From: an uncultured Bacilli bacterium
Lineage (GTDB): Bacteria; Bacillota_I; Bacilli_A; RF39; UBA660
Reading direction: 5' to 3'
Assembly (NCBI GenBank): GCA_947632325.1
Contig: CANROU010000002.1
Span: 43,840-107,839 of the forward strand
Length of the DNA stretch: 64,000 nucleotides
Program-made: the position numbers and the translations under genes
The notes under the pieces: generated by a model
Told to the model about the DNA's origin: nothing
Database searches by the model: none
What the model saw: the letters and a program-made list of their open reading frames with translations, nothing else
In this document: positions 1 to 64,000 of the stretch, in pieces
Position numbering within the stretch: position 1 is the first letter of the stretch
Layout of the letters: each line of letters opens with the position of its first letter

Positions 1-63
1 TTATATTGGCCTACTAAATCAATGGTATATGCAGATATTATTACATTTGATATTAATTGTTAA
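1..63 (+). CDS. 3' end of an upstream gene cut by the window edge (...DIITFDINC*)
   Basis: Open frame runs from position 1 to TAA at 61-63 on the same strand as the downstream block; too short to classify. Confidence 0.2.
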   Translation, partial: LYWPTKSMVYADIITFDINC

Positions 64-120
64 TAGTTACTTCTTATTAAAAGGCGAAAAATATTATAAT
101 GAGAATGTGGGGGCTGAGTA

Positions 121-903
121 ATGGAAGTATTAATCGTTGGTATTATTATTCTGTTTGTTTTAATTTATAATAAAACAATCGATAAAGATCAATTTATTAA
201 AGATAACGATCCCTATTTTAAATTATTAAAAGAGGATGATTATGATTTTTTAGTTTATGCTAAATATGGAGAATCAGTAGATGTAGAAGTATTATTTAAA
301 AAAAGATTATCGATGGCTTTTATGGCTGGAGTTGCTTTTTTATTAATCTTTCTTAACAATTTATCTTTATTAAATATTGTTCTATCATGTGTTATCTTTT
401 ATGTTATTTTTAAATCACAATACTTTAATTTAAAAAAGTATTATAAACAACATCTTCATGAAATAGATATTATGTTGCCATATTATTTAAAGGGTTTAGA
501 AATTTTGATACAACATTATACAGTACCTGTAGCCATTGGTAAGAGTATTCCGGATGCGCCAGATATATTTAAACCAGGGTTACAAGAATTAGTTGATAAA
601 GTAGATGCTGGTGATTCTAGTATTGATCCATATATGGATTTTGCTAATACTTATCCAGTAAGAGATTCTATGCGTATGATGCGTCTATTATATCGTTTAG
701 GTATTGGTTCACAAGAGAAGAAACAAGAAAGATTATTGATGTTTTCAAGAACGGTATCTAACTTACAAAGTAAAGCTCGTGAGACAAAATATAAAGAACG
801 TTTAAATCATATGGAAAATCAAACTATGATTATGTTGGTAGTAACAGGCGTTGGCGTTATGATTATTATTTTAATAGCTATGATGGCTATGTTTGAATTT
901 TAG
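121..903 (+). CDS. Inner-membrane protein with T2SS-F-like (TadB/TadC/GspF-type) cytoplasmic domain
   Basis: GGGG RBS then ATG. TM at N-term, a TM pair at 66-98 and a C-terminal TM. Cytoplasmic segment LPYYLKGLEILIQHYTVPVAIGKS...DSMRMMRLLYRLGIGS follows the LP..L..L...AG.S / R.L..LG consensus of T2SS-F platform domains. Confidence 0.35.
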   Translation: MEVLIVGIIILFVLIYNKTIDKDQFIKDNDPYFKLLKEDDYDFLVYAKYGESVDVEVLFKKRLSMAFMAGVAFLLIFLNNLSLLNIVLSCVIFYVIFKSQYFNLKKYYKQHLHEIDIMLPYYLKGLEILIQHYTVPVAIGKSIPDAPDIFKPGLQELVDKVDAGDSSIDPYMDFANTYPVRDSMRMMRLLYRLGIGSQEKKQERLLMFSRTVSNLQSKARETKYKERLNHMENQTMIMLVVTGVGVMIIILIAMMAMFEF

Positions 904-2287
904 GATAGCTAAGCTATCTTTTTTGTTAGTAGGTGTTATAATGTTAATTCACAAAATATTTAACAAAGAAAATATTAAGTATTTAATAATATTTGCGGTT
1001 ATATTGCTTTTTGCTAGTTATTTAGGTGGCGTTTTAGATTTAGATGTTGTTTGGAATTATGGCTTTAGTTATGCCATTAGTAGAGGGGAAGTACCGTATC
1101 GGGACTTTAATATGGTAGTAACACCCCTTTATAGTTTTATTATGGCTATTCCTTTTTTACTATTTGGTCATAACTTAATTGTTTATTTAATAGCTAATTC
1201 TTTAGTATTCACGCTACTTATTTATCTATTGTTTAAATTATACCATGATAAAACCTGGTATATTGTCTTTTTGTCTTTAATTTTTATTTACTTCTTAAGT
1301 AGAGTTTTTGGATATAATTTAGGTATATTATTTTGTTATTTTTTACTTATCTATTGTGAAAAAGAAAATAAAAGTGATTATTTAATAGGATTTATTTTAG
1401 GATGTGCTTTGCTTACCAAACAATCCGTAGGCTTATGTTTATTATTACCTAATTTGTTTTATCTAAAAAAAGATATTAAAAAAATTTTAAAAAGAATAAT
1501 TGGCTTTTTAATACCTATAAGTATTCTCTTAATTTATTTAATACTTACTAATAGCTTATATCCCTTTATTGATTTATGTTTTTTAGGCATGTTTGATTTT
1601 GCTAAAGATAATGGTCAAATTATTACTCTTGGTTTTGTTATATCAGTCGTTCTATTAATATTAAATATCATTTATATTTGTAAAAATAAAAAGGATATAA
1701 CAGGTTATTATTGTTTGGCATTTTTTTCCATAATTGTTCCTTTGTTTGATTTTTTTCACGTTGCTATTTTTCTATTTGCTTTGAGTACTTTGTTAGTTAA
1801 TTATGTTCCATTAATAAATAAAAAAATATTATATATTAGTTTAATATCTGCGCTTTTATTTACATTGTTCTTTGCTTGTTTGGATGCTTTTGAATGGAAT
1901 ATTAATTATCCAAGCGGAATACACAATTTTGAATATTTTCCTATGAATAAATATTATGAAGAACAATATAAAAAAATATCTCAATTTACCCATGATAAAG
2001 AGAAGGTAGTTGTTTTAGGTAATAGTGCCTATATATACAAAATTGCTCATGAAGAGGACATTGACTATTTTGATTTATTAAATAGAGGTAATTATGGTTA
2101 TCACGGTTTAGAAAAATTAAAGAAAAAATACCAAATTTTACCAAACGATACTTATTTTATTATTGAAAAAAATCCATTAGTTTCCAAAGCTAAACGAAAC
2201 CAATTTTATAAGGAATTTGTTTATTATGTTATGGATAATAGTTCTTTTGTAAAGGAAAATACTGAATATTTAATTTATCAAAAATAA
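893..2287 (+). CDS. Polytopic membrane protein, GT-C-fold glycosyltransferase-like (ArnT/PMT_2 or O-oligosaccharyltransferase-like) with C-terminal soluble domain
   Basis: About 10-12 predicted TM helices over 330 aa followed by a ~130 aa hydrophilic tail. First loop carries an acidic/aromatic motif (GEVPYRDF). Overlaps the preceding gene by 11 nt, suggesting co-translation. Confidence 0.3.
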   Translation: MNFRIAKLSFLLVGVIMLIHKIFNKENIKYLIIFAVILLFASYLGGVLDLDVVWNYGFSYAISRGEVPYRDFNMVVTPLYSFIMAIPFLLFGHNLIVYLIANSLVFTLLIYLLFKLYHDKTWYIVFLSLIFIYFLSRVFGYNLGILFCYFLLIYCEKENKSDYLIGFILGCALLTKQSVGLCLLLPNLFYLKKDIKKILKRIIGFLIPISILLIYLILTNSLYPFIDLCFLGMFDFAKDNGQIITLGFVISVVLLILNIIYICKNKKDITGYYCLAFFSIIVPLFDFFHVAIFLFALSTLLVNYVPLINKKILYISLISALLFTLFFACLDAFEWNINYPSGIHNFEYFPMNKYYEEQYKKISQFTHDKEKVVVLGNSAYIYKIAHEEDIDYFDLLNRGNYGYHGLEKLKKKYQILPNDTYFIIEKNPLVSKAKRNQFYKEFVYYVMDNSSFVKENTEYLIYQK

Positions 2288-2338
2288 AATTTGCTGTTTA
2301 TTAATAAAACTTTATTTATGGTCAATACTAATAATATA

Positions 2339-2400
2339 TTGACAATCATTTGTCAAATTAACATAAAATTATTGTCTAATCATTATTTTTTTGTTATACT
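2339..2400 (+). promoter_or_regulatory. Candidate sigma-A promoter (TTGTCT-16-TGtTATACT) preceded by a 7-bp perfect inverted repeat TTGACAAtcatTTGTCAA
   Basis: Sits in the only sizeable intergenic gap (145 bp) of the block, ~35 nt upstream of the AGGAGG RBS of the small pilin-like gene. Confidence 0.35.
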
Positions 2401-2432
2401 AAATTTATAATAATATAGGAGGGATGTTATTT

Positions 2433-2651
2433 ATGAAAGCAGCAACAGGAGAGTTGAGTTTAACAGTAATTACAATTGTAGCGATAGGAGCGGTTATTGC
2501 CTTTTTCTGGTTGTTATGGGATAACGTGATTAAACCAAAAATCACTAATAGTTTTAATGATACGGAAACAGAGCATGAAGAAAAATGGCCAGCTATGAAG
2601 GATACTGATTCTAACTCTATTAGCGTTGGTGAATATACATTTACAATTTAA
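2433..2651 (+). CDS. Small membrane protein, possible Flp-like/minor pilin-like subunit
   Basis: AGGAGG RBS 8 nt upstream of ATG at 2433. MKAATGELSLTVITIVAIGAVIAFFWLL is a short charged N-terminus, a Gly, then one hydrophobic helix; the rest is hydrophilic. No canonical G/FTLIE or G/xxxxEY signature. Confidence 0.3.
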   Translation: MKAATGELSLTVITIVAIGAVIAFFWLLWDNVIKPKITNSFNDTETEHEEKWPAMKDTDSNSISVGEYTFTI

Positions 2652-2690
2652 TTGCTAAAGATTATTAAGAGTAAAAGTGGGTGAGTATGA

Positions 2691-3239
2691 ATGAAAGAAG
2701 CCATTGGTGGTACTTTGACGATATACCTCATTCTTATTTTCATGTTGATTCTTTCTGGTTATATGGCTTTTTCGGTAAATTATACTAAGGCCTTTCGTGT
2801 TAAAAATGAGGTTATCAATTTAATTGAACAGTATGAAGGTCATACACCTAATGCCCAGAGCAAAATTAAGGACTACTTGAGGAATATGAATTATTCGACT
2901 GCTGGTAATCCAGTAATAGCTTTTGAAAATTCAGTTAGAAAAGATAATAAATATCAGTATACTAACTGCCAAGATGGTTATTGTGTAAGGTGTTGGGATA
3001 CTAATAATAAATTGAATGCTGATAATGCTGATGGTATTGAGAATGGTATTTATTATACCGTATATACCTATGTTAATATTGATATACCTATTTTTAATAA
3101 GTTTTTCCCTGGCATGAAACTTTTTAGAGTTAGTGGGGAAACTAAAACCATATACGGTAATAAAAAATGTGAAGATTCTTCATCTTCACCGTTTGGTAAA
3201 ATTATTGATAGCTTGACGGAAAACGCCCTGCGTTATTAA
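2691..3239 (+). CDS. Membrane-anchored extracellular protein, TadE-like/pseudopilin-like N-terminus
   Basis: Single N-terminal TM (TLTIYLILIFMLILSGYMAF) followed by TKAFRVKNEV, resembling TadE N-termini. Cys-containing C-terminal domain. Confidence 0.3.
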   Translation: MKEAIGGTLTIYLILIFMLILSGYMAFSVNYTKAFRVKNEVINLIEQYEGHTPNAQSKIKDYLRNMNYSTAGNPVIAFENSVRKDNKYQYTNCQDGYCVRCWDTNNKLNADNADGIENGIYYTVYTYVNIDIPIFNKFFPGMKLFRVSGETKTIYGNKKCEDSSSSPFGKIIDSLTENALRY

Positions 3240-3271
3240 CGGTATGGTATTAATATGAAAGGGATGGTTCT

Positions 3272-4258
3272 ATGAACGTAATTGTTGCTAATCAACAACG
3301 TGAAGTATTATCTGGTTTAGATATTGATATTATTAAAAATGTTACGGGAGAATATGATGCTGATGAATTAGTCAGTATGTTCCGTAATTTCTTTTTTGGT
3401 AGAATGATTTTGGATGTTACAGCTATCAAGGAGTACCAAAATATAGCTAATTTACAAAAAATAGCTACTAATTTAGATGCAGAAAAAATCATTTTATTAT
3501 TACCTAATATACCAGAGATGTCTTCATCTAGTTATTTATCTAAAATTATATCAATGGGATACTATAATTTTACAACTAATTTAGATGGTGTTAAATATTT
3601 ATTAGATCATCCAAATAGTTATAAGGATGTAGCACATATTCAACAATTAAATGAAATGCCTGATACTCCTATGGATAGGGTATCTAGTTCCGTTGGCGAT
3701 AGTTATGTTCTTGGTATAAAAAATGTTACTGAGCAAGCTGGTAGTACAACTTTAATTTATATGTTAAAAAAAGAGTTGGAGCATACATTTTCTATGCAAG
3801 TTACAGCTATGGAAATAGGTAAGAATGACTTTGGATACTTTAATGAAAAAAATATGATTTCAGTAACTAAGGATAACTTTGCTGTTGAATTATTGAAACA
3901 TAAAGAATCTGATGTTATTTTAGTAGATTTAAATGATTCAAATATCGATGAGACTTGCCATAGTGTATTATACTTAGTAGAACCAACAACTATTAAACTT
4001 AATAAATTGTTAAGAAGAAGTAGAATGGCACTTGAAAAATTAAAAGGCAAAAAAATTGTTTTAAATAAAAGTTTATTAACTAATAGCGATGTTATGGATT
4101 TTGAATATGAGGCTCATGTAAAAGTGTTCTTCAATATGCCACCAGTTAATGAAAGAAACAGAAATAATGTTTTTCATGGCTTATTAGCTAAACTTGGCAT
4201 AATAGATAAAGGCTCAGGTGGTAAAGAAGAAAAAAGTGGTTTTTTTAAATTCTTTTAA
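3272..4258 (+). CDS. CpaE/TadZ-like protein: receiver-like N-domain plus ParA/MinD-fold domain with degenerate Walker A (alternative: VirC1-like ParA)
   Basis: VLGIKNVTEQAGSTTLIYML aligns to the deviant Walker A of MinD/ParA (V.G.KGGVGKTT) but lacks the lysines. VILVDLNDS corresponds to the Walker B-like strand. The first 110 aa resemble a CheY-like fold without the phospho-acceptor Asp. Confidence 0.4.
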   Translation: MNVIVANQQREVLSGLDIDIIKNVTGEYDADELVSMFRNFFFGRMILDVTAIKEYQNIANLQKIATNLDAEKIILLLPNIPEMSSSSYLSKIISMGYYNFTTNLDGVKYLLDHPNSYKDVAHIQQLNEMPDTPMDRVSSSVGDSYVLGIKNVTEQAGSTTLIYMLKKELEHTFSMQVTAMEIGKNDFGYFNEKNMISVTKDNFAVELLKHKESDVILVDLNDSNIDETCHSVLYLVEPTTIKLNKLLRRSRMALEKLKGKKIVLNKSLLTNSDVMDFEYEAHVKVFFNMPPVNERNRNNVFHGLLAKLGIIDKGSGGKEEKSGFFKFF

Positions 4259-4344
4259 TTTTTAATTGACAGTAAACAAATGAAAATTAATTGACTTATA
4301 TAAGAAAAACAAATAAAATAAAGTTAAGAAAGTGAGGTTTTTGT

Positions 4345-4704
4345 ATGAATTTGTTTCAGATATTAGTAGATGTTGGTGATGCCTGTGGTGGATTAACACC
4401 CGTTGTTAAATTTATTAAACATGGTGTATTTCCAATTATTCAAATAGGTATTCCTATTATTTTGATTGTTATGGGAAGTATTGATTTAGGTAAAGCTGTT
4501 TTATCAAGTGATGAAAAAGCTATTAAAGCTGCTCAAGGAATGCTTGTAAAACGTTGTATTGCCGCAGTAGCCGTATTCTTTGTGGTTACTATTGTAAGCT
4601 TATTGATGGGACTATTTAGTAATCTTAATTCTACTGACAAAGGTGAAGGAACAGATACTACATCTTGGGGTGAATGTTGGGACGCTGCATTTATTAATAA
4701 ATAA
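4345..4704 (+). CDS. VirB2/TrbC-like T4SS pilin candidate (two-helix membrane hairpin)
   Basis: 119 aa with TM - DLGKAVLSSDEKAIKAAQGMLVKRCIAA - TM topology. Shares a ~65-aa module with the C-terminus of the next gene. Followed by a strong intrinsic terminator. Confidence 0.4.
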   Translation: MNLFQILVDVGDACGGLTPVVKFIKHGVFPIIQIGIPIILIVMGSIDLGKAVLSSDEKAIKAAQGMLVKRCIAAVAVFFVVTIVSLLMGLFSNLNSTDKGEGTDTTSWGECWDAAFINK

Positions 4705-4719
4705 TAATATATAAAAGTT

Positions 4720-4742
4720 AAGCTCTTTAAGAGCTTTTTTTC
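4720..4742 (+). terminator. Rho-independent terminator after the short pilin-like gene
   Basis: AAGCTCT-tta-AGAGCTT stem followed by TTTTTT. Confidence 0.6.
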
Positions 4743-4824
4743 TTGTTTTCATAAAATTATTTTGCTATTTGTCTTATTATTTGATATACTTGTTATAGTG
4801 TAGATATCTGTTAGGAGAGATAGA

Positions 4825-6318
4825 ATGAAGTTATTAAAAAAAGTAAGTTATTGTTTAGTATTGGCTTTTATCGCTTTTTGTGGATTTACTTTAAATGTAA
4901 AAGCGGATGATAAGTTTGCAATGTGTACTTATAAATATAATGATACATCTGTTGGTAATAGAACTTTAACTCTTGTATATAGAAATAAGGAATTTTATTT
5001 ATTAGCTGATACGGGAAATCCTAATCACTATTGGAGAGATACGGCGTCATCCTTTAAGCTGTTTGATAAATTAAAAATTGATATGTCTTATAAAAAAATA
5101 GATGAAATTTGTCCAAATAACATTCAAGTAAATGGATATGTTGATGATTACTCACAATTGTGTTGGGGAGAAATATGTAAAGATAGCATTAGATATGATT
5201 TATCTTTAAGTGGTAGTGATTATTTGACCTTTTTATCCAATCTTAGTTGTACATATAAACGGTCTCAAGAGGATATGCCTGATCTTACTTTGGGGTATGT
5301 TGACGGTTATGTGCAATACGAAATAATTTCATTCTTAGGTGGAAGTGATGGCGAAAGAAATACTAAACAACTTGGCATAGTTTATGCTGATGATGCTAAA
5401 AAGCTTTATGGATTTGGAGCAGAAAAAAATGGTGGAGCGTATCTAGATTATGAAGCGTTACAAGCATATAAAGAAGCTGGCTTAATAGGTGGTAATTGTC
5501 CCAACTATTTAATTTATAATCCTGACTTAGGCTTTTATGTTTCCAAGATTCCAAGCATAGACAGTAAAAAAATAGAATTATTGCGTGCTACTGCCGTTGT
5601 CAATCCTGCTACTTATTATTATTATGAAATTGGGGCTTCTGCAAAAAATTGTCCCACTGATTATAGTGATACTATTAATGAGCATATAGGGATTTTAACA
5701 AACACAGATAGCTTAATAAAAGAACGCATACAAGATGGTAAATTAGATTCACAGGCTTATGATGAATATTATGGACAAAGAACGAAGGCAAACAACGATT
5801 TAAACAGTTTTGGAAATTGTGTTGACAAGGATTTAAAAGAAACCTTAGAAAAATTAATACAGTCAGTTGGTAGCAACTTAGATCAAGCGGTAGCTGCTTC
5901 TACTATTATGACCTCAAGTGAAAAAACTGTAGCAAATAATAATAGTAATGCCATTAAAACATCTGCTAAACAGATGGCAACTTTGGATGATCCAATAGAT
6001 ATATCAGGGAATATTTCTTGTGATTCGCTATTAGGAAGTCCAAATGATTCAGGCAGTTTATACAGTTTAATTAATACTTTGTTTAGATATATTCAAATTA
6101 TTGCTCCTATTTTATTGATCGTGTTTGGTGGTGTTGATTTTGGTAAAGCTGTTTTATCATCTGATCAAGAGGAATTAAAAAAGGCTCAAGCTAGGTTTAT
6201 TAAAAGATGTATTGCTGCCTTAGCATTATTCTTTTTACCGTATATGGTTAAGTGGTTAATGGAACAAATAATGACTCATACAGGTATTATAGATTGGGAC
6301 GCTTGTATGCCTAAATAG
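4825..6318 (+). CDS. Secreted Cys-rich protein (about 430 aa ectodomain) fused to a C-terminal VirB2-like membrane-hairpin module; candidate pilus-tip adhesin
   Basis: Signal peptide (MKLLKKVSYCLVLAFIAFCGF). C-terminus IAPILLIVFGGVDFGKAVLSSDQEELKKAQARFIKRCIAALALFF...W..C is paralogous to the 4345 gene product. Confidence 0.4.
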   Translation: MKLLKKVSYCLVLAFIAFCGFTLNVKADDKFAMCTYKYNDTSVGNRTLTLVYRNKEFYLLADTGNPNHYWRDTASSFKLFDKLKIDMSYKKIDEICPNNIQVNGYVDDYSQLCWGEICKDSIRYDLSLSGSDYLTFLSNLSCTYKRSQEDMPDLTLGYVDGYVQYEIISFLGGSDGERNTKQLGIVYADDAKKLYGFGAEKNGGAYLDYEALQAYKEAGLIGGNCPNYLIYNPDLGFYVSKIPSIDSKKIELLRATAVVNPATYYYYEIGASAKNCPTDYSDTINEHIGILTNTDSLIKERIQDGKLDSQAYDEYYGQRTKANNDLNSFGNCVDKDLKETLEKLIQSVGSNLDQAVAASTIMTSSEKTVANNNSNAIKTSAKQMATLDDPIDISGNISCDSLLGSPNDSGSLYSLINTLFRYIQIIAPILLIVFGGVDFGKAVLSSDQEELKKAQARFIKRCIAALALFFLPYMVKWLMEQIMTHTGIIDWDACMPK

Positions 6319-6333
6319 AAAGGAGTTGATATC

Positions 6334-8103
6334 ATGATACTAGCAGCAAAAGCGGGAATGTTTGGTAACATATGGCGTGGTATATGTATATTTTTAGATA
6401 GAATAGTATATCAACTTTTGGTTTGGGTATATGAGATTTTCTTTACGGTTGCTGAACAAAATAATTTGTTTAATCAAGATACTTATCTATATATATTTCG
6501 TCGTATATTTATGATTTTAGGCATTTTTATGTTATTCAAATTATCTATTTCATTATTACAGATTATAGTATCACCAGATGAAAATAACAAGCAACAAAGC
6601 AAAATGGGACAAGTCATTGGTAGAGTTATTGTTGTGGTGGTTTTGATTTTTGCTTTAGTTCCGCAACCATCATTAAATAATTCAGATCCAAATTCGTTGG
6701 AGGCAAAAATAAAAACCGATGGATTGCTATTTGGTACACTTAATTCACTCCAAGAACGTGTATTGAGAGGCAATTTCTTGGGTAAGTTGATTTTAGGATC
6801 TTCAGCGGCAGAGACTTCTTCAAAACAAGGTACAGCAATACAAGAGGGTGGAAATCAGATTGCTTCAACTATTTTTAGAGCATTCTTTTATCCTAATAAG
6901 TCTTGTGGACAAATTGCAATCTATGATGATTGGAGTAATAATGCAACAGACGTACAAGATCTAATGGATCTTTACCAAGAAACGTGTAGTAATAAAGAAT
7001 ATGCTTTCGAATATATGGGATTAGTTTCTACATTAGCTGGCGGTTTTGCGGTTTTTATGATTTTCTCATTCACACTAGATGTAGCTATTCGACTTTTTAA
7101 GTTATTGTTTTTAAGATTAATCGCCCCTATTCCAGTTATAAGTTATATAGACCCTAAATCAGCAAAAGATGGCGCTTTCGCTAACTGGGTTAAAGTTACT
7201 ACTAGCACTTATTTAGAATTATTTATTCATCTAATTATTATTTTTTTAATGTTATTTTTAGTACGAGAAGTAATTCAAAGTGAATTCTTTAAAAACATTT
7301 TTACTTTTGATAATAATTTTTCAATTATAACAGTAATTGCTGGGGTATTTATCATTTTAGGTATATTCTTTTTTGCTAGACAAGCTCCTAAATTTATAAG
7401 AGATATCTTTGGTATTAAAGGTGGAAGTGGTAGCATTGGACTTGCCGGTATGTTAGGAGGTGCTGCTGCCTTAGTAGGTGGTGCTGGATTAGCTGGAGCA
7501 GGAGCAGCTATGCTTCAGAATAGTATGGCTTCTAGTGATGCTGCTGCTCAAGGCAAACAGTTTAGCGGTGGTTGGCGTGCTGGTAGTGATTTGGCCGCTC
7601 AAATTAGAACAGGCGATAAAAACGCTAGAGGTGGTCTTATCAATAGAGCACAACAAGCAGCACAAAGAAGGGCTGGAGCTAGACAAGCTGATCAACTTGG
7701 GTTAACTAGAGATAATGTTCAATTCGCTAAAGATAAAATGTATGAAACTCAAAATCAAGAAACTGAAGCAACAGATGCTTATAATAGATTTATTAATAGC
7801 GACGTTTATAAAAGCAATCCTGCAGGAGAGGAAGCACATCGTCAAACTTTATATAATAATATGGTGTCTGCTCAGGCTGCAGCTGCTAAAGCTAAAAGTA
7901 ATTATGAAAAAGCCAGTAAGGGAAGAGAACAACTTGCTGGGCCAGAAACTTTACAAGATAGATATGGTCCTAGATATTTTGCTAGGCGCCGTTTAAATCG
8001 AGAAGAGCGTAGACGTAATGCTAGACGTCCAGTTGGATCTCATTATACTGAAGATGCTGATCATGCACGTGGAAGTGATAGATTTGATCAACCACCAATT
8101 TAA
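6334..8103 (+). CDS. VirB6/TrbL-like polytopic channel protein with Gly/Ala-rich and Gln/Arg/Ala-rich hydrophilic C-terminal tail
   Basis: Six or more TM helices in the first 360 aa, then GGSGSIGLAGMLGGAAALVGGAGLAGAGAA and a ~200 aa low-complexity tail. Architecture and position match ConG/TcpH/VirB6 family members. Confidence 0.45.
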   Translation: MILAAKAGMFGNIWRGICIFLDRIVYQLLVWVYEIFFTVAEQNNLFNQDTYLYIFRRIFMILGIFMLFKLSISLLQIIVSPDENNKQQSKMGQVIGRVIVVVVLIFALVPQPSLNNSDPNSLEAKIKTDGLLFGTLNSLQERVLRGNFLGKLILGSSAAETSSKQGTAIQEGGNQIASTIFRAFFYPNKSCGQIAIYDDWSNNATDVQDLMDLYQETCSNKEYAFEYMGLVSTLAGGFAVFMIFSFTLDVAIRLFKLLFLRLIAPIPVISYIDPKSAKDGAFANWVKVTTSTYLELFIHLIIIFLMLFLVREVIQSEFFKNIFTFDNNFSIITVIAGVFIILGIFFFARQAPKFIRDIFGIKGGSGSIGLAGMLGGAAALVGGAGLAGAGAAMLQNSMASSDAAAQGKQFSGGWRAGSDLAAQIRTGDKNARGGLINRAQQAAQRRAGARQADQLGLTRDNVQFAKDKMYETQNQETEATDAYNRFINSDVYKSNPAGEEAHRQTLYNNMVSAQAAAAKAKSNYEKASKGREQLAGPETLQDRYGPRYFARRRLNREERRRNARRPVGSHYTEDADHARGSDRFDQPPI

Positions 8104-8123
8104 AAGGGAGAGTGTGATACTAT

Positions 8124-8444
8124 ATGAATGATATGTATTTAATACCTGCTAATACAAATAGAGGTAAATTAATTTTAGGAATATTTACATCTTTTGATTT
8201 GATATTATTTGGAGTGGGAGTATTTATTACTATAATATTAATGATGTTTGTTCCAATGACTAGTACAATAGTGACGGTTCTAATATTAGCACCGGCTTTG
8301 GTTTCAGCATTATTGGTAGCTCCTGTTCCTTATTATCATAATATTTTAACGGTTGTAAGAGAATTGATTGAGTTTTTTAACAATAGACAAAAATATGTTT
8401 GGAAAGGTTGGTGTAGTGGTTATGGCGACGATAGCAACAAGTAA
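8124..8444 (+). CDS. VirB3-like small membrane protein (PrgI/ConD-like)
   Basis: 106 aa, two hydrophobic helices, immediately upstream of and overlapping the VirB4 N-terminal gene, as in VirB3-VirB4 pairs. Confidence 0.35.
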   Translation: MNDMYLIPANTNRGKLILGIFTSFDLILFGVGVFITIILMMFVPMTSTIVTVLILAPALVSALLVAPVPYYHNILTVVRELIEFFNNRQKYVWKGWCSGYGDDSNK

Positions 8445-8970
8445 ATATACTGAAGATTGGTTACCCGTTGTTGGTATTCAAAATGGTTTAATTGAATTAC
8501 AAAATCATATGAAGGTAACAGGTGTTAAGATAGTACCACGTAATATTTTTATCTTGGATGCTGATGCTCAAAATAATGTTTTAATAAGTTTAAAAAATTT
8601 CTACAATATGATAGATTTTGAGTTTTGGTTAGTGGTAGCGGATAGGCCAGTGGATATTTCGGTTTATTTATCACAACTACAATTGCTATATAATAATACA
8701 CAATCACCAGTTATTCGTAAATTGATTAATCAAGATATTCAAAAGGGTAATACATTTATGAGTAATAATATTGTAGATACAGAATATTACATCTTATTTA
8801 AAGATAAAAATATTGATGCTATACAGAAGAAAATACGTTTATTAATTAATGGTTTAGCAGGCTGTGGATTAAGTGCTTCGCAAACCAGTAATGATGATTT
8901 ACGAGTAATTTTAGATAATTTCTTAAATGGGGGACAAACAACTGAATTTGGGACGGTGTTGCCAATATGA
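8422..8970 (+). CDS. VirB4/TrbE N-terminal domain encoded as a separate gene
   Basis: EDWLPVVGIQNGLIELQNHMKVTGVKIVPRNIF...EFWLVVADRPVDIS matches the conserved N-terminal region of VirB4/CagE/TrbE. Ends TGA inside an ATGA overlap with the ATPase gene. The longer ORF-track start at 8368 is less likely than ATG 8422. Confidence 0.55.
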   Translation: MATIATSKYTEDWLPVVGIQNGLIELQNHMKVTGVKIVPRNIFILDADAQNNVLISLKNFYNMIDFEFWLVVADRPVDISVYLSQLQLLYNNTQSPVIRKLINQDIQKGNTFMSNNIVDTEYYILFKDKNIDAIQKKIRLLINGLAGCGLSASQTSNDDLRVILDNFLNGGQTTEFGTVLPI

Positions 8971-10760
8971 CAAATAATAGATTAAAAGCACAATTAGCTC
9001 CTAAGGGTTTACAATTTAATGCTAGTGATTTCTTTATTAGTGATAAATACGCTACTATTTTATCAGTTGTATCATATCCTAAATATATTGCTCCAGGATA
9101 TTTATCATCACTTACTAATATGCCAGGTATTAAGGTAGTAATTAAGCATATTCCGGTTCCTTTTCAAACCATTTCTAAGATGTTAAATAAACAAATTGCT
9201 GATTTACGTGTTAGGTATCAAGAAGAAAGAGATCAAACAATGCAGGAGAGAATTAGACAAGATGCTGATTCATTGGAACAATTTACTTCTATGTTAGCAT
9301 CATCACAAGCCCGTATTTTTGATTTTCAAATGCACATTATGATAACGGCTGATAGTAAAGAAGAGTTGGAGCTTAAGAAAACTAATGTTAAGAATTATTT
9401 AGATGCTATGGAATTAAAAGCTATTTCTCTTCGTTTTGAACAGGAAAAGGTTTTGAAATCCATTCTACCAATTTTTCCTAAGCAAGAAATCGAAGATAGG
9501 ATAGGAACCCCAATTCCATCTATAACTGTTGCGGCTATGTATCCGTTTATATTTGATAGTATCAAAGATCCAGGATTATCTACTTTATTAGGTGTTGATT
9601 TTTCTGGTGGTGTTATTTTATTTAATCAATTCTTATATAAAATAAAAAAAGAAAATAATCGTAATAATGCTAATTTAATTATTTTAGGTACTTCTGGATC
9701 AGGTAAATCAACAGCTGCTAAGTTGATGTTAAGAAGTCATATTCGTAATGGTTGTCAAATTGTAGCCATCGATCCTGAAAATGAACTAGAAGATATGACA
9801 CGCCTTTATGGTGGAGATGTTATCGATCTTGGTAAAGGTGGCGAATTTGGGATGATTAATCCCTTAGAAGTGGTAATTGATGCTGATGAAGAAGAATTGA
9901 AACAGGGTCTTGGTTATACTGTTTTAACTAGAACGTTACAATTTTTAAAGGCCTTTATGAAGTATTATGATCCATCTATTGAAGAAGATGTCCTAACTTT
10001 ATTTAGTGAGGTTGTACAAGACACTTATAAACGTTTTCAAATTGATTTTAATACAGATTTTACCAAATTAACTTCTAAAGATTATCCAACTTTTTCGGAT
10101 GTTTATGCTACTATCAATGGTTGGTTAACTTCTATGACGGAACAAACACATGAAAGAGATATTATGGAACGTTTAGAATTAAAAATTCGACCTCTTACTA
10201 AAGAATTGCGTTTCTTCTTTGATAGTCATACAACGATTACTCCTCAAAGTGATTTTATCGTTTTTAATATCAGGGAACTTATGAATGCAGAGGTTAATAT
10301 CCGTAATGCTTTGTTTTTCAATATTTTGAAATATGCTTGGGGTTTATGTTTGGATACAGATGTGGATACAGTTTTAATGGTTGATGAAGCTCATGTTTTA
10401 TTGGGACAAAATAATGTCTTGGGGGCAGATTTTTTAGCGCAAGTACAGCGTCGTGCTCGTAAATATAACACAGGAACGATTATTATTACACAACAACCAA
10501 GTGATTTCTGTGATCCATCGGTTATTACTCAAGGAAAAGCTATTTTTGATAATGCTTCTTATTACTTAGTAATGGGTTTAAGAAAACAAGCTGTAGAGGA
10601 TTTATCTTTACTTATAGATTTAAATGATAATGAAAAGGATAGCATTAAACGTTATTCACAAGGTGAGGCTCTATTTGTTTGTGGTAATCGTCGAATGCGT
10701 ATTAATGTTATTGTAACCCCAGAAGAGTTAGATTCGTTTGGTAGTGGGGGAGGATTTTAA
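8967..10760 (+). CDS. VirB4-type T4SS ATPase (C-terminal catalytic part)
   Basis: Walker A LGTSGSGKST, Walker B-like VLMVDEAHVLL, and arginine-rich AQVQRRARKYNTG motif. Size and order are typical of TcpF/ConE/PrgJ. Confidence 0.8.
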   Translation: MTNNRLKAQLAPKGLQFNASDFFISDKYATILSVVSYPKYIAPGYLSSLTNMPGIKVVIKHIPVPFQTISKMLNKQIADLRVRYQEERDQTMQERIRQDADSLEQFTSMLASSQARIFDFQMHIMITADSKEELELKKTNVKNYLDAMELKAISLRFEQEKVLKSILPIFPKQEIEDRIGTPIPSITVAAMYPFIFDSIKDPGLSTLLGVDFSGGVILFNQFLYKIKKENNRNNANLIILGTSGSGKSTAAKLMLRSHIRNGCQIVAIDPENELEDMTRLYGGDVIDLGKGGEFGMINPLEVVIDADEEELKQGLGYTVLTRTLQFLKAFMKYYDPSIEEDVLTLFSEVVQDTYKRFQIDFNTDFTKLTSKDYPTFSDVYATINGWLTSMTEQTHERDIMERLELKIRPLTKELRFFFDSHTTITPQSDFIVFNIRELMNAEVNIRNALFFNILKYAWGLCLDTDVDTVLMVDEAHVLLGQNNVLGADFLAQVQRRARKYNTGTIIITQQPSDFCDPSVITQGKAIFDNASYYLVMGLRKQAVEDLSLLIDLNDNEKDSIKRYSQGEALFVCGNRRMRINVIVTPEELDSFGSGGGF

Positions 10761-10842
10761 TTATGAGGACTAACTAGCTAACACAAGTTAGCTAGTTTCA
10801 TAGTTAAAATATTTAATGCAAGTCAGTAGGTGGTGATGATTA

Positions 10843-13119
10843 ATGGCATATAAGGCTAATAGAGGCAATAACCAAAATAATTTGCAACAATCTAATCAAG
10901 ATGATACTTCTAATAGCGAAGCTGCTAAAACAGCTAAACAGCAAGAAAATCGTGATAATACTAAAAACGTTGCTAAAAATGTAGGTTCTATGGCTTTACA
11001 AGGTATGGGAGTACCTGCTCCTATAGCAAAAATGGCTACTAATAAAATAGCTAAGAATCCTATAGTGAATAAGGCCTTAAATAAAGCTAGTGACAAAATA
11101 AATAAAAATCCACTTGCTAATAAGGCTATTAATCAAATGGCTAACAGCAAATTAGATGCTGCGGGAAAATCTTCTAACAACCCAGGTTCATCTAGTAAAG
11201 ACTCACAAAATGGTACGAAAAATGCTGAAGGTCGTAATGGACAAAGTACATCTAATAATTCTAGGTCTAATAGTAATCAGCGAAATTCATCACCAAATAG
11301 ATCTAATGATAAAAAAGATGGAGAAGGTAGTTCTAAGGTATCAGGATCGGTTGAGGGTAGTAGTCTTATACCTAAAGCTCTTAAAATAAAATTGATATTA
11401 ATTGGTGCGGCAGCCGCTGCTGGATTATTCCTAATTATTGTTGTTTTTGCTGTTATTTCTAGTTTCAATCCCTTTTTTGGTGTTGATAAATCATCTGGTA
11501 AATCAACTGATTTAGGGGAATTTGATATTGATCCTGATTCTGATGAAGGTAAGTTTTATAATAAAGTTAATGAAGTAGCTGCCGAATACAATACAAACGG
11601 GACACCATTTGATCCTAGACTTATTGCTTCTGTTTTTACGACAATTAATAATTATGATGATAATTATAGTTATGAGGAAGCTACCAATGATATTGAGACA
11701 TTAGCTAATTTTATGGTGGAAAACACTATAACTTGTCAATATGGGGAAGAAACGCAGCATGTTGTTGATAAACCTTGTCCAGAGGGCTATAATGAGGTAA
11801 GTAGAACAAGAGATATTAATGAAAAAAAATTTAAGGATAAATTAAAAACTGAATTTTTAAAAAATAAAGTTAAAACATTACCAGAGGATCAAATGGAATC
11901 ATTAGTTACGGATATATATCAATTAATTGAAGATTATAAGGAATTAATTGGGGAGAATCAAACAGTTTTAGCTGCTGGTGGTATGTGTACTTATAATGTT
12001 GATAACAAAACTATTTCTAATATCAAAGTTCGTCTTCTACAATGTGATGATGATAATCGGGGAGAACCAATTGAAGGTGAAGAATTGATTGATTTTGAAA
12101 AATATATCATGGGCGTTACTTATGCTGAAAATGGAAATGGACCACTAGAGGCTATGAAAACGGAAGCTATCGCGGCACGTAGTTTCGCTCTTACTAGAGC
12201 TAAAGATATGGGGGGAAATTTTAATATTAAATTACAAGAAGAAAATGGTGAAATGGTTTTATCTATTCGTAGTTGTACAGAAGATCAAGTATATTGTGAT
12301 CCAGATAAAGGTTGTTGGTCCAATGATAAAAATGCTAATGGTACTGTTCACTCGGGACAACAAGCAGGTAAACCTTATTCTAAGCCTCCTATACCAATGG
12401 ATTCACCTATTCGTAAGGCCATAGAAGAAACGAAAGGAACGGTTTTAGTAGATGATAGTGGGAACATTGTTATGACAAGTTATACTGATACTAATCATCA
12501 AAACTGGAACAGTTTAGCACAAGCAGGAAATGATTGTTTCCAAATATTAAAAAAGGATTATCCAAATGCCAGTAGATTACAGGCTTCTTGTTCTTTAGGA
12601 GCTGCCACTGGTGAATTTTCAAGTTGGAAACAATATGGTGCGCCATGGAGTTCTACTAAATTAGGCCCTGGGGGAGATACTATTGCGGAGTCGGGCTGTT
12701 TGGCAACTTCTATTGCTATTCAAATTGCCAGATCAGGTACTAGATTATTCATAGATCCTTTTAATCCAGGTGTTTTAGTAACGACAATGGCTGCTCATGG
12801 TGGCTTTGTTGGCAGCAGTATGCAATGGAATAATGCTTGGCAATTTGCTGCACCTGATTGGACTTTGGCTTGTGATTCTCGTAGTAGTAATAGTTGTTCT
12901 CTAAGTGGTACTAAGGCCAATAAAACTAATCAAATTGCTAGTTACTTAAATCAAGGCTATTATCCAGTGGTAGCTGTTAAAAATGAAGGGCATTGGGTAG
13001 CAATCGATCACGTTGAAGGTGATAATGTTTACATGTTTGATCCAGGTAGTAGTTCTACTTTATTATGGGATCAATATAGCTACACTGGTTCTAATAGAAT
13101 TTTGCTATTTAGAGGGTGA
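10843..13119 (+). CDS. T4SS-associated cell-wall hydrolase: Asn/Lys-rich repeat N-terminus, TM anchor, SpoIID/LytB-like domain, CHAP/NlpC-P60-like Cys-His peptidase domain
   Basis: Repeats AKNPIVNKALNKASDKINKNPLANKAINQ. TM at IKLILIGAAAAAGLFLIIVVF. LEAMKTEAIAARSFALTRA resembles the SpoIID signature (EALKAQAVAARTYAL). C-terminus has ESGCLATSIAIQIAR ... EGHWVAIDHVEG, a Cys/His dyad. Confidence 0.55.
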   Translation: MAYKANRGNNQNNLQQSNQDDTSNSEAAKTAKQQENRDNTKNVAKNVGSMALQGMGVPAPIAKMATNKIAKNPIVNKALNKASDKINKNPLANKAINQMANSKLDAAGKSSNNPGSSSKDSQNGTKNAEGRNGQSTSNNSRSNSNQRNSSPNRSNDKKDGEGSSKVSGSVEGSSLIPKALKIKLILIGAAAAAGLFLIIVVFAVISSFNPFFGVDKSSGKSTDLGEFDIDPDSDEGKFYNKVNEVAAEYNTNGTPFDPRLIASVFTTINNYDDNYSYEEATNDIETLANFMVENTITCQYGEETQHVVDKPCPEGYNEVSRTRDINEKKFKDKLKTEFLKNKVKTLPEDQMESLVTDIYQLIEDYKELIGENQTVLAAGGMCTYNVDNKTISNIKVRLLQCDDDNRGEPIEGEELIDFEKYIMGVTYAENGNGPLEAMKTEAIAARSFALTRAKDMGGNFNIKLQEENGEMVLSIRSCTEDQVYCDPDKGCWSNDKNANGTVHSGQQAGKPYSKPPIPMDSPIRKAIEETKGTVLVDDSGNIVMTSYTDTNHQNWNSLAQAGNDCFQILKKDYPNASRLQASCSLGAATGEFSSWKQYGAPWSSTKLGPGGDTIAESGCLATSIAIQIARSGTRLFIDPFNPGVLVTTMAAHGGFVGSSMQWNNAWQFAAPDWTLACDSRSSNSCSLSGTKANKTNQIASYLNQGYYPVVAVKNEGHWVAIDHVEGDNVYMFDPGSSSTLLWDQYSYTGSNRILLFRG

Positions 13120-13928
13120 AAAAAATGAAGAAATCTTATAAAATATTAATTGCTATTATTTTGATTTATGCTGTTATTATGATTATATTTGTAGGGATTC
13201 CTGCTATTAGAAAAAATAATAATGAAAAAAAAGGCACTTATCTTTTAGTAGGTAATGTTTCAAGATGGGAATATGTTAATAATACTTGGCAAAGTATTAC
13301 AGACATTAATAGTGTTCTTAGTAATAATTTATTTAAATGTTATGATGATGGTAATTATTTAGGTGAATTTGAGGTGCAGTATTATAATGATATATGGTAT
13401 TTGTTTGATAAAAACAATGATTCAAGAAAATTATCTAGTAGTTTTCTAGCCACCTCTAGTGCTAAAGAAATAGAGGTTATAGATCTTAATAATATCATGA
13501 CGAACCTTGATCAAGTAGATTTATCTTATGTCAATAAAGTATTAGAAGATAATTCTCTTCCTAGTGCTACTTTAACTACCTTAGGACTTCAAAATAAAAT
13601 AACTTTTGATTTTGATGGTGACAAACAAGAGGAGATGTTGTATACTATTTCTAATTGGTACGACGGACAGTCGCAAGATAAGATTTATTCTTTTGTCTTT
13701 TATGTTGATAATAATAATATTCAAATATTAAGAGAAGATATTGTTGATAAGATTGATATGTATGATAATCATCAATATCCTATTGTTGCTATTTTAGATA
13801 CTAATAATGATCATAAATATGAATTTATTATTAGCGAAGATAAATTAATGCAAGGTATGGAACAATGTCATATCATGTATCAATTAAAAAAAGGCCAATT
13901 TAATATAATTAAATCATGCGATGAGTAG
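13116..13928 (+). CDS. Membrane-anchored extracytoplasmic protein, possible VirB8/TcpC-like T4SS component
   Basis: Single N-terminal TM then ~235 aa ectodomain. Overlaps the upstream gene by 4 nt. Assignment is positional only. Confidence 0.25.
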   Translation: MKKMKKSYKILIAIILIYAVIMIIFVGIPAIRKNNNEKKGTYLLVGNVSRWEYVNNTWQSITDINSVLSNNLFKCYDDGNYLGEFEVQYYNDIWYLFDKNNDSRKLSSSFLATSSAKEIEVIDLNNIMTNLDQVDLSYVNKVLEDNSLPSATLTTLGLQNKITFDFDGDKQEEMLYTISNWYDGQSQDKIYSFVFYVDNNNIQILREDIVDKIDMYDNHQYPIVAILDTNNDHKYEFIISEDKLMQGMEQCHIMYQLKKGQFNIIKSCDE

Positions 13929-13941
13929 GGGAGGAATTTAA

Positions 13942-16149
13942 ATGAAATTGAAATTTCGGGCAGATCCACAAGATATATTAATCTTTGTTCTCTTTGCTAT
14001 ATTTCTTTTATATGTAGTAGCTATTGGGGTGGTTAATCTATCTACTTTAGCTGTTGAGGGACATTTTTATGGTTTAAATCCTTTAGTAGCATTTACACCT
14101 ACTTATATAAAAGCTACCATTGTATTTTATATTTTATTTCTCGCTGGTATTTTTGTTAGTGTTAGTTCTTATTTCTTTGAACGAGAAAAAGGGGTAGGAA
14201 TAACTACTGATAAAAAAGATAAAGGGTATAGTCGGTGGGCTAAAGATAAAGAAATTAAGGAAAGTAAAGATGTTGAGAAGGTTCTTATTTCAGATGAGAA
14301 TTCAACAGTCGCTGGTACTCCTTTGATTTATAAAGGGAATGAAATCTGGGTTGATAATGGTGAAAATCATACTTTAGTTATCGGTGCCACTGGTTCTGGT
14401 AAGACGCAATCAATTGTTTTACCGACAGTTAAAATCTTAGCTAAACATAAAGAATCGATGATTATTACTGATCCTAAAGGGGAAATTTATGAGCAAACAT
14501 CACAGATGTTAAGAGAAAGGGGATATCAGATTTTACTTTTGAATTTCCGTGATCCACAAGAAGGTAATGCTTGGAATCCCTTATCTTTGCCTTATGAAAT
14601 GTATAAAAATGGTCATCAGGACAAGGCTATTGAGTTATTAGATGACTTGGCTCTTAATATTTTGTATGAGGAAAACAGCGGTAATGCCGATCCCTTTTGG
14701 GAGAAAACATCAGCCGATTATTTCTCGGGTATAGCACTTGGTTTATTTGAGGATGCTAAACCAGAGGAAATTAATATTAATAGTATTAGTTTGATGACTA
14801 CAGTTGGTGAAGAAAAATTTGGAGGATCTACATATGTTAAAGAATATTTTAATAGTAAAGATCCAGCTAGTGCTGCAGCTATTAATGCTTCTAGTACTAT
14901 TATGGCTCCAAATGAAACCAAGGGTAGTATTTTGGCGGTCTTTAAACAAAAGATAAAATTATTTGCATCCCGTGAAAATTTATCCGAGATGTTATCGCAT
15001 ACAGATATAGATTTAGAGACAATTGGTGAAAAGCCAACAGCTTTATTTGTGGTTATTCAAGATGAAAAGACAACATATCATTCTTTAGTAACTATTTTAT
15101 TGAAGCAAGTTTATGAAACATTGATTGCTAATGCTCAAAAACATGGAGGAAAACTTCCTGTTCGTACGAATTTCTTATTGGATGAATTTGCCAACATGCC
15201 ACCATTAAAGAATGTTACAACGATGATTACTGCTGCTCGAAGCCGACAAATTCGTTTTACGATGATTATTCAAAATTTTGCTCAGTTAGATCAGGTTTAT
15301 GGTAAAGAAAATGCTGAAACCTTAAGAGGTAACTGTGGAAATTTAATTTATTTAATTACCACCGAATTAAAAGCTCTAGAAGAGATTAGTAAGATGTGCG
15401 GTGAAGTAAAATCGAAAAAAGATGATAAAACAGCTTCAACACCACTTGTTACGGTTAGTGATTTACAACGTATGAAAGAAAATGAAGTTATTATACTAAG
15501 ATTACGACAACAACCTTTTAAAACAAAATTTACTCCTGATTATAAGATAGACTGGGGTAAGAAATATCCTAAAGCTGAATTTCCTCATCGAGAGAAAATG
15601 CCTGTGGCAACTTTTGATATTCGTGAGTTTGTTAAAGAGATGAAACGTCAAAAATTGTTTAGTATGATGGAAGAAAACAACGGTCAAAATGGTGGTGGTG
15701 TGATGAATGCCACTGGTGGAATGCCACCTTTCAGTCCACCAAGTATGTTTAATATTAATCAAGAGCCAATGCCACCACTTAATCAAACTACAAATAATAC
15801 TAAAACATCTTCTGCTCCTGCAGATAAATTTGATGTGGATGATTTAGTAAGAAAAATCGACCAAAAGATAGCGGAATTAGAAGCCGAAGAAAAGAGAAAT
15901 AAACAACAAGCTGAGGCTTTTAATACTAAGATGCAACCTAGTGAGATTAATGCCGTAGAAGTTAAACCTAAAACAGAGGTAATATCTAACGAAAATCAGG
16001 TATTAAATGATAGAAAAACAGCTATAGAAGATACTACTTCCGTGGTTAAAGAAGAACCTAAGGCTATTATTCACACTGAAAACTTGCTATCTAATGATCC
16101 TGAAGAAGAAGATGATGATAATTTTTTTGATGACTTCTTTGATGATTAA
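13942..16149 (+). CDS. Type IV coupling protein (VirD4/TraG/TraD family) with acidic C-terminal tail
   Basis: Two N-terminal TMs. Walker A VIGATGSGKTQS, Walker B LFVVIQDE, and signature NFLLDEFANMPPL. C-terminal 250 aa has a Pro/Met/Asn-rich linker and ends EEEDDDNFFDDFFDD. Confidence 0.8.
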   Translation: MKLKFRADPQDILIFVLFAIFLLYVVAIGVVNLSTLAVEGHFYGLNPLVAFTPTYIKATIVFYILFLAGIFVSVSSYFFEREKGVGITTDKKDKGYSRWAKDKEIKESKDVEKVLISDENSTVAGTPLIYKGNEIWVDNGENHTLVIGATGSGKTQSIVLPTVKILAKHKESMIITDPKGEIYEQTSQMLRERGYQILLLNFRDPQEGNAWNPLSLPYEMYKNGHQDKAIELLDDLALNILYEENSGNADPFWEKTSADYFSGIALGLFEDAKPEEININSISLMTTVGEEKFGGSTYVKEYFNSKDPASAAAINASSTIMAPNETKGSILAVFKQKIKLFASRENLSEMLSHTDIDLETIGEKPTALFVVIQDEKTTYHSLVTILLKQVYETLIANAQKHGGKLPVRTNFLLDEFANMPPLKNVTTMITAARSRQIRFTMIIQNFAQLDQVYGKENAETLRGNCGNLIYLITTELKALEEISKMCGEVKSKKDDKTASTPLVTVSDLQRMKENEVIILRLRQQPFKTKFTPDYKIDWGKKYPKAEFPHREKMPVATFDIREFVKEMKRQKLFSMMEENNGQNGGGVMNATGGMPPFSPPSMFNINQEPMPPLNQTTNNTKTSSAPADKFDVDDLVRKIDQKIAELEAEEKRNKQQAEAFNTKMQPSEINAVEVKPKTEVISNENQVLNDRKTAIEDTTSVVKEEPKAIIHTENLLSNDPEEEDDDNFFDDFFDD

Positions 16150-16197
16150 TGAAAAACAATAGAGCAATCTTTGTTTTTTTTCATATAATAATAAGAG

Positions 16198-16500
16198 GTG
16201 GATCAAATGAGGGAAATTACAGTGGCTGATTTAAAACGCTTAATGGCTCAAAAGCCCCTTATGATAATTGATATCCGTGATTATTATCAATTTCAACTAG
16301 GGAATATTCCTACAGCTAGATGTATACCTATGAATTTTTTATTAACTAACGACAGTAATTATTTAAATAAAGGAACTACATATTATATTTATTGTGAATT
16401 TGGAAATAGAAGTAAACAAGCCTGTCAAGAGTTGTCACAAAAAGGATATGATGTTGTCAATATAGTTGGTGGTTATCAAGAATACAAAGCTAATTTGTAA
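16198..16500 (+). CDS. Single-domain rhodanese-like sulfurtransferase
   Basis: Active-site loop YCEFGNRS (Cys-X4-Arg), ~100 aa. Confidence 0.65.
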   Translation: MDQMREITVADLKRLMAQKPLMIIDIRDYYQFQLGNIPTARCIPMNFLLTNDSNYLNKGTTYYIYCEFGNRSKQACQELSQKGYDVVNIVGGYQEYKANL

Positions 16501-16589
16501 AGTATTATCAAATGATAATACTTTTTATTTGACACTATCTTTAAAAAAATTGTAACTAATGAATAAATATGATATGATAATAATGATAG

Positions 16590-17693
16590 GTGGAGATTAT
16601 AATGAATCAAGATTTAAAGAAAAGATTATTACTTATTGGTGCTATATTAGGAGGAATAATTGTTGTAATTACTATTATTGCGCTTATAGTTCATTTATTT
16701 ATTGGTGGCAGAATGTCTTATGATAAAGTTTTAGCTACAATGAAGGAAGCTGCTGTAAAATATTATGATGTACATTCTCAATTGCTTCCTAAAGAAGGTG
16801 AAGATAGTGTAGATGCATCTACTCTAGCTGAAACGGAATTTATGAAACCCTTAGCTAAAATAGTACCTAAGGGAAATAGCTGCACTGGTAAAGTGGTTGT
16901 TCGTTTAATTGATGATCATAAATATTCTTATACACCATATTTAGATTGTGGCAAAGATTATCAAACTATTGAATTATATAAAAAGATAACTGATAACAAA
17001 AATATTGTTACCTCATCTAATGGTTTATACCAAATTGGTGATGAGTATGTTTATCGTGGTGAAAATATTAATAATTATGTTCAATTACAAGATAGTATTT
17101 GGCGTATTACTAAAGTGACATCTAATCATGATATTCAATTGATTTTAGCTCAAAAAACTTCAAGTGATACATGGGATGATCGTTTTAATACTACTAAAAA
17201 CTATAATGCAGGTATTAATGATTACTCTGTAAGTAGAGTACGTGATTATCTTAAAAATCTCTATGAATCTAATACATTATTTGATGATAGTATCAAAGAT
17301 AAGTTAACACCATTTAATGCTTGCGTTGGTCATAGAGGTAGTGATGAGGCAGTAAATGATGGATCAATAGAATGTTCTACTACTATGGCTGGTGAAAAAT
17401 ATAGTCTATTACCATTAAATGAATATATTATGGCTAGTTTAGATTCTACATGTTCAAAACCAACGGATGCTCAATGCCAAAATTATAATTATTTAGCTTT
17501 TACGAGAAAATGGTGGACTATCACTGGTGATAAAAATAGTACTCATCAAGTATATGGTATAGACTCTGATGGTCAAATTAAGTTAAGTTCGGCTATGAGT
17601 ATGTTTGATATTCGGCCTATTGTTCGTTTAGCTAATAATGTTATGTACCAAAGTGGTGATGGTACTCTTGAAAATCCTTATCTTATAAAATAA
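16590..17693 (+). CDS. Membrane-anchored Cys-rich extracytoplasmic protein, unknown function
   Basis: N-terminal TM (LLLIGAILGGIIVVITIIALIVHLFIG), then 330 aa with 8 Cys. Good coding periodicity. Confidence 0.4.
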   Translation: MEIIMNQDLKKRLLLIGAILGGIIVVITIIALIVHLFIGGRMSYDKVLATMKEAAVKYYDVHSQLLPKEGEDSVDASTLAETEFMKPLAKIVPKGNSCTGKVVVRLIDDHKYSYTPYLDCGKDYQTIELYKKITDNKNIVTSSNGLYQIGDEYVYRGENINNYVQLQDSIWRITKVTSNHDIQLILAQKTSSDTWDDRFNTTKNYNAGINDYSVSRVRDYLKNLYESNTLFDDSIKDKLTPFNACVGHRGSDEAVNDGSIECSTTMAGEKYSLLPLNEYIMASLDSTCSKPTDAQCQNYNYLAFTRKWWTITGDKNSTHQVYGIDSDGQIKLSSAMSMFDIRPIVRLANNVMYQSGDGTLENPYLIK

Positions 17694-17719
17694 TTATATT
17701 TAATACTTGAGGTGAAAAC

Positions 17720-18799
17720 ATGAAAGTTCTTCTTTATACGGAAAATGAAAAATTATTTTCGAAATCAGGTTTAGGTAAAGCTATTCAACATCAAATGAAA
17801 AGTTTAGAATCCGTTGGGATTGATTATACTCTTGATATGGATGATGATTATGATATTGTTCATATTAATACTTATGGTCTTAAATCTATTGCTTTAGCTA
17901 AAATAGCCAAAGCTAATGGTAAGAAAGTAGTATATCATGCTCATTCGACAGAAGAAGATTTTAGAAACTCTTTTGTTTTCTCTAATCAAATTGCTCCTGT
18001 ATTTAAAAAATGGTTGATTTCTTGTTATAGTTTAGGAGATTATATTATAACGCCAACTCCTTACTCTAAAAAATTATTAGAGGGCTATGGTATCAAACAA
18101 CCTATTCAAGCTATATCTAATGGTATCGAATTATCTTTTTTTACCAAAAATTATGCTGATAGGCAAAAATTTAGACGTTTTTATAAATATAAAAGTACAG
18201 ATAAAGTAATAATAGGTATTGGATTATATTTAGAGCGCAAAGGTATTTTAGATTTTGTGGAATTGGCTAAACGTTTGCCACAATATAAATTTATTTGGTT
18301 TGGATATACTCCTAGTTATGCAATACCAGAGAAGGTAAGGAAGGCTGTTAAAACAAAATTACCAAATTTAAAATTTGCAGGATATGTAGAACCGGAAATG
18401 ATTCGTAGTGCTTTTTCTGGAGCTGATTTATATATTTTTCCAACTTTAGAAGAAACGGAAGGTATTCCTATTATTGAGTGTTGTGCGATGAAAACAAATG
18501 CTATTGTGCGTGATATTCCTGTTTTTGATGATTGGTTAATTGATGGCGTCAATATTTATAAAGCTAAAGATGTTGATGAATTTGAAGAAAAAATCAAAGG
18601 TATTTTAGAAAATAAATTACCATCTTTAGTAGAGGAAGGATATAAGGTAGCACTAGAGCGTGATATTAGGAAAGTAGGTTTAAAGTTAAAAGCAATCTAT
18701 GAGGAAGTATTAAAAATGCCTCCTAAGAAACATAATAAAAAGAAAAAGACTAATACTAAAGAGAATAAAAAAGTTGATATTATAAAAGCCGATTCATAA
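17720..18799 (+). CDS. GT4-family (GT-B fold) glycosyltransferase with Lys-rich C-terminal tail; possibly a membrane glycolipid synthase
   Basis: E-x7-E motif region TLEETEGIPIIECCAM. Gly-rich N-terminal SGLGKA. Basic tail KKHNKKKKTNTKENKK typical of membrane-surface-binding lipid glycosyltransferases. Confidence 0.6.
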   Translation: MKVLLYTENEKLFSKSGLGKAIQHQMKSLESVGIDYTLDMDDDYDIVHINTYGLKSIALAKIAKANGKKVVYHAHSTEEDFRNSFVFSNQIAPVFKKWLISCYSLGDYIITPTPYSKKLLEGYGIKQPIQAISNGIELSFFTKNYADRQKFRRFYKYKSTDKVIIGIGLYLERKGILDFVELAKRLPQYKFIWFGYTPSYAIPEKVRKAVKTKLPNLKFAGYVEPEMIRSAFSGADLYIFPTLEETEGIPIIECCAMKTNAIVRDIPVFDDWLIDGVNIYKAKDVDEFEEKIKGILENKLPSLVEEGYKVALERDIRKVGLKLKAIYEEVLKMPPKKHNKKKKTNTKENKKVDIIKADS

Positions 18800-18840
18800 T
18801 CTATGAATGGGCTTTTAATAGATTTGTAGGTGATAAGTAG

Positions 18841-19200
18841 ATGAACCAAATAGAAACAGTAATGATGAAATTATCACATTCTAAATTTCGTAGTAGATTT
18901 CATTTAACGTCTAAAGATAAAGAATATATTTTATCTAAAGGATGGATAACTATAGAAAAACATGCTGATGATTTCATTACTCAAAGATTATCGTATGCTG
19001 TAATTGAAAATGATGGTCGACAAACGCCAATGAGAGGACATCCCGTTTTTATTGCTCAACATGCAACAGCGACGTGTTGTCGTCATTGCCTTTTAAAATG
19101 GCATCATATTCCTATTAATCATGTTTTAACAACTAGTGAAAAAGAATATATTGTTAAAGTTATTATGACGTGGCTGAAAAAAGAAATGAATAATATTTAA
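18841..19200 (+). CDS. Conserved hypothetical protein with CCRHC-LKWH motif (DUF4186-like)
   Basis: ATATCCRHCLLKWH cysteine/histidine cluster, 119 aa. Confidence 0.35.
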   Translation: MNQIETVMMKLSHSKFRSRFHLTSKDKEYILSKGWITIEKHADDFITQRLSYAVIENDGRQTPMRGHPVFIAQHATATCCRHCLLKWHHIPINHVLTTSEKEYIVKVIMTWLKKEMNNI

Positions 19201-19284
19201 TCTAATTTATTACCTTGGTTGAAAAAATCTTAAATATTTGCTATAATTAACGTGCTTTTACTTTGTTAAGGAAAGGAGAAAAAA

Positions 19285-20937
19285 ATGAGTAAAATAAAAA
19301 TTTTTAGTTTGGGCGGCTTGAATGAGAATGGTAAAAATCTATATGTTGTTGAAGTTGATAATGATATTTTTGTTTTTGATGCGGGATTAAAATACGATAA
19401 TGAACGTACTTTGGGAATTGACTATATTATTCCTAATTTTGATTATCTAATTAAAAATCGTCAAAAAATTAGGGGTATCTTTTTAACTCATGGACATGTC
19501 AGTAACATGGGAGCCGTTCCTGATATTTTAAAAGAATTGCCAGAGATAAATATTTACGCTACAAAGTTTACTATGGAAATGTTAAAACAAAATTTATCAG
19601 TTGAACAGATAAAGACGGCTCATTTAAAAGAAATTAGACCGCATAGTAAATTAGAGTTTGGGAAATTAGCTATTTTCCCTATTAGTGTAACTCATTCTAT
19701 TCCGGATGCTGTTTGTTATGTGTTATATACAGATGATGGGGCTATTGTTTATACGGGTGATTTTGTTTTTGATTCTACCATGATCGGTAATTATAAAACG
19801 GATATTGGAAAATTAGCTTATGTTGGAAAACAAGGTGTGTTGTGTTTACTTGCTGAATCGATGTATGCTGAAAGGGCAGGACATACTAGCCCTAATAATA
19901 GAGTAGCGGATTTTATAAGAGATGTTTTAGTTAAGAATGAATATCGTATTATTGCTACTGTATTTCCCGCTCATATTTATCGTATTCAAGAAATTTTTAA
20001 TGAAGTTAGCAAAACAAGACGTAAAATTGTAATAATGGGTAAGTTGTTGCAAGATACTATTAATAAAGCTATTGCTAATAATTACTTACATATTGACCTA
20101 AATCGTATAGGTGATTTAGCTAATTTAAATGATAAAGATGTAGTTGTTTTAATATCTGATGAAAAAGAAAAACCTTTTGCTAATTTAGAAAAGATTATTA
20201 GAGGTTTTGATAAATATATCAAATTAAAAGAAACAGACACTGTTTTTATTACAGAACCAGCGTATGAAGGAATTGAAAAAAGAATGGCTTTAGTAATGGA
20301 TGAGATTGCTAAAATGAATGTTAATGCTGTGGCTTTATCTAGTAAAAAACACTTATTACATCATGCTTCTAGAGAAGATTTGATGTTAATGCTTAATCTT
20401 ATTAATCCCAAATATTATTTTCCTGTCAAAGGGGAATATCGTCATCAATATGCGAATGCTATGATTGCGACAGAATTAGGTATGGATAAAGATCATATTT
20501 TACTAAAACAAAATGGTGATGTAGTGAATTTTGTGGATGGTAATTTAGTTGATAGTTTTGAACATATAGAAGTTGATGATATTTTAATTGATGGTAAGAC
20601 GCAAGGAGATATAGGAGAGTTAGTATTAAAAGATCGTGAAATGCTAGGTGAAAATGGTATTGTGATCATAAGTTGTACTTTGGATAGACAAACCAAAAAA
20701 GTGATTGCGGGACCTGAAATTTTAACCAGAGGCTTTATCTTTGTTAAGGAAAATTATGATTTGATGGAAGAAACAAAGCGCATATCATTAGAGATAATTG
20801 AGGATAATATCAAATTGGATATTAAAAAAGTAGATTATACTAAAATCAAAACAGATGTAAGAGATAAATTGGGTAAATATTTTTATAAAGAGACTGAATG
20901 TAAGCCTATGATTATCACAGTTATTCAAGAAGTGTAA
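19285..20937 (+). CDS. rnj: Ribonuclease J (metallo-beta-lactamase/beta-CASP RNase)
   Basis: HGHVSNMG (HxHxDH-type variant) motif, beta-CASP region and C-terminal domain. 550 aa. Confidence 0.85.
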   Translation: MSKIKIFSLGGLNENGKNLYVVEVDNDIFVFDAGLKYDNERTLGIDYIIPNFDYLIKNRQKIRGIFLTHGHVSNMGAVPDILKELPEINIYATKFTMEMLKQNLSVEQIKTAHLKEIRPHSKLEFGKLAIFPISVTHSIPDAVCYVLYTDDGAIVYTGDFVFDSTMIGNYKTDIGKLAYVGKQGVLCLLAESMYAERAGHTSPNNRVADFIRDVLVKNEYRIIATVFPAHIYRIQEIFNEVSKTRRKIVIMGKLLQDTINKAIANNYLHIDLNRIGDLANLNDKDVVVLISDEKEKPFANLEKIIRGFDKYIKLKETDTVFITEPAYEGIEKRMALVMDEIAKMNVNAVALSSKKHLLHHASREDLMLMLNLINPKYYFPVKGEYRHQYANAMIATELGMDKDHILLKQNGDVVNFVDGNLVDSFEHIEVDDILIDGKTQGDIGELVLKDREMLGENGIVIISCTLDRQTKKVIAGPEILTRGFIFVKENYDLMEETKRISLEIIEDNIKLDIKKVDYTKIKTDVRDKLGKYFYKETECKPMIITVIQEV

Positions 20938-20961
20938 GAAAAACAAAAGTTTTTCTTTTTT
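20938..20961 (+). terminator. Rho-independent terminator after rnj
   Basis: GAAAAAC-aaaa-GTTTTTC stem followed by a T-run. Confidence 0.55.
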
Positions 20962-20996
20962 ACTTGAGTTTATAATCAAATATTTGTATAATAATA

Positions 20997-21590
20997 TTGA
21001 AGGTAGGTGCGAGGATGCAGGAAGATAATAGAAAATCTATGATTAAAAAATTAGGCATAGCTATTGCTTCTGTCATTTTGCTTATTGTAGTTGTAGCGGG
21101 AGTCAGTTATGCTTGGTTTACATTAACTTTACAAGGGAATAAAACACAAATTATTAAAACAGGTAATTTCGGATTAACTATAACACCTAAATCAGGAAGT
21201 GCTGGAGTTAGTTTAACTAAGTCCAAACCGCTTAGTGATACTTATGTTAAAAATAATTTGGCTTCTTTAAAACCCTATGAATTTACCGTAACTAATAACA
21301 GTGATATTTCTGCAACATATAAGTTAACGTTAGTAGATAATGCTCTTAGTACTGCTAGTAAAAGAACAAGTGATAGTGATGTTAGAGTTTATCTTGTAAA
21401 AGGAACAACTGTAACAAATAAAGGTTTAAATGAATTTGCTAGTAGATTGATTGATACAGGGACATTAGCCGCTAAGGGGACTGTATCATATAAAGTATTA
21501 TTTTATATAAAAGAAAGCGCTACTAATGCAGTACAAGGAACAGAATTCAATGCCAGTTTTAAAGTAGATGGAACACAGGTACTTAATTAG
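20997..21590 (+). CDS. Secreted protein with SipW-cognate-type signal peptide (TasA/camelysin-like) (likely true start at ATG 21015)
   Basis: Charged N-terminus, hydrophobic core LGIAIASVILLIVVVAGVSYAWFT resembling the T-x-A-x-F-S/T motif of SipW substrates. Ser/Thr-rich beta-type repeats follow. Confidence 0.35.
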   Translation: MKVGARMQEDNRKSMIKKLGIAIASVILLIVVVAGVSYAWFTLTLQGNKTQIIKTGNFGLTITPKSGSAGVSLTKSKPLSDTYVKNNLASLKPYEFTVTNNSDISATYKLTLVDNALSTASKRTSDSDVRVYLVKGTTVTNKGLNEFASRLIDTGTLAAKGTVSYKVLFYIKESATNAVQGTEFNASFKVDGTQVLN

Positions 21591-21610
21591 GTACAGTTAT
21601 GAGGTAACAA

Positions 21611-21916
21611 ATGATAAAAATAACAGTTACAAAAGATGAAGATAAATATAATCATATTATCGTTACGGGACATGCAGGATATGATAAATATGGTAAAGAT
21701 ATTGTTTGTAGTGCTGTAAGTAGTATTGTAACTACTTCTGTAAACGCTAGTTTATTACTTTATCCTAATAGTTTAACTTGTAATAGTAAAACGGGTCATG
21801 TGGAAATTTCTAATATTAAAGATAAGAAAGAAGTGCAGCTATTACTTGATAACATGCTTAATTTATTGACAGAATTAAAGGATGAGTATCCAAAATATAT
21901 AACTATTATTGATTAA
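21611..21916 (+). CDS. Prp-like cysteine protease (DUF464; ribosomal-processing protease family)
   Basis: GHAGYDKYGKDIVCSAVSSIVTT matches the His...Cys dyad region of Prp/YsxB. Not flanked by rplU/rpmA here. Confidence 0.5.
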   Translation: MIKITVTKDEDKYNHIIVTGHAGYDKYGKDIVCSAVSSIVTTSVNASLLLYPNSLTCNSKTGHVEISNIKDKKEVQLLLDNMLNLLTELKDEYPKYITIID

Positions 21917-21975
21917 ATAGATTGCGTTTTATTAATTGATATGATATACTGAATTATAATGTAGGAGGCTAAAAT

Positions 21976-22512
21976 ATGAAAAAGAAAAATGAAAAAGGAT
22001 TTACTTTAATTGAGTTATTGGCGGTTATTATCATTTTAGGAGTATTATTATTGATTGCTATTCCCGCAATGACAGGTATTATTGAAGGAGCTAAGAAAGA
22101 CAGCTGGGTTTCAACAGCTAAAAACTATATTTCACAAGTACGTTATAGTGCTCTACAAGGTGATTATGCGCTTCCTGGAAGAAGTGAATGTACAATTGTG
22201 AATGTTACGAAAATTAATTTGGAACAAGGGGATCCAACTAAAAGTGTTTATGGTCAAAAATGGAAAACTGCTTATGTGGCTATTATAAATACCCCAGGTA
22301 CTGATGGACAAGATAAATATACGTATTATTTTGGTGGATGTGATGCTGAAAATAATAGTATGGGCTGGACTGCTGAAAATAATATGACTAGAGCCGGTGT
22401 TTTAAGGAGAAATAGCAATTGCCCTGTTTCTGCTTCAGGAAATACTATTCAGGATGTAACTAATGGTGATAATAGCAGTACAACAACTTGTACTTGTGTT
22501 AATTGCCCCTAA
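21976..22512 (+). CDS. Type IV pilin / competence-type pilin paralog 1 (prepilin N-terminal cleavage-methylation motif)
   Basis: MKKKNEKG/FTLIELLAVIIILGVLLLIAIPA class III signal. ~150 aa globular domain with C-terminal Cys cluster. Confidence 0.75.
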   Translation: MKKKNEKGFTLIELLAVIIILGVLLLIAIPAMTGIIEGAKKDSWVSTAKNYISQVRYSALQGDYALPGRSECTIVNVTKINLEQGDPTKSVYGQKWKTAYVAIINTPGTDGQDKYTYYFGGCDAENNSMGWTAENNMTRAGVLRRNSNCPVSASGNTIQDVTNGDNSSTTTCTCVNCP

Positions 22513-22531
22513 TAGCTGAGGAGAAAAAGTT

Positions 22532-23056
22532 ATGAAAAAGAAAAATGATAAGGGCTTTACTTTGATTGAGTTATTGGCGGTTATTATCATTTTAGGAGTA
22601 TTATTATTAATTGCTATTCCCGCAATGACAGGTATTATTGAAGGTGCTAAGAAAGACAGCTGGGTATCAACAGCTAAAAACTATATTTCACAAGTACGTT
22701 ATAGTGCTCTACAAGGTGATTATACGCTCCCTGGAAAAGGTGGATGTACAATTGTGGATGTTAAGAGCATTAATTTGGAACAGGGTGATCCAACCAAAAG
22801 TGTTTATGGCCAAAACTGGGAACCTGCATATGTGGCAATTGTAAATCTCTCGGGTGCTGATGGACAAGATAAATATACATATTATTTTGGTGGATGTGAT
22901 ACTGAATTTAATAGTATGGACTGGACTGCTGAAAATAATATAACCCGAAAAGACGTTTTAAGGAGAAGAGGTTATTGTAATGTTTCTAAGGGTGATACTA
23001 TTGAGGCTATAACTAATGGTGCTAGTGGCAGTCAAAGTAAGTGTAGCGACCCTTAG
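22532..23056 (+). CDS. Type IV pilin paralog 2
   Basis: Same N-terminus (KG/FTLIELLAVIIILGVLLLIAIPA). >85 percent nucleotide identity to paralog 1 over the first ~330 bp. Confidence 0.75.
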   Translation: MKKKNDKGFTLIELLAVIIILGVLLLIAIPAMTGIIEGAKKDSWVSTAKNYISQVRYSALQGDYTLPGKGGCTIVDVKSINLEQGDPTKSVYGQNWEPAYVAIVNLSGADGQDKYTYYFGGCDTEFNSMDWTAENNITRKDVLRRRGYCNVSKGDTIEAITNGASGSQSKCSDP

Positions 23057-23092
23057 CCCGTTACTAGACCATATTAATCAAAGGAGAAATGT

Positions 23093-23635
23093 ATGAAGAA
23101 ATTAAATGAAAAGGGCTTTACTTTGATTGAGTTATTGGCGGTTATTATCATTTTAGGAGTATTATTATTAATTGCTATTCCCGCAATGACCGGTATTATT
23201 GAGGGAGCTAAGAAAGATAGCTGGATTTCAACAGCTAAAAACTATATTTCACAAGTACGTTATATGGCTTTACAAGGAGATATTTCTTTACCTGGGAAAA
23301 ATCAATGGGTTCCTGTTTTAATTAAGGATAGGCCTAATGGTACGTCCAGAATTAGTTTGGAACAAGGCAATGCTAATAATAGCGTTTATAATTCTCCTTG
23401 GCAAGAATATAGAACCTGTGTAGTGATTGCTAACGTGCCTGAAAACAATGGTGAAGATAAATATATTTATTATTTCTATGGTGTGGATAATGAAAATAAT
23501 TGTCAAGGTTTAACTCAAGAGTCTGAGTTAGATAGGAACGATGTTCAACGAAGGAACAATGCCAATTGCACACTAACTTGTAATGCACTTACTGTACCTA
23601 ATGCTACTTATATAGGAGGGTATGCTAATAGTTAA
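23093..23635 (+). CDS. Type IV pilin paralog 3 (divergent globular domain)
   Basis: Same N-terminal 65 aa. C-terminal domain unrelated at sequence level apart from Cys positions. Confidence 0.75.
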   Translation: MKKLNEKGFTLIELLAVIIILGVLLLIAIPAMTGIIEGAKKDSWISTAKNYISQVRYMALQGDISLPGKNQWVPVLIKDRPNGTSRISLEQGNANNSVYNSPWQEYRTCVVIANVPENNGEDKYIYYFYGVDNENNCQGLTQESELDRNDVQRRNNANCTLTCNALTVPNATYIGGYANS

Positions 23636-23691
23636 TTTGTAGGATAAAATGTTCTCAATTGAGAACTTTTTTTATAGAAGGAGGTAATGAT

Positions 23692-24576
23692 ATGTTATGG
23701 ATTGGTTCTCATGTTTCTTTTAATAAAGAAGAGCAATTATTAGGTAGTATGAGAGAAGCTTTATGTTATGGGGCAACAACGTTTATGTTTTATACTGGTG
23801 CTCCTCAAAATACACGACGTTATCCTATTGACAAGGAAATAACCAAACAAGCTTTGATGGAGATTAAAAAACGAGGATTAGATACAAGTAAAATCATTGT
23901 TCATGCACCATATATTGTTAATTTAGCTAATGAGGATGAAGAAAAGCATCAATTTTCTATTCGTTTTCTGCAGGAAGAAGTTAAACGTTGTGAAAAATTA
24001 AATATGTCTTATTTAGTACTTCATCCAGGAAGTCATGTTGGTTGTGGAGTAGATAAAGGAATAGATAATATCATTGATGGTTTAAATAAAATTTTACCAA
24101 GTTCCTCCGTTATTGTTTTATTGGAAACAATGGCTGGTAAAGGTAGTGAAATAGGTAGTAAGTTGGAAGAAATTAAGCGCATTATTGATGGAGTAGTTGA
24201 AAAAGATAAAATTGGAGTGTGTCTTGATACCTGTCATTTGCATGATGCTGGATATGATATGAATAATTTTGATGAATTCTTAACTTTGTTTGATAAAATA
24301 GTTGGTTTAAAATATCTTAAATGTATTCATATTAACGATAGTAAAAATCCATCTGATTCTCATAAAGATCGTCATGAGAATATTGGTTTTGGTTATATTG
24401 GTTTTAATAATCTTTTAAAAATAATTTATCATGATAAATTAAAAGATATTCCTAAGATTTTAGAAACACCATATATTGATAGATTATATCCTCCATATAA
24501 ACTAGAAATTGAAATGATTAGAAAGAAAAAATTTAATAAAAATTTATTAGAAGATGTAAAAACAAGTTCTAAGTAG
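23692..24576 (+). CDS. nfo: Endonuclease IV (AP endonuclease family 2)
   Basis: GGAGG RBS 8 nt upstream of ATG 23692. MLWIGSHVS...HAPYIVNLA...LHPGS...CLDTCHLHDAGYD matches metal-binding His/Asp/Glu residues of Nfo. Confidence 0.85.
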   Translation: MLWIGSHVSFNKEEQLLGSMREALCYGATTFMFYTGAPQNTRRYPIDKEITKQALMEIKKRGLDTSKIIVHAPYIVNLANEDEEKHQFSIRFLQEEVKRCEKLNMSYLVLHPGSHVGCGVDKGIDNIIDGLNKILPSSSVIVLLETMAGKGSEIGSKLEEIKRIIDGVVEKDKIGVCLDTCHLHDAGYDMNNFDEFLTLFDKIVGLKYLKCIHINDSKNPSDSHKDRHENIGFGYIGFNNLLKIIYHDKLKDIPKILETPYIDRLYPPYKLEIEMIRKKKFNKNLLEDVKTSSK

Positions 24577-24829
24577 ATAAGAACTTGTTTTTAATTTCCC
24601 AATATAATTCTTGTAATTTAATAAAAGTAGTTGGACGTAGTTTAGTTTTTAATTCATCTAATAATTTTGAGGCATCACCTTGATAAAAAGTTTTCCAATA
24701 TTTTTTAAGATAATCATAAATAATATTTACTTCTTCATCTGTTAATATTACATCTTTGCTTTTAGCGTAATTAACAATATCTTCTTTAGTGATAATATTT
24801 ATATAATTAGCAATGAGTTTTTCATACAT
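24569..24829 (-). CDS. Small hypothetical protein (86 aa)
   Basis: AAAGGAGGA RBS precedes the internal Met (MYEKLIANYIN...). The upstream 39 codons of the ORF-track call are hydrophobic read-through and probably not translated. Confidence 0.4.
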   Translation of the reverse strand: MYEKLIANYINIITKEDIVNYAKSKDVILTDEEVNIIYDYLKKYWKTFYQGDASKLLDELKTKLRPTTFIKLQELYWEIKNKFLST

Positions 24830-24888
24830 ATTTGATCCTCCTTTTGAAAATATATGCAATAAGTTTATGAATATGAGGCAAACTATAT

Positions 24889-26958
24889 ATGGTGATAAAA
24901 ATGAAAAAAAAGAAAAATAAAAATGCAAAGCTAGGGCAACAAGCAACTATATTAAGACGATTTGGTATATTAACAGGTGTTATAGTATTGTTGTTTATGG
25001 TGTTATTGTTTAGATTATACCATATGACATATTTAAATAGGCAATTTTATAAGGATAAACTAAAGGAAATTGCGGATGTTAAAATAGAAGGAAATAGCGC
25101 ACCTCGTGGTAGAATATATGATCGTAATTATAATTTATTAGTAGATAATAGAGGTATGAAAACTATTTATTATAAAAAAGATAAAAATATTACAATTAAA
25201 GATGAATTGCAATTAGCGCGAGATGTTAGTTCGCACTTGGATCTTGATATTAATAAATTAACTTTACGTAATTTAAAAGAATTTTATTTAGCGGAGCATC
25301 CCGAAGAAGTTAGTACTAGAATAACAGAAGAGGAATGGGAAAAATTAGAACAGCGAAAATTAAATCAAGGTGATATTGAAAATTTAAAGATTGATCGTAT
25401 TAATGATGATGATTTAAGTATTTATAATGATGATGATAAAAAAACGGCTTATTTATATTATCTAATGAATAGTGGTTATACTTATGATGAGAAGATTATA
25501 AAGTCCAATGTTACTGATCAAGAATATGCTTATATTGCGGAACATAATCAAATGTTACAAGGATTTAATATTAAACTAGATTGGGAAAGAGTATATTTGT
25601 ATGGAGATACTTTTAAGACAATTTTAGGTACTGTTAGTGATAATAATCAAGGCCTTCCTAAAGAATTAAAAGCTGAATATTTAAAAAAAGGTTATTCCTT
25701 AAATGATCGTGTTGGTATTAGTTATCTTGAACAGCAATACGAGGATTTATTAAGAGGAACTAAAGCTCGTTATAAAATGCTTAATCGTTATGAATTAGTT
25801 TTAGAGGAAGAAGAGGTTAGAGGCCATGATTTAGTTTTGACCATAGATATTAATCTACAACAAGCTGTGGAAAATATTTTAAAAGAAGAAATAATATTAG
25901 CTAAAGCAACTCCTAATACGGAATTTTATAATCGCAGTTTTGTAGTTGTTCAAGATCCTAATACAGGGGAAATTTTAGCTATGAGTGGTAAACAATTATT
26001 AGAAGGTAGTAATCAAATTCATGATTATACACCTGGCGTTTTAACTTCTCCTATGACAGTAGGCAGTGTTGTTAAAGGAGCTTCTATTTTAGTAGGATAT
26101 AACACCGGGGTAATTCAAATAGGGCAATATCAAGTTGATGAATGTATTAAAATATTATCGACACCAATTAAATGTTCCTGGAAAACTTTAGGAAGAATAA
26201 ACGATATCGAAGCTCTAGCTATGTCCTCTAATGTTTATCAGTTTAAAATTGCTATGAAGGTAGGAGGTGCAGTATATCAATACAATCAACCATTAAAAAT
26301 AAATCCTGAAGCTTTTGATATTTATCGTAATACTTATCAACAATTTGGTTTAGGTGTTAAAACGGAAATAGATTTACCTGTGGAAAGTTTAGGTTATCAT
26401 GGTACCTCAACTCTTCCAGGACATTTATTAGATTTTGCCATGGGACAGTATGATACTTATACGCCTATTCAACTATCGCAATATGTGACAACTATTGCTA
26501 ATGGGGGATCTAGACTGAAGCCGCATTTACTAAAAGAAATTCATGAACCAACGGCTAATAGTGAATTAGGTAAACTACAAGAAGTTATTGAGCCAACAGT
26601 ATTAAATACCATTGATACAGAGGAAAGATTTTTAAATAGAGTAAAAGAAGGGTTTCATGCGGTTACGATGGCTAGTTACGGTATAGGGCATAATTATATT
26701 GCAAATCAATATGATCCTAGTGGTAAAACGGGGACAAGTGAAAGTTTTATGGATAAAGATGGTGATGGGGTTATTGATACAGAAACTATAAGTACAGCTT
26801 TTGTTGGTTATGCTCCTAGTGCTAATCCTAAAATGAGTATCGTGGTCATGAGTCCTGATGTTAATAATCCTAATGGTCGAAGTAGTTATAGTAGTATGGT
26901 TACTAGAACCATAACAAAAAGAGTTAGTGATAAATTCTTTGAGTTATATCCGTTATGA
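24889..26958 (+). CDS. Class B penicillin-binding protein (PBP2/SpoVD family transpeptidase)
   Basis: N-terminal TM, dimerisation domain, transpeptidase motifs (SxxK region GSVVKG, SSN, KTGT in SGKTGTSE). Confidence 0.8.
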   Translation: MVIKMKKKKNKNAKLGQQATILRRFGILTGVIVLLFMVLLFRLYHMTYLNRQFYKDKLKEIADVKIEGNSAPRGRIYDRNYNLLVDNRGMKTIYYKKDKNITIKDELQLARDVSSHLDLDINKLTLRNLKEFYLAEHPEEVSTRITEEEWEKLEQRKLNQGDIENLKIDRINDDDLSIYNDDDKKTAYLYYLMNSGYTYDEKIIKSNVTDQEYAYIAEHNQMLQGFNIKLDWERVYLYGDTFKTILGTVSDNNQGLPKELKAEYLKKGYSLNDRVGISYLEQQYEDLLRGTKARYKMLNRYELVLEEEEVRGHDLVLTIDINLQQAVENILKEEIILAKATPNTEFYNRSFVVVQDPNTGEILAMSGKQLLEGSNQIHDYTPGVLTSPMTVGSVVKGASILVGYNTGVIQIGQYQVDECIKILSTPIKCSWKTLGRINDIEALAMSSNVYQFKIAMKVGGAVYQYNQPLKINPEAFDIYRNTYQQFGLGVKTEIDLPVESLGYHGTSTLPGHLLDFAMGQYDTYTPIQLSQYVTTIANGGSRLKPHLLKEIHEPTANSELGKLQEVIEPTVLNTIDTEERFLNRVKEGFHAVTMASYGIGHNYIANQYDPSGKTGTSESFMDKDGDGVIDTETISTAFVGYAPSANPKMSIVVMSPDVNNPNGRSSYSSMVTRTITKRVSDKFFELYPL

Positions 26959-28068
26959 TTAAGTTTCTTTAGATATATTTAAGACCATGCCTATCATTAT
27001 CATATAAGATATTAAACAACTTCCTCCATAACTAATAAAAGGTAGTGTAATGCCCATTATTGGTAATAAGCCTAAAGTCATGCCAATATTTTGAACTTGT
27101 TGAAAAACAATCATACTTATAATACCTACCAATAAATAGCGATTTTTACTATCGTGTGTTTGTTTAGCTAAACTTATTAATTTTAAATCAAACCATACAA
27201 TAATAGCTAATAATAGTAAGGAGCCAATTAAGCCAAAATTAGAGGCAAAGACGGCAAAAATAAAATCAGTTCCAGATTCAGGAAAATATATGGGCGTTTT
27301 GTTAAAACCATGTCCTAACCAACCACTAGAACCAATGGCTGCCATAGCATTCTCTAATTGCAAGCCTGTGCCGTTGCTCCAATCTAATAATCTATCTAAA
27401 CGATAAAAAAGTTTAGTACCAAATATTTTGATGAATAAGTCTTGTTTAAAAAAATAAGTAGTTATTAGGAAAGCCATAATAGATCCTCCAATAATGGCGA
27501 ATATTACAAAAAAGCGTAATCTAATACCACAGATGAATAACATGACTAACCAAATTATAAAATAAATCATTACCACCCCAGTATCAGGTTCTAAAAAAGT
27601 TAAAACACTGGGAATTAAAGTAATAATAAAACTTTTTATAAGAAAAATAAATTCTTCTTTACAAGAGGGATTAGGATGTTTCTTTTTAAAATTATCAATC
27701 ATAACAGCTAAGGTAATAATCAAAATTATTTTCATAAATTCACTGGGTTGGAAACTACCTATCGCAGGTATAGTGAACCAACATTTGCTATTGTTAATAG
27801 GACTGGCAAAAAATAAGAGTAACAACAATAAAATATTACCTAGTATATAAAGAAAAAAAGTTGTTTTGTATATTCTGTCATTGTTTAATAATAAAACAAT
27901 AATAACAAAGAAAAACCCAATTATATACCACCAAAATTGTTTAATGGCTAAATTTCCTAAGTATTCTGGTAGATAAGTCGATGCGCTATAGATGGTTGTG
28001 ATACTAATAATAGCTAATAATATAACCTGAAATACTATAACATAATCTATTTTTTTGTTTTTAGTCAT
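26959..28068 (-). CDS. SEDS-family peptidoglycan polymerase (RodA/FtsW/SpoVE)
   Basis: 10-TM protein with conserved PESGTDFIFA and GLLPIMGITLPFISYGGS motifs. Convergent with the PBP gene. Confidence 0.8.
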   Translation of the reverse strand: MTKNKKIDYVIVFQVILLAIISITTIYSASTYLPEYLGNLAIKQFWWYIIGFFFVIIVLLLNNDRIYKTTFFLYILGNILLLLLLFFASPINNSKCWFTIPAIGSFQPSEFMKIILIITLAVMIDNFKKKHPNPSCKEEFIFLIKSFIITLIPSVLTFLEPDTGVVMIYFIIWLVMLFICGIRLRFFVIFAIIGGSIMAFLITTYFFKQDLFIKIFGTKLFYRLDRLLDWSNGTGLQLENAMAAIGSSGWLGHGFNKTPIYFPESGTDFIFAVFASNFGLIGSLLLLAIIVWFDLKLISLAKQTHDSKNRYLLVGIISMIVFQQVQNIGMTLGLLPIMGITLPFISYGGSCLISYMIMIGMVLNISKET

Positions 28069-28151
28069 AATGTACCTCCATCTACCAATATTATGGCATT
28101 TTTAGGTAATTTTTATGTTGCAATTCATAAAATAAAATAAGGAGGAACGTC

Positions 28152-28493
28152 ATGGCTAAAAAATTACCAGGTATATATCAATCATCTTTTTCCCATCCAA
28201 TTAATAATAATAAAAAAATATTTTATTCCTATCAGGATAATAGTCCTTTAGTAAACAATAAAACAATTAAAGATAATAATACCAATTTAAATACTACAAA
28301 TAAGGTAGATATTGTTTTAAAGGATTTATTTAATGATATTGGTTATGTCTTTAATATTCCAGTCGAAATAAAAACAACTACTAAGGTTTATAATACAAAA
28401 ATTGCCGCTAAAAGACAAAATAGTTTGCTTACTTTAGATGGGGATGTTATTTTATTAACAGATATTATTTCAATCAAAAGAAAAGACCGTTAA
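28152..28493 (+). CDS. Hypothetical Asn/Lys-rich protein
   Basis: AGGAGG RBS. 113 aa, no recognisable motif. Confidence 0.35.
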   Translation: MAKKLPGIYQSSFSHPINNNKKIFYSYQDNSPLVNNKTIKDNNTNLNTTNKVDIVLKDLFNDIGYVFNIPVEIKTTTKVYNTKIAAKRQNSLLTLDGDVILLTDIISIKRKDR

Positions 28494-28504
28494 TAACGAT
28501 CTTT

Positions 28505-28936
28505 TTAAATGCATGGAACAAAGGTATCAGCTAAACATTTTAAGGCTCCAACACAGTTTAGATTGAATGTACAGTATGATTCTGTAGCTACATAAGGTGA
28601 TGCTGTTTGTGTTGTATCAGGATTAGGTGCTAAAATACGGCATGTACAACAACATCCATCTAAATTTTCAACTCTAAAAACACTAGAAGTTCCTGTTGTA
28701 CCATTTAAGGTATAAGGAAGAGCCCATAGTGTCGCATTACTACAAGAGTAAAAATTTATAGGTCTTGTGTTAAAGCAAACTACGGAAGGACAAGGACCTA
28801 AGAATGGTTTATCGCATCCTCCAGGTTGTTCATTATTTTGTTCTCCTCCACGTTGTAATTGTAAAATCACTTGTAAAATTTCATTTAAACACTGACAATT
28901 ATTAGTATTTGTTGAATCATTGTTTTGATTACACAT
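28505..28936 (-). CDS. CotY/CotZ/ExsY-family Cys-rich spore coat/exosporium protein, paralog A
   Basis: AAGGGGGAA RBS before the internal Met (MCNQNND...). CFNTRPINFY...SSVFRVENLDGCCCTCRIL...NLNCVGALKCL parallels B. subtilis CotZ (CFNTVFFRVERVHGSCATLSLL...). Confidence 0.55.
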   Translation of the reverse strand: MCNQNNDSTNTNNCQCLNEILQVILQLQRGGEQNNEQPGGCDKPFLGPCPSVVCFNTRPINFYSCSNATLWALPYTLNGTTGTSSVFRVENLDGCCCTCRILAPNPDTTQTASPYVATESYCTFNLNCVGALKCLADTFVPCI

Positions 28937-28952
28937 TATAATTCCCCCTTTC

Positions 28953-29369
28953 TTATAAACAGTCAACCACTACATCAGGTAAACATTGTAGGACACAAAC
29001 ACAATTTAGATTAATGGTTACAAACTGATTAGTTGTAATGTATGGTCTATTACTATCTGTAGTATCTGGATTATCTTCAAGTATTGATAATGTGACACAA
29101 CAACCATCTACTTTTTCTACCCTAAAGACACTACTACTTCTAGTTACGGTAGCGCCATTTTCTTCTGCTTGATATTCAATAGTGTATAAGTTATTTTGAC
29201 TAGTATAAAAAGTAACAGGTCTTGTATTAAAACAAGCTAAATTAGGACATCCTCCTAGAAATGGTTTGGTACACGAATTATCAATATTATCAATTTTTTC
29301 AGCATTTCGTTGTAATAGATCGATTACCTTTAATATTTTGGCAAAGCAACATTCTTCATTATTTGACAT
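28953..29369 (-). CDS. CotY/CotZ/ExsY-family Cys-rich spore coat/exosporium protein, paralog B
   Basis: Paralogous to the adjacent gene (CFNTRPVTFY...SSVFRVEKVDGCCVTLSILE...NLNCVCVLQCL); RBS AAAGGGG. Confidence 0.55.
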   Translation of the reverse strand: MSNNEECCFAKILKVIDLLQRNAEKIDNIDNSCTKPFLGGCPNLACFNTRPVTFYTSQNNLYTIEYQAEENGATVTRSSSVFRVEKVDGCCVTLSILEDNPDTTDSNRPYITTNQFVTINLNCVCVLQCLPDVVVDCL

Positions 29370-29589
29370 ATCATCCACCCCTTTATTTATTATCTAATAT
29401 AAGATATTCTCAAAATAGTTCTTGGTGTGTTATGAATACCTATATTTTATGTTATGCGAAAAACTTCTCAATTTGTATGAAAATGTCAAGCTTATTTTCA
29501 ATTATTAAAAGTTTTGATATTTAGTTGTAGAAAAAAAAAGAATGTATTATAATAAGACTATAGAATAAATATAGTAAGGAGAAATAAAG

Positions 29590-30390
29590 ATGAAGAAAAG
29601 AATTCTAAGCGCTATTATAATGCTAGTTATTTTTATTCCCTTGATTATTATAGGAAATAGTCCTTATGCTGTTTTTATTGCATTGCTTGCTATGTTAGGA
29701 TTATATGAATTAATAAAAATTAGAGAAAGCAAGAAACAATTTCCTTTTTTGATTAAAGTAATTGCATATCTTTTAACCGCTTTTTTCTGTCTTAGTAATT
29801 ATCAATCTAATGTATTAACTTATACGGTAGATTATCGAGTTATGGCATTTTTAATTTTTGCCTTTTTACTACCAATGATTTTTATTGATGATAATAGAAG
29901 ATATAATTTAAATGATGCTTTATTTATTATTGGTTCATGTTTATTTATAGGTTTGTCTTTTAATTTATTGATATTAATTCGTAATTATAGTCTATCATAC
30001 ACCATTTATCTATTCTTAATCACAACTATTACTGATACCTTTGCTTTCTTATTTGGTAAATATATTGGTAAAAGACCTTTAGCGGAAAAAATTTCACCTA
30101 AGAAAACAGTTGAAGGTTTAATCGGTGGTACTATCATGGGAACTTTTGTAGCATCTATCTTTTATATAACTGTTATGAATAATAATATTTCTTATTTTAA
30201 TATAATTGGAGTAACAGCTTTATTATCTTTAATTGGACAATTAGGCGATTTGGTTTTTTCTTTTATCAAGAGATATTATGATAAAAAGGATTTTTCTAAT
30301 TTGATTCCTGGACATGGTGGTATTTTAGATCGTATGGATAGTATTATTTTTGTAGTACTAGCATTTGTGTTAACTATGATAATGATATAG
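29590..30390 (+). CDS. cdsA: Phosphatidate cytidylyltransferase
   Basis: Multi-TM with signature PGHGGILDRMDS. Confidence 0.85.
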   Translation: MKKRILSAIIMLVIFIPLIIIGNSPYAVFIALLAMLGLYELIKIRESKKQFPFLIKVIAYLLTAFFCLSNYQSNVLTYTVDYRVMAFLIFAFLLPMIFIDDNRRYNLNDALFIIGSCLFIGLSFNLLILIRNYSLSYTIYLFLITTITDTFAFLFGKYIGKRPLAEKISPKKTVEGLIGGTIMGTFVASIFYITVMNNNISYFNIIGVTALLSLIGQLGDLVFSFIKRYYDKKDFSNLIPGHGGILDRMDSIIFVVLAFVLTMIMI

Positions 30391-30399
30391 GAGGCTTAT

Positions 30400-31440
30400 A
30401 TGACATTAATACTATTTATTTTAATTTTAGGAGCAGTTATTTTTGTTCACGAGTTAGGTCATTTTCTTTTTGCTAAATTATGTGGTATTTATGTATATGA
30501 ATTTGCAATTGGAATGGGACCAAAGATATGGAGCAAAAAAAGCAAGAAAAAAGAAACCGTTTATAGTTTGCGTTTGATTCCTATTGGTGGTTTTTGTTCT
30601 TTAGCTGGTGAGGGTAGTGATGAAGATCAAAAAATACCTAAAGATCGTCTTTTACAAAGCAAGACCGTTTGGCAACGTTTTTTAACAATGTTCTTTGGGC
30701 CAGGGTTTAATTTTATTTTTGCTATGATATTATTATTATTTATTGGCTTTGTTTTTGGTGCTCCTAATTGGGAACCAATTATTGATAATACAGTAAAAGG
30801 GACTCCGGCATATGAAGCTGGTATGACTTCTTCGGACCGTATCTTAAAAATCGATGATCATAAAATTATGTCTATTGATGATGTGACGCTTTATTTAACT
30901 TTGGATAGTAAAGAAAAACCAACTGAGTTTGTTGTGGAAAAGAAGAATAAAGAAAAAGTTACTTATCAAGTAACGCCTGATAAAATTGAAAAGGATGGTC
31001 AAGTCCAATATCAATATGGTATTGCTTTAAAATCCGCCCGTAGTCGAGGCTTTTTAACTACTATTAAATTTACTTTTGTTAAAATGGTATCTTTATTTAA
31101 ACAAATGTTCTTAACTATTGGTAATCTTTTTACCGGTGGTATAAAAATTAGTCAATTATCTGGACCTGTTGGCATTTATTCTATTGTAGGAGAACAAAGT
31201 AAAACAGGAGTAGCTAATATCATTTATCTTGTAGCGTTTTTAAGTATTAATGTAGGTTTTATTAATTTACTTCCATTACCTGCTTTTGATGGAGGCAGAA
31301 TATTATTTTTGATAATTGAAAAAATAAAAGGAAGCCCTGTTAGACCAGAGACGGAAAATATGATACATACAGTAGGTTTCTTCTTATTATTAGCCTTAAT
31401 GATATATATCACTTTTAATGATATTTTGCGATTATTTTAA
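30400..31440 (+). CDS. rseP: RIP site-2 zinc metalloprotease RseP/RasP
   Basis: HELGH at N-terminus, PDZ domain, C-terminal LDGG motif (FDGGRILF). Conserved cdsA-rseP linkage. Confidence 0.85.
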   Translation: MTLILFILILGAVIFVHELGHFLFAKLCGIYVYEFAIGMGPKIWSKKSKKKETVYSLRLIPIGGFCSLAGEGSDEDQKIPKDRLLQSKTVWQRFLTMFFGPGFNFIFAMILLLFIGFVFGAPNWEPIIDNTVKGTPAYEAGMTSSDRILKIDDHKIMSIDDVTLYLTLDSKEKPTEFVVEKKNKEKVTYQVTPDKIEKDGQVQYQYGIALKSARSRGFLTTIKFTFVKMVSLFKQMFLTIGNLFTGGIKISQLSGPVGIYSIVGEQSKTGVANIIYLVAFLSINVGFINLLPLPAFDGGRILFLIIEKIKGSPVRPETENMIHTVGFFLLLALMIYITFNDILRLF

Positions 31441-31522
31441 TAAATTAAAGGAAATTGATAAAAAACTTTTGCAATTTAACAAAATTCTGTTATAATACTG
31501 ATAGACGCGAGGAGGGGATATA

Positions 31523-31687
31523 GTGGCAAAAGTAGGAAACAGACAAAATAAAACTTTGAAGTGTAGTGTTTGTGGATCAGAAAATTATAGAATGGAAAGA
31601 AATATTAAAAATACTACAGAACGTCTTGAATTAAGTAGATATTGTCCTAAATGTAGACAACATACAGAACATAAGGAAAAGAAATAA
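31523..31687 (+). CDS. rpmG: 50S ribosomal protein L33
   Basis: Missing from the ORF track (<60 aa). GTG start after GGAGGGG RBS. MAKVGNRQNKTLKCSVCGSENYRMERNIKNTTERLELSRYCPKCRQHTEHKEKK has the C4 zinc ribbon and the RLEL.KYCP pattern of L33. Confidence 0.8.
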   Translation: MAKVGNRQNKTLKCSVCGSENYRMERNIKNTTERLELSRYCPKCRQHTEHKEKK

Positions 31688-31726
31688 GGAATACTTATTT
31701 TTTTCTGTTATTAAGGAGGAACAATT

Positions 31727-32284
31727 ATGATTACGTCAAATGACTTTAAAAATGGTATGACTATCAAAATGGATAACAATATTTATACTATAGTTGATTT
31801 TCAACATGTTAAACCTGGTAAAGGTTCAGCTTTTGTAAGAACTAAGTTAAAAAATTTACGTACAGGGGCAACAATAGATTATACTTTTAATGCTGGAGTA
31901 AAAGTTGAGACAGCTAGAATTGAAAGAAAACCTATGCAATTTTTATATTCCATGGGTGATACTTACTATTTTATGAATATGAATGATTATGAGCAAATTG
32001 AACTTAATAAATCATCATTAGGAGAAGATGCTTCTTATTTAAAAGAAAATTTAGAAGTAAGTATTGTTTTCTATGAGGGAGAAATGTTAGGAGTAACATT
32101 ACCTGATAAAGTCGAATTAAAAGTAGTGGAAACAGAGATGGCTGTTAAAGGAAACACAACAACAGGCGCTATGAAAGATGCTACTTTAGAAACTGGTATG
32201 GTTATTAAAGTACCGTTATTCATTGAACAAGGAGAAACTATCTTAGTATCAACTAAAGATGGTAAATATGTCTCTCGAGCATAA
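31727..32284 (+). CDS. efp: Elongation factor P
   Basis: NDFKNGMTIKMDNNIYTIVDFQHVKPGKGSAFVRTKLKNL including the modified-Lys loop (KPGKG). 185 aa. Confidence 0.9.
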   Translation: MITSNDFKNGMTIKMDNNIYTIVDFQHVKPGKGSAFVRTKLKNLRTGATIDYTFNAGVKVETARIERKPMQFLYSMGDTYYFMNMNDYEQIELNKSSLGEDASYLKENLEVSIVFYEGEMLGVTLPDKVELKVVETEMAVKGNTTTGAMKDATLETGMVIKVPLFIEQGETILVSTKDGKYVSRA

Positions 32285-32369
32285 GTTTAACTTATGCTTT
32301 TTTACTTTAAAAATAATAGTGATATTTTCTCCCTTGGAACATATATTTAAATAGATAAGGGAGGATCTT

Positions 32370-32900
32370 ATGATAAATAAGCAAAGTTTGTGGTTTTTAA
32401 CATTATTTAGTTTGATATTAGTACTTAGTGTTTACTATATTACTATGCCAAATGAGTTGTTGCTTACTAATAATAATCTTTATAGTAAAACGGATAGTAA
32501 TAATAAGGAAGAAGAGGAAACGACAGAAGATAATAGCAAAGTCACTTTAGAAGAAAGCGATTTGTTAGTGTCTATGCGTGTTAGTTTAGAAGAAGAAAGA
32601 ATAAGTTTAATGAACGATTTGCAAGAACAATTAACTAACAGCGAAACAACTGTGGAAGAGAAAAATAATGCTTATGAACAATTACGATATTTAAATCAAA
32701 TTCAAGGAACAGAAGAAAAATTAGAGGCTAAAATAAAAGATCAATTTCAATTAAACAGTTTTATTAAAATAGATAACAATCAAATTCAAGTGGTAGTAGC
32801 TAAAGATAAACATGATAGTACTCTTGCTAATAATATCATGAGAAGTATTCAAGAAGAGTATCAAGAAAAAATGTATATTACGGTTAAGTTTGAAAAATAA
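32370..32900 (+). CDS. Membrane-anchored coiled-coil protein, possibly SpoIIIAH-like
   Basis: N-terminal TM, acidic coiled-coil, C-terminal mixed alpha/beta segment. Lies next to efp, as the spoIIIA operon does in Bacillus. Weak. Confidence 0.25.
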   Translation: MINKQSLWFLTLFSLILVLSVYYITMPNELLLTNNNLYSKTDSNNKEEEETTEDNSKVTLEESDLLVSMRVSLEEERISLMNDLQEQLTNSETTVEEKNNAYEQLRYLNQIQGTEEKLEAKIKDQFQLNSFIKIDNNQIQVVVAKDKHDSTLANNIMRSIQEEYQEKMYITVKFEK

Positions 32901-32996
32901 TGCATAGTTAGGCATTACCCCCTCAACTTTCTTTTTTTTGGTCATAGAATACTATGAGTGAATAGTAATTAAACCTTCTAAAGAAGGAAAAAGGAG

Positions 32997-33212
32997 TTGA
33001 AGAAAGTGGGTAAAGGAATTTTAACTGCTAGAGAAAGAGAAGTTTTTGAACTATTAGTATTAAATAAAACTACTAAAGAGATAGCACATGAATTGAAAAT
33101 TAGTGAAAAAACAGTGCGAAATCATATTTCTAATGCCATGCAGAAATTAGGAGTTAAAGGTCGTGCTGGTGCGGTAGTAGAACTTTTAAAGTTAAAAGAA
33201 ATTTCTTTATAG
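32997..33212 (+). CDS. gerE: GerE, LuxR-family sporulation transcription regulator
   Basis: REREVFELLV.NKTTKEIA.EL.ISEKTVRNHISNAMQKLGVKGR..AVVELL is almost residue-for-residue the B. subtilis GerE HTH core. Confidence 0.85.
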   Translation: MKKVGKGILTAREREVFELLVLNKTTKEIAHELKISEKTVRNHISNAMQKLGVKGRAGAVVELLKLKEISL

Positions 33213-33261
33213 TCGTACTAAATTAGTACGACTTTTCATATGGTTTTATAGGTGATGATGT

Positions 33262-34203
33262 TTGTTAAAAAGACGAGCCCTTAGAAAGATTTTAATAACC
33301 ACGATTACTGTTTTTATTTTATTAGTTGTATATTTAATTCCAACACAAGATCAAAGTAGACCATTAGAAGCTAATTTAGAAGTTGAATATATCACAGGAT
33401 TAGGAACTAATTCCATATATTTATTAAATGAAAAGGGTTATTTGGTTAAAACAAAAATTTTATTAACTAGCAATGATATTATAGAACAGGTAGAAGAGAT
33501 TATTGAAAATTTAACAGATGGTAATGGTGCTTTTCCTTCATTATTAAAACCTGTTATTCCTGATAATGTCAAATTATTTAGTTGTACTATGGATCAAAAT
33601 ATTGTAAAGCTGGATTTCTCCAAAGAATATTTAGATATTCCTCAAGAATTGGAAGAAAAGGTATTGCAAGCAATAGTATACAGTATTTTAGATTTAAAAG
33701 GTGTAGATGGAGTAAAAATTTCCGTTGATGGCAATCCTTTAACTAAATTAAATAAAGCTAATACAAAATTACCAGATATTTTAACTAAAGATATTGGTAT
33801 TAATAAAAGATATGATATAAACGGAAGAGAAAATATTAATAAAGTGGTTATTTATTATTTGGATGAATATGAAAATAATACTTATTATGTTCCTGTCACT
33901 AAATATGTTAATGATACCAGGGATAAAATAAAAATTATTGTGGATAATTTAACTTCCAATTACATTTATGAACCTAATTTGATGAGTTTTTTAAATCAAG
34001 ATACGCAATTATTAAATTATGAAATTATTGATAATAATATGGTTCTTAATTTTAATGATGCCATATTTACTGATGAATCAAAAATTATCGAAGAGGTAGT
34101 CTATTCCATAGCTTATTCGGTATTTGATACTTATAATGTAGATAAAGTATTATTAAGAGTTAATGATCAAGATATTGTTAGTAAAACGATTTATGATAAT
34201 TAG
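33262..34203 (+). CDS. GerM-like protein (two GerMN-like repeats), membrane anchored
   Basis: N-terminal TM, then two ~120-aa repeats each ending in a V..N.L..L.F / V.LN.NDAIF-type segment. Placement next to gerE is supportive. Confidence 0.35.
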   Translation: MLKRRALRKILITTITVFILLVVYLIPTQDQSRPLEANLEVEYITGLGTNSIYLLNEKGYLVKTKILLTSNDIIEQVEEIIENLTDGNGAFPSLLKPVIPDNVKLFSCTMDQNIVKLDFSKEYLDIPQELEEKVLQAIVYSILDLKGVDGVKISVDGNPLTKLNKANTKLPDILTKDIGINKRYDINGRENINKVVIYYLDEYENNTYYVPVTKYVNDTRDKIKIIVDNLTSNYIYEPNLMSFLNQDTQLLNYEIIDNNMVLNFNDAIFTDESKIIEEVVYSIAYSVFDTYNVDKVLLRVNDQDIVSKTIYDN

Positions 34204-34268
34204 CGATAAAAAAGGGTTGAATAAATAAATAGTTTATTGTATAATCAATTTGTTAGCTGGTTATACAT

Positions 34269-34345
34269 GTCTCAGTAGCTCAGCTGGATAGAGCATCGCC
34301 CTTCTAAGGCGAGTGTCAGGGGTTCGAATCCCTTCTGGGACACCA
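34269..34345 (+). tRNA. tRNA-Arg (anticodon UCU)
   Basis: Cloverleaf GTCTCAG/CTGGGAC acceptor, GCTC-AGCTGGATA-GAGC D arm, anticodon stem TCGCC/GGCGA with loop CTTCTAA, T arm AGGGG-TTCGAAT-CCCTT, encoded CCA. Confidence 0.85.
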
Positions 34346-34382
34346 TTATAATAGGAAACTCGCAACGTTCGAGTAAAAATAG

Positions 34383-35154
34383 AAAACGGCTTGCCAAAAG
34401 ACCGTTTTTATGTTATTATGAATATGTCAAGGAAACTTGCATAAAATAAAAAAGGATACATTTGATTGTGTGAATCAAATGCAATCCCTTGAGGGTAGCA
34501 TCTGAAATCAACAAACGTTGAAATCAGATGCTTTTGCTATGTTAGAAGTAAAATGATTACAACTAAGAATAGGAGTAATATTATAATAAATTGAGAAAAT
34601 TCTCTTTTTGTCATAAATATCACCACCTTTCTTTTATCGTTTGATAAATAGAAAGGGAAAGCACCTGATATATTTCAAATGTATCCAATAATATTATATC
34701 AAACAAACGTTCCCCATACAATGTTTTTATACTAAATGATGTTAATTTTGAAAATACACTTATTTTATAAAACGGCTTGTAAAAAGGTCGCTTTTATGTT
34801 ATGATGAATACGTCAAGGAAACTTGCATAAAATAAAAAAGGATACATTTGATTGGGCTAATCAAATGCAATCCCTTATTTAGGATAGCATCTGAAATCAA
34901 CAAACGTTGAAATCAGATGCTTTTGCTATGTTAGAAGTAAAATGATTACAACTAAGAATAGGAGTAATATTATAATAAATTGAGAAAATTCTCTTTTTGT
35001 CATAAATATCACCACCTTTCTTTTATCGTTTGATAAATAGAAAGGGAAAGCACCTGATATATTTCAAATGTATCCAATAATATTATATCAAACAAATGTT
35101 CTTCATACAATGTTTTTATACTAGATTATGTTAATTTAGAAAACACACTTATTT
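34383..35154 (+). repeat. Tandem direct duplication of a 386-bp noncoding unit (copy 1 34383-34768, copy 2 34769-35154), each copy carrying two conserved hairpins
   Basis: Near-identical copies with point differences. Each has CATTTGATT-loop-AATCAAATG (loops differ: gtgtg vs gggct) and GCATCTGAAATCAAC-aaac-GTTGAAATCAGATGC followed by TTTTGCT (terminator-like). Confidence 0.8.
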
Positions 35155-35186
35155 GATAAGATTTGATAAGATAACTTTAATTCTTA

Positions 35187-35633
35187 TTGAAAATCAAAAA
35201 TAATTATGCTATAGTTATAATAGGTGATAGTATGTTGGTACCTAAGATATATGATGAAGTTATTTATTATGTTTTAATTCCTATATTTTTAGTTTTAATA
35301 TTGTTTGGTGTTGTCTTAATTGTGGTAACATATAAAGAAAAAAAGGGCATAGATTTAAAAAGACGTTTTAGAATCAATTATTGGGCTGATATCGTTGGCA
35401 TTATTTTTGGAGCTCTTTTGTTTTCAGTGGCACTTGGTTTTGCTTGCGCTATGATTCAAAAATTATATGTTCACCAATTACTTAGTAGCTATTGGTTGTT
35501 ATCTATAGCCTTGGGCATTTTACCAATAATATGTTTTACAGTTATGCTTTTGTGTATTATTAGATTAATACGCTTGTTAAGAAAGCAGGATGATGATGAA
35601 AGGATTGATAGTCATGAAGAAAAAATCGATTGA
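35187..35633 (+). CDS. Small integral membrane protein (4 TM), unknown function
   Basis: Hydrophobic helices; ends with acidic tail. Confidence 0.35.
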   Translation: MKIKNNYAIVIIGDSMLVPKIYDEVIYYVLIPIFLVLILFGVVLIVVTYKEKKGIDLKRRFRINYWADIVGIIFGALLFSVALGFACAMIQKLYVHQLLSSYWLLSIALGILPIICFTVMLLCIIRLIRLLRKQDDDERIDSHEEKID

Positions 35634-36102
35634 TGTAGTGGCTATTATGGTATATATAGCAATGATATGTTTAGTATTAATTGTAGCTTTACCACCAATA
35701 TTAAGGTTGGTTATGCCTAAACAAACCGTTGCTCCAGTAGAATCTCATGATAAAATTGAAGCTTTAATATGTAATAAAGATATGGAATTATCCGGACAAA
35801 ATATAACTACACGTATCAATGTTAATTATAAAAATGATAATTTGGTTAAAATGAGTTATCAATATCAATTAACTGATGATACTCCAGCTGATACTGCTTG
35901 GGATTGGCAACAAATACCTGAGATAAGTGACTTATCCGCTATAGAGGGAGCTGATATTAAACAAACAGAACAAGACATTACGCTTACTTTTACTAAAGAT
36001 GTTTTAGATTCTAGGGAAGATGCTAAATATAATAACAGTTTATATGATAACCAGATTGCTTTAGAAGAAGAAGGTTATTACTGTCAAACATTATCGCAAT
36101 AA
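35614..36102 (+). CDS. Membrane-anchored extracytoplasmic protein, unknown function
   Basis: MKKKSIDVVAIMVYIAMICLVLIVALPPIL signal/anchor, then ~130 aa acidic domain. Overlaps the upstream gene. Confidence 0.35.
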   Translation: MKKKSIDVVAIMVYIAMICLVLIVALPPILRLVMPKQTVAPVESHDKIEALICNKDMELSGQNITTRINVNYKNDNLVKMSYQYQLTDDTPADTAWDWQQIPEISDLSAIEGADIKQTEQDITLTFTKDVLDSREDAKYNNSLYDNQIALEEEGYYCQTLSQ

Positions 36103-36178
36103 ACGTTCTTAAAAGAATGTTTTTTTTTGATGATATTTATAAGAGGCACTTTATCATCTTTAGAATATATTTTAATAG

Positions 36179-36490
36179 GTGAAGAATATGTTAGATTGGA
36201 TAATTCAATACTGGATTCAACTTGTTTTTGGTTTAATGATTACTTTCGCGGGTTATTTATATCGTCAAGTAAAAAAATATCGCCATCATTTACGCTCTAT
36301 AGAAAATACAGTAATCACTTTATTAAAATTTAAAATTATGGAAATATATGAACAAATCAAAGATAAAGACATGATATCTATGAGTGATAAAGAAAAAATT
36401 AGTAAATTATATAATGAATATAAACAATTTGAACCAAATGGTTTAATCAATGATTTAGTACGTACTTTAAATAACAAAAAAGTAGAGTAA
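36179..36490 (+). CDS. Small membrane-anchored hypothetical protein
   Basis: N-terminal TM then a charged helix. 103 aa. Confidence 0.3.
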   Translation: MKNMLDWIIQYWIQLVFGLMITFAGYLYRQVKKYRHHLRSIENTVITLLKFKIMEIYEQIKDKDMISMSDKEKISKLYNEYKQFEPNGLINDLVRTLNNKKVE

Positions 36491-36492
36491 AC

Positions 36493-37563
36493 TTAATTAT
36501 TTTTTTTATCTTTGGTTACATAAAGCTGTATTAATATAAGAAGCGGGATACCTATAAATACAATTAATAAAGGGAATAAAAGATTATTTAATTCTAAAGA
36601 AAGATGTGATCCTAAAATAAATATTATAAAAAGGCAAAGACCATATAAAAATTTATGACTTTTTTTAAAACAAATAGTAGTGATACTTTTTTGACAGGTA
36701 AATAATAATAAGGCTAAGACGCTAACGGCATCTAATAAGTAATTAATCGCTAATACTCCTTCTAATCTTTCAATAAAATGAAAATAGGATATTTTTTTTA
36801 AGATAGCCATTTGTGGGTAATTATAATAGCTAGCTAGATTAATGCCTATAGTACCAAACATCAAAAGAAATTCTAAAAAAACAGTACAACAACTAAGAAG
36901 ATAACCTATAAAAATTATTTTCGAAGATTTAATGTTATTTTGTCTTTGATTATTAGGTATCATGGTTAAAAAAAATAAAGGAAGGGTAGACATTAAGGCA
37001 TAAAAGGTACTGCCCTTGATACAGTTATACCAATTTCCTGTTAAAAAAGGTTTTACTTTGGCTTGATCAAATAGAGGAATAAGACCACATAATTGAAAGA
37101 AAAATAAAATGATGAAGATCATAAAAAATATTTCACAACTACGCGCAATGGTTGATAAGCCTTGCTTTGCTAAAAAATAACAAAGTAATAAGAAGGTTAA
37201 AGAAATAATAAACAAAGATGTTTTATCTAAATAAATATTATAAATAAAAAGTGTTATTTGTGATAAGAAAAATCCTCCAAATATAACGATCCCAATTATT
37301 AATAGCAAAAATAATAGATAACTAAAAAAAGGAGGAAAACGCTTTTTTATAATGTCAAAAAGATTGTCATTAGGTTGTTTTTTATTTATTTTTATATATA
37401 TACTAACGGGAATTAAGCCTAATATGCTACCGACAATAATACTAAATAGGGCATCATTTTTACTAATGTTTATAAGATAAGGTGTGGTTGATAAAAGTAA
37501 TAGACCCCGGGTTAGAAAAAAAGTTATAATGATTATTTGGTACATACCTATTTTTTGTTTCAT
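36493..37563 (-). CDS. gerAB: Spore germination receptor B subunit (GerAB/amino-acid-permease-like)
   Basis: 10-TM APC-superfamily-like protein. Last gene of a gerA-type operon. Confidence 0.7.
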   Translation of the reverse strand: MKQKIGMYQIIIITFFLTRGLLLLSTTPYLINISKNDALFSIIVGSILGLIPVSIYIKINKKQPNDNLFDIIKKRFPPFFSYLLFLLLIIGIVIFGGFFLSQITLFIYNIYLDKTSLFIISLTFLLLCYFLAKQGLSTIARSCEIFFMIFIILFFFQLCGLIPLFDQAKVKPFLTGNWYNCIKGSTFYALMSTLPLFFLTMIPNNQRQNNIKSSKIIFIGYLLSCCTVFLEFLLMFGTIGINLASYYNYPQMAILKKISYFHFIERLEGVLAINYLLDAVSVLALLLFTCQKSITTICFKKSHKFLYGLCLFIIFILGSHLSLELNNLLFPLLIVFIGIPLLILIQLYVTKDKKNN

Positions 37564-37567
37564 TATT

Positions 37568-38623
37568 TTATGCTTCCTTTCTTATACTAGAAGTATCCTG
37601 ATAAGTTAAATTGATATTAATATCATAGTTTATATTATTTAACAAATTATCTTTATTTTGTTTATAATAAGAATAATTATTTTCTCTGATTAAAGATACC
37701 ATTCCTAAAATATCACTATTATTTTCTTTTTGTAAATTTAAAAGATTATTAATATCTGTTTTTAGTTGTTTGTTTAATAAGGATATAATGTCATTGTTTG
37801 ATAATGTACAATTATGTTTTTCTATTATCATAATATTAGCGTTTAATTGAATGTTAATATTATTTTTTTTGCTTTTATAGGTAGTATTAATATCTTGTAA
37901 AGTAATAGGTAAAACTTCTTGATCACAAGAACTACTAAAAGTAACGTTGGAAGTAATATTCTTAAGCATATTATAAATAACAGCTTCTTCTTTAGTTAAA
38001 TAGGCTTGTAAATGGTTATCTTGAAAAAAAGCATAACCATCTACTTCTAATTGTTCATTTTCTAGTTTAATAGTTGGCATTACACCATCCATACCTTCCT
38101 CTAAAAGCCAAGAAGCAAAATCCTCAAAACTAATATTAGCCGATACACCATATTCTTTACTGTTAATCGCAATTAAATCATTAAGACGGGGGTTTTTAAG
38201 GGTTTTTTGAATTATATCAAAGGGTGAAATATCCTTGGTTAAAATTATAGTAAATGTGTTACGTGATTTGGGATTGTTGATGAAAAAAGTTATGACATCA
38301 TCAAGATTATATCGCGCAACTTCTTCACTAATTAATAAATTTTCTAGGTGAGATAAATATACTTTTTTAGAAGATTTTAAATATAAATTTTGAGTGGCTT
38401 CTAAAATAGTAGGACCACTTGCCATATAAGATTGTCTTAATTGTTGTTCCTGTTCATTTTGGCCATTAGATGAAATCATATTAACACTAATTAAGAATTG
38501 ATCATTTTGTTTTTCAATACCCATGCTTTCTATAACACCTAGTTCATTTAATTCTGTATAGTTAGTGCATCCGTTTAAAAAACAAGGTATTATTAGTAAT
38601 AAACACCATTTGAGATATTTCAT
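37568..38623 (-). CDS. gerAC: Spore germination receptor C subunit lipoprotein (GerAC)
   Basis: Lipobox FLNGC. ~350 aa. Located between A and B subunit genes. Confidence 0.7.
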   Translation of the reverse strand: MKYLKWCLLLIIPCFLNGCTNYTELNELGVIESMGIEKQNDQFLISVNMISSNGQNEQEQQLRQSYMASGPTILEATQNLYLKSSKKVYLSHLENLLISEEVARYNLDDVITFFINNPKSRNTFTIILTKDISPFDIIQKTLKNPRLNDLIAINSKEYGVSANISFEDFASWLLEEGMDGVMPTIKLENEQLEVDGYAFFQDNHLQAYLTKEEAVIYNMLKNITSNVTFSSSCDQEVLPITLQDINTTYKSKKNNINIQLNANIMIIEKHNCTLSNNDIISLLNKQLKTDINNLLNLQKENNSDILGMVSLIRENNYSYYKQNKDNLLNNINYDININLTYQDTSSIRKEA

Positions 38624-38629
38624 TTATCA

Positions 38630-40066
38630 TCACCTCGATCTAATTTTGTTTTTAGTTAAAAGAGGATTTCGCTTTCTAATTTTGGTATTTTTAAGACGCA
38701 GTAGAGCATCTTTTTGTTCACTAGGTATTAATGGAGCAAAAGGCGCTAAATAGGATTTACCATAAGAATTTAAACTACTAAGTTTGATGATTAAGAAAAC
38801 ACCCGCTAAAAAGATACCATAAATCCCTAAGAAAGTAGCCATAAAGATCATGATAAAACGCCACCATCTAATAGCGCTGATCATTTCTATTGATGAAAAT
38901 AAAAGACCACTAATAGCTGAGATGGCAATGACAATAATCATAATAGGGGATATGATACCAGCGGATACTGCCGCATCCCCTAAGACTAAACCTCCTAAAA
39001 TAGATACAGCACTACCTTTACCAGAGGGCATTCGTATATCACTTTCTCTTAGTATTTCAAACGTAATACTCATAGCTAAACATTCAATTAAGGCTGGAAA
39101 AGGTACGTTTTCCCGTTGAATGGTAAAATTAATTAATAAATGTAAAGGGATAGCGTCATGATTATGAGTTGTAACAGCGATATAATATGCCGGAACTAAA
39201 ATAGCAATTAAAAAAGCTAATAACCTGACTAGACGAATAAAAGTAATATTAATGGGTTTTTGATAATAATCATCTGTAGTATGAAAAAAATCAATAAAAA
39301 ACGTCGGTAAAATTAATACATAAGGACTAGTATCTACCAATATTACAATCTTACCTTCTAATAAAGCCATACTAGCTTTATCTGGCCGTTGCGTTGTTAA
39401 AATAGTGGGAAAGAAATTATTAGAATTATCTTCTAAGTAATCTCTAAGATAGCCACTGTCAATAATGCCATCTATATTAATTTTATTAAGTTTTTGACTA
39501 ACTTTATTTACTAAATCCTTATCCACAATATTTTCCATATATAAGATACCTATTTTTGTTTTAGAAAGTGTTCCTACCTCTTTTTCTTTAATCCATAAAG
39601 AAGAACTTTTAATACGTCTTCTAATAAGTCCCACATTGGTATTATAGTGTTCTACAAAAGCATCCTGGGGTCCTTGAATAGATGACTCGCTAGTGGCTTC
39701 AGCTACATCTCTATTTAATTTAGCTCTGGTTTCGATTGCTAAAGTATTTGCTTCATTATCAAATAAAATAATAGTAAAACCATTTAACAATTTATCTAGA
39801 ATATTATCAAGTCCCTTAATAGCTTGAATATTACCATTAGGTAGTCTTTGTTGTAAATAAGATAAGGGGTGTTTTATAAACGAAGTTGTTTTAATCCTAG
39901 TTAATTCTCGTAAAATAAAATCGTTAATTATTTCTCCATCACATAAGCATTCATTATAAATAACATAAAGACCTTTTTTATTGGCACTGTCTAATAACAA
40001 GAATTTATAAACAAAATCAGAACTACGACCAACTTTATTTTTAATTTGTTCAACTAATTCTTGCAT
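38630..40066 (-). CDS. gerAA: Spore germination receptor A subunit (GerAA)
   Basis: Soluble N-domain plus 4-5 TM C-domain. Characteristic PSGKGSAVSILGG-type segment. 478 aa. Confidence 0.8.
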   Translation of the reverse strand: MQELVEQIKNKVGRSSDFVYKFLLLDSANKKGLYVIYNECLCDGEIINDFILRELTRIKTTSFIKHPLSYLQQRLPNGNIQAIKGLDNILDKLLNGFTIILFDNEANTLAIETRAKLNRDVAEATSESSIQGPQDAFVEHYNTNVGLIRRRIKSSSLWIKEKEVGTLSKTKIGILYMENIVDKDLVNKVSQKLNKINIDGIIDSGYLRDYLEDNSNNFFPTILTTQRPDKASMALLEGKIVILVDTSPYVLILPTFFIDFFHTTDDYYQKPINITFIRLVRLLAFLIAILVPAYYIAVTTHNHDAIPLHLLINFTIQRENVPFPALIECLAMSITFEILRESDIRMPSGKGSAVSILGGLVLGDAAVSAGIISPIMIIVIAISAISGLLFSSIEMISAIRWWRFIMIFMATFLGIYGIFLAGVFLIIKLSSLNSYGKSYLAPFAPLIPSEQKDALLRLKNTKIRKRNPLLTKNKIRSR

Positions 40067-40162
40067 TGTTTATCCTTCCTTTCCATATTTTTAGTATGGA
40101 AAAATGCTACGTAGTTTATGTAAAAAAATTATAATATGGTATAATTGAAACAGTGAGGTAAT

Positions 40163-41392
40163 ATGGAAGAAAATATAATTGTACAAATAGAAAAACAAGA
40201 TCATCAAGGACGAGGTATTGCTCATGTTAACGGGAAAATAACTTTTGTTCCTAAAGCTTTACCTGATGAGATAGTTAATATCAAACTATGTTCTAAATTT
40301 TCCAAATTTAACGAAGGTCAAATAATAACTATTAATAAATCATCATCTTGTAGAACCAAGGTAATATGTAAACATTATTCTATATGTGGAGGATGTCAAT
40401 TATTGCATCAAAAATATGAAGCACAATTAGATTTTAAACAACAAAAAATAAAAGACATTTTAACTAAATATGCTAAAACAAAATTACCAACGATTAATCC
40501 TATTATTAAAAGTGAACCCTTTTATTATCGTAATAAAGTTACATTACATATTATTGACAATAAAATAGGTTATTATAGCCCAAGAACTCATGAAATAGTA
40601 GATATCACAACTTGTTATTTATTAAATCCTCTTATATTAAAAATAATTAATAAGTTAAAAGCTTTTATTAAACAACATCAAGGCCTTGAAAAAGCTATGA
40701 TAAGAATAGGCAATGGTACAGATGAAATTATGTTAAATTTAAAAGGTACGGTTCCTTTAGAATACATACAAACATTTTTTACGGATCAAGTAACATCTTT
40801 AATTTATAATAATAAAGTGTTATTAGGGAAATCGTCTATTTTAGTTAAATTAAATAAATATAATTTTTATGTTTCTGCTCCTGCTTTTTTTCAAGTTAAT
40901 GTTTTTACTACAGATATTCTTTATCAAACCATAATTAATATGATCAAAGATATTGCTGCTGAAAATGTATTAGATTTATATTGTGGTACAGGTACCATTG
41001 GTATATGTATTAGTCCTTATGTCAATAAAATTATAGGAATAGAGGTAACTCCTGAGGCTGTTGATAATGCCAAAGAAAACCAACGATTAAATAATATAAA
41101 AAACATTGATTTTATGGTCGGTAAAGTAGAGGAAGTACTACCCCAGATATCATCAGTTATAGACACCATTATTGTTGATCCACCACGAAATGGTTTACAT
41201 CAAAGTGTTATAAAAAAATTAATAGATATGTCTGTTCAAAATATTATATATACCTCTTGTGATCCTATGACTCTAGCAAGAGATATAGCTTTATTAAAAG
41301 ATAATTATCAACTATTGATTGTCCAACCAATTGATATGTTCCCTAATACCTATCATATGGAATGTGTATGTTTATTAAAACGCATAAAATAA
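40163..41392 (+). CDS. rlmD: 23S rRNA (uracil-C5)-methyltransferase RlmD/RumA family
   Basis: TRAM domain, Cys cluster CKHYSICGGCQ, SAM motif DLYCGTGTIG, catalytic DPPRNG. Confidence 0.8.
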   Translation: MEENIIVQIEKQDHQGRGIAHVNGKITFVPKALPDEIVNIKLCSKFSKFNEGQIITINKSSSCRTKVICKHYSICGGCQLLHQKYEAQLDFKQQKIKDILTKYAKTKLPTINPIIKSEPFYYRNKVTLHIIDNKIGYYSPRTHEIVDITTCYLLNPLILKIINKLKAFIKQHQGLEKAMIRIGNGTDEIMLNLKGTVPLEYIQTFFTDQVTSLIYNNKVLLGKSSILVKLNKYNFYVSAPAFFQVNVFTTDILYQTIINMIKDIAAENVLDLYCGTGTIGICISPYVNKIIGIEVTPEAVDNAKENQRLNNIKNIDFMVGKVEEVLPQISSVIDTIIVDPPRNGLHQSVIKKLIDMSVQNIIYTSCDPMTLARDIALLKDNYQLLIVQPIDMFPNTYHMECVCLLKRIK

Positions 41393-41420
41393 AGAAAACA
41401 ATGAATTGTTTTCTTTAATA

Positions 41421-42161
41421 TTATTGAACTTGAATAATTATTAAGTGAGCCGAAACACTTCGTGTGCCTCCTGCTAAAGGTGTGATAGTAAGAGCTGTAG
41501 AGTTACTGGAAGGATTTCGTACAGTTAAAACGGAATTTATGGATGTGGTAGTTATTATAGAAATACCAATAATTTGGCTCGTGCCGGTGGCTCTACCTAC
41601 AACAGTATACGCTATATCTTGGCCATTTAAGGTAAGTATGAGTTGCCCGGGTTCATTAATGCTTACCTGAAATAAAATTTGATATGTACCGATTTCTTGT
41701 AGATTAAAAGAACTAGGTCCTAATCTTGAAATGTTTGAATTGCTAGAAGGTCCATCTTGTGGAAAATCAACATCATCTCCAGGGGCAACTGTTTCAGTAT
41801 TATCAGGTGGCATTAGAGCATAAAAGTCAGCATAATTTAATATTCCCGAAGTACCTGTAGCTCCCGTTGGCCCTGTAGGCCCTGTCGCACCCGTTGGTCC
41901 CGTTGGTCCTCCTGGAATACCTTGAGGCCCTGTAGGTCCTATAGGTCCGGTCGCTCCCGTTGGTCCCATGAAACCACTAGGTCCAGGAACACCTTGGGGT
42001 CCTGTCGCGCCCGTTGGTCCTGTTATTCCTGATGTACATATAGAATATATTGGACCACAACAGGGCTCTTTCTGTTTATTATTATCATCATTTTCTTGGG
42101 GACACTCATTATCTATATAACAATTGCTATTACAATGATAAAACGAAATATATTTATTCAT
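41421..42161 (-). CDS. BclA-like collagen-repeat surface protein (G-x-T triplets [10 protein letters not shown]...) with C-terminal globular domain
   Basis: About 25 consecutive Gly-X-Y triplets rich in Pro/Thr, followed by a ~110-aa beta-rich domain. Cys-rich N-terminus. Confidence 0.6.
41851..42032 (-). repeat. Collagen-like GGNCCNACN-type nucleotide repeat inside the BclA-like gene
   Basis: Reiterated CCCGTTGGTCC / CCTGTAGG units; copy number is likely unstable. Confidence 0.6.
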
Positions 42162-42310
42162 AAATATTCTCCTTATCTGGTTATAAAATGTTAATATATT
42201 ATATGTTGTTTATCTAAATTAGTACTCTATTTTAAAATATTTTAAAAATAGAATTTTCAAGCAATTTAATATTTAGTATAATGAAAGTATAAGTTAAATG
42301 TAGGTGTTAT

Positions 42311-43039
42311 ATGAAAAAGAAAAGAAAGAAGATATATAATTATATAATTATATTAATAGGCATTTTAGTAGTTTGGGGTGTTGTTTATTATCAAGATGAA
42401 ATACAAGTTTTTCTTGACAAGACTGTCTTTTCGCCAAGACCATCTTATGCCTTAAGTGATATTCCTGCTTTTGATGGCGAACCGTATGTTGTTATTAATA
42501 ACAATGAACCTAATTTTATAGAAGAAGATTATAATAGGGATGATGAGGTATATAGTGATTTAGACTATTTACATCGCTGTGGTCCGGCTTTTGCTAAAGT
42601 TGGTATAAATACTATGCCAACAACTAAGCGAGGTAGTATTGGTATGATAAAACCATCAGGATGGCATACCGTTAAATATGATATCGTTGATGGTAAATAT
42701 TTATATAATAGGTGTCATTTAATAGGGTATCAGTTAACAGGTGAGAATGCGAACGAAAAAAACTTAATTACTTGTACTAGATTTATGAATACAGTAGGTA
42801 TGTTACAATTTGAAAATAAAGTTGCTGATTATGTTAAAGATACACATAATCATGTATTGTATCGAGTGAGTCCTATTTTTGTAGAAGATGATTTAGTTGC
42901 AAGTGGTGTAGAAATAGAAGCGTTATCTATTGAAGATAAAGGTGCCGGTATTAAGATACATGTTTTTGTTTATAACGTTCAAGAGGGTATAACTATTGAT
43001 TATAGTACTGGTGATAGTAAATTAAATGAAGGAGAATGA
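42311..43039 (+). CDS. Membrane-anchored DNA/RNA non-specific endonuclease (EndA/NucA-like)
   Basis: N-terminal TM. YLYNRCHLIGYQLTGENANEKNLITCTRFMN resembles the DRGH-LxGQ...N catalytic block of EndA-type nucleases, with Asn-Arg-Cys-His replacing DRGH. Confidence 0.5.
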   Translation: MKKKRKKIYNYIIILIGILVVWGVVYYQDEIQVFLDKTVFSPRPSYALSDIPAFDGEPYVVINNNEPNFIEEDYNRDDEVYSDLDYLHRCGPAFAKVGINTMPTTKRGSIGMIKPSGWHTVKYDIVDGKYLYNRCHLIGYQLTGENANEKNLITCTRFMNTVGMLQFENKVADYVKDTHNHVLYRVSPIFVEDDLVASGVEIEALSIEDKGAGIKIHVFVYNVQEGITIDYSTGDSKLNEGE

Positions 43040-43043
43040 TAAT

Positions 43044-43631
43044 ATGAAATATTTAAAAAGAGTTGTTTTTTTAGCTATTATAGCTGTTTTTGTACTAACG
43101 GGTTGTAGTGGATCTAAACAGGATTTATATTATGCTAAAATAGAAGTACAAGATTATGGTAATATTATTTTAGAATTAGATCATGATAGTGCACCTATTA
43201 CGGTTGATAATTTTGTGAAACTATCTAACGAAAAATTTTATGATGGCTTAACCTTTCATCGTATTATTAAGGGTTTTATGATACAAGGTGGTGACCCTCT
43301 TAAAACAGGTGCTGGTGGTAGTGGTAAAAATATTAAGGGTGAATTTAGTGCCAATGGTATCAATAATACTATATCGCATGTTAGAGGTACTATTTCAATG
43401 GCTCGTAGTGATGATTATGATAGTGCTAGTAGCCAATTCTTTATCGTTCAACAAACTAGTTTACATTTAAATGGTAACTATGCAGGATTTGGTCATGTTA
43501 TTGATGGTATGGATGTTGTTGATAAAATTTGTGAGGTTAAAGTAGAAGATGATAATGGAACAGTGCTAATAGAAAATCAACCGGTTATCAGTCATATTAC
43601 TGTAGCTAAAACCTTAGAAGAATTATCTTAA
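43044..43631 (+). CDS. ppiB: Cyclophilin-type peptidyl-prolyl isomerase lipoprotein
   Basis: Lipobox LTGCSG. FHRIIKGFMIQGGDP and W-less cyclophilin core. Confidence 0.8.
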   Translation: MKYLKRVVFLAIIAVFVLTGCSGSKQDLYYAKIEVQDYGNIILELDHDSAPITVDNFVKLSNEKFYDGLTFHRIIKGFMIQGGDPLKTGAGGSGKNIKGEFSANGINNTISHVRGTISMARSDDYDSASSQFFIVQQTSLHLNGNYAGFGHVIDGMDVVDKICEVKVEDDNGTVLIENQPVISHITVAKTLEELS

Positions 43632-44390
43632 CTAAAATATAAAGTGATTTACTAACATGAAGATTACACCCACTATAAAACAGATAATAGATAATTTTTT
43701 TTGTTGATATTGAATGGAACCTGGTAAGAGTTCATATATGGCAATATGAATCATGATACCAGCGATCATCGCAAATAGAATAGCCATAATAACATCATTA
43801 ATAAAGGGACTTAAAAACCAATAGGCAATAAGGGCACCAAATGGCTCAGAGATTCCAGAAATAAACGTATATAATAAAGATTTACTTTTACGTTTAGTAG
43901 CGTAGAATAAAGGTACTGAAATACTTATTCCTTCAGGAATATTATGCAAAGCAATAGCTATAGCTAAGGAAATTCCTAATTTAGTATTACTGCTATTAGC
44001 CATAAAAGTAGCAATTCCCTCAGGGATATTATGAAATATAATGGCTAACATGGATATTAAACCAATTCTATATAATTTTTTATCTTTGGATTGATATATA
44101 TTTTCCGCTGGTAGAAATTTATCTATTAACATCGAGAAGATAATACCTAATACGATGAAAATACCCATTAGTAAAAAAGTAGGTGTTAAGCGGTAAAGGT
44201 GATGAAATAAGGTTAGTGATTCAGGTATTAAATCCGTAAGTGATACGCTTATCATAACACCGGAAGCAAATGCTAAAGCTGCGCTGATAATTTTTTTTTC
44301 ATTAAATTTAAAGAAAATAGGAATAGTACCAATCATCGTAGATAAGCCAGCTAAAGATGATAATAGAAAAGAAAAAGCTGTAGTATTCAT
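43632..44390 (-). CDS. zupT: ZIP-family zinc transporter
   Basis: Eight TMs, two HNIPEG motifs. Confidence 0.8.
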   Translation of the reverse strand: MNTTAFSFLLSSLAGLSTMIGTIPIFFKFNEKKIISAALAFASGVMISVSLTDLIPESLTLFHHLYRLTPTFLLMGIFIVLGIIFSMLIDKFLPAENIYQSKDKKLYRIGLISMLAIIFHNIPEGIATFMANSSNTKLGISLAIAIALHNIPEGISISVPLFYATKRKSKSLLYTFISGISEPFGALIAYWFLSPFINDVIMAILFAMIAGIMIHIAIYELLPGSIQYQQKKLSIICFIVGVIFMLVNHFIF

Positions 44391-44465
44391 TTTAATTCCT
44401 CCTTTTAAACATATTTATAAAAGAGAGAATTTATGTTAAAATAGTGATGAGAAAAGAGGACCTTT

Positions 44466-45074
44466 ATGAATTATAATACTAAAATGGAACAAATAATTGA
44501 TTATCATCGTGAAAGAAAAGAAGTACCAACTCTTTTGTTGCACTGTTGTTGTGCACCGTGCAGTAGTGCTGTCTTAGAACGTTTGGCTAATGATTTTAAA
44601 ATTACTTTATTTTACTATAATCCTAATATTACTAATGAACAAGAATATCAAAAAAGACTTCAAGAATTAAAAAGATTTGTTTTAGAATATCCTCTTAAAT
44701 ATCCTTGTTCTATAATAGAAGGGAAATATGATCCGCTAATCTTTTTAAATAGCGTTTCGGGAATGGAAAAGGAAAAAGAAGGTGGAAAACGTTGTTATGT
44801 TTGTTATCAAATGCGTTTAGAACAAACAGCCAAAGTAGCAAAGGAGCAACATTTTGATTATTTTACGACTACTTTATCCATTAGTCCTTATAAGAATGCA
44901 ACCTGGTTAAATGAAATTGGAGCATCTTTAGCTAAACAGTATCAAGTTGATTATTTGTATGCGGACTTTAAAAAGAAAGATGGTTATAAAAGGTCTATTT
45001 TATTATCTAGTGAATATCATTTGTATAGGCAAGATTATTGTGGATGCACTTTTTCCATGATTGACAGACATTAA
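44466..45074 (+). CDS. queH: Epoxyqueuosine reductase QueH (DUF208)
   Basis: LLLHCCCAPCS and C-terminal CGC motif. Confidence 0.75.
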   Translation: MNYNTKMEQIIDYHRERKEVPTLLLHCCCAPCSSAVLERLANDFKITLFYYNPNITNEQEYQKRLQELKRFVLEYPLKYPCSIIEGKYDPLIFLNSVSGMEKEKEGGKRCYVCYQMRLEQTAKVAKEQHFDYFTTTLSISPYKNATWLNEIGASLAKQYQVDYLYADFKKKDGYKRSILLSSEYHLYRQDYCGCTFSMIDRH

Positions 45075-45118
45075 AAAATTGTGTTATATTTGTAACGCTA
45101 TGGAAAGGAAGAGATTTT

Positions 45119-45925
45119 GTGAACAATTATCAAGACGTACCTAAGCAATTATTGTTAGATAATGAATTTTATAATAATTTAGAGAATATTTTTAAGGAAT
45201 TTCCTCCCCAAATTTTAAATATTGATTATCATCAAATGCAAAATGATAAATTCGTATTTAGTGAGGAAGTACCCAATGGTTTATTAAAAGGTCATTACAC
45301 CATTACAGCTCATAAATTAGCTAATAATAAATATAGTGTTAACTATCATAAAGAAAGTAATAACAATGTAATTACGATTCATATTAACTCTCATCAAGTA
45401 TTGTTTGATACTAATATCGGCTATTACTCGCAAAAATTTTATAAAAATATTGTAGAAAAAAAGCTATATCAAATAACTAAAGAAGGTTTTAAAAAAAAGA
45501 AAAACAAAACCAAAACAACAATACCAATATTTTGGGTAGAAAATATAATTTATCCTTTTAAATATCCTAATACTAAAGTAACTAGTTTTACTAACGAAGA
45601 GAGCGTTTATGTGCAAACACCGGTGATGATTAAACAAATATCTAACAATATTACTGAACAGGTAATAAAAACAGAGGATCATATTACGATTTGTTTAAAA
45701 CGTCTAGATGCTTTAGTTACTAGAATGGATAAGCAATCAATCTTGGTAAACGTCGTGCGTAATGGTTGTAATAAACAAGGCACGTGGGTAGAAAAAGAAC
45801 CTAAACAATTTGTCCTTGCTAGTAGTTCAATATATTTGCCTAGTGCTAAAAATATTTTAGAGATAATTGATGAGGAAGAATTATCATCATCTAAAGAATT
45901 AAAAAAAGATTTCAAAAAACAATAA
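45119..45925 (+). CDS. Hypothetical cytoplasmic protein
   Basis: GTG start after GGAAAGGAAG RBS. 268 aa, no motif recognised. Confidence 0.4.
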   Translation: MNNYQDVPKQLLLDNEFYNNLENIFKEFPPQILNIDYHQMQNDKFVFSEEVPNGLLKGHYTITAHKLANNKYSVNYHKESNNNVITIHINSHQVLFDTNIGYYSQKFYKNIVEKKLYQITKEGFKKKKNKTKTTIPIFWVENIIYPFKYPNTKVTSFTNEESVYVQTPVMIKQISNNITEQVIKTEDHITICLKRLDALVTRMDKQSILVNVVRNGCNKQGTWVEKEPKQFVLASSSIYLPSAKNILEIIDEEELSSSKELKKDFKKQ

Positions 45926-45974
45926 ATATGTTATAATAAAAGAAAAACAAAGAAGTTGAGGAGTATATTCTAAA

Positions 45975-46165
45975 GTTTTTAGTAGAGAATTCATGGTTGG
46001 TGAAAATGAATAAAACTAGAATAGAAGGTAGCAACAGAGTTGAATCCTTAAGTAAATAGAGGATTACGTTGATCGCGTTAAGATTATAAGTGTATATCTA
46101 TGATATAAAATAAGGTGGTACCGCGGGAACTCGTCCTTAAATTGAAGGAGGAGTTTTTTTCAATT
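45975..46165 (+). promoter_or_regulatory. T-box riboswitch leader of valS with terminator/antiterminator
   Basis: Conserved T-box AAGGTGGTACCGCGG at 46113-46127. Terminator helix AACTCGTCCTT/AAGGAGGAGTT plus TTTTTTT at 46126-46161. A loop uaaGUAaau (~46050) could carry a Val specifier. Confidence 0.75.
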
Positions 46166-46195
46166 TCTTTAATTGTTATAATAAAAAGAGAGGGA

Positions 46196-48622
46196 ATGAA
46201 GAAAATGTTAGATAAAAAATATAATGCTCAAGAAAAAGAAAATAAATGGTTAGAATATTGGAAAGAAAATAAAATTTATAAATTTAAACCAGATAAACGA
46301 GAAGTGTTTTCTATTGATACTCCACCTCCAACAGTCAATGGTAAGATTCACATTGGACATATTTTCTCATATTCTCAAACAGAGATGATTGCTCGCTATA
46401 AGCGATTGAGGGGATATAATATATTTTATCCATTTGGCTTTGATGACAATGGCTTACCAAGTGAAAGATTGGTTGAAAAAGAACAAGGTAAAAAAGCCCA
46501 TGAAATTGGTCGGGAAGAATTTTCAAAATTATGTTATGAAACAACTGATAAATATGAAGAAGAATTTAAAAACTTATTTAGCAAAATGGGGGTAAGTACT
46601 GATTGGGATATGCATTATAAAACCGTAAGTCCTTCAACTATCAAAATAAGTCAATTGTCTTTTTTGGATTTAACTCATAAGGGACATTGTTACCACAAGG
46701 AGAGCCCTGCTTTATGGTGTAGTGAATGTTTGACATCTATTGCCCAAGCAGAACTTGAAACTAAAACCATAAAAACAACATTTAATTATATTAACTTTAA
46801 AACAGTAGAAACCAATGAAGAATTTACTATAGCTACAACTAGACCAGAGTTACTACCAGCGATAGTTTGTGTATTTGTCAATCCAAACGATGAAGTTCAT
46901 AAATCTTTAATTGGAAAAACAGCACATATTCCCGTAATTAATGTAGATGTCCCTATTATGGCAGATGAGAAAGTCGCTATTGATAAAGGTACCGGCGTAG
47001 TTATGTGTTGTACTTTTGGAGATCAAACAGATATTGAATGGTGGAAAAAATATAATTTACCATTAAAATATATCTTTACTGATGATGGTCGAATTATTGA
47101 TGATGTTCCAAATTATGGTGGTATGAAAATCAAAGAAGCTAGAAAAAAAGTAATCGAAGATTTACAGGATGGTGGCTATGTAGTTAAAATCGAAGAGTTG
47201 GAACATGAAGTACAAACACATGAAAGATGTGGCAGAGAAGTAGAATATTCGGTTATGAAGCAATGGTTTATCGATATTATGAATCATAAAGAAGATTTCT
47301 TAAAAATTGGAAATGAAATTAAATGGTATCCAGAACACATGCATACTAGATATGAAGAATGGGTAAATAATATTGCTTGGGATTGGTGTATATCAAGACA
47401 AAGATATTTTGGCGTACCATTTCCAATTTGGTATTGTAAAAACTGTGGTGAACCAATTTTCGCCAAAGAAGAAGATTTACCTGTAAATCCATTGGTTGAT
47501 AAGCCTAGCATAAGCCAGTGCCCTAAGTGTAAATGTAAAGAATTTATACCTGAAACAGATGTCATGGATACATGGGCTACTTCTTCAGTAACTCCTTTAA
47601 TCAACATGAGATATGGTGAAAAAAATAACTATGAAAATATATTAAAGCCGATGAGTTTGCGAATGAACGCTCATGATATTATTAGAACTTGGGATTTCTA
47701 TACTATTGTAAAGAGTTTCTATCATTTTGGTAAAAGGCCTTGGAATAATGTAGTTATTTCTGGATTTGGATTAAATTCTAATGGTGAAAAAATTAGTAAA
47801 AGTAAAAATAATGCAGAGATTACACCGCAAAATTTAATTGATGAATATTCTGCTGATGTGTTACGTTATTGGAGCGCTACTAGCAAATTAGGTATGGATA
47901 GTTATTTTTCCCCTCAAACTATGCTTATTGGTAAGAAATTAATAAATAAAATATGGAATGTATCAAAATTTATTGAAATGCACTTACAAGATTATGAAGA
48001 TAAAGATTTTAAGACTTTTGAATATATTGACAAATGGATTTTAGGAACATTTCAAGAAATGGAAAAGGGCTTTATAAAGTATTTAGATGAATTTGAAGTG
48101 GGTCTTGCCTTAAATACTTTAGAAAAATTCTTTTGGAATTTCTGTGATAACTATATCGAAATAGTTAAGCATAGATTATATAGACCTGAAGAATTTGGCG
48201 CAATTCCAAGATATTCAGGGCAAAAAACAGTCTATACAATACTCTATAAATTATTACAAGATTTTAGTATTTTCTTTCCTTTTATTACAGAAGAAATATA
48301 TCAAGAATTATATCATGATAAAAAATCAATACATTTAACAGAAATTAAACCTCTTACATTTGATTTTTCTAAAGAAATTAAATATGGAAATGATATAATC
48401 GATATTATTAGTCAAGCAAGAGGTGAAAAATCCAATAAAAATGTTTCATTAAAAACCCCTATTAAGAATTTAGATTTAAGTTTAAATGAAGAATTAAAAG
48501 AGGCTCTAGAATTGTCTATAAAAGATTTTAAAGCTACTTTGTTTATTGAGAAGTTAAATATCAAAGATAGTAAAGATGGTTATTCTGTTGATAAAATAGA
48601 ATTAAATTTAGAAACAGACTAA
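46196..48622 (+). CDS. valS: Valyl-tRNA synthetase, archaeal-like type
   Basis: IDTPPPTVNGKIHIGHIFSYSQTEMIARYKRLRGYN...FGFDDNGLP (HIGH) and GEKISKSKNN (KMSKS). The ORF-track start at 46115 lies inside the T-box; AGAGAGGGA RBS supports ATG 46196. Confidence 0.7.
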   Translation: MKKMLDKKYNAQEKENKWLEYWKENKIYKFKPDKREVFSIDTPPPTVNGKIHIGHIFSYSQTEMIARYKRLRGYNIFYPFGFDDNGLPSERLVEKEQGKKAHEIGREEFSKLCYETTDKYEEEFKNLFSKMGVSTDWDMHYKTVSPSTIKISQLSFLDLTHKGHCYHKESPALWCSECLTSIAQAELETKTIKTTFNYINFKTVETNEEFTIATTRPELLPAIVCVFVNPNDEVHKSLIGKTAHIPVINVDVPIMADEKVAIDKGTGVVMCCTFGDQTDIEWWKKYNLPLKYIFTDDGRIIDDVPNYGGMKIKEARKKVIEDLQDGGYVVKIEELEHEVQTHERCGREVEYSVMKQWFIDIMNHKEDFLKIGNEIKWYPEHMHTRYEEWVNNIAWDWCISRQRYFGVPFPIWYCKNCGEPIFAKEEDLPVNPLVDKPSISQCPKCKCKEFIPETDVMDTWATSSVTPLINMRYGEKNNYENILKPMSLRMNAHDIIRTWDFYTIVKSFYHFGKRPWNNVVISGFGLNSNGEKISKSKNNAEITPQNLIDEYSADVLRYWSATSKLGMDSYFSPQTMLIGKKLINKIWNVSKFIEMHLQDYEDKDFKTFEYIDKWILGTFQEMEKGFIKYLDEFEVGLALNTLEKFFWNFCDNYIEIVKHRLYRPEEFGAIPRYSGQKTVYTILYKLLQDFSIFFPFITEEIYQELYHDKKSIHLTEIKPLTFDFSKEIKYGNDIIDIISQARGEKSNKNVSLKTPIKNLDLSLNEELKEALELSIKDFKATLFIEKLNIKDSKDGYSVDKIELNLETD

Positions 48623-48675
48623 AGATATCTTGTACTTTTTTAAAAAATTAAGTATAATTTCATTAGGTGATAAGA

Positions 48676-48996
48676 ATGGAATATGTGATTATTGGGGTAA
48701 TACTAATTATAATTTTACTAGCTATTTTAAAAGCTAACAGAAAAGATGTCCAAATTGATTTAAATAAACTAGTTGACTTACTTGGAGGTAAAGATAATAT
48801 TATTAGTACGGAAACTAATCTTTCGCGATTTAAGGTAACACTTAAGGATGTTTCTTTGGCTAATAAAGAACAAATTCAAAAACTAGGCGCTAAAGGTATT
48901 GTAGAAATAGATAATCAATTAAAAATTATTTTAGGACCTGAGAGTAAGCAATTAAAAAAATATATTGATGATTTAAAAGAGAATGTTAATAAATAA
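48676..48996 (+). CDS. Small membrane-anchored protein with PTS-EIIB-like fold lacking the catalytic Cys
   Basis: AGGTGA RBS. TM then LLGGKDNIISTETNLSRFKVTLKD, like the EIIB NIxxxxxCxTRLR segment without Cys. Confidence 0.3.
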   Translation: MEYVIIGVILIIILLAILKANRKDVQIDLNKLVDLLGGKDNIISTETNLSRFKVTLKDVSLANKEQIQKLGAKGIVEIDNQLKIILGPESKQLKKYIDDLKENVNK

Positions 48997-49085
48997 AAAG
49001 TGATAAATTTCATCACTTTTTTTCATATTTCGACAAATTTTGACAAACATTTTTCATATGATATTAATAGAAAGAAGGAAAAAGA

Positions 49086-50339
49086 ATGTATTTTGTCGAA
49101 TCTATGGTATTTAATATTATCTTAATATTATTTCCCTTGTTAGTTTATTTGATATATTTAGCTTATTCAAATAATAAACAAATATCTTCTCTTCAGGGAT
49201 TATTTTTTGAAATAGCGGTATTTAGTTCCTTATATTTAATTATGCGTTATGGCATAGTGGAAAAAGCAGGCTTTTCTGTTATGCTTTATAACATACCACT
49301 ACTGATTAGTTATGTTAAAGGTCGTAAATTTATGCCTCTTTTACTATCTTGTATTCTAATATGGTATTATGTGGACGTTATGCAGTTTAATTTTTTCTTT
49401 ATTTTATGTGAATATTTAATCTATTATTGTATATATGTTTATTTAACCCATAAAAAAACGACTAAATATTATATCATTAATAGTTTTGTCTTGATAAAAT
49501 CAGCTATATTAGCTTTTGAAATTTTCTCTTTTGTTAATCCGTATGCCAGCTTTATGGATAACTTTCTACATGTTTTAGCGGTAACTTTAACATTTTATGT
49601 TATGACTTTCATAATATTTTATCTATTAGAAAAAGGGGAAGAGATAATGAACTTAAATAGTACAATGAAGCAGTTAGAAAAGGAAAAATTGTTAAGGGCT
49701 TCGTTATTTAAAATTACGCATGAGATCAAAAATCCTATTGCTGTATGTAAAGGGTATTTGGATATGTTAGATATCAATAACGAAGAAAAAATAAAAAAAT
49801 ATATTCCTATCGTTAAGCAGGAAATCGCGCGTACTTTAATTTTAATGGATGATTATTTAGATTATACTAAGATTAAAATAGCTAAGGAAGAAGTTGATTT
49901 ATATTTACTGTTAGAAGAGACTTATCAGTCTTTAGGAGCTTTATTCAAACAACATAAAATTAAGGTTGATGTTAAGATACCTGATGATGAGTTATATATT
50001 GATCTAGATTATAATCGAATTAAACAAGTTTTAATTAATTTATTTAAAAACGCTATGGAAGCTAAGAAAGATGATGATCAAGAGATGATAATTAAACTTC
50101 GAGTAAAAAAATTAAAAACCAAAGTTGTTATTACAATTGAAGACAATGGTAGGGGAATGGATGATGAAACATTAGACCAAGTTGATAAAATGTTCTTTAC
50201 TACCAAACAAAAGGGTAGTGGTTTAGGTGTTAGTTTATCTAAAGAAATAATAGAATTACATAATGGCACTTTACAGTATGAATCATATTTAGGTAAAGGG
50301 ACCAAAGCTATTATAAAATTACCTTTAACTACTAATTAA
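49086..50339 (+). CDS. Orphan sensor histidine kinase with 5-6 TM sensor domain
   Basis: H-box ITHEIKNPIAVCKGYLDML, N-box LINLFKNAMEA, G-boxes DNGRGMD / GSGLGVS. No response regulator adjacent. Confidence 0.75.
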   Translation: MYFVESMVFNIILILFPLLVYLIYLAYSNNKQISSLQGLFFEIAVFSSLYLIMRYGIVEKAGFSVMLYNIPLLISYVKGRKFMPLLLSCILIWYYVDVMQFNFFFILCEYLIYYCIYVYLTHKKTTKYYIINSFVLIKSAILAFEIFSFVNPYASFMDNFLHVLAVTLTFYVMTFIIFYLLEKGEEIMNLNSTMKQLEKEKLLRASLFKITHEIKNPIAVCKGYLDMLDINNEEKIKKYIPIVKQEIARTLILMDDYLDYTKIKIAKEEVDLYLLLEETYQSLGALFKQHKIKVDVKIPDDELYIDLDYNRIKQVLINLFKNAMEAKKDDDQEMIIKLRVKKLKTKVVITIEDNGRGMDDETLDQVDKMFFTTKQKGSGLGVSLSKEIIELHNGTLQYESYLGKGTKAIIKLPLTTN

Positions 50340-50371
50340 AAAAAAACAAATAATTGCTTTTTTTTAAACTT

Positions 50372-50590
50372 TTAATAATAATAGTATGGATAATATGGAT
50401 AGAAATGGTTATAATAATATGGATAAGGAGCATAATAAGGATAAGGATGATTAGCAAATGTCGCACCAGTTATGCCACCTAAAATAAATGGAACAATAAA
50501 ATTACCACCAAAACGATTGTTATAATAAGCTCTTCTATTTCCATACATAACTGTGTTTTGACGGGGTATATTATAAAATGATGTATGCAT
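50372..50590 (-). CDS. Tyr/Pro-rich mini-protein with one hydrophobic segment (72 aa)
   Basis: AAAGGAG RBS. C-terminus HPYPYYAPYPYYYNHFYPYYPYYYY. Confidence 0.4.
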   Translation of the reverse strand: MHTSFYNIPRQNTVMYGNRRAYYNNRFGGNFIVPFILGGITGATFANHPYPYYAPYPYYYNHFYPYYPYYYY

Positions 50591-50648
50591 AAATTACTCC
50601 TTTCTAGTAATATTTTATGCACTATTAATCATATGGTGAGGTGAAATA

Positions 50649-51770
50649 ATGGAAGAAAAAATTAAAAAACTAGCTCATACAATTGTTAACTATTCATTAG
50701 CTTTAAAGGAAAATGAAAAAGTCCAGATAATTTATCAAAGTATGGAATGCAATGATTTAGTTAAAGAATTAATCAAAGAAATTCATCAAGTAGGAGCACT
50801 TGTATCATTAAGATTGATTGATCCAGTAATGGATAACTTTCTCTTAAAATACGCTAATGATCAGGATATTGATTTATTAGAACAATATCGTAAATTTGAA
50901 AATGACCATTTTGACGCGTTTATTCAACTACGTTATAATATCAATGATTATGAAGGTAAACAAGTAAGTTCATACACTTTAGGGAAAATGAATAAACAAT
51001 TAACTAATGTTCAAAGTGTTAGAATTAATGAACGTAAATGGGTATTGTTAAATTATCCTAGTTTACTTGACGCTTACAAAGCACATATGCCTATTGCGGA
51101 TTTTAAAGAATATGCCTTGGATGTTATGACTGTTGATTATCGTAAGATGAGTGATGATATAGAACCTTTAAAAAAATTGATGGAACAAACTGACAAAGTT
51201 CGTATTGTATCTTGTGATACAGATATTACTTTTTCTATTAAAGGCATGAAGGCTATACCTTGTACTGGAGATAAAAATATTCCTGATGGTGAAATTTATT
51301 GTGCTCCAGTTAAAGATAGTGTAAACGGTACTATCACGTATAATACACCTAGTCCTTATCAAGGTAATATTTATCACCATGTTTCTTTAACTTTTAAGGA
51401 TGGCAAAATAGTTAAGGCTACTTGTGATGAAGATGATGATGCATTAAATAAAATATTTGACACTGATGAAGGAGCTCGTTATGTTGGTGAATTTTCTTTT
51501 GGTTTTAATCCTAAAATATTATATCCAATGGGAGATATTTTATATGATGAAAAAATTTTAGGGAGCATTCACTTTACTCCCGGCAAAGCTTATCATGATA
51601 GTTATAATGGTAATGATTCTGGTATTCATTGGGATATGGTCTTAATTCAACGAGAAGATTTTGGTGGCGGTGAAATTTATTTTGATGATAAATTAATACG
51701 AAAAAATGGTCTGTTTGTTTTAGAAGAATTAAAACCCCTTAATTATGAATTAAATAATAATAAACAATAA
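50649..51770 (+). CDS. M29-family aminopeptidase (AmpS/PepS-like)
   Basis: N-terminus LAHTIVNYSLALKENEKVQI and overall M29 pattern. Confidence 0.65.
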   Translation: MEEKIKKLAHTIVNYSLALKENEKVQIIYQSMECNDLVKELIKEIHQVGALVSLRLIDPVMDNFLLKYANDQDIDLLEQYRKFENDHFDAFIQLRYNINDYEGKQVSSYTLGKMNKQLTNVQSVRINERKWVLLNYPSLLDAYKAHMPIADFKEYALDVMTVDYRKMSDDIEPLKKLMEQTDKVRIVSCDTDITFSIKGMKAIPCTGDKNIPDGEIYCAPVKDSVNGTITYNTPSPYQGNIYHHVSLTFKDGKIVKATCDEDDDALNKIFDTDEGARYVGEFSFGFNPKILYPMGDILYDEKILGSIHFTPGKAYHDSYNGNDSGIHWDMVLIQREDFGGGEIYFDDKLIRKNGLFVLEELKPLNYELNNNKQ

Positions 51771-51781
51771 ATCATCATGAT

Positions 51782-52702
51782 TTATTGTTTAATTAATCTA
51801 AAAAAGTTAATACTGGGTCTATCTAGAAAGCGAAAAGGAATATTCCAGGTTCCAATGCCACTTGATATAAATAATTTAGTATTTCTTATTTCATAGAAGC
51901 TATCATAATATTTTTTAGCTCCTTTTTTTCTTTGCACAGCGCCTATATAAGGTAGACGTATTTGCCCATTTAGAGAATGTCCAGCTAGAGCTAAATCTGT
52001 TTTATATTTACTTAAAACATAATCTAAACAATCTGGTTCATGTAAAAGAGTAATCGTAAAAATATCAGGATTATTGTTAGGATCATTAAAATAGGCAAAG
52101 CCACTATCAATATCTTGTTTACCAGCTATATTACTATTAAGACCAACTAATAAAACAGCATCATAACCTTCATTATATAATAATTCAGCCTGATTATTTA
52201 AAATAGTAAAATTACTAGTGGTCATGATATTGGTAAATATTTCTTCATTATCCATATCACCCATGATGGCATATTTTCCTATATTAGAATCAATACTTGT
52301 TAAATAGGTAATTAACTTTTTTTCTTGATCTTTGGTTAATGATTTTTTTTGATCGATTAAATCACCTGTAAAGACTACTAAATCAGGATGACGTTTATTT
52401 ATCTCTTTTACAAGTTCTTGCATTTGCTTATCATTAATATTATTACCATAATATAAATCTGTAAAATGAATTATTTTAAAACCATGAAAATTAGTGGGAA
52501 TTAATTTAGAATTAATATTAGTTTCCTTAATAATTAATCGTTTTGTACCAATGAAAGCAGAATAAGCGATCAACATAATACAACAACTTACTATGATTAA
52601 CAGTGTTTTAAAAATGATTAAGCCAATATTTTTGGTTTTTTCTTTGTTTGCTATTTTTTTTAGTTCTTTTTGTTTTTTGATACTTTTTTCTTCTCTTGTC
52701 AT
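51782..52702 (-). CDS. Membrane-anchored calcineurin-like metallophosphoesterase (YkuE-like)
   Basis: GDLID, GDMDNEE and GHSLNGQ metal-ligand blocks. N-terminal TM. Confidence 0.65.
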   Translation of the reverse strand: MTREEKSIKKQKELKKIANKEKTKNIGLIIFKTLLIIVSCCIMLIAYSAFIGTKRLIIKETNINSKLIPTNFHGFKIIHFTDLYYGNNINDKQMQELVKEINKRHPDLVVFTGDLIDQKKSLTKDQEKKLITYLTSIDSNIGKYAIMGDMDNEEIFTNIMTTSNFTILNNQAELLYNEGYDAVLLVGLNSNIAGKQDIDSGFAYFNDPNNNPDIFTITLLHEPDCLDYVLSKYKTDLALAGHSLNGQIRLPYIGAVQRKKGAKKYYDSFYEIRNTKLFISSGIGTWNIPFRFLDRPSINFFRLIKQ

Positions 52703-52712
52703 AACGCACCTA

Positions 52713-53411
52713 TTAAAACCTTATAAATGATAGTAAACTAGGTAATATTGATAATAATATTAAAATCGTATTATGAAAAAAATGCATGGACATAGAGGTA
52801 AATACCGTTTTAGTTTTTTGATACATAAGAGCAAAAGCAATACCTAAAGCCGAATAGGGAATGATATAAAGAAAAGATAGAATATTACTAGATGATGCCA
52901 CATGGAGAAAACCAAAGAAAATACCAGAGGTAAGAACGAAAGCCCATTTGTTAGGTATCATATCCCTAAAAGTTTTGCGAAAGCAAATCTCCTCTATAAT
53001 GGGAGCTAATACACCGGCGTTTATTAACATTATCCACGGTGAAATATGAATCAGATTTTGAACACTTTGTTCATTTGAAGCAATATCATGAACTACTAGG
53101 TAACGTAAAATAAGATTAGATATTACCATAACACCTAAACCTAATAACCAATATTGAAAGCCAATATCCACATTATTGCGAAAATCATCTTTAAATATTT
53201 TCCATTCTTTTTTAAGATCTTTGTAATATAATAATAGTAATACAATAGCTAACATTAAACTAGCAAAACATTGCAATAAAACATTGGTGTTAGCTGAAGC
53301 ATTTTTAATATTTATTTTAAATAAAAAAATAGGAATATAGGTAAAATAATCACTATAAAAAAATAAAAATAGAGTTAATATACCCTTTATATAAATCGGT
53401 GCTCTTTTCAA
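52713..53411 (-). CDS. CPBP-family intramembrane metalloprotease (CAAX protease-like)
   Basis: EEICFR, FGFLH and HFFHN motifs. Confidence 0.7.
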   Translation of the reverse strand: MKRAPIYIKGILTLFLFFYSDYFTYIPIFLFKINIKNASANTNVLLQCFASLMLAIVLLLLYYKDLKKEWKIFKDDFRNNVDIGFQYWLLGLGVMVISNLILRYLVVHDIASNEQSVQNLIHISPWIMLINAGVLAPIIEEICFRKTFRDMIPNKWAFVLTSGIFFGFLHVASSSNILSFLYIIPYSALGIAFALMYQKTKTVFTSMSMHFFHNTILILLSILPSLLSFIRF

Positions 53412-53550
53412 ATTATCACATCCTAAAAAAATAATAGCATAATTTAATAAAAATTTAAAGAAAAACGTTGGTAAAATTCAACTTTTATGTTATACTTGTA
53501 GTAGAAAGGAGTGGGATTACCCACTCTTTGATGTTTCTAAAGGAGGTATT

Positions 53551-53811
53551 ATGAAAGATAAAGTTATTGAACTTATTACTCCTAAGATAAGTCATCTTAA
53601 CATGATAGTAAGTGATGTATACATTGAAAAAGAAGAGGGCAATACTTTTTTGAAGATTGAATTAGATAGTGATAGTATAATTGATTTAAATCGTATTGTG
53701 GAAGCTTCAAATATCATTAATCCTATTATGGATAAAGAAGATTTGATAGATGAAAGTTATATTTTAGATATTTATGCGAAAGAGAAAGGTGAAGTAAATA
53801 ATGAATGCTAA
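53551..53811 (+). CDS. rimP: RimP-like ribosome maturation factor, N-terminal domain only (86 aa)
   Basis: Position directly upstream of nusA with 11-nt overlap. N-domain pattern LITPKISHLNMIVSDVYIEKEEGNTFLKIELD. Confidence 0.5.
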   Translation: MKDKVIELITPKISHLNMIVSDVYIEKEEGNTFLKIELDSDSIIDLNRIVEASNIINPIMDKEDLIDESYILDIYAKEKGEVNNEC

Positions 53812-54904
53812 AGAATTTTTAAATGCTGTTGATTATATCGTTAAGGAAAAAAATATTGATAAGGATATTGTTTTTGATGCTATGGAATTAGCTCTAACGT
53901 CAGCTTATAAGAAAAATTTTAATGCTAAAACTAATGTTAAAGTGTTAATTAATCGTGATACAGGAGATATTAAAGTATATTCATATTTAACAGTAGTAGA
54001 TGATAATTTTGATGAAAATAATAGTGAAGTTGATGAAAATGGTGTAATGCTAAATCCTGAGACAGTTATAAGATTAAGCGATGCACGTAAACAGGATAAG
54101 AGTTTAAATGTAGGTGATACTATCGATACTGAAGTTACACCTCATGATTTTGGACGTGTGGCCGCCTCAACTGCTAAACAAGTTATTATTCAAAAAATTC
54201 GTGAAGCTGAAAGAAATAGCATTATGGCTGAATTTGGTGATAAGCAAGATGAATTATTAATTGGAACAGTTGCTTTAGAAGATACGGACAATTATTTTAT
54301 TAATTTAGGTAGAACTAATGGAATATTACCTAAAAAAGATATTATCCCTGGTGAAAAAATTGAAATGGGTAGTCAAATAAAAGTTTATGTTAGCAAAGTT
54401 GATAATAATGGTAAAAGTTTGCTTATTCTTCTTAGTCGTACACATTATGGATTTTTAAAACGTCTTTTTGAACTGGAAATTCCAGAATTAAGTGACGGTA
54501 CAGTTATGCTTTACAGTGTAGCGCGTGAAGCTGGAGTACGAAGCAAGGTAGCTGTTTATTCTGATAATCCTAAAGTTGATCCCGTTGGTGCTTGTATTGG
54601 GGAAAAAGGTAGTCGCATCAATCAGATTATGAAAGAGATACATAATGAGAAAATAGATATAATTCGTTATGATAAAGATCCAGCTATTTTTATTGAAAAT
54701 GCTTTAAGTCCCGCAAAAAATTTAAAAATTGCCATTACTGATCCTAAGAAACAAGAAGCTTTAGTTATTGCGGATGATGATAATTTCTCTTTAGCTATTG
54801 GTAAAAAAGGGCAAAATGCTAAGTTGGCTAGCCGTCTAACCCATTATAAAATCGATATTAAAAATTATGAACAAGCCAGAGAACTTGGTATTAATTTTAA
54901 ATAG
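53801..54904 (+). CDS. nusA: Transcription termination/antitermination factor NusA
   Basis: S1 and tandem KH domains (GPVGACIGEKGSRI). Confidence 0.9.
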   Translation: MNAKEFLNAVDYIVKEKNIDKDIVFDAMELALTSAYKKNFNAKTNVKVLINRDTGDIKVYSYLTVVDDNFDENNSEVDENGVMLNPETVIRLSDARKQDKSLNVGDTIDTEVTPHDFGRVAASTAKQVIIQKIREAERNSIMAEFGDKQDELLIGTVALEDTDNYFINLGRTNGILPKKDIIPGEKIEMGSQIKVYVSKVDNNGKSLLILLSRTHYGFLKRLFELEIPELSDGTVMLYSVAREAGVRSKVAVYSDNPKVDPVGACIGEKGSRINQIMKEIHNEKIDIIRYDKDPAIFIENALSPAKNLKIAITDPKKQEALVIADDDNFSLAIGKKGQNAKLASRLTHYKIDIKNYEQARELGINFK

Positions 54905-54912
54905 GAGATATT

Positions 54913-55179
54913 ATGAAAGTTAAAAAAATTCCCTTAAGAACTTGTGTTGTTACTAAAGAGAAATACCCTAAACAAGAACTTTTACGAATAGTAAAAGATA
55001 AAGATAATCATGTTTTTGTGGATCCCAGTGGTAAAGCTAATGGACATGGAGCATATATTAAAAAAGAATTGGAAGTAATAGAAAAGGCTAAGCAAAAAAA
55101 GATACTCGATAAATATTTAGAATGTATAGTTCCAGAGTCTATTTATGAAGAAATAGAAAATATAATTAATAATAAATAA
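54913..55179 (+). CDS. ylxR: YlxR/RnpM (DUF448) RNA-binding protein
   Basis: PLRTCVVTKEKYPKQELLRIV motif; nusA-infB operon position. Confidence 0.8.
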   Translation: MKVKKIPLRTCVVTKEKYPKQELLRIVKDKDNHVFVDPSGKANGHGAYIKKELEVIEKAKQKKILDKYLECIVPESIYEEIENIINNK

Positions 55180-55201
55180 AAGAAAAGAGAGGTGATTTAG
55201 C

Positions 55202-57298
55202 ATGATGAGTATTTTAGAATATTCTATAGATGTTAATAGTACGGTTGATAAAATATTTGCCATGTGTGATAAGTTATCTATTCCCTACGAAGATGAAAAT
55301 ACTTCTTTATCAGAAGATGATATTGTTTTATTAGATAATGAATTACAGGAACAAGAATTAATAGATGAAGAAGAAAGTTTAGATGAGAAAGTCGATAAAA
55401 TTGTTAGTGATGCTAATATAGATTTAGATGTTCCTGTTAAAAAAGAAAAAGTTAAAACTAAAGTGGAAATAAAAAACGAAGCTAAAAAAGATTTTCAAAA
55501 AGAGCGGAAAAAGATTTACAAACACCGAGAAAAATTACAAAGCAATTTGGAAGAAGATAATGTTATATTATATAAAAATAATATGACTGTCGCAACATTA
55601 GCTACTGAATTACATGTGGCACCGACAGAATTAATAAAAAAATTAATGGGTTTAGGTGTTATGGCTAATTTAAATCAATCGCTTAGTTTTGAAGAAGCTG
55701 AATTGTTAGTAGTTGATTATAATAAACAGTTAAAGAAAGAGGAAACTAGAGATATAGCGGATTTTGAAAATTATGAAATAATCGATGATGAAAAAGATTT
55801 ACAACCAAGACCGCCAGTGGTAACTATAATGGGACATGTTGACCATGGTAAAACTTCTTTGTTAGATAGCATTAGAAAAGCTAATGTTGTCGATAATGAA
55901 GCGGGAGGTATTACGCAAGCCATAGGTGCTTATCAGGTTGTGCATAATAATCAAAAAATCACTTTTATTGATACACCAGGGCATGAAGCTTTTACAGAAA
56001 TGCGGGCTAGAGGAGCTAGCGTTACTGATATTGTTATTATTATCGTGGCAGCGGATGATGGGGTAATGCCACAAACTAAGGAAGCAATCGATCATGCTAA
56101 AGCGGCTAAAGTACCTATTATTGTGGCTATCAATAAAATAGATAAACCAAATGCTAATCCCGATAAAATATTAACAGAATTAGTAGAATATGGTCTAACT
56201 CCAGAATCTTGGGGAGGCGATACAATTGTTAGTAAAATTTCAGCTAAAACGGGTGAAGGCATTGAAGATTTATTAGAAAACATTTTATTAGTAGCGCAAA
56301 TGCAAGAATTAAAAGCTAATCCATCACGTTATGCCTCTGGTGCTGTATTAGAATCACGAGTTGATAAACAAATAGGAACTGTTGCCTCTTTATTGATTCA
56401 AAATGGTACTTTGCGTTTAGGAGATCCTATCGTAGTTGGTACATGCTTTGGTAAAGTTAGAACCTTAAAAAATGATAAGGGTCAAAATATTGTGGAAGCT
56501 CTACCAAGCACACCAGTGGAAGTAACCGGTTTAACAAATCTACCTTTAGCAGGGGATAAATTTATGGCTTTTGAAACCGAAAAACAAGCTAAGCAAGTAG
56601 CTAGTGAGAGACAAGATCGAGCACGAGCACAAGATACTAACCGTACAGGTATGACTTTAGATGATTTGTTTGGTAAAATCGAAGAAGGTATCAAAGAAAT
56701 AAATGTTATTTTAAAGGCAGATGTTAATGGTAGTGAGCAAGCAGTTAAAAGCTCTTTGGAAAAAATAAATGTATCTAATACTAAAATTCAAATTATCCGT
56801 AGTGGCGTTGGTACAATTAGTGAAAGTGATGTGGTTTTAGCTAACGCTTCTAATGCCATTATTATCGGTTTTAATGTCCGTCCAAGTATTAAGACAGTTG
56901 AATTAGCTAAAGAGTATGGAGTAGATATACGTTTATATGATATCATCTATAAAGTTGTCGAAGATATGGAAGCTGCGATGAAAGGTTTGTTAGAACCTGT
57001 TTATGAAGAAAAGGATCTAGGGCAATTAGAAGTAAGACAAATCTTTAAATTTTCTAAAGTAGGTTTAATTGCGGGATGTCATGTTCTAAGCGGTAGTATT
57101 AAAAATAACAGTCAAGTTAGAATAGTTAGAGATGGTATCGTAGTTTATAAAGGACAGGTTAATACTTTACAAAGAGAAAAAGATCAGGTTAAAGAAGTTA
57201 AAAAAGATATGGACTGTGGTTTAACTTTAGATAATTGTCAAGATTATAAAGTAGGAGATATTATTGAAGTATTTGAATTAGTTGAGGTGAAACGCTAG
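55202..57298 (+). CDS. infB: Translation initiation factor IF-2
   Basis: G-domain [24 protein letters not shown]. 698 aa. Confidence 0.95.
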
Positions 57299-57642
57299 TG
57301 ACAAATATTAAAATAGAGCGTTGGAATCACTTGTTTGTCAAAGAAATTAGTGAAATTATAAAAAACGAAATTAAGGATAAACAAATTGATTTTGTTACTA
57401 TAACAGACTGTGATATTACTACTGATTTAAGTTATGCCAAAGTTTATTTTACTGTTTTAGATGATAGTAAAAAAGATGACATCGAAAAGGCTTTAAATAA
57501 GGCTAGTTCTTATATTAGAGGACAATTAAGTCAAAGAGTAGAAATAAGGCATACTCCCCAATTACGTTTTATTTATGATGAGTCAATTGACTATGGTAAT
57601 AAAATTGAAGAAATTATTGATGAAATTCATCAAGAAGATTAA
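57298..57642 (+). CDS. rbfA: Ribosome-binding factor A
   Basis: Overlaps the infB stop. KH-like RbfA fold sequence. 114 aa. Confidence 0.85.
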   Translation: MTNIKIERWNHLFVKEISEIIKNEIKDKQIDFVTITDCDITTDLSYAKVYFTVLDDSKKDDIEKALNKASSYIRGQLSQRVEIRHTPQLRFIYDESIDYGNKIEEIIDEIHQED

Positions 57643-57671
57643 TCTTTTACAGGTTTAATCTTCTTTTTTTC
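57634..57671 (+). terminator. Rho-independent terminator overlapping the rbfA stop
   Basis: GAAGATTAA-12 nt loop-TTAATCTTC followed by TTTTTTT. Confidence 0.5.
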
Positions 57672-57727
57672 TTCTTGGAGACATCACAAAATCATGTTAT
57701 AATGTTACTAGTGAATAAGGTGATAAA

Positions 57728-60691
57728 ATGTATTTAAAAGAAATTACGGCAACAGGTTTTAAATCCTTTGCTGATAAATTATCCATTACATTAGATAATA
57801 AGATTACTTGTATTGTTGGACCAAATGGTTCTGGTAAAAGTAATGTTGTTGATGCAGTACGGTGGGTCTTAGGTGAACAATCAGTTAAGACTCTTCGTGG
57901 CGATGGAAGCATGAGTGATGTTATCTTCTCTGGTAGTAAAAGCAGAAATGCCTTAAATGTGGCTAGTGTTACTTTGCTATTTGACAATACAGATCATTAT
58001 TTAAAGATTCCATATGAAGAAGTATCTATTAAAAGAAGAGTATATCGTACCGGTGAAAATGAGTATTTTTTAAATGGGACTAAATGTCGGTTAAAAGATA
58101 TTGTAGATTTATTATTGGATAGTGGTATTGGTAGAGATTCTTTTAATATTATCTCTCAAGGTGAAGTCCAAAGAATAATAAGCAATTCGCCTTATGATAG
58201 AAGAATTATTTTCGAAGAAGCTGCCGGTGTCTTGAAATATAAAAAAAGAAAAAAAGAGGCCTTACAAAAATTAGAGAGAACTCATAATAATCTTGATAGA
58301 GTAAATGATATTATTGATGAATTATCAACGCAAGTAGAACCTCTTAAACAACAGAGTATTAAAGCTAAAGAATATTTGCAAAATAAAGAACAATTAGAAA
58401 AATATGATATAGCTTTAATGGTTTATGATATTTGTGATATGATGGAAGAATATAAACGCATTAAAGAACAAATCACCTCTTATAATGAAGCTATTGTTCT
58501 TTTATCTAATCAATCTTCCGTGGACGATGTGAAGCTAACTACCGAAAAAGGTAATTTGTTAAAAATCCAACAAGATTTGGAACAAGCTAACAATAATTTA
58601 TTAGAAGTAACCAGTGCTTTAGAAAAACTAAACAGTGAAAAGCAATTGTTAAAAGAACGTTCTAAATATGATAGTAGTAGTGATTTAGTTAATCAAAATA
58701 TTATTAATTTAAAAGAACAATATGAAAATGCCTTAGTTATAGAACATACCTTGGAAGATGAAATTAATAAATTGGAAACTGATTTAGCTATGGTTCAAAA
58801 TACTAAAGAAAAACAGGATGATGAAATATCTTCGTTGCGTCAAAAACAACAACATTTACAAAACGAAAGAATTTATAAAGACAAAGAAATAATGCAAATG
58901 GAGCATAGTTTAGAACTTTTAAAACAGGAAATAGATAGTGGTGGCTTATTACCTAACAGTATTAAAACCATTTTAAAAGAACCTAGTTTACAAGGTATTC
59001 ATAATTGCCTCGGTAATATTTTACAGACTGATGAAAAATATCATAAATCATTAGAAGTAGCTATATCTAGCAGTAAATATTTTATTATTACTGATACAAG
59101 TGACAATGCCAAAGAAGCTATTAATTATTTACGATCTAAAAAATTAGGACGGGCTACTTTCTTTCCTTTAGATGTTATTAAACCTAAGGGTATAGATCTT
59201 AATACTTTAGATATTATCGAACAAGAGGCAAATTATATTGGTATCATGGCTGATTTAGTAAGTTATGATCCTCTTTATCGTAATATTGTTTTAAATCAAT
59301 TAGGCAATGTTATTGTTATGGCTGATATTGATAGTGCCAATAATTTAAGTCGAAAAATTAATAATCGTTATAAAATAATAACATTAGATGGAGATGTAAT
59401 CCACATTGGCGGTTCTATGACTGGTGGAACATATAATTTAGCCAAGAGTTTTATTTCTTTAAAGCAAGAATATGAACACAAACAACAACAAGTTAAAATA
59501 TTAACAGAAGCCATTACCAAACTAGATGAACAATTAGATGAAGTCACTAGTAACTTAAATACTAAGATAACAGCATCTTACACTACTAATGGTCAAATTG
59601 TTAATTATGAAGAATTATTAAAGAATAAACAGCAACAACTGTTACAACAGAAAAAATTGTTAGAAGAAGTTAATAATGAATTAAATAGTTTAAAATTGGT
59701 TGTTGCAGGAAAGGTTGATTCCCAAGAAGAAAAATTAATTGAAGCATATTACGCTAAAAAAGAAGAAAAAGAAAAATTATTGACTTTGATTAAACATTTA
59801 TCTAAACAAGAGAGTAATTGTAAAGAAATAATTGAACAATTAGAAGCTAATGATAAATTACAAAATACAACTTTACGTAAACAAGAAAATGAATTAAAAG
59901 AATTAGAAATTAAAATGAGCAAACTGGATGTTAACTTGGATAATATGTTAACGACTTTAAATGAACAATACTCTTTAACTTATGAAAAAGCTAAGGAACA
60001 ATATTCTTTAGATATAGAAGTAGATGAGGCTAGAGCAAAATTAAAATTATATAAAGAAAATGTTAAACAATTAGGCATGGTTAATGTTTCTTCTATTGAA
60101 GAATATGAACGGGTTAACACGCGTTATGAATTTTTAATTAATCAACGAAATGATTTATTAAAGGCCCAAGATTCATTATTAGAAATCATGAATGAAATGG
60201 ATATAGTAATGAAGGAAGAATTTGTAAAAACATTTGAGTTGGTTGATGAGGAATTTAGAAAAGTATTTAAAGAATTGTTTCATGGTGGGACAGCCACTTT
60301 AAAATTAACTGATAAAGATAATTTATTAGAAACGGGAATTGAAATTGTGGCTAGTCCTCCAGGTAAGAAATTAACAACTATTTCTCTTTTATCAGGTGGT
60401 GAAAAGACTTTAACAGCAATTAGTTTATTATTTGCTATCTTGAATGTGCGTTCTGTGCCTTTCTGTCTTTTTGATGAAGTAGAAGCGGCTCTAGATGAAG
60501 CTAATGTTGAACAATTTGGGAAATATTTAAATCATTATAAAAACAAAACGCAATTTTTAATTATTACCCATAAAAAGAAAACTATGGAATATGCTGATAC
60601 ATTATATGGTATTACGATGCAGGAATCAGGTGTTAGTAAATTGGTTAGTGTAAGATTAAATGATAAAGAAAATAGCAAACAAGAAATATAA
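57728..60691 (+). CDS. smc: Chromosome partition protein SMC (compact 987-aa form)
   Basis: N-terminal Walker A GPNGSGKSN, long coiled coils, hinge, C-terminal LSGGEKTLTAISLLFAI signature and D-loop. Confidence 0.9.
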   Translation: MYLKEITATGFKSFADKLSITLDNKITCIVGPNGSGKSNVVDAVRWVLGEQSVKTLRGDGSMSDVIFSGSKSRNALNVASVTLLFDNTDHYLKIPYEEVSIKRRVYRTGENEYFLNGTKCRLKDIVDLLLDSGIGRDSFNIISQGEVQRIISNSPYDRRIIFEEAAGVLKYKKRKKEALQKLERTHNNLDRVNDIIDELSTQVEPLKQQSIKAKEYLQNKEQLEKYDIALMVYDICDMMEEYKRIKEQITSYNEAIVLLSNQSSVDDVKLTTEKGNLLKIQQDLEQANNNLLEVTSALEKLNSEKQLLKERSKYDSSSDLVNQNIINLKEQYENALVIEHTLEDEINKLETDLAMVQNTKEKQDDEISSLRQKQQHLQNERIYKDKEIMQMEHSLELLKQEIDSGGLLPNSIKTILKEPSLQGIHNCLGNILQTDEKYHKSLEVAISSSKYFIITDTSDNAKEAINYLRSKKLGRATFFPLDVIKPKGIDLNTLDIIEQEANYIGIMADLVSYDPLYRNIVLNQLGNVIVMADIDSANNLSRKINNRYKIITLDGDVIHIGGSMTGGTYNLAKSFISLKQEYEHKQQQVKILTEAITKLDEQLDEVTSNLNTKITASYTTNGQIVNYEELLKNKQQQLLQQKKLLEEVNNELNSLKLVVAGKVDSQEEKLIEAYYAKKEEKEKLLTLIKHLSKQESNCKEIIEQLEANDKLQNTTLRKQENELKELEIKMSKLDVNLDNMLTTLNEQYSLTYEKAKEQYSLDIEVDEARAKLKLYKENVKQLGMVNVSSIEEYERVNTRYEFLINQRNDLLKAQDSLLEIMNEMDIVMKEEFVKTFELVDEEFRKVFKELFHGGTATLKLTDKDNLLETGIEIVASPPGKKLTTISLLSGGEKTLTAISLLFAILNVRSVPFCLFDEVEAALDEANVEQFGKYLNHYKNKTQFLIITHKKKTMEYADTLYGITMQESGVSKLVSVRLNDKENSKQEI

Positions 60692-60785
60692 TATGTCAAC
60701 TAAGATTAATATTTTTAAATTATATTGTGAAACATTAAATTATATGTTACGATTGCTATATAAGTAGAATAAGGAGGAGTTAAAG

Positions 60786-61565
60786 ATGAAAAAGCAAATG
60801 GAAAAGCAAAAAATTTTTAGTATTACAAGTATCATTTTATTAATATTATTGTTAGGAGTTGTAGGATATTTAACTTATGATATAGTAGTATTAGGTAAAA
60901 CCGTAAAAAAAGAAGAATATACTGAATCTACAGAATCTACAGAATCAATAATGGATACTAATTTAGATGTTAACAACTCTTTTGTGCAAACATTATATAG
61001 TTATGTAAAAGTTCATGATCATATGGAATACTCTTATTTTAATATGACTGATAAAAAAGAAATAACAAAGGATGATTTTGCTAATGATCAAAAATTATAT
61101 TTAGGATATCGTCTTGTGTTAGATGGCGATAGAGTAAAAGATTCTTGTTATAATTATCAACAATTATTACCAAGTGAACCAGGGTATTTCTGTGGTGATA
61201 GTGATCAGGCGACTATGACTGTTACTATTGCTGAAGATCAACTAAAAGCTAAAGTGGAAGCTATTTTTGGACCAGGGAGTTATACAGCACAAACATTTAA
61301 TGTAGGAAAATATCCTGCTCGTTACGTTTATTTACAACAGAAGGGATTGTATGTTTTACAAAGCTTTTATGGCGGAGGAAGTGGCCCTAGTGTTTCTCAA
61401 GAATTAGTTGGTGTGACTAAGGAAGATGATGTTATTGTTTTAAGTACACATGTTACTATTGGTCCAATGGATGAATCTACGGAAAGTACTACTGAAACAT
61501 GGCAATATACTTATAAATTAAGTGGTAATAATTACTATTTTGTAAAAATGGCAAAAGTAAATTAA
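60786..61565 (+). CDS. Membrane-anchored extracytoplasmic hypothetical protein
   Basis: N-terminal TM. Contains a 3x ACAGAATCT nonamer repeat (TESTESTES) at 60925-60951. Confidence 0.4.
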   Translation: MKKQMEKQKIFSITSIILLILLLGVVGYLTYDIVVLGKTVKKEEYTESTESTESIMDTNLDVNNSFVQTLYSYVKVHDHMEYSYFNMTDKKEITKDDFANDQKLYLGYRLVLDGDRVKDSCYNYQQLLPSEPGYFCGDSDQATMTVTIAEDQLKAKVEAIFGPGSYTAQTFNVGKYPARYVYLQQKGLYVLQSFYGGGSGPSVSQELVGVTKEDDVIVLSTHVTIGPMDESTESTTETWQYTYKLSGNNYYFVKMAKVN

Positions 61566-61590
61566 AAAAACTGTTTTAAACAGTTTTTTT
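61564..61590. terminator. Bidirectional intrinsic terminator between convergent genes
   Basis: AAAAAAACTGTTTtAAACAGTTTTTTT palindrome flanked by A- and T-runs. Confidence 0.6.
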
Positions 61591-62140
61591 AAATGGCCCG
61601 ATATTTATCTTGGTCTTTATAAGGAAATTTTTTATCAATGTAGTCAAAAAACAAGATGCCGTTTAAATGATCAATTTCGTGTTGAAAAGCGACTGCCAAT
61701 TCTTCTTTAGCGCGAATTCTTATTTTGTTTCCTTCTTCATCATATCCTTCTACGGTAACTCGAGCATATCTTGGGACAATACCTTCTACTTCTCGATTTA
61801 CAGATAAGCATCCTTCACCGACTTCTACATATATTTTTTCCATAGAAGTACTTACTATTTTAGGATTAATAACAACGTAATTATCAAAAACACCTTCAGA
61901 ACTTTCGTGGACAATAGTGATATAACGTTTAGGAACACCAATTTGAATAGCTGCCATGCCCATGCCTGGACGTAAATCATATTTTAGGGCTTTTTCTTCT
62001 ATTTGACTATTGGTTAGATATTCTATCATCATTTTGATGTTTTTTTTATCTTGTTTAGTAAGAGGAAATACTACTTCTTGACTATGTTGTCTTAAAGTTT
62101 TATCTTTTTCATCTAATATGTCTTTTGTTCTTAACATCAA
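61589..62140 (-). CDS. def: Peptide deformylase
   Basis: GMGMAAIQIG, EGCLS and QHEIDHLNG motifs. Confidence 0.9.
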   Translation of the reverse strand: MMLRTKDILDEKDKTLRQHSQEVVFPLTKQDKKNIKMMIEYLTNSQIEEKALKYDLRPGMGMAAIQIGVPKRYITIVHESSEGVFDNYVVINPKIVSTSMEKIYVEVGEGCLSVNREVEGIVPRYARVTVEGYDEEGNKIRIRAKEELAVAFQHEIDHLNGILFFDYIDKKFPYKDQDKYRAI

Positions 62141-62195
62141 ACCACCTCAACTGGTCTTATTTTATCACAAAAAAAGGAAAGAGTAAACTTCCTTT

Positions 62196-62372
62196 TTATC
62201 GTGCAATACGTGAACCGATGACAATAACTAATAAAATAAATAATACTAAAACGATAGCATAATTGGAACTATTGCCAAAGCCACCCCAAGGAGAACCCCA
62301 GTTGTTTCCCCAAGGAGAACCCCACCAGTTATTGTTGCAGCATCCACAAGAGCCACCACCATAATAATACAT
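62196..62372 (-). CDS. Gly/Trp/Cys-rich mini-protein with C-terminal TM (58 aa; not in ORF track)
   Basis: GGAGGAAC RBS then ATG. MYYYGGGSCGCCNNNWWGSPWGNNWGSPWGGFGNSSNYAIVLVLFILLVIVIGSRIAR. Confidence 0.35.
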   Translation of the reverse strand: MYYYGGGSCGCCNNNWWGSPWGNNWGSPWGGFGNSSNYAIVLVLFILLVIVIGSRIAR

Positions 62373-62510
62373 ATATGTTCCTCCTTTATCTTAATCTAAT
62401 ATAAGATATTCATAATAGTTATTTTATGTTAATGAAAGAGCCTTAAAAAAACAATTTCCTTCATTTTAAAAATGTGATATATTATTGGTAGGATATAGGG
62501 AAGTGAAGCT

Positions 62511-63647
62511 ATGAAAAAGAACTTACAAAATCTTGATAAACCACTATTAATTGTTAGTGTTTTATTATTTATTTTTGGTCTTATTATGGTATTTTCTTCT
62601 TCTAATGTTACGGCTTTTATGTCTTATAATGCTAGTCCGTATAATTTCTTTTTTAAACAATTTCTTTTCTTAATAATAGGCTTATTAGTTTTCTTCATCA
62701 TGCTTCGATTTAATACTAAGCTTTATGGAATGGTATCTTGGTTAGGGGTTATTGCCGTGAGCAGCTTATTAGTTATTTTGTTAATAGTAGGACAAGTTAA
62801 AAATCAAGCTGTTAGTTGGTTTGATTTAGGTTTTTTTAGTATTCAACCTAGTGAATTTGCTAAAGTAATTATGATCGTCTGGATGGCTAGATATTATGAA
62901 GTAAATGCTAAAAAATTAGATCGTTATGGAACAGTTTTATTTCCTCTATTAATTGGGGGACTTATTGCTTTCTTAATTATTTTTCAACCTGACTTGGGAA
63001 CAGCTATTATTTTTTCTTTAATTGTTTTTGGGATTTTTATGTCTATTCCTATTAATAAAGAGGTTAAACGTAAAATATTTATGTTGTTATTTGGCGTTGT
63101 TATCATTGTTGTTTTAATGGTTACAAATAGTGGAAAAACTATTATTTATGAAAGACAACTAGAACGTCTTAATTTTACACATCCTTGTGAGCGATTATTA
63201 GATGAAGGTAGTCAAGTGTGTAATGCTTATATTGCTATTAATAATGGCGGACTTACTGGAGTTGGACTGGGTAATAGTACGCAGAAATATCTATACTTAC
63301 CTGAACCATATACAGATTTTATTTTTGCTATTATAGTTGAAGAGTTAGGTTTAATCGTGGGTATTTTACTGTTATTGGCCTACATCTTTGTTTTATATCG
63401 TATAATAGTAATTGCTAGACAAAGTTATACTAATAGGGGAGCTGTTATTTGTTATGGAGTGGCTCTTTACATATTTTTACATATAGCTATTAATTTATTA
63501 GGCCTCTTTGGTTTAATGCCTATGACAGGTGTTCCTTTGCCTTTTATGAGTTATGGAGGTAGTTATACGTTATCTTTGATTGTAGCCCTTACCATGGTAC
63601 AACGAGTCAATATTGAAACTAAACTAAGAAATAATTTAAAAAAATAA
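62511..63647 (+). CDS. Second SEDS-family protein (FtsW/RodA)
   Basis: 10 TM; PEPYTDFIFA and GLMPMTGVPLPFMSYGGS motifs. Confidence 0.8.
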   Translation: MKKNLQNLDKPLLIVSVLLFIFGLIMVFSSSNVTAFMSYNASPYNFFFKQFLFLIIGLLVFFIMLRFNTKLYGMVSWLGVIAVSSLLVILLIVGQVKNQAVSWFDLGFFSIQPSEFAKVIMIVWMARYYEVNAKKLDRYGTVLFPLLIGGLIAFLIIFQPDLGTAIIFSLIVFGIFMSIPINKEVKRKIFMLLFGVVIIVVLMVTNSGKTIIYERQLERLNFTHPCERLLDEGSQVCNAYIAINNGGLTGVGLGNSTQKYLYLPEPYTDFIFAIIVEELGLIVGILLLLAYIFVLYRIIVIARQSYTNRGAVICYGVALYIFLHIAINLLGLFGLMPMTGVPLPFMSYGGSYTLSLIVALTMVQRVNIETKLRNNLKK

Positions 63648-63672
63648 AAAAGCACAGCTTTTTATTTTTTTT
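63648..63672 (+). terminator. Weak intrinsic terminator after the SEDS gene
   Basis: AAAAGC-aca-GCTTTT followed by TTTATTTTTTTT. Confidence 0.35.
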
Positions 63673-63700
63673 ATCTAATAATTAATTAGGGGGTGAAAAT

Positions 63701-64000
63701 ATGACTTTTCATTATCGTTATCGTAAACAATTAATTATAGGTTTTAGTCTTTTTATTATTTTAACTGTAATTAGTATTGGACTGTATTATCATTTTTTTA
63801 TAGAAAATAATAAATTGTCTAGTAATAAAGTAGAAGTTTTAGCTTCCAGTAATAAAACAATTAAAACGGACAGTACATCTAAAAAGAAAGAAAAATATTA
63901 TGTGGATATTAAAGGACAAGTAGTGTATCCAGGACTTTATGAAGTAGATCCTAATTGTAGAGTGCAAGATGTTATCAATTTAGCTGGTGGTTTATTAGAA
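63701..64000 (+). CDS. comEA: ComEA-like DNA receptor, N-terminal part (continues past window end)
   Basis: GGGGGTGA RBS. N-terminal TM, then SLBB-type segment YVDIKGQVVYPGLYEVDPNCRVQDVINLAGG. Confidence 0.55.
   Translation, partial: MTFHYRYRKQLIIGFSLFIILTVISIGLYYHFFIENNKLSSNKVEVLASSNKTIKTDSTSKKKEKYYVDIKGQVVYPGLYEVDPNCRVQDVINLAGGLLE

Follow-up and report, generated by a model that had tools for sequence, protein, structure and literature searches.

The stretch of DNA analysed here (64 kb, hereafter the window) comes from the order RF39 (Bacilli), a lineage of uncultured gut bacteria with small genomes. It raises the question of whether the Tad-like pilus parts and the VirB4, VirB6 and VirD4 parts of a conjugation-type T4SS that lie together in a single block at window positions 1-16149 constitute one machine, two neighbouring machines or the transfer module of an ICE. 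The ORF listing of the window bears out the co-directional Tad/Flp-like and VirB/VirD4 block of the original prediction: 14 complete ORFs lie on the plus strand within 121-16149, positions 1-120 hold the 3' end of a fifteenth plus-strand gene truncated by the window start, and neighbouring genes either overlap, by 4-77 nt, or are separated by no more than 136 nt. The locus as a whole begins about 3.7 kb upstream of the window, extends to about 17.7 kb inside it, is flanked by housekeeping genes, and encodes, in order, DUF5411, a CpaB-like protein, a VirB11/TadA-family ATPase, TadB-like and TadC-like proteins, a GT-C candidate in some cases, a small pilin, a DUF4320-like minor pilin, a TadZ-like protein, a VirB2-like protein, a VirB2-fusion protein, VirB6, VirB3, a VirB4 N-domain, VirB4, a wall hydrolase, a 270-aa protein, VirD4, a rhodanese and a DUF6273 protein.

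We posit that this block is probably a conjugation-type T4SS of monoderm bacteria that resides in the chromosome and belongs to the pLS20/pHT-beta kind, which natively includes a Tad-like pilus module. Its most likely function is that of a contact-dependent transfer machine, with partner contact made via the Tad-like pilus.

Components of the two halves

The original prediction had noted that no CpaF/TadA-type ATPase was visible. This is true of the window, but not of the locus: contig L001, which overlaps the window, carries upstream genes for DUF5411, a CpaB-like protein, a T2SSE ATPase and a TadB-like protein, the ATPase lying some 0.9-2 kb before the window starts. Extension of the sequence did not, therefore, show a standard ICE devoid of a Tad-like ATPase. 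The ATPase matches PF00437 (2.8e-27), its top NCBIfam matches being VirB11 (TIGR02788, 118 bits) and TadA-conjugal (102 bits), and the CpaB-like protein matches TIGR03177 (3.6e-6). The gene cut by the window start (1..120, +) is that of the TadB-like platform protein, since the frame-3 translation of the window is identical to the C-terminus of a 297-aa ORF at L001 2896-3789; this protein shows 63-86% identity over 74 loci. It is followed by the gene for a TadC-like inner-membrane platform protein of 260 aa (121..903, +), called on fold evidence. The two contiguous platform-like genes give PilC/GspF-like fold matches, and a fused relative is T2SSF-positive.

The next three calls of the original prediction stay weak. 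The GT-C-type glycosyltransferase candidate (893..2287, +) matches PMT_2 (E 5e-4) at 20.7 bits, under the 26.1-bit cut-off; it occurs in two of 80 related loci, in the identical slot between the TadC-like and pilin genes and at about 30% identity, and is possibly a pilin-modifying enzyme. The small pilin-like protein of 75 aa (2424..2651, +) has a short leader and a single hydrophobic helix, gave no Flp or N_methyl match in a Pfam search, and exceeds its relatives in the length of its C-terminal tail; its N-terminus, MK(E/A)ATGELN(M/L)TV(I/V)T followed by the TM helix, is kept in 21 orthologues. The minor-pilin or TadE-like candidate of 182 aa (2691..3239, +), with a conserved N-terminal MRDAIGG, a TM helix and AFxVNYTKAFRVKN, has no direct Pfam match and is related to the DUF4320 proteins of plasmid operons (hhalign 60%, E 8.5e-5, over 31 columns). 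Firmer, with moderate support, is the TadZ-like two-domain protein (3272..4258, +), in which an AF2 model places a receiver-like N-domain before a ParA/MinD-fold domain, with a Walker A that does not have the GK[ST] lysine. Fold evidence backs both the TadC-like and the TadZ-like call; no window protein gave a direct Pfam match to T2SSF, TadE, Flp or CpaE. The Tad-like calls nonetheless largely hold and, because they are joined by the upstream ATPase, TadB-like and CpaB-like genes, we regard the Tad/T4SS mix as real.

It has to be considered whether there is a Tad pilus here at all. The ATPase could be a genuine VirB11 that has T4SS-specific partners in the membrane proteins next to it and with them energises assembly of a VirB2-like filament or channel, with the likeness to Tad reduced to shared ATPase-superfamily ancestry. 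VirB11 is indeed the top NCBIfam match of the ATPase, and its homologue on pLS20, gene 37, is named a "putative VirB11", genes 38-40 being listed as "unknown" (PMC8557374). Moreover, the VirB2-like gene always lies 3' of the Tad-like block, even where the T4SS core is missing, the Flp G/XXXXEY motif is absent from the 75-aa pilin-like protein, and a search of the window for a prepilin peptidase motif found none. We consider this reading distinctly unlikely: against it stand the paired platform-like genes with their PilC/GspF-like fold matches and a T2SSF-positive fused relative, as well as the CpaB-like and two-domain TadZ-like proteins, which are hallmarks of Tad systems and not VirB features (PMC6668835).

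The T4SS half opens with a VirB2-like (T4SS_pilin-type) two-helix hairpin protein of 119 aa (4345..4704, +), a moderate call, encoded in 77 of 80 loci and conserving the motif QIxIPIxLIxxGxxDxGKAV. In the gap between the TadZ-like gene and this one lies a promoter-like site (4291..4319, +; TTGACT-17-TAAAAT, 10/12 matches), which is a mere hint because such sites are not enriched relative to shuffles; directly 3' of the VirB2-like gene, a terminator-like hairpin with a T-run (4720..4736, +) would fit a pilin transcript whose dosage is set on its own. The 119-aa protein is 43% identical to the C-terminus of the secreted 497-aa protein that follows (4825..6318, +), also a moderate call, in which a variable ectodomain precedes a VirB2-like hairpin (PF18895 at 2.8e-5, residues 410-478). 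The latter protein has weak NCBIfam matches to Mycoplasma ICE transmembrane proteins and evolves fast, since the search gave just 11 homologues and the protein shares 25-56% identity with its relatives. Rapid change in such surface parts suggests diversification that is partner-specific or driven by immunity.

The channel proteins that come next are likewise moderately supported. A polytopic VirB6-like protein, 589 aa long and ending in a low-complexity tail (6334..8103, +), matches NF045848 MMCAP2_0566 (1.2e-8) and pLS20_p028 (0.003) in NCBIfam, and plasmid VirB6 by hhalign (77%, E 2e-5). The VirB3-like small membrane protein of 106 aa (8124..8444, +) matches plasmid DUF5592 by hhalign (84%, E 7e-6) and covers positions 2-95 of the profile for the fused VirB4 of Mycoplasma ICEs, though at an E of 0.45. 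VirB4 itself is split. Its N-terminal domain is an ORF of its own (8368..8970, +; 200 aa from a TTG start; NF045975 positions 113-277, E 2.2e-13; 65-85% identity over 54 loci), and the ATPase of 597 aa (8967..10760, +) covers positions 293-890 of the same profile at 8e-107, with a TraG P-loop match (1.6e-13), AAA_10 and CagE_TrbE_VirB matches, and an intact Walker A (GTSGSGKST) and Walker B (MVDEAH). VirB4 is a strong call, as are the wall hydrolase and VirD4. The hydrolase, of 758 aa (10843..13119, +), combines a disordered N-terminus, a TM helix, a SpoIID domain (4.4e-8, 34 bits against a 23-bit cut-off) and a C-terminal Cys/His domain; VirD4, of 735 aa (13942..16149, +), retains both Walker motifs (A and B) intact, ends in an acidic/aromatic tail, and matches PF02534 T4SS-DNA_transf (6e-60) and NF045973 of the CD1115 family (311 bits, above the 250-bit cut-off). 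Two finer assignments found no confirmation in profile searches. A CHAP domain in the hydrolase is unconfirmed, its C-terminal 173 aa giving just Peptidase_C39 at 0.02. The membrane-anchored protein of 270 aa (13116..13928, +) occupies the slot expected for a VirB8/TcpC-like protein, between the hydrolase and VirD4 genes, where relatives carry a protein of 22-34% identity; Pfam, NCBIfam and PDB profile searches gave no match for it, leaving a VirB8-like identity unconfirmed.

Past VirD4, a single-domain rhodanese (16198..16500, +; PF00581 at 6e-17) and a membrane-anchored DUF6273 surface protein (16590..17693, +; E 0.001, under the cut-off) are conserved neighbours, found there in most VirD4-anchored loci at 35-48% and 34-48% identity, respectively. 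Relatives have further DUF6273 paralogues on the upstream side of the cluster.

Plasmid counterparts, conservation and mobility

The original prediction held that these machineries are normally separate and that their combination was undescribed. This does not stand: conjugation operons with the same collinear layout are carried by Bacillus plasmids of the pLS20 family (genes 36-54), by plasmid NZ_CP017963 of Virgibacillus and by pZB18 of E. faecium, and a comparable combination is known from Sulfobacillus (PMC6803676). The plasmid order is a DUF5411-like protein, a VirB11/CpaF-family ATPase, two membrane proteins of about 250 aa, DUF4320, VirB2, VirD4, VirB6 (pLS20_p028 family), VirB3-like DUF5592, an ORF of about 205 aa and VirB4, with VirB4 split here too; a large protein after the VirB2-like one and a CD1115-family VirD4 are also shared. 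Protein identity is generally only about 30% (30-33% between the RF39 ATPase and proteins that are annotated "CpaF/VirB11 family" on conjugative plasmids of Firmicutes), and the correspondence ranges from clear to weak. In hhalign comparisons with positional orthologues, the ATPase (100%) and gene 39 (91%) are clear; DUF5411 is weak (22%, with the plasmid proteins in the slot 5' of the ATPase matching DUF5411), as is gene 38, whose best match is the TadB-like protein (E 0.005, 126 columns). The ORF of about 205 aa is a positional match of the VirB4 N-domain ORF, to which hhalign gave no link. VirD4 precedes VirB6 in the plasmids, whereas in RF39 it lies 3' of the hydrolase and the 270-aa protein, and hhalign found no counterpart of the TadZ-like or CpaB-like protein in the three plasmids compared. 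The plasmids are mobile and carry a MOBP relaxase; the RF39 locus, in contrast, is chromosomal, with no relaxase seen.

Within its own lineage the locus is widespread. The TadZ-like gene, and with it the locus, occurs in at least 567 species-level genomes, those named belonging to RF39, and gene order is near-invariant among species. The search with VirD4 found 387 metagenomic relatives, the best 80 of which share 60-78% identity, and VirB4 is 75-92% identical over 54 loci and 74-92% identical from genus to genus. Both halves are present in 51 of 53 loci (Tad side 68/68, VirB4 51/53), and pairwise identities of Tad-side proteins correlate with those of VirB4 at 0.86-0.92, equal to the correlations within a module.

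These data bear on whether the halves cooperate. Two independent machines may sit side by side, a Tad-type adhesion pilus, encoded from DUF5411 through the TadZ-like gene and perhaps the VirB2-like gene, and a separate T4SS. Two loci, L075 and L080, keep the Tad-like and VirB2-like genes, followed directly by a DUF6273 gene, with VirB6 through VirD4 absent at the site, and the two halves are therefore separable; the promoter-like site and the hairpin flank the VirB2-like gene at the junction, and stand-alone Tad loci are common in monoderms, for instance in TANB77 (PMC11680825). We nevertheless think such independence unlikely. Unrelated conjugative plasmids from Bacillus, Virgibacillus and Enterococcus set the two groups of genes side by side in the same order, a recurrence difficult to account for unless the halves are functionally coupled, and in RF39 the halves stay together and co-diverge as tightly as the parts of one module.

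The original prediction also entertained an unusual ICE transfer module. An active ICE or a remnant of one, with relaxase, oriT and integrase outside the sequence seen, would fit with the closest characterised relatives all being conjugation systems, with a VirD4 kept with its motifs intact, and with the examined sequence being part of each genome (64 kb of the source genome and ±10 kb around the loci in relatives). The original observation that no relaxase or integrase is visible is upheld among window ORFs of at least 300 aa, and none was found in the 10 kb downstream of VirD4 in two relatives (L108 and L113); the GC content of the locus is also close to that of its flanks. Because the locus occurs in so many genomes, in near-invariant order and with co-diverging halves, and because these searches of its surroundings gave neither a relaxase nor an integrase, we conclude that it is a conserved chromosomal locus and that an ICE is highly improbable.

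A chromosomal, conserved system with no relaxase found nearby might instead import DNA, in a competence-like manner (cf. H. pylori ComB or archaeal Ced), to feed a nucleotide-poor reduced genome. The lineage is reported to be highly auxotrophic (PMC12306168), VirB4 has weak CedB and CedD matches, and some bacteria take up DNA by Tad pili (cited in PMC11680825). We rate this the least probable of the readings considered, given the conserved VirD4 and the lack of ComEC-like or DNA-binding competence genes adjoining the locus. To our knowledge, known DNA-import systems have no VirD4 coupling protein.

Proposed mechanism and known systems

Returning to the contact-dependent transfer machine, we would envisage that the TadZ-like protein organises a platform of TadB and TadC, on which the ATPase assembles the small pilins into a thin filament or pseudopilus. 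This filament would traverse the wall and touch a partner cell, by analogy with the IncI type IV thin pilus in liquid mating, while the hydrolase would breach the peptidoglycan and VirD4 would deliver a substrate, DNA or protein, to a channel of VirB3, VirB4, VirB6 and VirB2-like proteins. The analogue is the type IVb thin pilus of plasmid R64 (pil genes), which serves mating-pair formation in liquid (cited in bioRxiv 10.1101/2025.01.22.634366). In both cases a type IV filament module lies within a conjugation-type system, and R64 serves as a functional model by analogy only, being Gram-negative and of the T4bP type, with a gene order not homologous to that of RF39.

With Tad pili, the RF39 locus shares CpaB, a TadZ/CpaE-type protein, a TadA-type ATPase, TadB with TadC, and small pilin-like proteins; two platform genes, CpaB and TadZ are Tad hallmarks (PMC6668835), and TANB77, a gut clade, has a divergent Tad cluster of the monoderm type whose components are recognisable chiefly by structure (PMC11680825). 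It differs from them in having no Flp motif and no prepilin peptidase in the window, in being embedded in a T4SS locus, and in the position of TadZ, which is 3' of the ATPase in RF39 and 5' of it in Tad pili. Mycoplasma ICE proteins are the best NCBIfam matches of VirB4 (Mbov_0397) and VirB6 (MMCAP2_0566, which like Mbov_0396 is a Mycoplasma ICE transmembrane protein), and a single fused Mycoplasma ICE protein of 894 aa corresponds to three ORFs in RF39. We know of no Tad-like module in Mycoplasma ICEs. The Sulfobacillus thermotolerans plasmids pL15 and pY0017 carry a T4SS with MinD-like, CpaF/TadA-like and TadB/TadC-like genes (PMC6803676); going by description, they and the Kr1 plasmid-like region resemble RF39 in the MinD/TadZ-type protein, and, unlike the RF39 locus, they are plasmid-borne with a relaxase.

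Patescibacteria (CPR) have a chromosomal MPF_FATA-like T4SS, mostly relaxase-less and widely conserved in reduced genomes, which is proposed to have been recruited to support life in dependence on a host, type IV pili acting alongside it (bioRxiv 10.1101/2025.01.22.634366). As described, it shares with the RF39 locus its chromosomal setting, its conservation and its PF18895-type VirB2-like pilins; it belongs to another phylum, its account mentions no VirB11 or Tad genes (bioRxiv 10.1101/2025.01.22.634366), and RF39, in contrast, has its pilus module built physically into the locus. The Tad/T4SS combination itself is not new in kind; what is new here is its order-wide chromosomal fixation, with apparent loss of the relaxase and the addition of CpaB-like and TadZ-like genes.

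The T4SS core and the Tad-like half

From 121 to 16149, the block holds 14 complete open reading frames (ORFs) on the forward strand, preceded at 1-120 by the 3' end of a fifteenth. Neighbouring genes either overlap, by 4-77 nt, or stand no more than 136 nt apart, and the G+C content is about 29% across the window. The VirB4 (8967-10760, +) and VirD4 (13942-16149, +) calls of the original prediction are borne out by strong Pfam and NCBIfam matches: NF045975 at 8e-107 and the CD1110 family at 9.6e-50 for VirB4, and, for VirD4, T4SS-DNA_transf at 6e-60 together with the CD1115 family of NCBIfam, whose curated cut-off of 250 bits is passed at 311 bits. Its VirB6, VirB3 and VirB2-like calls find moderate support in NCBIfam, hhalign and PF18895. 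The 589-aa VirB6-like protein matches the VirB6-type transmembrane families of Mycoplasma ICEs and pLS20, and the 119-aa protein is paralogous to the C-terminal part of the 497-aa protein (4825-6318), each forming a two-helix hairpin of the T4SS_pilin (PF18895) type; a homologue search with this 497-aa VirB2 fusion returned 11 weak matches, the query itself missing. The predicted wall hydrolase (758 aa, 10843-13119, +) stands as a hydrolase, with a SpoIID domain above cut-off. The idea of a CHAP domain in it was rejected, since the whole protein gave SpoIID only and its C-terminal 173 aa gave Peptidase_C39 at 0.02 and nothing else. In the slot where a VirB8/TcpC protein is expected, a 270-aa protein had no match to Pfam, NCBIfam or PDB profiles.

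At 8124-10760, three successive ORFs that overlap one another (106, 200 and 597 aa) correspond to positions 2-95, 113-277 and 293-890 of one profile, that of the single 894-aa fused VirB3-VirB4 of Mycoplasma ICEs, and hence VirB3, the N-domain of VirB4 and its motor are apparently encoded by three genes here. The 106-aa ORF is not significant alone against the fused profile (E 0.45), and its VirB3 identity derives from its hhalign match to the plasmid family DUF5592. Because the three lengths are kept in at least 49 RF39 loci, and because the plasmids compared below carry similar-sized ORFs in the same positions, this region is not a pseudogene. We also note that VirD4 ends in a strongly acidic and aromatic tail (16000-16149, ...DPEEEDDDNFFDDFFDD). 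It resembles the C-terminal tail of F-plasmid TraD, through which TraD binds its relaxosome partner TraM.

A search for exact matches to the first protein of the window led to L001, a metagenomic contig of 6.5 kb that extends across the window start. Upstream of the window, this contig first shows the end of a large secreted protein, next a DUF5411 protein (6e-51) and a 270-aa CpaB-like protein (TIGR03177 at 3.6e-6, RcpC at 0.001 and SAF at 0.004, none of which reaches its cut-off), then a 375-aa T2SSE ATPase (2.8e-27) in which the Walker A and Walker B motifs and the His boxes are intact, and finally a 297-aa TadB-like polytopic protein, the last 39 codons of which fall at window positions 1-120. 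The statement that no CpaF/TadA-type ATPase is visible is thus correct for the window only: a secretion ATPase, which may be of the TadA or the VirB11 type, is present in the locus. In the NCBIfam ranking the ATPase scores higher as VirB11 (118 bits) than as TadA-conjugal (102 bits), both below cut-off, and the CpaB-like protein reaches 26 bits against a TIGR03177 cut-off of 71, with a PDB RcpC chain at E 2.8.

The Tad-side proteins of the window have no direct Pfam or NCBIfam match, and we therefore turned to structural and transitive evidence. The TadZ-like protein (3272-4258) is predicted to join a receiver-like N-domain to a ParA/MinD-type domain with an atypical Walker A, as a Tad assignment calls for. 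The TadB-like and TadC-like proteins, encoded by adjacent genes, may be the pair of separate single-domain platform proteins (T2SSF fold) of such a system. The 75-aa pilin-like protein (2424-2651) combines a short, conserved leader with a single hydrophobic helix; its conserved N-terminus, MK(E/A)ATGELN(M/L)TV, is without the Flp G/XXXXEY motif, and it matched neither Flp nor N_methyl. A 182-aa protein has a conserved, TadE-like N-terminus. PDB profile searches with the TadZ-like, TadC-like (121-903), TadB-like and CpaB-like alignments returned nothing significant, and hhalign detected no paralogy between the TadB-like and TadC-like proteins, from alignments that are shallow (Neff ~1.8). The prepilin peptidase motif GxGD[VIALM]K is absent from all frames of the 64-kb window, and no prepilin peptidase (TadV) domain was found among the window ORFs scanned. 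On this fold-level and contextual evidence, we regard the Tad-like reading as reasonable.

Outside the Tad-like module, three adjacent type IV pilin-like genes (21976-23635) carry the N-terminal methylation motif PF07963 (4e-9 to 8e-8). Their presence implies that the genome encodes, at some other place, a prepilin peptidase as well as a second type IV filament or Com system. ORFs at 20997-21916 were also considered as pilins and rejected, one of them being a Prp protease.

Counterparts on Gram-positive conjugative plasmids

A tblastn search of PLSDB with the ATPase retrieved proteins of the "CpaF/VirB11 family" at 30-33% identity on three plasmids: a pLS20-family Bacillus plasmid, a Virgibacillus plasmid and E. 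faecium pZB18. Combined, their operons run from an adhesin through small membrane proteins, the ATPase, two hypothetical membrane proteins of ~265 and ~240 aa, DUF4320, DUF5415, TrbC/VirB2, a large protein, VirD4 (CD1115 family), VirB6 (pLS20_p028 family), DUF5592 and a ~205-aa protein to VirB4, and the CD1115-family annotation of VirD4 is common to all three. Local profile-profile comparison (hhalign) of RF39 alignments with the plasmid positional orthologues gave 100% for the ATPase against the plasmid VirB11/CpaF-family ATPase, 91% for the TadC-like protein against gene 39 (E 1e-6, 166 columns), 84% for the VirB3-like protein against DUF5592, 77% for the VirB6-like protein against plasmid VirB6, 60% for the 182-aa protein against DUF4320 and 22% for DUF5411 against the protein upstream of the plasmid ATPase, which itself matches Pfam DUF5411 at 2.5e-5. 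The TadB-like protein has gene 38 as its top match, though a weak one, and the profiles of the VirB2-like, 200-aa, TadZ-like and CpaB-like proteins gave no hhalign link to positional proteins of the three plasmids. A collinear block of a DUF5411-like protein, the ATPase, genes 38 and 39 and DUF4320 is thus found upstream of VirB2, with gene 38 as its weak link.

Gram-positive T4SSs had been thought to be without VirB11, and in the pLS20 family gene 37 is described as a "putative VirB11", with genes 36 and 38-41 listed as unknown (PMC8557374). Sulfobacillus plasmids, for their part, encode a conjugation system that includes a T4SS together with MinD-like, CpaF/TadA-like and TadB/TadC-like genes (PMC6803676). 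Since these plasmid operons show the same mix, the premise of the original prediction that the two machineries are normally separate is inaccurate for this branch of Firmicutes T4SSs. The alignments further suggest that genes 36-40 beside the pLS20-type "VirB11" encode a Tad-like platform and pseudopilin set, and in the literature searched, with incomplete coverage, we found no mention of a TadB/TadC-like nature for pLS20 genes 38 and 39. Gram-positive conjugation systems are generally stated to be without a filament; whether and how they build one is a question of long standing, on which this comparison bears, and pLS20 can be manipulated genetically.

Conservation and chromosomal setting in RF39

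Homologue searches found 5214 relatives of the TadZ-like protein and 7343 of the TadC-like protein, mostly 60-75% identical, with named sources that include Candidatus Onthousia, Faecimonas, Faecenecus and "Clostridium sp. CAG:451"; Faecimonas and Faecenecus belong to GTDB order RF39, family CAG-611, and have genomes of ~1.4-1.6 Mb (PMC8035907). In a scan of one genome per species, the TadZ-like gene is present in at least 567 genomes. The order from DUF5411 to VirD4, on a single strand, is near-invariant in the 80 loci compared: the ATPase, TadB-like and TadC-like genes occur together in all 68 loci whose sequence reaches far enough upstream, and VirB4 in 51 of the 53 that reach far enough downstream. 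A scan anchored on VirD4 recovered 387 relatives with the same T4SS genes upstream and, in most of them, a rhodanese and a DUF6273 surface protein downstream. By this conservation the unit reaches ~17.7 kb, beyond which the window and its relatives show no synteny. In the window the pair, a 100-aa single-domain rhodanese followed by the DUF6273 surface protein, occupies 16198-17693 and is seemingly part of the conserved unit.

Identity to the window is 75-92% for VirB4 and 67-90% for the ATPase among the motors, and 25-56% for exposed parts (the VirB2-fusion ectodomain, VirB6 and the hydrolase). The pairwise identities of Tad-side proteins correlate with those of VirB4 at 0.86-0.92, against 0.89-0.96 for pairs within a module.

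The original prediction also saw no relaxase or integrase, and this has held up: no relaxase turned up in the window ORFs that are 300 aa or longer and no integrase in the window ORFs scanned, nor was either found in the 10 kb downstream of VirD4 in two relatives (L108 and L113). The rest of the window is housekeeping in nature (PBP2, RodA, CdsA, RseP, GerA/B/C, a class I tRNA synthetase under T-box control, NusA, IF-2 and SMC). The proposal of an unusual ICE transfer module is contradicted by the presence in at least 567 species-level genomes, by the conserved order and by the lack of integrase and relaxase in the regions searched; this is a conserved chromosomal RF39 locus, not an ICE. Our search of the literature on RF39 T4SSs and pili, DUF5411 and DUF4320, incomplete in coverage, returned no description of it.

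Some loci depart from the common layout. Only 2 of the 80 related loci, both from distant relatives, have a GT-C gene between the TadC-like and pilin genes, at ~30% identity. In this species the GT-C candidate (893-2287) lies just upstream of the pilin gene and is a plausible pilin-modifying enzyme; the pilin here has an extended Ser/Thr/acidic C-terminal tail, longer than in orthologues, and the insertion and the longer tail together suggest lineage-specific pilin glycosylation. In the loci of two related species (L075, 3268-7698; L080, 11095-15511) the DUF6273 gene comes immediately after the VirB2-like gene. All genes from the VirB2 fusion through the rhodanese are absent, in an apparently clean deletion, with the Tad-like genes kept; after the DUF6273 gene come unrelated genes, including an opposite-strand tRNA-synthetase-like ORF. 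A set of Tad-like, VirB2-like and DUF6273 genes can therefore persist without an adjacent T4SS core. The VirB2-like gene is bracketed by a promoter-like site and a terminator-like hairpin, the promoter-like sites of the scan showing no enrichment over shuffles. Upstream of DUF5411, relatives (L048, 26-4783; L014, 339-5047) carry a DUF6273/Ig-like surface protein, a sortase-like protein (class B sortase model at 4e-14, below cut-off) and a Cys-rich secreted protein of 840-927 aa with no family match; the end of the large secreted protein also opens L001. This surface-protein head echoes the adhesin that heads the plasmid operons.

Elsewhere in the window, a GerA/GerB/GerC-type spore germination receptor operon (36493-40066, -; GerA 1e-157) and a Germane-domain protein (33262-34203) suggest that this small-genome bacterium forms spores. 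Two small Cys-rich ORFs with the common motif KPFLG.CP...CFNTRP and an ORF of collagen-like GPxG repeats (28505-29378, -, and 41421-42161, -) may encode spore-coat or exosporium-type proteins. A T-box leader (45941-46141), which scores 128 bits against a gathering score of 93, precedes the class I aminoacyl-tRNA synthetase gene (46115-48622), and the only tRNA of the window is tRNA-Arg(TCT) at 34269-34345.

A possible role in contact between cells

We read this locus as a plasmid-type monoderm T4SS with a native Tad-like filament module, fixed in the RF39 chromosome, from which the relaxase would have been lost or near which it never lay. Most likely, the Tad-like module would build a thin filament for contact with a partner, and the VirB/VirD4 part would then translocate a substrate. 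A further-reaching proposal, which we advance tentatively and hold to be improbable on balance, is that RF39 has domesticated a plasmid-type T4SS along with its Tad-like pilus, and that the two now serve as a core organelle for obligate interaction between cells, with the corollary that the pLS20-type "VirB11" works on a TadB/TadC-type platform. If this were true, RF39 cells would attach to other bacteria and exchange or extract DNA, proteins or nutrients, and the "VirB11" and its platform would build a so-far unseen Gram-positive conjugative pilus.

RF39 bacteria, common in human and animal guts, are gut-prevalent, have never been cultured and are known chiefly for genome reduction and auxotrophy (PMC12306168). 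A strongly conserved surface machine with fast-evolving exposed parts provides a testable lead to the interactions of RF39 with its neighbours, and possibly bears on why RF39 resists culture. The MPF_FATA-like T4SS of the Patescibacteria, a chromosomal system without a relaxase, is a close conceptual parallel, and it is thought to have been repurposed for epibiotic life (bioRxiv 10.1101/2025.01.22.634366). Should the proposal of an obligate interaction organelle hold, RF39 would give the Firmicutes a counterpart to the T4SS/T4P-dependent epibiotic life of the Patescibacteria.

Follow-up and report, generated by a model that had tools for sequence, protein, structure and literature searches.

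Two adjacent genes in the window (the whole 64,000-nt stretch of DNA analysed here, from an uncultured Bacilli bacterium) encoded a small and a large protein sharing a membrane-hairpin module. We give an even chance to the reading that they make up a short array of VirB2-like, PF18895-family pilins that is part of the chromosomal type IV secretion system (T4SS) next to it, with the small protein as the major subunit and the large one as a variable, adhesin-bearing minor subunit. The small, pilin-like protein (119 aa, 4345..4704, + strand) lacked a signal peptide and had a predicted helical hairpin, marking it as the candidate major subunit. The large paralog (497 aa, 4825..6318, + strand) carried a signal peptide, a Cys-containing variable ectodomain and, at its C-terminus, the pilin module. 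Both ORFs were found where the preliminary description of this DNA had placed them, and its account of the 497-aa protein as secreted and Cys-rich agreed with a signal-peptide-like N-terminus (hydrophobic stretch 3–28) and 13 cysteines. The small protein had 647 homologues at E ≤ 1e-3, and the large paralog only 11 (word-indexed search).

Pairwise alignment (BLASTP, single comparison) joined residues 28–88 of the small protein to 419–479 of the large one without gaps, with 34 of 61 positions identical (56%, E = 2e-20), a likeness of sequence that is far beyond chance. The “W..C” motif reported earlier near both C-termini was present at W108/C111 (small) and W491/C494 (large). C14, P37, G44, D47, A51, R70, F78 and C111 (numbering of the 119-aa protein) did not vary when 33 relatives, small and large, were aligned. 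Since these positions reached C14 and C111, the module was extended to ~95 aa, starting with a Cys ~15–25 aa ahead of hydrophobic helix 1 and ending with a Cys in the tail past helix 2; the module proposed earlier was thus indeed shared, and the unit was longer than the 65 aa given for it. In the small gene it occupied 4384..4677 (+ strand, Cys14 to Cys111, from the invariant alignment columns), and in the large gene 6019..6306 (+ strand, Cys399 to Cys494, from the PF18895 domain and the BLASTP alignment with the small protein). The two bracketing cysteines, placed by HMM coordinates, occurred in 170 of 170 distinct relatives. Mature large paralogs had an even number of cysteines in 62 of 80 cases, a parity confounded by cysteines within transmembrane helix 2 and not used as evidence.

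Hydropathy analysis located hydrophobic stretches of the 119-aa protein at ~28–46 and ~71–92. AlphaFold2 predicted two 37-residue helices in it (18–54 and 57–94, core pLDDT 94–96) and, at low confidence (pLDDT 64.6), a beta-rich region (31–130), a helical bundle (280–385) and the hairpin (412–486) in the 497-aa protein. Instead of one helix and a basic tail, the module had a pair of helices and a charged loop of 20 residues. Among 170 module proteins, none had an LPXTG motif and one had a lipobox; on these counts and on its helical organisation the module was judged to be neither a sortase nor a lipoprotein signal, leaving the earlier view of the module intact on this point. Foldseek with the low-confidence 497-aa model found no match in the PDB at E < 0.1, and a profile search of PDB sequences with the small family found none. 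Similarity of the ectodomain to VirB5/TraC was detected neither in sequence (Pfam, E ≤ 0.1) nor in fold (Foldseek against the PDB, low-confidence model).

The isolated C-terminal 107 aa of the 497-aa protein (5995–6315) matched PF18895 (T4SS_pilin) over profile positions 3–71/71 with 27.9 bits (E = 2.5e-6; gathering cut-off 26.6 bits). The full-length protein scored 24.5 bits, slightly under the cut-off of 26.6, and matched nothing else in Pfam at E ≤ 0.1. The window's own 119-aa protein had no match to PF18895 at E ≤ 1; 41 of 46 small orthologues (best E = 2e-6) and 9 of 10 other large-paralog modules matched it. Judged by these profile matches, the shared module is a T4SS-pilin-family (PF18895) domain. 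Databases already name relatives “pilin” or “pilin-like”, and the pair therefore extends a known kind and defines no new one.

The hairpin had previously been likened to VirB2/TrbC pilins. Its TM-loop-TM form, two hydrophobic helices and a basic loop, was confirmed by hydropathy and AlphaFold2, but the likeness did not extend to sequence or profile similarity. PF04956 (TrbC/VirB2) had no match at E ≤ 1 among 46 members, and hhalign of alignment A1 against 24 Agrobacterium-type VirB2 sequences gave a probability of 0.17%, both alignments being shallow. At the sequence level this does not exclude a distant homology to VirB2/TrbC, the pilin families being mutually very divergent.

The pair was embedded in a T4SS cluster on the + strand. 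A conserved 328-aa protein without a family match (3272..4258) was encoded in nearly all loci, always ahead of the small gene. Downstream of the large paralog were a 589-aa VirB6/TrbL-like polytopic membrane protein (6334..8103; MMCAP2_0566_fam E = 1.2e-8, profile 130–317; pLS20_p028 E = 0.0027), whose orthologues gave weak TrbL_4/DUF8208 matches, and a 106-aa membrane protein (8124..8444), conserved in the loci, without a family match and assigned to the VirB3 position by place and size only. A VirB3 identity for the small protein was rejected because this separate gene held the position before VirB4. The VirB4 ATPase (8368..10760) was split into an N-domain ORF (8368–8970) and a C-domain ORF (8967–10760), with NCBIfam VirB4_plasma matches of E = 2.2e-13 (profile 113–277) and E = 8e-107 (profile 293–890); the same split was conserved across loci, and a frameshifted pseudogene was therefore rejected. 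There followed a 758-aa cell-wall hydrolase with a SpoIID domain (10843..13119; Pfam SpoIID E = 4.4e-8), replaced in orthologous loci by Glucosaminidase+CHAP or Peptidase_M23, a 270-aa protein without a family match (13116..13928; a ~260-aa protein was conserved at this position), and a VirD4-type coupling protein (13942..16149), matched by NCBIfam conju_CD1115 at 310.8 bits (cut-off 250) and by Pfam T4SS-DNA_transf at E = 6e-60. VirB5, VirB7, VirB9, VirB10 and VirB11 were not detected among the cluster proteins scanned.

A conjugation system had been assumed as the setting of the pair, and in this respect the assumption was not borne out: the cluster did not look like a plasmid or ICE system, being chromosomal, lineage-wide and situated among core genes. 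The 30 larger ORFs downstream (16.2–63.6 kb) were all housekeeping, cell-wall or sporulation genes. No relaxase, integrase or replication gene was found among the ORFs scanned, which were those within the window and, from 21.6 kb on, those of at least ~240 aa. None of 72,556 PLSDB plasmids matched the cluster (megablast) or the small protein (tblastn). PBP2, RodA, GerA and SpoIID-type genes inside the window indicated a wall-bearing, spore-forming host.

Relatives were detected in 259 species-level genomes (uncultured gut Bacilli/“Tenericutes”), and the loci inspected were the best 80 of these, in which the gene order of the cluster was unchanged. The proposed linkage of the pair to a T4SS held, VirB6-like and VirB4 genes being present in 66 of the 68 loci with enough downstream sequence. 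Of 77 loci, 71 had two to four module genes in an array that began with the small gene in every case and continued with one to three large paralogs per locus, bearing hypervariable ectodomains of 100–450 aa. A signal peptide was found in 0 of 90 small copies and in 68 of 89 other copies, where the module was always C-terminal. Median identity across loci was 81% for the VirB4 C-domain, 55% for the small pilin, 39% for the large module and 22% for the ectodomain. The DNA of two loci, L008 and L009, agreed at 99% identity as far as the first large paralog, Tad genes included; their large paralogs and VirB6 could not be aligned, and downstream the two were again 97% identical. Such cassette-like swaps of large paralogs together with VirB6 were seen in many similar pairs of loci.

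A terminator-like hairpin followed by a T-run (4720..4746, + strand, found by scan) stood directly 3′ of the small gene. Behind the small gene, 53 of 73 loci had an equivalent element, as against 12 of 73 behind the last large paralog; of 600 random control windows, 52 contained one. Consensus scans gave a promoter-like site upstream of the small gene (TTGACT-17-TAAAAT, 4291..4319, + strand, 10/12 matches) and a second one, with TG, before the large paralog (TTGCTA-17-TATACT, 4762..4790, + strand). The total of promoter-like sites in the region was not above shuffle expectation, and the site at 4291..4319 is weak alone.

Polymerisation, and a distal-tip site for the large paralog, are suggested by the conservation contrast, the terminator-like hairpin and the cassette-like variation. 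We infer most of the mechanism that follows, the topology, disulfide, stoichiometry and adhesin function of the pair included. The helical hairpin of each protein would insert into the membrane, its N- and C-flanks exposed on the outer face and its conserved basic loop (D47..K50..K61..K69-R70) on the inner face; an outer N-flank is expected because the large paralog has a signal peptide and a secreted ectodomain. The two invariant cysteines would probably form an extracellular disulfide stapling the ends of the hairpin. The role of abundant structural subunit would fall to the small protein, which is conserved, devoid of a signal peptide and probably expressed separately. Its extraction from the membrane might be the work of the VirB6-like platform together with the VirB4 ATPase, and the extracted subunits might stack into a fibre or conduit through the wall opened by the hydrolase of the cluster. 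The 497-aa paralog would join this structure through the same hairpin at low copy number, presenting its hypervariable, disulfide-rich ectodomain for target recognition.

The small protein resembled VirB2/TrbC/TraA (PF04956) in its size, two hydrophobic helices, basic loop, predicted location of both ends on the outer side and position beside VirB6 and VirB4. The ends are also apparently joined in both, by head-to-tail cyclisation in TrbC/VirB2 and by a putative disulfide here. It differed from these Gram-negative pilins in lacking a cleavable leader and in having no outer membrane to cross, and neither sequence nor profile comparison revealed a similarity to the family. A further parallel was found in Patescibacteria, where arrays of VirB2-like PF18895 proteins adjoin a chromosomal MPF-FATA-type T4SS (PMC12102498; PMC12857230). 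Shared features were the Pfam family, several divergent copies beside virB4 and virB6, a monoderm host of reduced genome, the placement on the chromosome and no relaxase observed in the vicinity; the present host, however, belongs to the Bacilli, bears a wall and forms spores, and its array combines one conserved signal-peptide-less copy with copies fused to large secreted ectodomains. We class the pair as a variant of these arrays. A literature search found no description of the ectodomain fusions, the Cys bracket or this lineage.

Bartonella Trw and Anaplasma T4SSs have multiple variable copies of VirB2, VirB5 or VirB6, a variation read as adaptation to target surfaces or immune evasion (PMC12857230, PMC12102498). 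There, as here, exposed components are multiplied and hypervariable and the ATPases conserved; those bacteria, however, are diderms pathogenic to animal cells whose VirB5 adhesins are separate proteins, whereas here the variable domain was fused to the pilin module.

The NCBIfam models of the Mycoplasma ICE (NF045849 Mbov_0395 pilin-like, NF045848 MMCAP2_0566_fam, NF045889 Mbov_0396, and VirB4 = Mbov_0397) implied the same order of pilin-like, VirB6-like and VirB4 proteins, and their VirB4 model was the nearest to that of the cluster (E = 8e-107). Matches in the hairpin region were weak though position-consistent (14–21 bits against curated cut-offs of 40–90). NF045849 matched 24 of 46 small orthologues with a best E of only 0.0083, its curated cut-off of 40 bits not being reached, and large-paralog modules at ~14 bits, also under that cut-off. 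The module weakly matched the hairpin part of MMCAP2_0566_fam (~52–121), consistent in position, and the neighbouring VirB6-like protein matched the remainder of the same model (130–317). The Mycoplasma systems differ in their wall-less hosts, in being mobile ICEs and in a hairpin seemingly fused to the VirB6-like domain. Such a fusion would be a fixed membrane protein, and it lends some weight to a possible though doubtful alternative, in which the hairpin is a membrane anchor or T4SS-docking module and not a polymerising pilin. The large proteins would then be receptors or adhesins held in the membrane beside the channel, and the small one a fixed channel or accessory subunit, much like the small membrane proteins found in other conjugation systems of Gram-positive bacteria. 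Hydrophobic stretches of 19–22 aa suit ordinary transmembrane helices, the covariation of large paralogs with VirB6 suits a stable hairpin-VirB6 contact, and reviews report no pili for Gram-positive T4SSs. An anchor, however, leaves unexplained the universal, better-conserved ectodomain-less copy with its own terminator-like element, as well as the multi-gene “pilin arrays” of the same family in Patescibacteria, and the predicted 37-aa helices extend well past a bilayer.

The archaeal Ced and Ted systems (CedA1, TedC) also have VirB2-like hairpin pilins in a monoderm-type envelope, with a relation between pilin and VirB6-like proteins proposed; CedA1 is apparently exported without N-terminal or signal-peptide processing (PMC9905601), which parallels the missing signal peptide of the small protein. 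These systems differ in importing DNA, and the likeness drawn here is one of description. A common origin has been proposed for CedA and CedA1, and likewise for VirB6 and VirB2. The N-terminus of CedA, a VirB6-like protein, is reported to be homologous to the pilin CedA1, and pilins have been proposed to derive from membrane proteins (Beltran et al. 2023, PMC9905601). Together with the occurrence of the hairpin and a VirB6-like domain within one protein in the Mycoplasma NCBIfam model, this favours a second alternative, that the proteins are parts of a translocation stalk or pore, the hairpin deriving from VirB6 and forming a small, fixed oligomer and not an extended pilus. We consider it unlikely, since the module scored at most ~10–12 bits against the local VirB6-like proteins (noise-level, with compositional bias) and hypervariable ectodomains of 100–450 aa in one to three copies per locus are unexpected for a fixed pore subunit. 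Immediately upstream, 68 of the 73 loci with enough upstream sequence had Tad-like genes of the TadC-, Flp- and TadE-like types. That the pair belongs to a Tad/Flp-type pilus encoded by these genes, e.g. as an anchor or accessory, and not to the T4SS is very improbable, because three loci (L006, L007 and L049, which also kept the gene of the 328-aa protein) retained the pair and the T4SS genes without adjacent Tad-like genes, the module matched T4SS-pilin and Mycoplasma ICE models and not Tad families, and the hypervariable cassette comprised large paralogs and VirB6, the Tad genes being 99% identical between L008 and L009.

Returning to the pilin array, pilins were expected from the outset to be rare in Gram-positive systems, in agreement with a review of December 2025 in which VirB2 and VirB5 are not found in Gram-positive T4SSs, Patescibacteria excepted (PMC12857230). 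From this absence it has been argued that pilins joined the machinery late (PMC9905601) and that Patescibacteria possibly borrowed theirs from another T4SS class (PMC12102498). The PF18895 array is directly relevant to both arguments, being part of a Bacilli T4SS whose VirB4 is nearest to those of the Mycoplasma ICE and CD1110 types. We suggest only tentatively that a wall-bearing, spore-forming gut Bacilli lineage of reduced genome builds a true VirB2-type T4SS fibre, as an apparently relaxase-less chromosomal machine with strain-specific pilin-adhesin fusions exchanged as cassettes together with VirB6. A true fibre would overturn the statement that Gram-positive T4SSs are pilin-less, would place a pilin already in the monoderm (MPF-FATA-type) machinery ancestral to the Patescibacteria system, and would suggest contact-dependent exchange with, or acquisition from, other cells as the use of the machine rather than transfer of a mobile element. 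At 50% identity (E ≤ 1e-3) the family comprised 9,945 clusters. It is thus a large, very diverse and unstudied family combining a constant membrane and assembly module with swappable surface domains, and thereby plausibly helps to determine partner specificity in gut bacteria that are abundant and uncultured.

The small protein (119 aa, window positions 4345–4704, + strand) was followed after 120 nt by the gene of the large paralog (497 aa, 4825–6318, + strand), in a window of ~29% G+C. In a BLASTP comparison, residues 28–88 of the small protein matched residues 419–479 of the large one without gaps (56% identity, E = 2e-20). When 33 small and large relatives were aligned, C14, P37, G44, D47, A51, R70, F78 and C111 were invariant, indicating that the common module comprised ~95 aa and was bounded by one Cys ahead of the first hydrophobic helix and another past the second. 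Both bracketing cysteines were found in 170 of 170 distinct proteins with the module, gathered from related loci. For the small protein, AlphaFold2 predicted two long helices (18–54 and 57–94, pLDDT 94–96) followed by a short C-terminal one; the large protein ended in the same predicted hairpin (412–445 and 448–486). The module that the preliminary description had assigned to both adjacent proteins was thus correct, and conservative in its length.

The Pfam profile PF18895 (T4SS_pilin; cut-off 26.6 bits) scored 24.5 bits against the full-length 497-aa protein and 27.9 bits against its isolated C-terminus (E = 2.5e-6, profile positions 3–71 of 71). It matched nine of ten modules of other large paralogs along its full length (exceeding the cut-off in three) and 41 of 46 small orthologues (best E = 2e-6), unlike the window's own 119-aa protein, which gave no match. 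Weak, position-consistent NCBIfam matches were to the Mycoplasma ICE "Mbov_0395 family pilin-like conjugal transfer protein" and to positions about 52–121 of MMCAP2_0566_fam. The 589-aa neighbour matched positions 130–317 of the latter (E = 1.2e-8), so the hairpin and a VirB6-like domain appear to be joined in one protein in Mycoplasma, judging from these profile positions. Module proteins did not match canonical VirB2 (PF04956), hhalign against 24 Agrobacterium-type VirB2 sequences detected no similarity (probability 0.17%), and fold searches, which cannot discriminate between helical hairpins, were uninformative. A lipid-anchor or sortase-like signal, which the preliminary description had named as the reading that would tell against a pilin, was excluded, since LPXTG was present in 0 and a lipobox in only 1 of the 170 module proteins. 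Both proteins are very probably T4SS-associated hairpin proteins of the PF18895 family.

Downstream of the pair lay genes for a VirB6/TrbL-like protein, a 106-aa membrane protein, a split VirB4, a hydrolase, a 270-aa protein of unknown family and VirD4. VirB4 was matched best by the Mycoplasma ICE VirB4 model (E = 8e-107), with the CD1110 family second; VirD4 belonged to the CD1115 family (310.8 bits, cut-off 250). The stop of the VirB4 N-domain ORF (8368–8970) overlapped the start of the ATPase-domain ORF (8967–10760). A frameshift or pseudogene was rejected because the same split recurred across related loci. A SpoIID-domain wall hydrolase (10843–13119) occupied a conserved position after VirB4. 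No relaxase or integrase was found among the window ORFs scanned, and neither the cluster nor the small protein matched PLSDB plasmids. The remaining window was core chromosome (rhodanese, RNase J, PBP2, RodA/FtsW, GerA operon, CdsA, M50 protease, class-I tRNA synthetase, NusA, IF-2 and SMC).

The small protein had 647 homologues, and relatives were encoded in 259 species-representative genomes, the best 80 of which were studied as loci. Going by their record titles, these were mostly uncultured gut "Bacilli", "Tenericutes" or "Mycoplasmatota" MAGs, a few being titled with other taxa or with none, and included Ca. Faecimonas, Ca. Scybalousia, Ca. Onthousia, Clostridium sp. CAG:710 and one closed 1.31-Mb chromosome; by GTDB classification the lineage is presumably RF39-type. 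Gene order was near-invariant: TadC-like, Flp-like, TadE-like, ~327-aa protein, small module gene, one to three more module genes, VirB6-like, the VirB3-position gene (the membrane protein ahead of VirB4), VirB4-N, VirB4-C, hydrolase, ~260-aa protein and VirD4. VirB4 and VirB6-like genes were present in 66 of the 68 loci with enough downstream sequence; homologs never linked to T4SS genes, the other finding named beforehand as adverse to a pilin, were thus not what was seen. Searched against 1.84 billion representatives, a family profile (E ≤ 1e-3) recovered 9,945 clusters at 50% identity, the majority being of the "signal peptide, variable domain, C-terminal module" type.

Of the 77 loci above 12 kb, two module genes were present in 62, three in seven, four in two and one in six. 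The first module gene was always small (102–136 aa), with a signal-peptide-like N-terminus in 0 of 90, while the other module proteins (112–567 aa, median 407) always carried the module C-terminally and had a signal-peptide-like start in 68 of 89. Median pairwise identity across loci fell from VirB4-C (81%) and VirB4-N (71%) through the small protein (55%), the large-paralog module (39%) and VirB6-like (32%) to the ectodomain (22%). A terminator-like hairpin with a T-run followed the small gene in 53 of 73 loci (4720–4746 in the window); such an element came after the last large paralog in 12 of 73 loci and occurred in 52 of 600 random sequence windows. In the stretch studied here, promoter-like sites preceded each of the two genes.

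Two near-identical contigs among the related loci, L008 and L009, showed 99% DNA identity as far as the point where the first large paralog begins. No alignment was then possible across the large paralogs and most of the VirB6-like gene (L008 10433–14388, L009 10433–14863) except for a 236-nt patch of 77% identity, after which 97% identity resumed. Many other locus pairs had VirB4-C at >95% identity and large paralogs plus VirB6 at only 30–60%. As the hypervariable cassette spanned most of VirB6 as well, comparison of these sequences points to co-evolution or joint exchange of VirB6 and the ectodomain-pilins.

The hairpin's N-flank was placed outside because the large paralog has a signal peptide and a secreted ectodomain; by homology the small protein should have the same topology, with its two termini on the outer side, the basic loop on the inner side and the two invariant cysteines placed where a disulfide could form. 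In the mechanism we infer, the small protein would be the major structural subunit, and large paralogs would be minority subunits using its assembly module to display target-recognition domains. This fits a conserved, ectodomain-less copy, separately terminated, each gene being preceded by promoter-like sites; variable copies with an ectodomain that co-vary with VirB6; and the "pilin arrays" that PF18895 proteins form beside T4SSs in Patescibacteria. A logic of this kind is known from those arrays and from Bartonella Trw. We give the full fibre-plus-adhesin model, as proposed in the preliminary description, an even chance. The main rival, a non-polymerising membrane anchor or docking module, is a tentative possibility; a fixed channel subunit is improbable. 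That the pair serves as an accessory of the Tad pilus is unlikely.

According to a 2025 review, VirB2 and VirB5 are absent from Gram-positive T4SSs except in Patescibacteria (PMC12857230); the Patescibacteria study holds that Gram-positive T4SS classes lack virB2 homologues and that the pilins were perhaps co-opted from another T4SS class (PMC12102498). Set against these statements, the presence of such an array of PF18895 proteins in Bacilli that have a wall and form spores genuinely extends what is known. The family is already known in Pfam, and its Mycoplasma ICE relatives are named "pilin-like" by NCBI. The literature searched held no description of the module fused to large variable ectodomains, the Cys bracket or the cassette exchange with VirB6.

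The window began inside a set of Tad/Flp-type pilus genes (TadC-like 121–903, Flp-like 2424–2651, TadE-like 2691–3239), an assignment resting on orthologous loci that also carried an RcpC-like protein and a T2SSE ATPase. Flp-like proteins were of 52–75 aa, and other loci added RcpC-like, T2SSE ATPase and second TadB/C-like genes (full set in L004, L008 and L009). In 68 of 73 loci, Tad-like genes were the immediate upstream neighbours of the T4SS; a Tad pilus fixed beside a T4SS is unusual in a Gram-positive-type genome. The ~327-aa protein (328 aa, 3272–4258 in the window) always stood ahead of the small module gene, also in the loci that had no Tad-like genes beside it (L006, L007 and L049). 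It had no family match and, judged by eye, may be a degenerate ParA/TadZ-type protein. A thioredoxin/PedC-like gene (8410–8850, − strand) adjoined the cluster in L006 and L007, and could have a putative relevance to disulfide formation in the Cys-bracketed proteins. Between the TadC-like and Flp-like genes, a 464-aa polytopic protein (893–2287) matched PMT_2 (GT-C glycosyltransferase) below the cut-off (E = 5e-4), and might act in pilin glycosylation. Counterparts occurred in L022 and, on the other strand, in L008 and L009. In the small protein, the exposed tail was rich in Ser, Thr and Asp.

Small proteins terminated in W-x-x-C-W. Among the large paralogs (L004–L089), 63 of 89 non-first copies had their last Cys at a distance of exactly three residues from the C-terminal end, with variants CGLK, CGIK, CGLQ and similar (CG[IL]K type), and CMPK in the window (6304–6318). 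The window's ectodomain contained a "C-x-Y ... C-P" pattern twice (residues 34–36/96–97 and 142–144/234–235), also found in other large paralogs that otherwise could not be aligned, which points to an undescribed beta-rich domain present twice in tandem; C-terminal to it, AlphaFold2 confidently predicted a helical bundle (280–385). The hydrolase catalytic domain differed by locus, being SpoIID in the window, Glucosaminidase plus CHAP in L004 (15648–17816) and Peptidase_M23 in L006 (17462–19660). Downstream of RNase J, five small ORFs (20997–23635; 197, 101, 178, 174 and 180 aa) may be a TasA/camelysin-like set, as the first weakly matched Peptidase_M73/camelysin (E = 0.0036, below cut-off).

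Follow-up and report, generated by a model that had tools for sequence, protein, structure and literature searches.

A predicted peptidoglycan hydrolase with SpoIID-like and C39-like domains encoded between VirB4 and the coupling protein in a type IV secretion locus of an uncultured Bacilli bacterium

Gram-positive conjugation machines cannot do without wall hydrolases, and in those studied so far a lysozyme-type domain (muramidase, SLT or glucosaminidase) is joined to a peptidase of the CHAP or NlpC/P60 kind. PrgK of pCF10, TraG of pIP501 and TcpG of pCW3 each carry one glycan-cleaving and one peptide-cleaving module. CwlT of ICEBs1 and Orf14 of Tn916 have been described as bifunctional enzymes comprising a muramidase and a peptidase (PMC9324163). 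Another glycan-cleaving enzyme, the SpoIID of C. difficile, uses E101 as its catalytic residue and requires peptide-free glycan, which is produced by an amidase (PMC6221140). A chlamydial SpoIID homolog cuts septal glycan (PMC6635528), and among the polyvalent proteins that phages and conjugative elements encode, a few have been noted to carry a SpoIID-like transglycosylase domain (Iyer et al. 2017, PMC5512222).

We examined a 64,000-nucleotide stretch of DNA (hereafter the window) from an uncultured Bacilli bacterium; the genes and gene features given below with coordinates lie on its plus strand. A gene at 10843..13119, preceded by a Shine-Dalgarno-like GGTGGTG (10829-10835, 7 nt 5' of its ATG start), encodes a protein of 758 aa, in agreement with the open reading frame originally called, and both peptides quoted from it are found in the translation (LEAMKTEAIAARSFALTRA at aa 435-453 and NKALNKASDKINKNPLANKAINQ at aa 76-98). 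An identical protein (P0001) is encoded on a 113-kb contig at NCBI. The protein comprises four parts, namely an N-terminal head, a transmembrane (TM) helix, an α/β domain and a SpoIID-like domain joined to a papain-like Cys/His/Asp domain. We propose that this predicted bitopic hydrolase is probably dedicated to opening peptidoglycan for a Gram-positive type IV secretion system (T4SS), based on its domain identities, the conservation of its putative catalytic residues, its operon position and the conservation thereof, and the wall of its host. What is new here is a domain variant within a known kind of T4SS wall hydrolase. The original prediction, that of a T4SS wall hydrolase in which a SpoIID-type domain is fused to a CHAP-like Cys/His peptidase, was largely right as to the fusion and the T4SS setting; it erred in the CHAP label and in regarding SpoIID enzymes as otherwise restricted to sporulation, a view contradicted by the chlamydial septal homolog and the polyvalent proteins.

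The SpoIID-like domain (aa 381-581; 11983..12585) matches the Pfam model PF08486 at aa 416-536 with 34.1 bits against a gathering cutoff of 23 (E=4.4e-8), and all 8 homologs that were rescanned likewise pass it with 28-48 bits. A profile of the family recovered from the PDB the SpoIID of B. anthracis (4rwr, E=1.1e-8) and that of C. difficile (5i1t/5txu, about 6e-5), with the GVxYaE motif of the family aligned to GVVASEM in the former and GVLAGEM in the latter; further weak alignment extends to 4rwr 143-194 and 291-320. When the AF2 model of the hydrolase (pLDDT 90) was searched with Foldseek, SpoIID ranked first, followed by C39 peptidase domains, the best PDB match being 4rwr (prob 0.96, E=0.075) with a TMt of 0.26 over 139 columns. 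The TIGR02669 model was matched at 37.9 bits against a cutoff of 83.3, the aligned region covering model positions 5-100 of 270. Because of this partial match and the low TM-score to 4rwr, we regard the domain as a trimmed and divergent relative of SpoIID; the hydrolase sequence shows no evident counterpart of the GxGxSQxGA-like motif at the C-terminus of SpoIID. Glu429 (12127-12129), which aligns with the glutamate of the GVxxxE motif of SpoIID, does not vary across the 77 aligned homologs (77/77), and the surrounding Y421, G424, V425, R446, Q482 and Y484 are invariant or nearly so in the same set, as are Cys382, Cys485, Cys491 and Cys583 (each 77/77), with Cys478 retained in 68. This is also the most conserved domain of the protein (mean identity 49.5%). 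By our reading of the motif, the glutamate of GV(V/L)xxE would correspond to E101 of C. difficile SpoIID, and the domain is a putative lytic transglycosylase in which Glu429 would act as the general acid. Pfam and NCBIfam searches of the hydrolase detected no lysozyme, SLT, glucosaminidase, muramidase or GH73 domain. The glycan-cleaving role originally assigned to a SpoIID/LytB-type domain therefore holds up as a predicted role, with PF08486 matched above its cutoff, the motif glutamate conserved throughout and no other glycan-cleaving module recognisable.

The C-terminal domain (aa 591-758; 12613..13116) is, as judged from its fold and homologs, predicted to be a C39-like cysteine peptidase of clan CA. 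Its putative catalytic residues follow the papain-like order Gln...Cys...His...Asp and are conserved in nearly every homolog: Gln597 (12631-12633), Cys619 (12697-12699) and Asp733 (13039-13041) in 75 of 77 each, and His717 (12991-12993) in 74 of 77. For this domain, Foldseek retrieved the C39 peptidase domains of PCAT1, LahT and ComA with TMt values of 0.46-0.57. The window protein itself matches Peptidase_C39 (PF03412) weakly and below the cutoff (E=0.02-0.13) and does not reach PF13529, a model which orthologous domains do pass (P0056 with 25.0 against 24, P0102 with 28.3). The terminal C39-like domain of the homolog P0032 matches PF11814 and shares 37% identity with the window domain (E=3e-33). 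A Cys/His(/Asp) peptidase is thus fused to the SpoIID-like domain as anticipated, but it is not a CHAP domain: neither CHAP (PF05257) nor NLPC_P60 matches it at E<=1, neither is found among the Foldseek top 50, and a BLASTP comparison with the CHAP domain of the homolog P0100 gave no match. The substrates of canonical C39 peptidases are the leaders of proteins rather than peptidoglycan. Catalogues of lysins from Gram-positive phages list Peptidase_C39_2 among the catalytic domains (PMC8223927; bioRxiv 2026.04.25.720813).

N-terminal to these domains the protein has a low-complexity head rich in Asn, Ser and Lys (aa 1-183; 10843..11391), with 32 Asn, 26 Ser and 23 Lys in aa 1-185. The head is variable in length, as those of the homologs span 23 to about 250 aa, and it contains short shared elements. 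One of these, ALQGMGVPAPIAKMA (aa 51-65; 10993..11037), is common to many homologs in the form (A/M)Q..G(V/I)P(K)P(I/V)A, with one or two copies per head in P0002, P0003, P0005, P0010, P0015, P0018, P0022 and others. Another is a 14-aa unit that is duplicated (11041..11133), with NKIAKNPIVNKALN (aa 67-80) and DKINKNPLANKAIN (aa 84-97) identical at 9 of 14 positions; it is recognisable in distant homologs, and a single related copy is present in P0056-type proteins (for example KNLAKNPLTRKALSKAND in P0056). The head is followed by a TM helix (aa 184-212; 11392..11478; best Kyte-Doolittle 19-mer 2.92 at aa 184) which is found at the equivalent position in homologs, and the same scan revealed no second comparable hydrophobic segment in the 758-aa protein. 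Because its Lys-bearing N-side flank (IPKALKIKL) and the acidic stretch on its C-side fit the positive-inside rule, an N-in topology is predicted, with the head in the cytoplasm and the catalytic domains outside. The Asn/Lys-rich repeat head, also part of the original prediction, is thus borne out by the composition and the 14-aa duplication, and its predicted intracellular location fits the position of the sole TM helix after the head. Between the helix and the SpoIID-like domain lies a membrane-proximal, predicted extracytoplasmic α/β domain (aa 234-368; 11542..11946; AF2 pLDDT about 93-97), which evolves rapidly (mean identity to homologs 22%), has no match in Pfam, among PDB sequences or by Foldseek against PDB or BFVD, and is possibly a docking or spacer module.

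We then examined the gene neighborhood. Directly 5' of the hydrolase gene is a VirB4-type ATPase split into two overlapping open reading frames, a TraC-like one of 200 aa (8368-8970) and one of 597 aa (8967-10760), which together match positions 113-277 and 293-890 of the 894-position NCBIfam model NF045975 (VirB4_plasma; 358 bits), also match P-loop_TraG and CagE_TrbE_VirB, and are split in the same way in all homologous loci. Further upstream are a VirB6-like membrane protein (6334-8103), which matches NF045848 (MMCAP2_0566 family conjugal transfer protein) at E=1.2e-8 and 34.7 bits against a cutoff of 90 and whose homologs show weak TrbL_4 matches, and T4SS pilin-like sequences at 4345-4704 and in the C-terminal part of 4825-6318 (PF18895, T4SS_pilin, 24.5 bits, just below the cutoff of 26.6). 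Two genes 3' of the hydrolase is a VirD4/TraG-type coupling protein (T4CP) of 735 aa (13942..16149; PF02534 at E=6e-60, with TraG-D_C and TrwB_AAD_bind). The order VirB6-like protein, small ORF, TraC-like protein, VirB4, hydrolase, approximately 260-aa protein and T4CP is shared by the window and 12 other loci from different MAGs; in every one of the 12 the hydrolase gene stands between those for VirB4 and T4CP, while the flanking genes on the upstream side differ. The assignment of the gene to a T4SS is hence upheld by the VirB4 upstream, the T4CP two genes downstream and the recurrence of this order. The intervening TM-anchored protein of 267 aa (13125..13928) starts 6 nt after the hydrolase stop, with a Shine-Dalgarno-like AGAGGGTG before its ATG at 13125, and a protein of this type always follows the hydrolase in the loci examined, with 24-34% identity between loci. 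Its AF2 model is all-β (pLDDT 77) and a word-index search returned 3 homologs only; no family or fold match was found, and when it was considered as a VirB8-like or SpoIIP-like partner the Foldseek matches were weak, with low TM-scores and no consistent fold.

The T4SS cluster is situated amid housekeeping genes. Since no relaxase or integrase adjoins it in any locus examined, conjugative DNA transfer is an assumption here. A 367-aa protein was considered as a hidden relaxase and rejected, as searches of Pfam, NCBIfam and the PDB gave nothing in favor of it; it has the look of a Cys-rich surface protein with a TM anchor. The downstream neighbors of the cluster, a protein of approximately 370-395 aa and a rhodanese gene, are kept across species, and on this account it is conceivable, though rather doubtful, that the T4SS passes by vertical descent and is no ordinary mobile element. 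A promoter and terminator scan of 2200-17800 gave counts no higher than in shuffled sequence.

Homologs of the hydrolase number at least 126 (E down to 1e-127), and among them the SpoIID-like domain is accompanied by different partners. P0100 combines SpoIID with CHAP, P0120 combines SpoIID with two M23 domains, P0102 has VanY, CHAP, SpoIID and C39_2, and P0032 has SpoIID and two C39-like domains; a true CHAP domain is found in some homologs only. As CHAP, M23, VanY and C39-like modules are swapped around a constant SpoIID core, the target of whichever module occupies the peptidase position is likely to be the wall.

In the model that we infer for topology, enzymatic activities, order of action, bond specificity and DNA transfer by the T4SS, the three folded domains would face the wall, with the disordered head and its short conserved motifs in the cytoplasm, and the tethered enzyme would act only beside the assembling T4SS channel. 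The C39-like peptidase would take off or cut peptide stems or cross-links, and the SpoIID-like domain would next cleave the glycan strand to yield a local gap for the T4SS. The dependence of SpoIID on peptide-free glycan makes it a testable prediction that the two catalytic domains act in this order. The model can be taken further, to a one-polypeptide version of the SpoIID-SpoIIM-SpoIIP machine, recruited from the sporulation toolkit of a spore-forming host. The protein's own TM anchor would then stand in for SpoIIM, the part of SpoIIP in stripping or cutting stem peptides would fall to the C39-like domain (in the variants to CHAP, M23 or VanY) and the SpoIID-like domain would degrade the denuded glycan, all in the service of a relaxase-less, mycoplasma-ICE-type and possibly vertically inherited T4SS; this extended version we put forward as a speculation that is rather doubtful.

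The peptidase half of the model might be read differently, with the C39-like domain as a protein-processing protease that, for example, removes a short N-terminal double-glycine-type leader from the pilin-like proteins outside the membrane and leaves the SpoIID-like domain alone on the wall. The nearest solved folds (PCAT1, ComA and LahT) are double-glycine leader peptidases, and the 119-aa pilin-like protein encoded at 4345-4704 begins MNLFQILVDVGDACGG-LTPVV; the loop that joins its two hydrophobic helices is positively charged, which suggests an N-out topology. Across the pilin-like proteins of the window and 8 homologs, a GG lies 8-20 residues from the start and before the first hydrophobic helix in 5 of 9, but it is absent in the other 4, and no leader consensus of the form LSxxELxxIxGG is evident in these proteins. 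Moreover, some homologs have a classic wall peptidase, CHAP or M23, in the peptidase position, and C39_2 domains are present in phage lysins; we hold leader processing to be an unlikely function for this domain.

It is conversely conceivable that the peptidase is the sole wall cutter and that the SpoIID-like domain is a glycan-binding or activating module rather than a lytic transglycosylase. Such a role would suit the partial match to the SpoIID/LytB model and the missing GxGxSQxGA-like motif, and the SpoIID of B. subtilis reportedly also stimulates SpoIIP. However, invariance of the motif glutamate, near-invariance of its neighbors and the highest identity of any domain in the protein are what is expected of an active site, and we accordingly favor catalysis and hold a pure binding module to be quite improbable. 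Least probable, in our estimation, is that the gene encodes a housekeeping or sporulation autolysin of the host, such as its SpoIID, that merely sits beside T4SS genes. Sporulation and germination genes do occur in the same window, and the housekeeping surroundings and the want of an adjoining integrase or relaxase also speak for it; yet the sporulation SpoIID equivalog model TIGR02870 scores only 26.2 bits against a cutoff of 234.75, whereby identity with SpoIID proper was rejected, the 758-aa protein with its long head and extra domains is unlike the approximately 340-aa SpoIID, and its position between VirB4 and T4CP is constant in 12 of 12 loci despite the differing upstream genes.

Under the preferred reading of a T4SS-dedicated hydrolase, the protein compares with CwlT, Orf14, PrgK, TraG and TcpG in being encoded in a T4SS operon, in its predicted membrane tether, in its pairing of a glycan-directed with a peptide-directed module, and in its presumed role in local opening of the wall for the channel. 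It differs from them in having a SpoIID-like domain in place of the muramidase, SLT or glucosaminidase, a C39-like domain in place of the NlpC/P60 or CHAP peptidase, and in addition an approximately 183-aa disordered head and an extra α/β ectodomain. No sequence relationship to these proteins was detected, either as Pfam matches to their families or as a PLSDB relative of the full protein, and the window protein resembles this class in predicted function only and is not a homolog. The sporulation SpoIIDs (B. anthracis 4RWR and C. difficile 5I1T/5TXU), members of the SpoIID-SpoIIM-SpoIIP machine of engulfment, in contrast, share with it a homologous catalytic-helix region with the conserved Glu, and both kinds are membrane-anchored and extracytoplasmic, in the window protein by prediction. 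Both are also coupled to the removal of peptides, for which SpoIID has SpoIIP in trans (PMC6221140) and the window protein its fused, predicted peptidase. The SpoIID-like domain of the window protein is nonetheless shorter (about 200 aa), is encoded in a T4SS rather than a sporulation operon, and its conserved cysteines (Cys382/478/485/491/583) are other than those of the C. difficile SpoIID zinc site (H134/C140/H145/C146). Polyvalent proteins (PMC5512222) likewise link a SpoIID-like domain to a mobile-element-type apparatus and to breaching peptidoglycan, but they are large, multi-effector and probably injected, unlike the predicted TM-anchored operon component fixed between VirB4 and T4CP.

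The neighboring VirB4 and VirB6-like proteins find their best NCBIfam matches in the T4SS of mycoplasma ICEs (the Mbov_0397-type VirB4, at 358 bits, and the MMCAP2_0566-type membrane protein). To our knowledge, mycoplasma ICEs have no canonical relaxase nearby, as is the case at the window cluster, and carry no wall hydrolase. Mycoplasmas are wall-less, whereas the window host has wall-synthesis genes (a PBP2-type transpeptidase and a RodA/FtsW-family protein), a hydrolase in the cluster and a VirB4 split in two. The window also encodes CotZ-like, SpoIIIAH-like and GerM proteins and a GerA operon, and the host is therefore predicted from its genes to make both peptidoglycan and spores, although its T4SS genes best match mycoplasma-ICE families. 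This family suggests that other components can do the same job, with a predicted lytic transglycosylase of the SpoIID type next to a C39-like, CHAP, M23 or VanY module. Should these enzymes prove active, secretion would join sporulation and chlamydial division as a role of SpoIID-type enzymes; a wall substrate that can be tested would be at hand for C39_2 domains; and the gene would provide a simple marker for mycoplasma-ICE-like T4SS in walled, spore-forming relatives of the Mollicutes, one that could help to trace how these systems adapted when a cell wall was lost or gained.

A tblastn search of PLSDB plasmids with the full hydrolase, a search of phage genomes with its ectodomain and a search of PHROGs with the hydrolase and six neighbors returned no matches. 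With the ectodomain, plasmids yielded at E<=0.1 only a match of the C39-like domain to a 434-aa protein on approximately 350-kb plasmids of B. thuringiensis; the "amidase" label given to it in 1 record ("hypothetical" in 9) is without Pfam support and was set aside. The architecture originally called unusual is so in relation to characterised systems but not within its own family, which comprises at least 675 clusters at 50% identity (E<=1e-30). This is a large, unstudied family from uncultured gut bacteria, with MAG-derived relatives and an uncultured host; it is common in gut metagenomes, and one member is indexed in 342 blocks of the assembly collection.

The ORF at 10843-13119 (+) is genuine, encoding a 758-aa protein from an ATG with a Shine-Dalgarno-like GGTGGTG 7 nt 5' of it, and an identical protein is recorded in an NCBI assembly (113-kb contig). 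Both peptides quoted in the original prediction are found in this protein (aa 435-453 and aa 76-98), and the Asn/Lys-rich repeat head claimed there is borne out: the head (aa 1-183) is of skewed composition (32 Asn, 26 Ser and 23 Lys in aa 1-185) and contains a 14-residue unit twice, NKIAKNPIVNKALN (aa 67-80) and DKINKNPLANKAIN (aa 84-97), 9 of the 14 positions being identical, with a further motif, ALQGMGVPAPIAKMA, directly N-terminal of the duplication. Homologs have heads of between about 23 and 250 aa, and variants of both motifs are seen again in distant ones. The sole strong hydrophobic segment is a transmembrane (TM) helix at aa 184-212; because its N-side flank is Lys-rich and its C-side flank acidic, we infer an N-in, C-out topology from the sequence, and speculate that the head motifs might dock to cytoplasmic parts of the type IV secretion system (T4SS).

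The T4SS setting that had been recognized for this gene holds. It belongs to a series of + strand genes arranged like an operon (2691-16149), which opens with small membrane and pilin-like proteins (PF18895 just under cutoff), continues with a VirB6-like protein (NF045848, the mycoplasma MMCAP2_0566 family; E=1.2e-8, sub-cutoff) and a VirB4 in two overlapping ORFs (8368-8970, 200 aa, TraC-like; 8967-10760, 597 aa; NF045975 'VirB4_plasma', 358 bits), and, after the hydrolase and a 267-aa protein, ends at 16149 with a VirD4-type coupling protein (T4CP; PF02534, E=6e-60). The VirB4 ORFs align to positions 113-277 and 293-890 of NF045975, a mycoplasma-ICE model, and every homologous locus shows this division (~183 + ~595 aa), which is therefore a family feature rather than a frameshift. 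VirB4 and the hydrolase are separated by 82 nt, within which lies a perfect 11-bp inverted repeat, AACTAGCTAAC-ACAA-GTTAGCTAGTT (10772-10797), with no T-run 3' of it; this repeat might act in RNA processing or attenuation, or bind a protein. The listed start of the downstream gene, which ends at 13928, is a GTG at 13116 overlapping the hydrolase stop; the ATG at 13125, 6 nt past that stop and preceded by AGAGGGTG, is the likelier one. The resulting 267-aa, all-β protein has a TM anchor and two DxDxDG-like motifs (FDFDGDKQEE and LDTNNDHKYE), and returned no family or fold match.

An AlphaFold2 model of the ectodomain (aa 216-758), computed from a 77-sequence family alignment, has a mean pLDDT of 90.2 and resolves three domains. 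The first, an α/β domain (aa 234-368), has a mean identity to homologs of only 22% and no Pfam, PDB or BFVD match. The second (aa 381-581), the best-conserved part at 49.5%, is the SpoIID-like domain that had been proposed: PF08486 passes its gathering cutoff (34.1 vs 23 bits, E=4.4e-8), and the family profile matches solved SpoIID structures from Bacillus anthracis (4RWR, E=1.1e-8) and Clostridioides difficile (5I1T/5TXU, E about 6e-5), the family motif GVvYaE aligning onto their GVVASEM/GVLAGEM. Glu429 is unchanged in all 77 aligned homologs, as are Tyr421, Gly424, Val425, Gln482 and Tyr484; catalysis by C. difficile SpoIID depends on E101 (PMC6221140). Only the first ~100 of the 270 positions of TIGR02669 align (37.9 bits, below its cutoff of 83), the top Foldseek PDB match, 4RWR (probability 0.96), has a low TM-score of 0.26, and TIGR02870, the sporulation SpoIID equivalog, is clearly failed (26 bits vs 235). 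Hence, as judged by these comparisons, this is a trimmed, divergent SpoIID-family member, and its identity as the host's own SpoIID is rejected. Cys382, Cys485, Cys491 and Cys583 are kept in 77/77 homologs and Cys478 in 68/77; these might bind a metal or pair in disulfides.

For the third, papain-like domain (aa 591-758, mean identity 38%), the original prediction of a CHAP-like Cys/His peptidase stands as to the peptidase but not as to CHAP. Gln597, Cys619, His717 and Asp733 are conserved in 74-75 of the 77 homologs, those lacking them including P0100 and P0120, in which this domain is replaced. Its only HMM match is a weak one to Peptidase_C39 (E=0.02-0.13), with none to CHAP or NlpC/P60. 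After SpoIID, Foldseek recovered the C39 leader-peptidase domains of PCAT1, LahT and ComA (target-normalised TM-scores 0.46-0.57), with no CHAP or NlpC structure in the top 50. Orthologous domains of the homologs P0056 and P0102 pass PF13529 (25.0 and 28.3 bits), that of P0032 matches PF11814, and the terminal C39-like domain of P0032 is 37% identical to ours (E=3e-33), while the CHAP domain of P0100 shows no similarity to it. The domain is thus C39-like, not CHAP.

More than 126 homologs were recovered (E down to 1e-127), nearly all unnamed or called 'SpoIID/LytB domain-containing protein', and an exhaustive profile search, clustered at 50% identity, yielded 675 clusters at E<=1e-30 and 1785 at E<=1e-10. 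The family is modular, built round the SpoIID core: SpoIID with a C39-like domain is commonest, but P0032 has two C39-like domains, P0100 CHAP in place of C39, P0120 two M23 domains, P0102 VanY + CHAP + SpoIID + C39_2, and P0007 an N-terminal PPIase.

Taken together, we infer that this gene supplies the T4SS channel with a tethered, bifunctional wall hydrolase, in which the C39-like peptidase would first take off or cut stem peptides and the SpoIID-like domain, as a lytic transglycosylase, would then cleave the glycan. This order fits the SpoIIP-then-SpoIID logic of engulfment, where C. difficile SpoIID cleaves only the peptide-free glycan made by SpoIIP (PMC6221140), the exchange of the peptidase for CHAP and M23 modules in homologs, and the C39_2 domains known from lysins of Gram-positive phages (PMC8223927). 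The C39-like domain might instead process proteins, the 119-aa pilin-like protein (4345-4704) being a candidate substrate (of nine such proteins read, the window's among them, five carry a (C)GG motif at the N-terminus); we consider this less likely, as we do a SpoIID-like domain, with its invariant Glu429, that solely binds glycan, or a sporulation or housekeeping autolysin encoded amid T4SS genes. The bifunctional wall-hydrolase reading yields clear, testable predictions.

In predicted function the protein is comparable to CwlT and Orf14 (PMC9324163) and to PrgK, TraG and TcpG, all bifunctional, operon-encoded and anchored, although it is not homologous to any of them. On SpoIID in type IV secretion or conjugation, the literature searched offered one relevant remark, that a few polyvalent proteins encoded by phages and conjugative elements contain SpoIID-like domains (PMC5512222). 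These proteins, and the Chlamydia SpoIID homologs that act outside sporulation (PMC6635528), contradict the earlier statement that SpoIID enzymes are otherwise those of sporulation engulfment.

Twelve further loci keep the gene order of the cluster (about 13.5 kb); their MAGs carry the label Bacilli, Erysipelotrichaceae, Mycoplasmatota or Firmicutes. Identity between loci is 74-84% for VirB4 (91% over a truncated fragment in L004), 60-76% for T4CP and 58-79% for the TraC-like protein, against 31-43% for the hydrolase and 24-34% for its 267-aa neighbour, so the surface-exposed or extracytoplasmic parts evolve much faster. None of the loci showed a relaxase or an integrase; housekeeping genes (Lon, RNase R + SmpB, tRNA synthetases, RNase J) flank the cluster or stand elsewhere in them, and a rhodanese gene follows T4CP in the window (16198-16500) and in nine others. 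Instead of being a typical ICE, the cluster may be vertically inherited or domesticated. Downstream of it, most loci have a ~370-395-aa protein and rhodanese, often with RmuC as well; the usual order of T4CP, ~395-aa protein, rhodanese is reversed for the latter two in the window (16198-17693), whose 367-aa protein has a TM segment, is Cys-rich and weakly matches DUF6273.

The host (GC about 29%) encodes a PBP2-type transpeptidase, a RodA/FtsW-family protein, and two CotZ-like coat proteins, a SpoIIIAH-like protein, GerM (Germane) and a GerA/GerAC/spore-permease germinant receptor operon (spore genes at 28505-29378 (-), 32370-32900, 33262-34203 and 36493-40066 (-)), and is therefore a walled endospore-former. 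A few kb 3' of the T4SS cluster, three successive genes (21976-23635) with the type IV pilin N-terminal methylation motif (N_methyl) resemble ComG-type pseudopilins. Within the cluster, a T4SS-pilin-like two-helix module is common to the 119-aa pilin-like protein and the last ~80 aa of a 497-aa protein (4825-6318). The short, non-hydrophobic N-terminus of the former ends in CGG, its Cys being conserved in most homologs (GG in 5/9 read), and another conserved Cys lies close to the C-terminus, which suggests possible leader cleavage and/or a disulfide between the termini. Lastly, a B. thuringiensis plasmid (ON016099.1, 31017-32321; such plasmids are ~350 kb) encodes a 434-aa protein whose N-terminal domain shares 28% identity with the C39-like domain described here; with a glucosaminidase-domain protein encoded three genes upstream, it may constitute a second wall-hydrolase pair, in separate genes.
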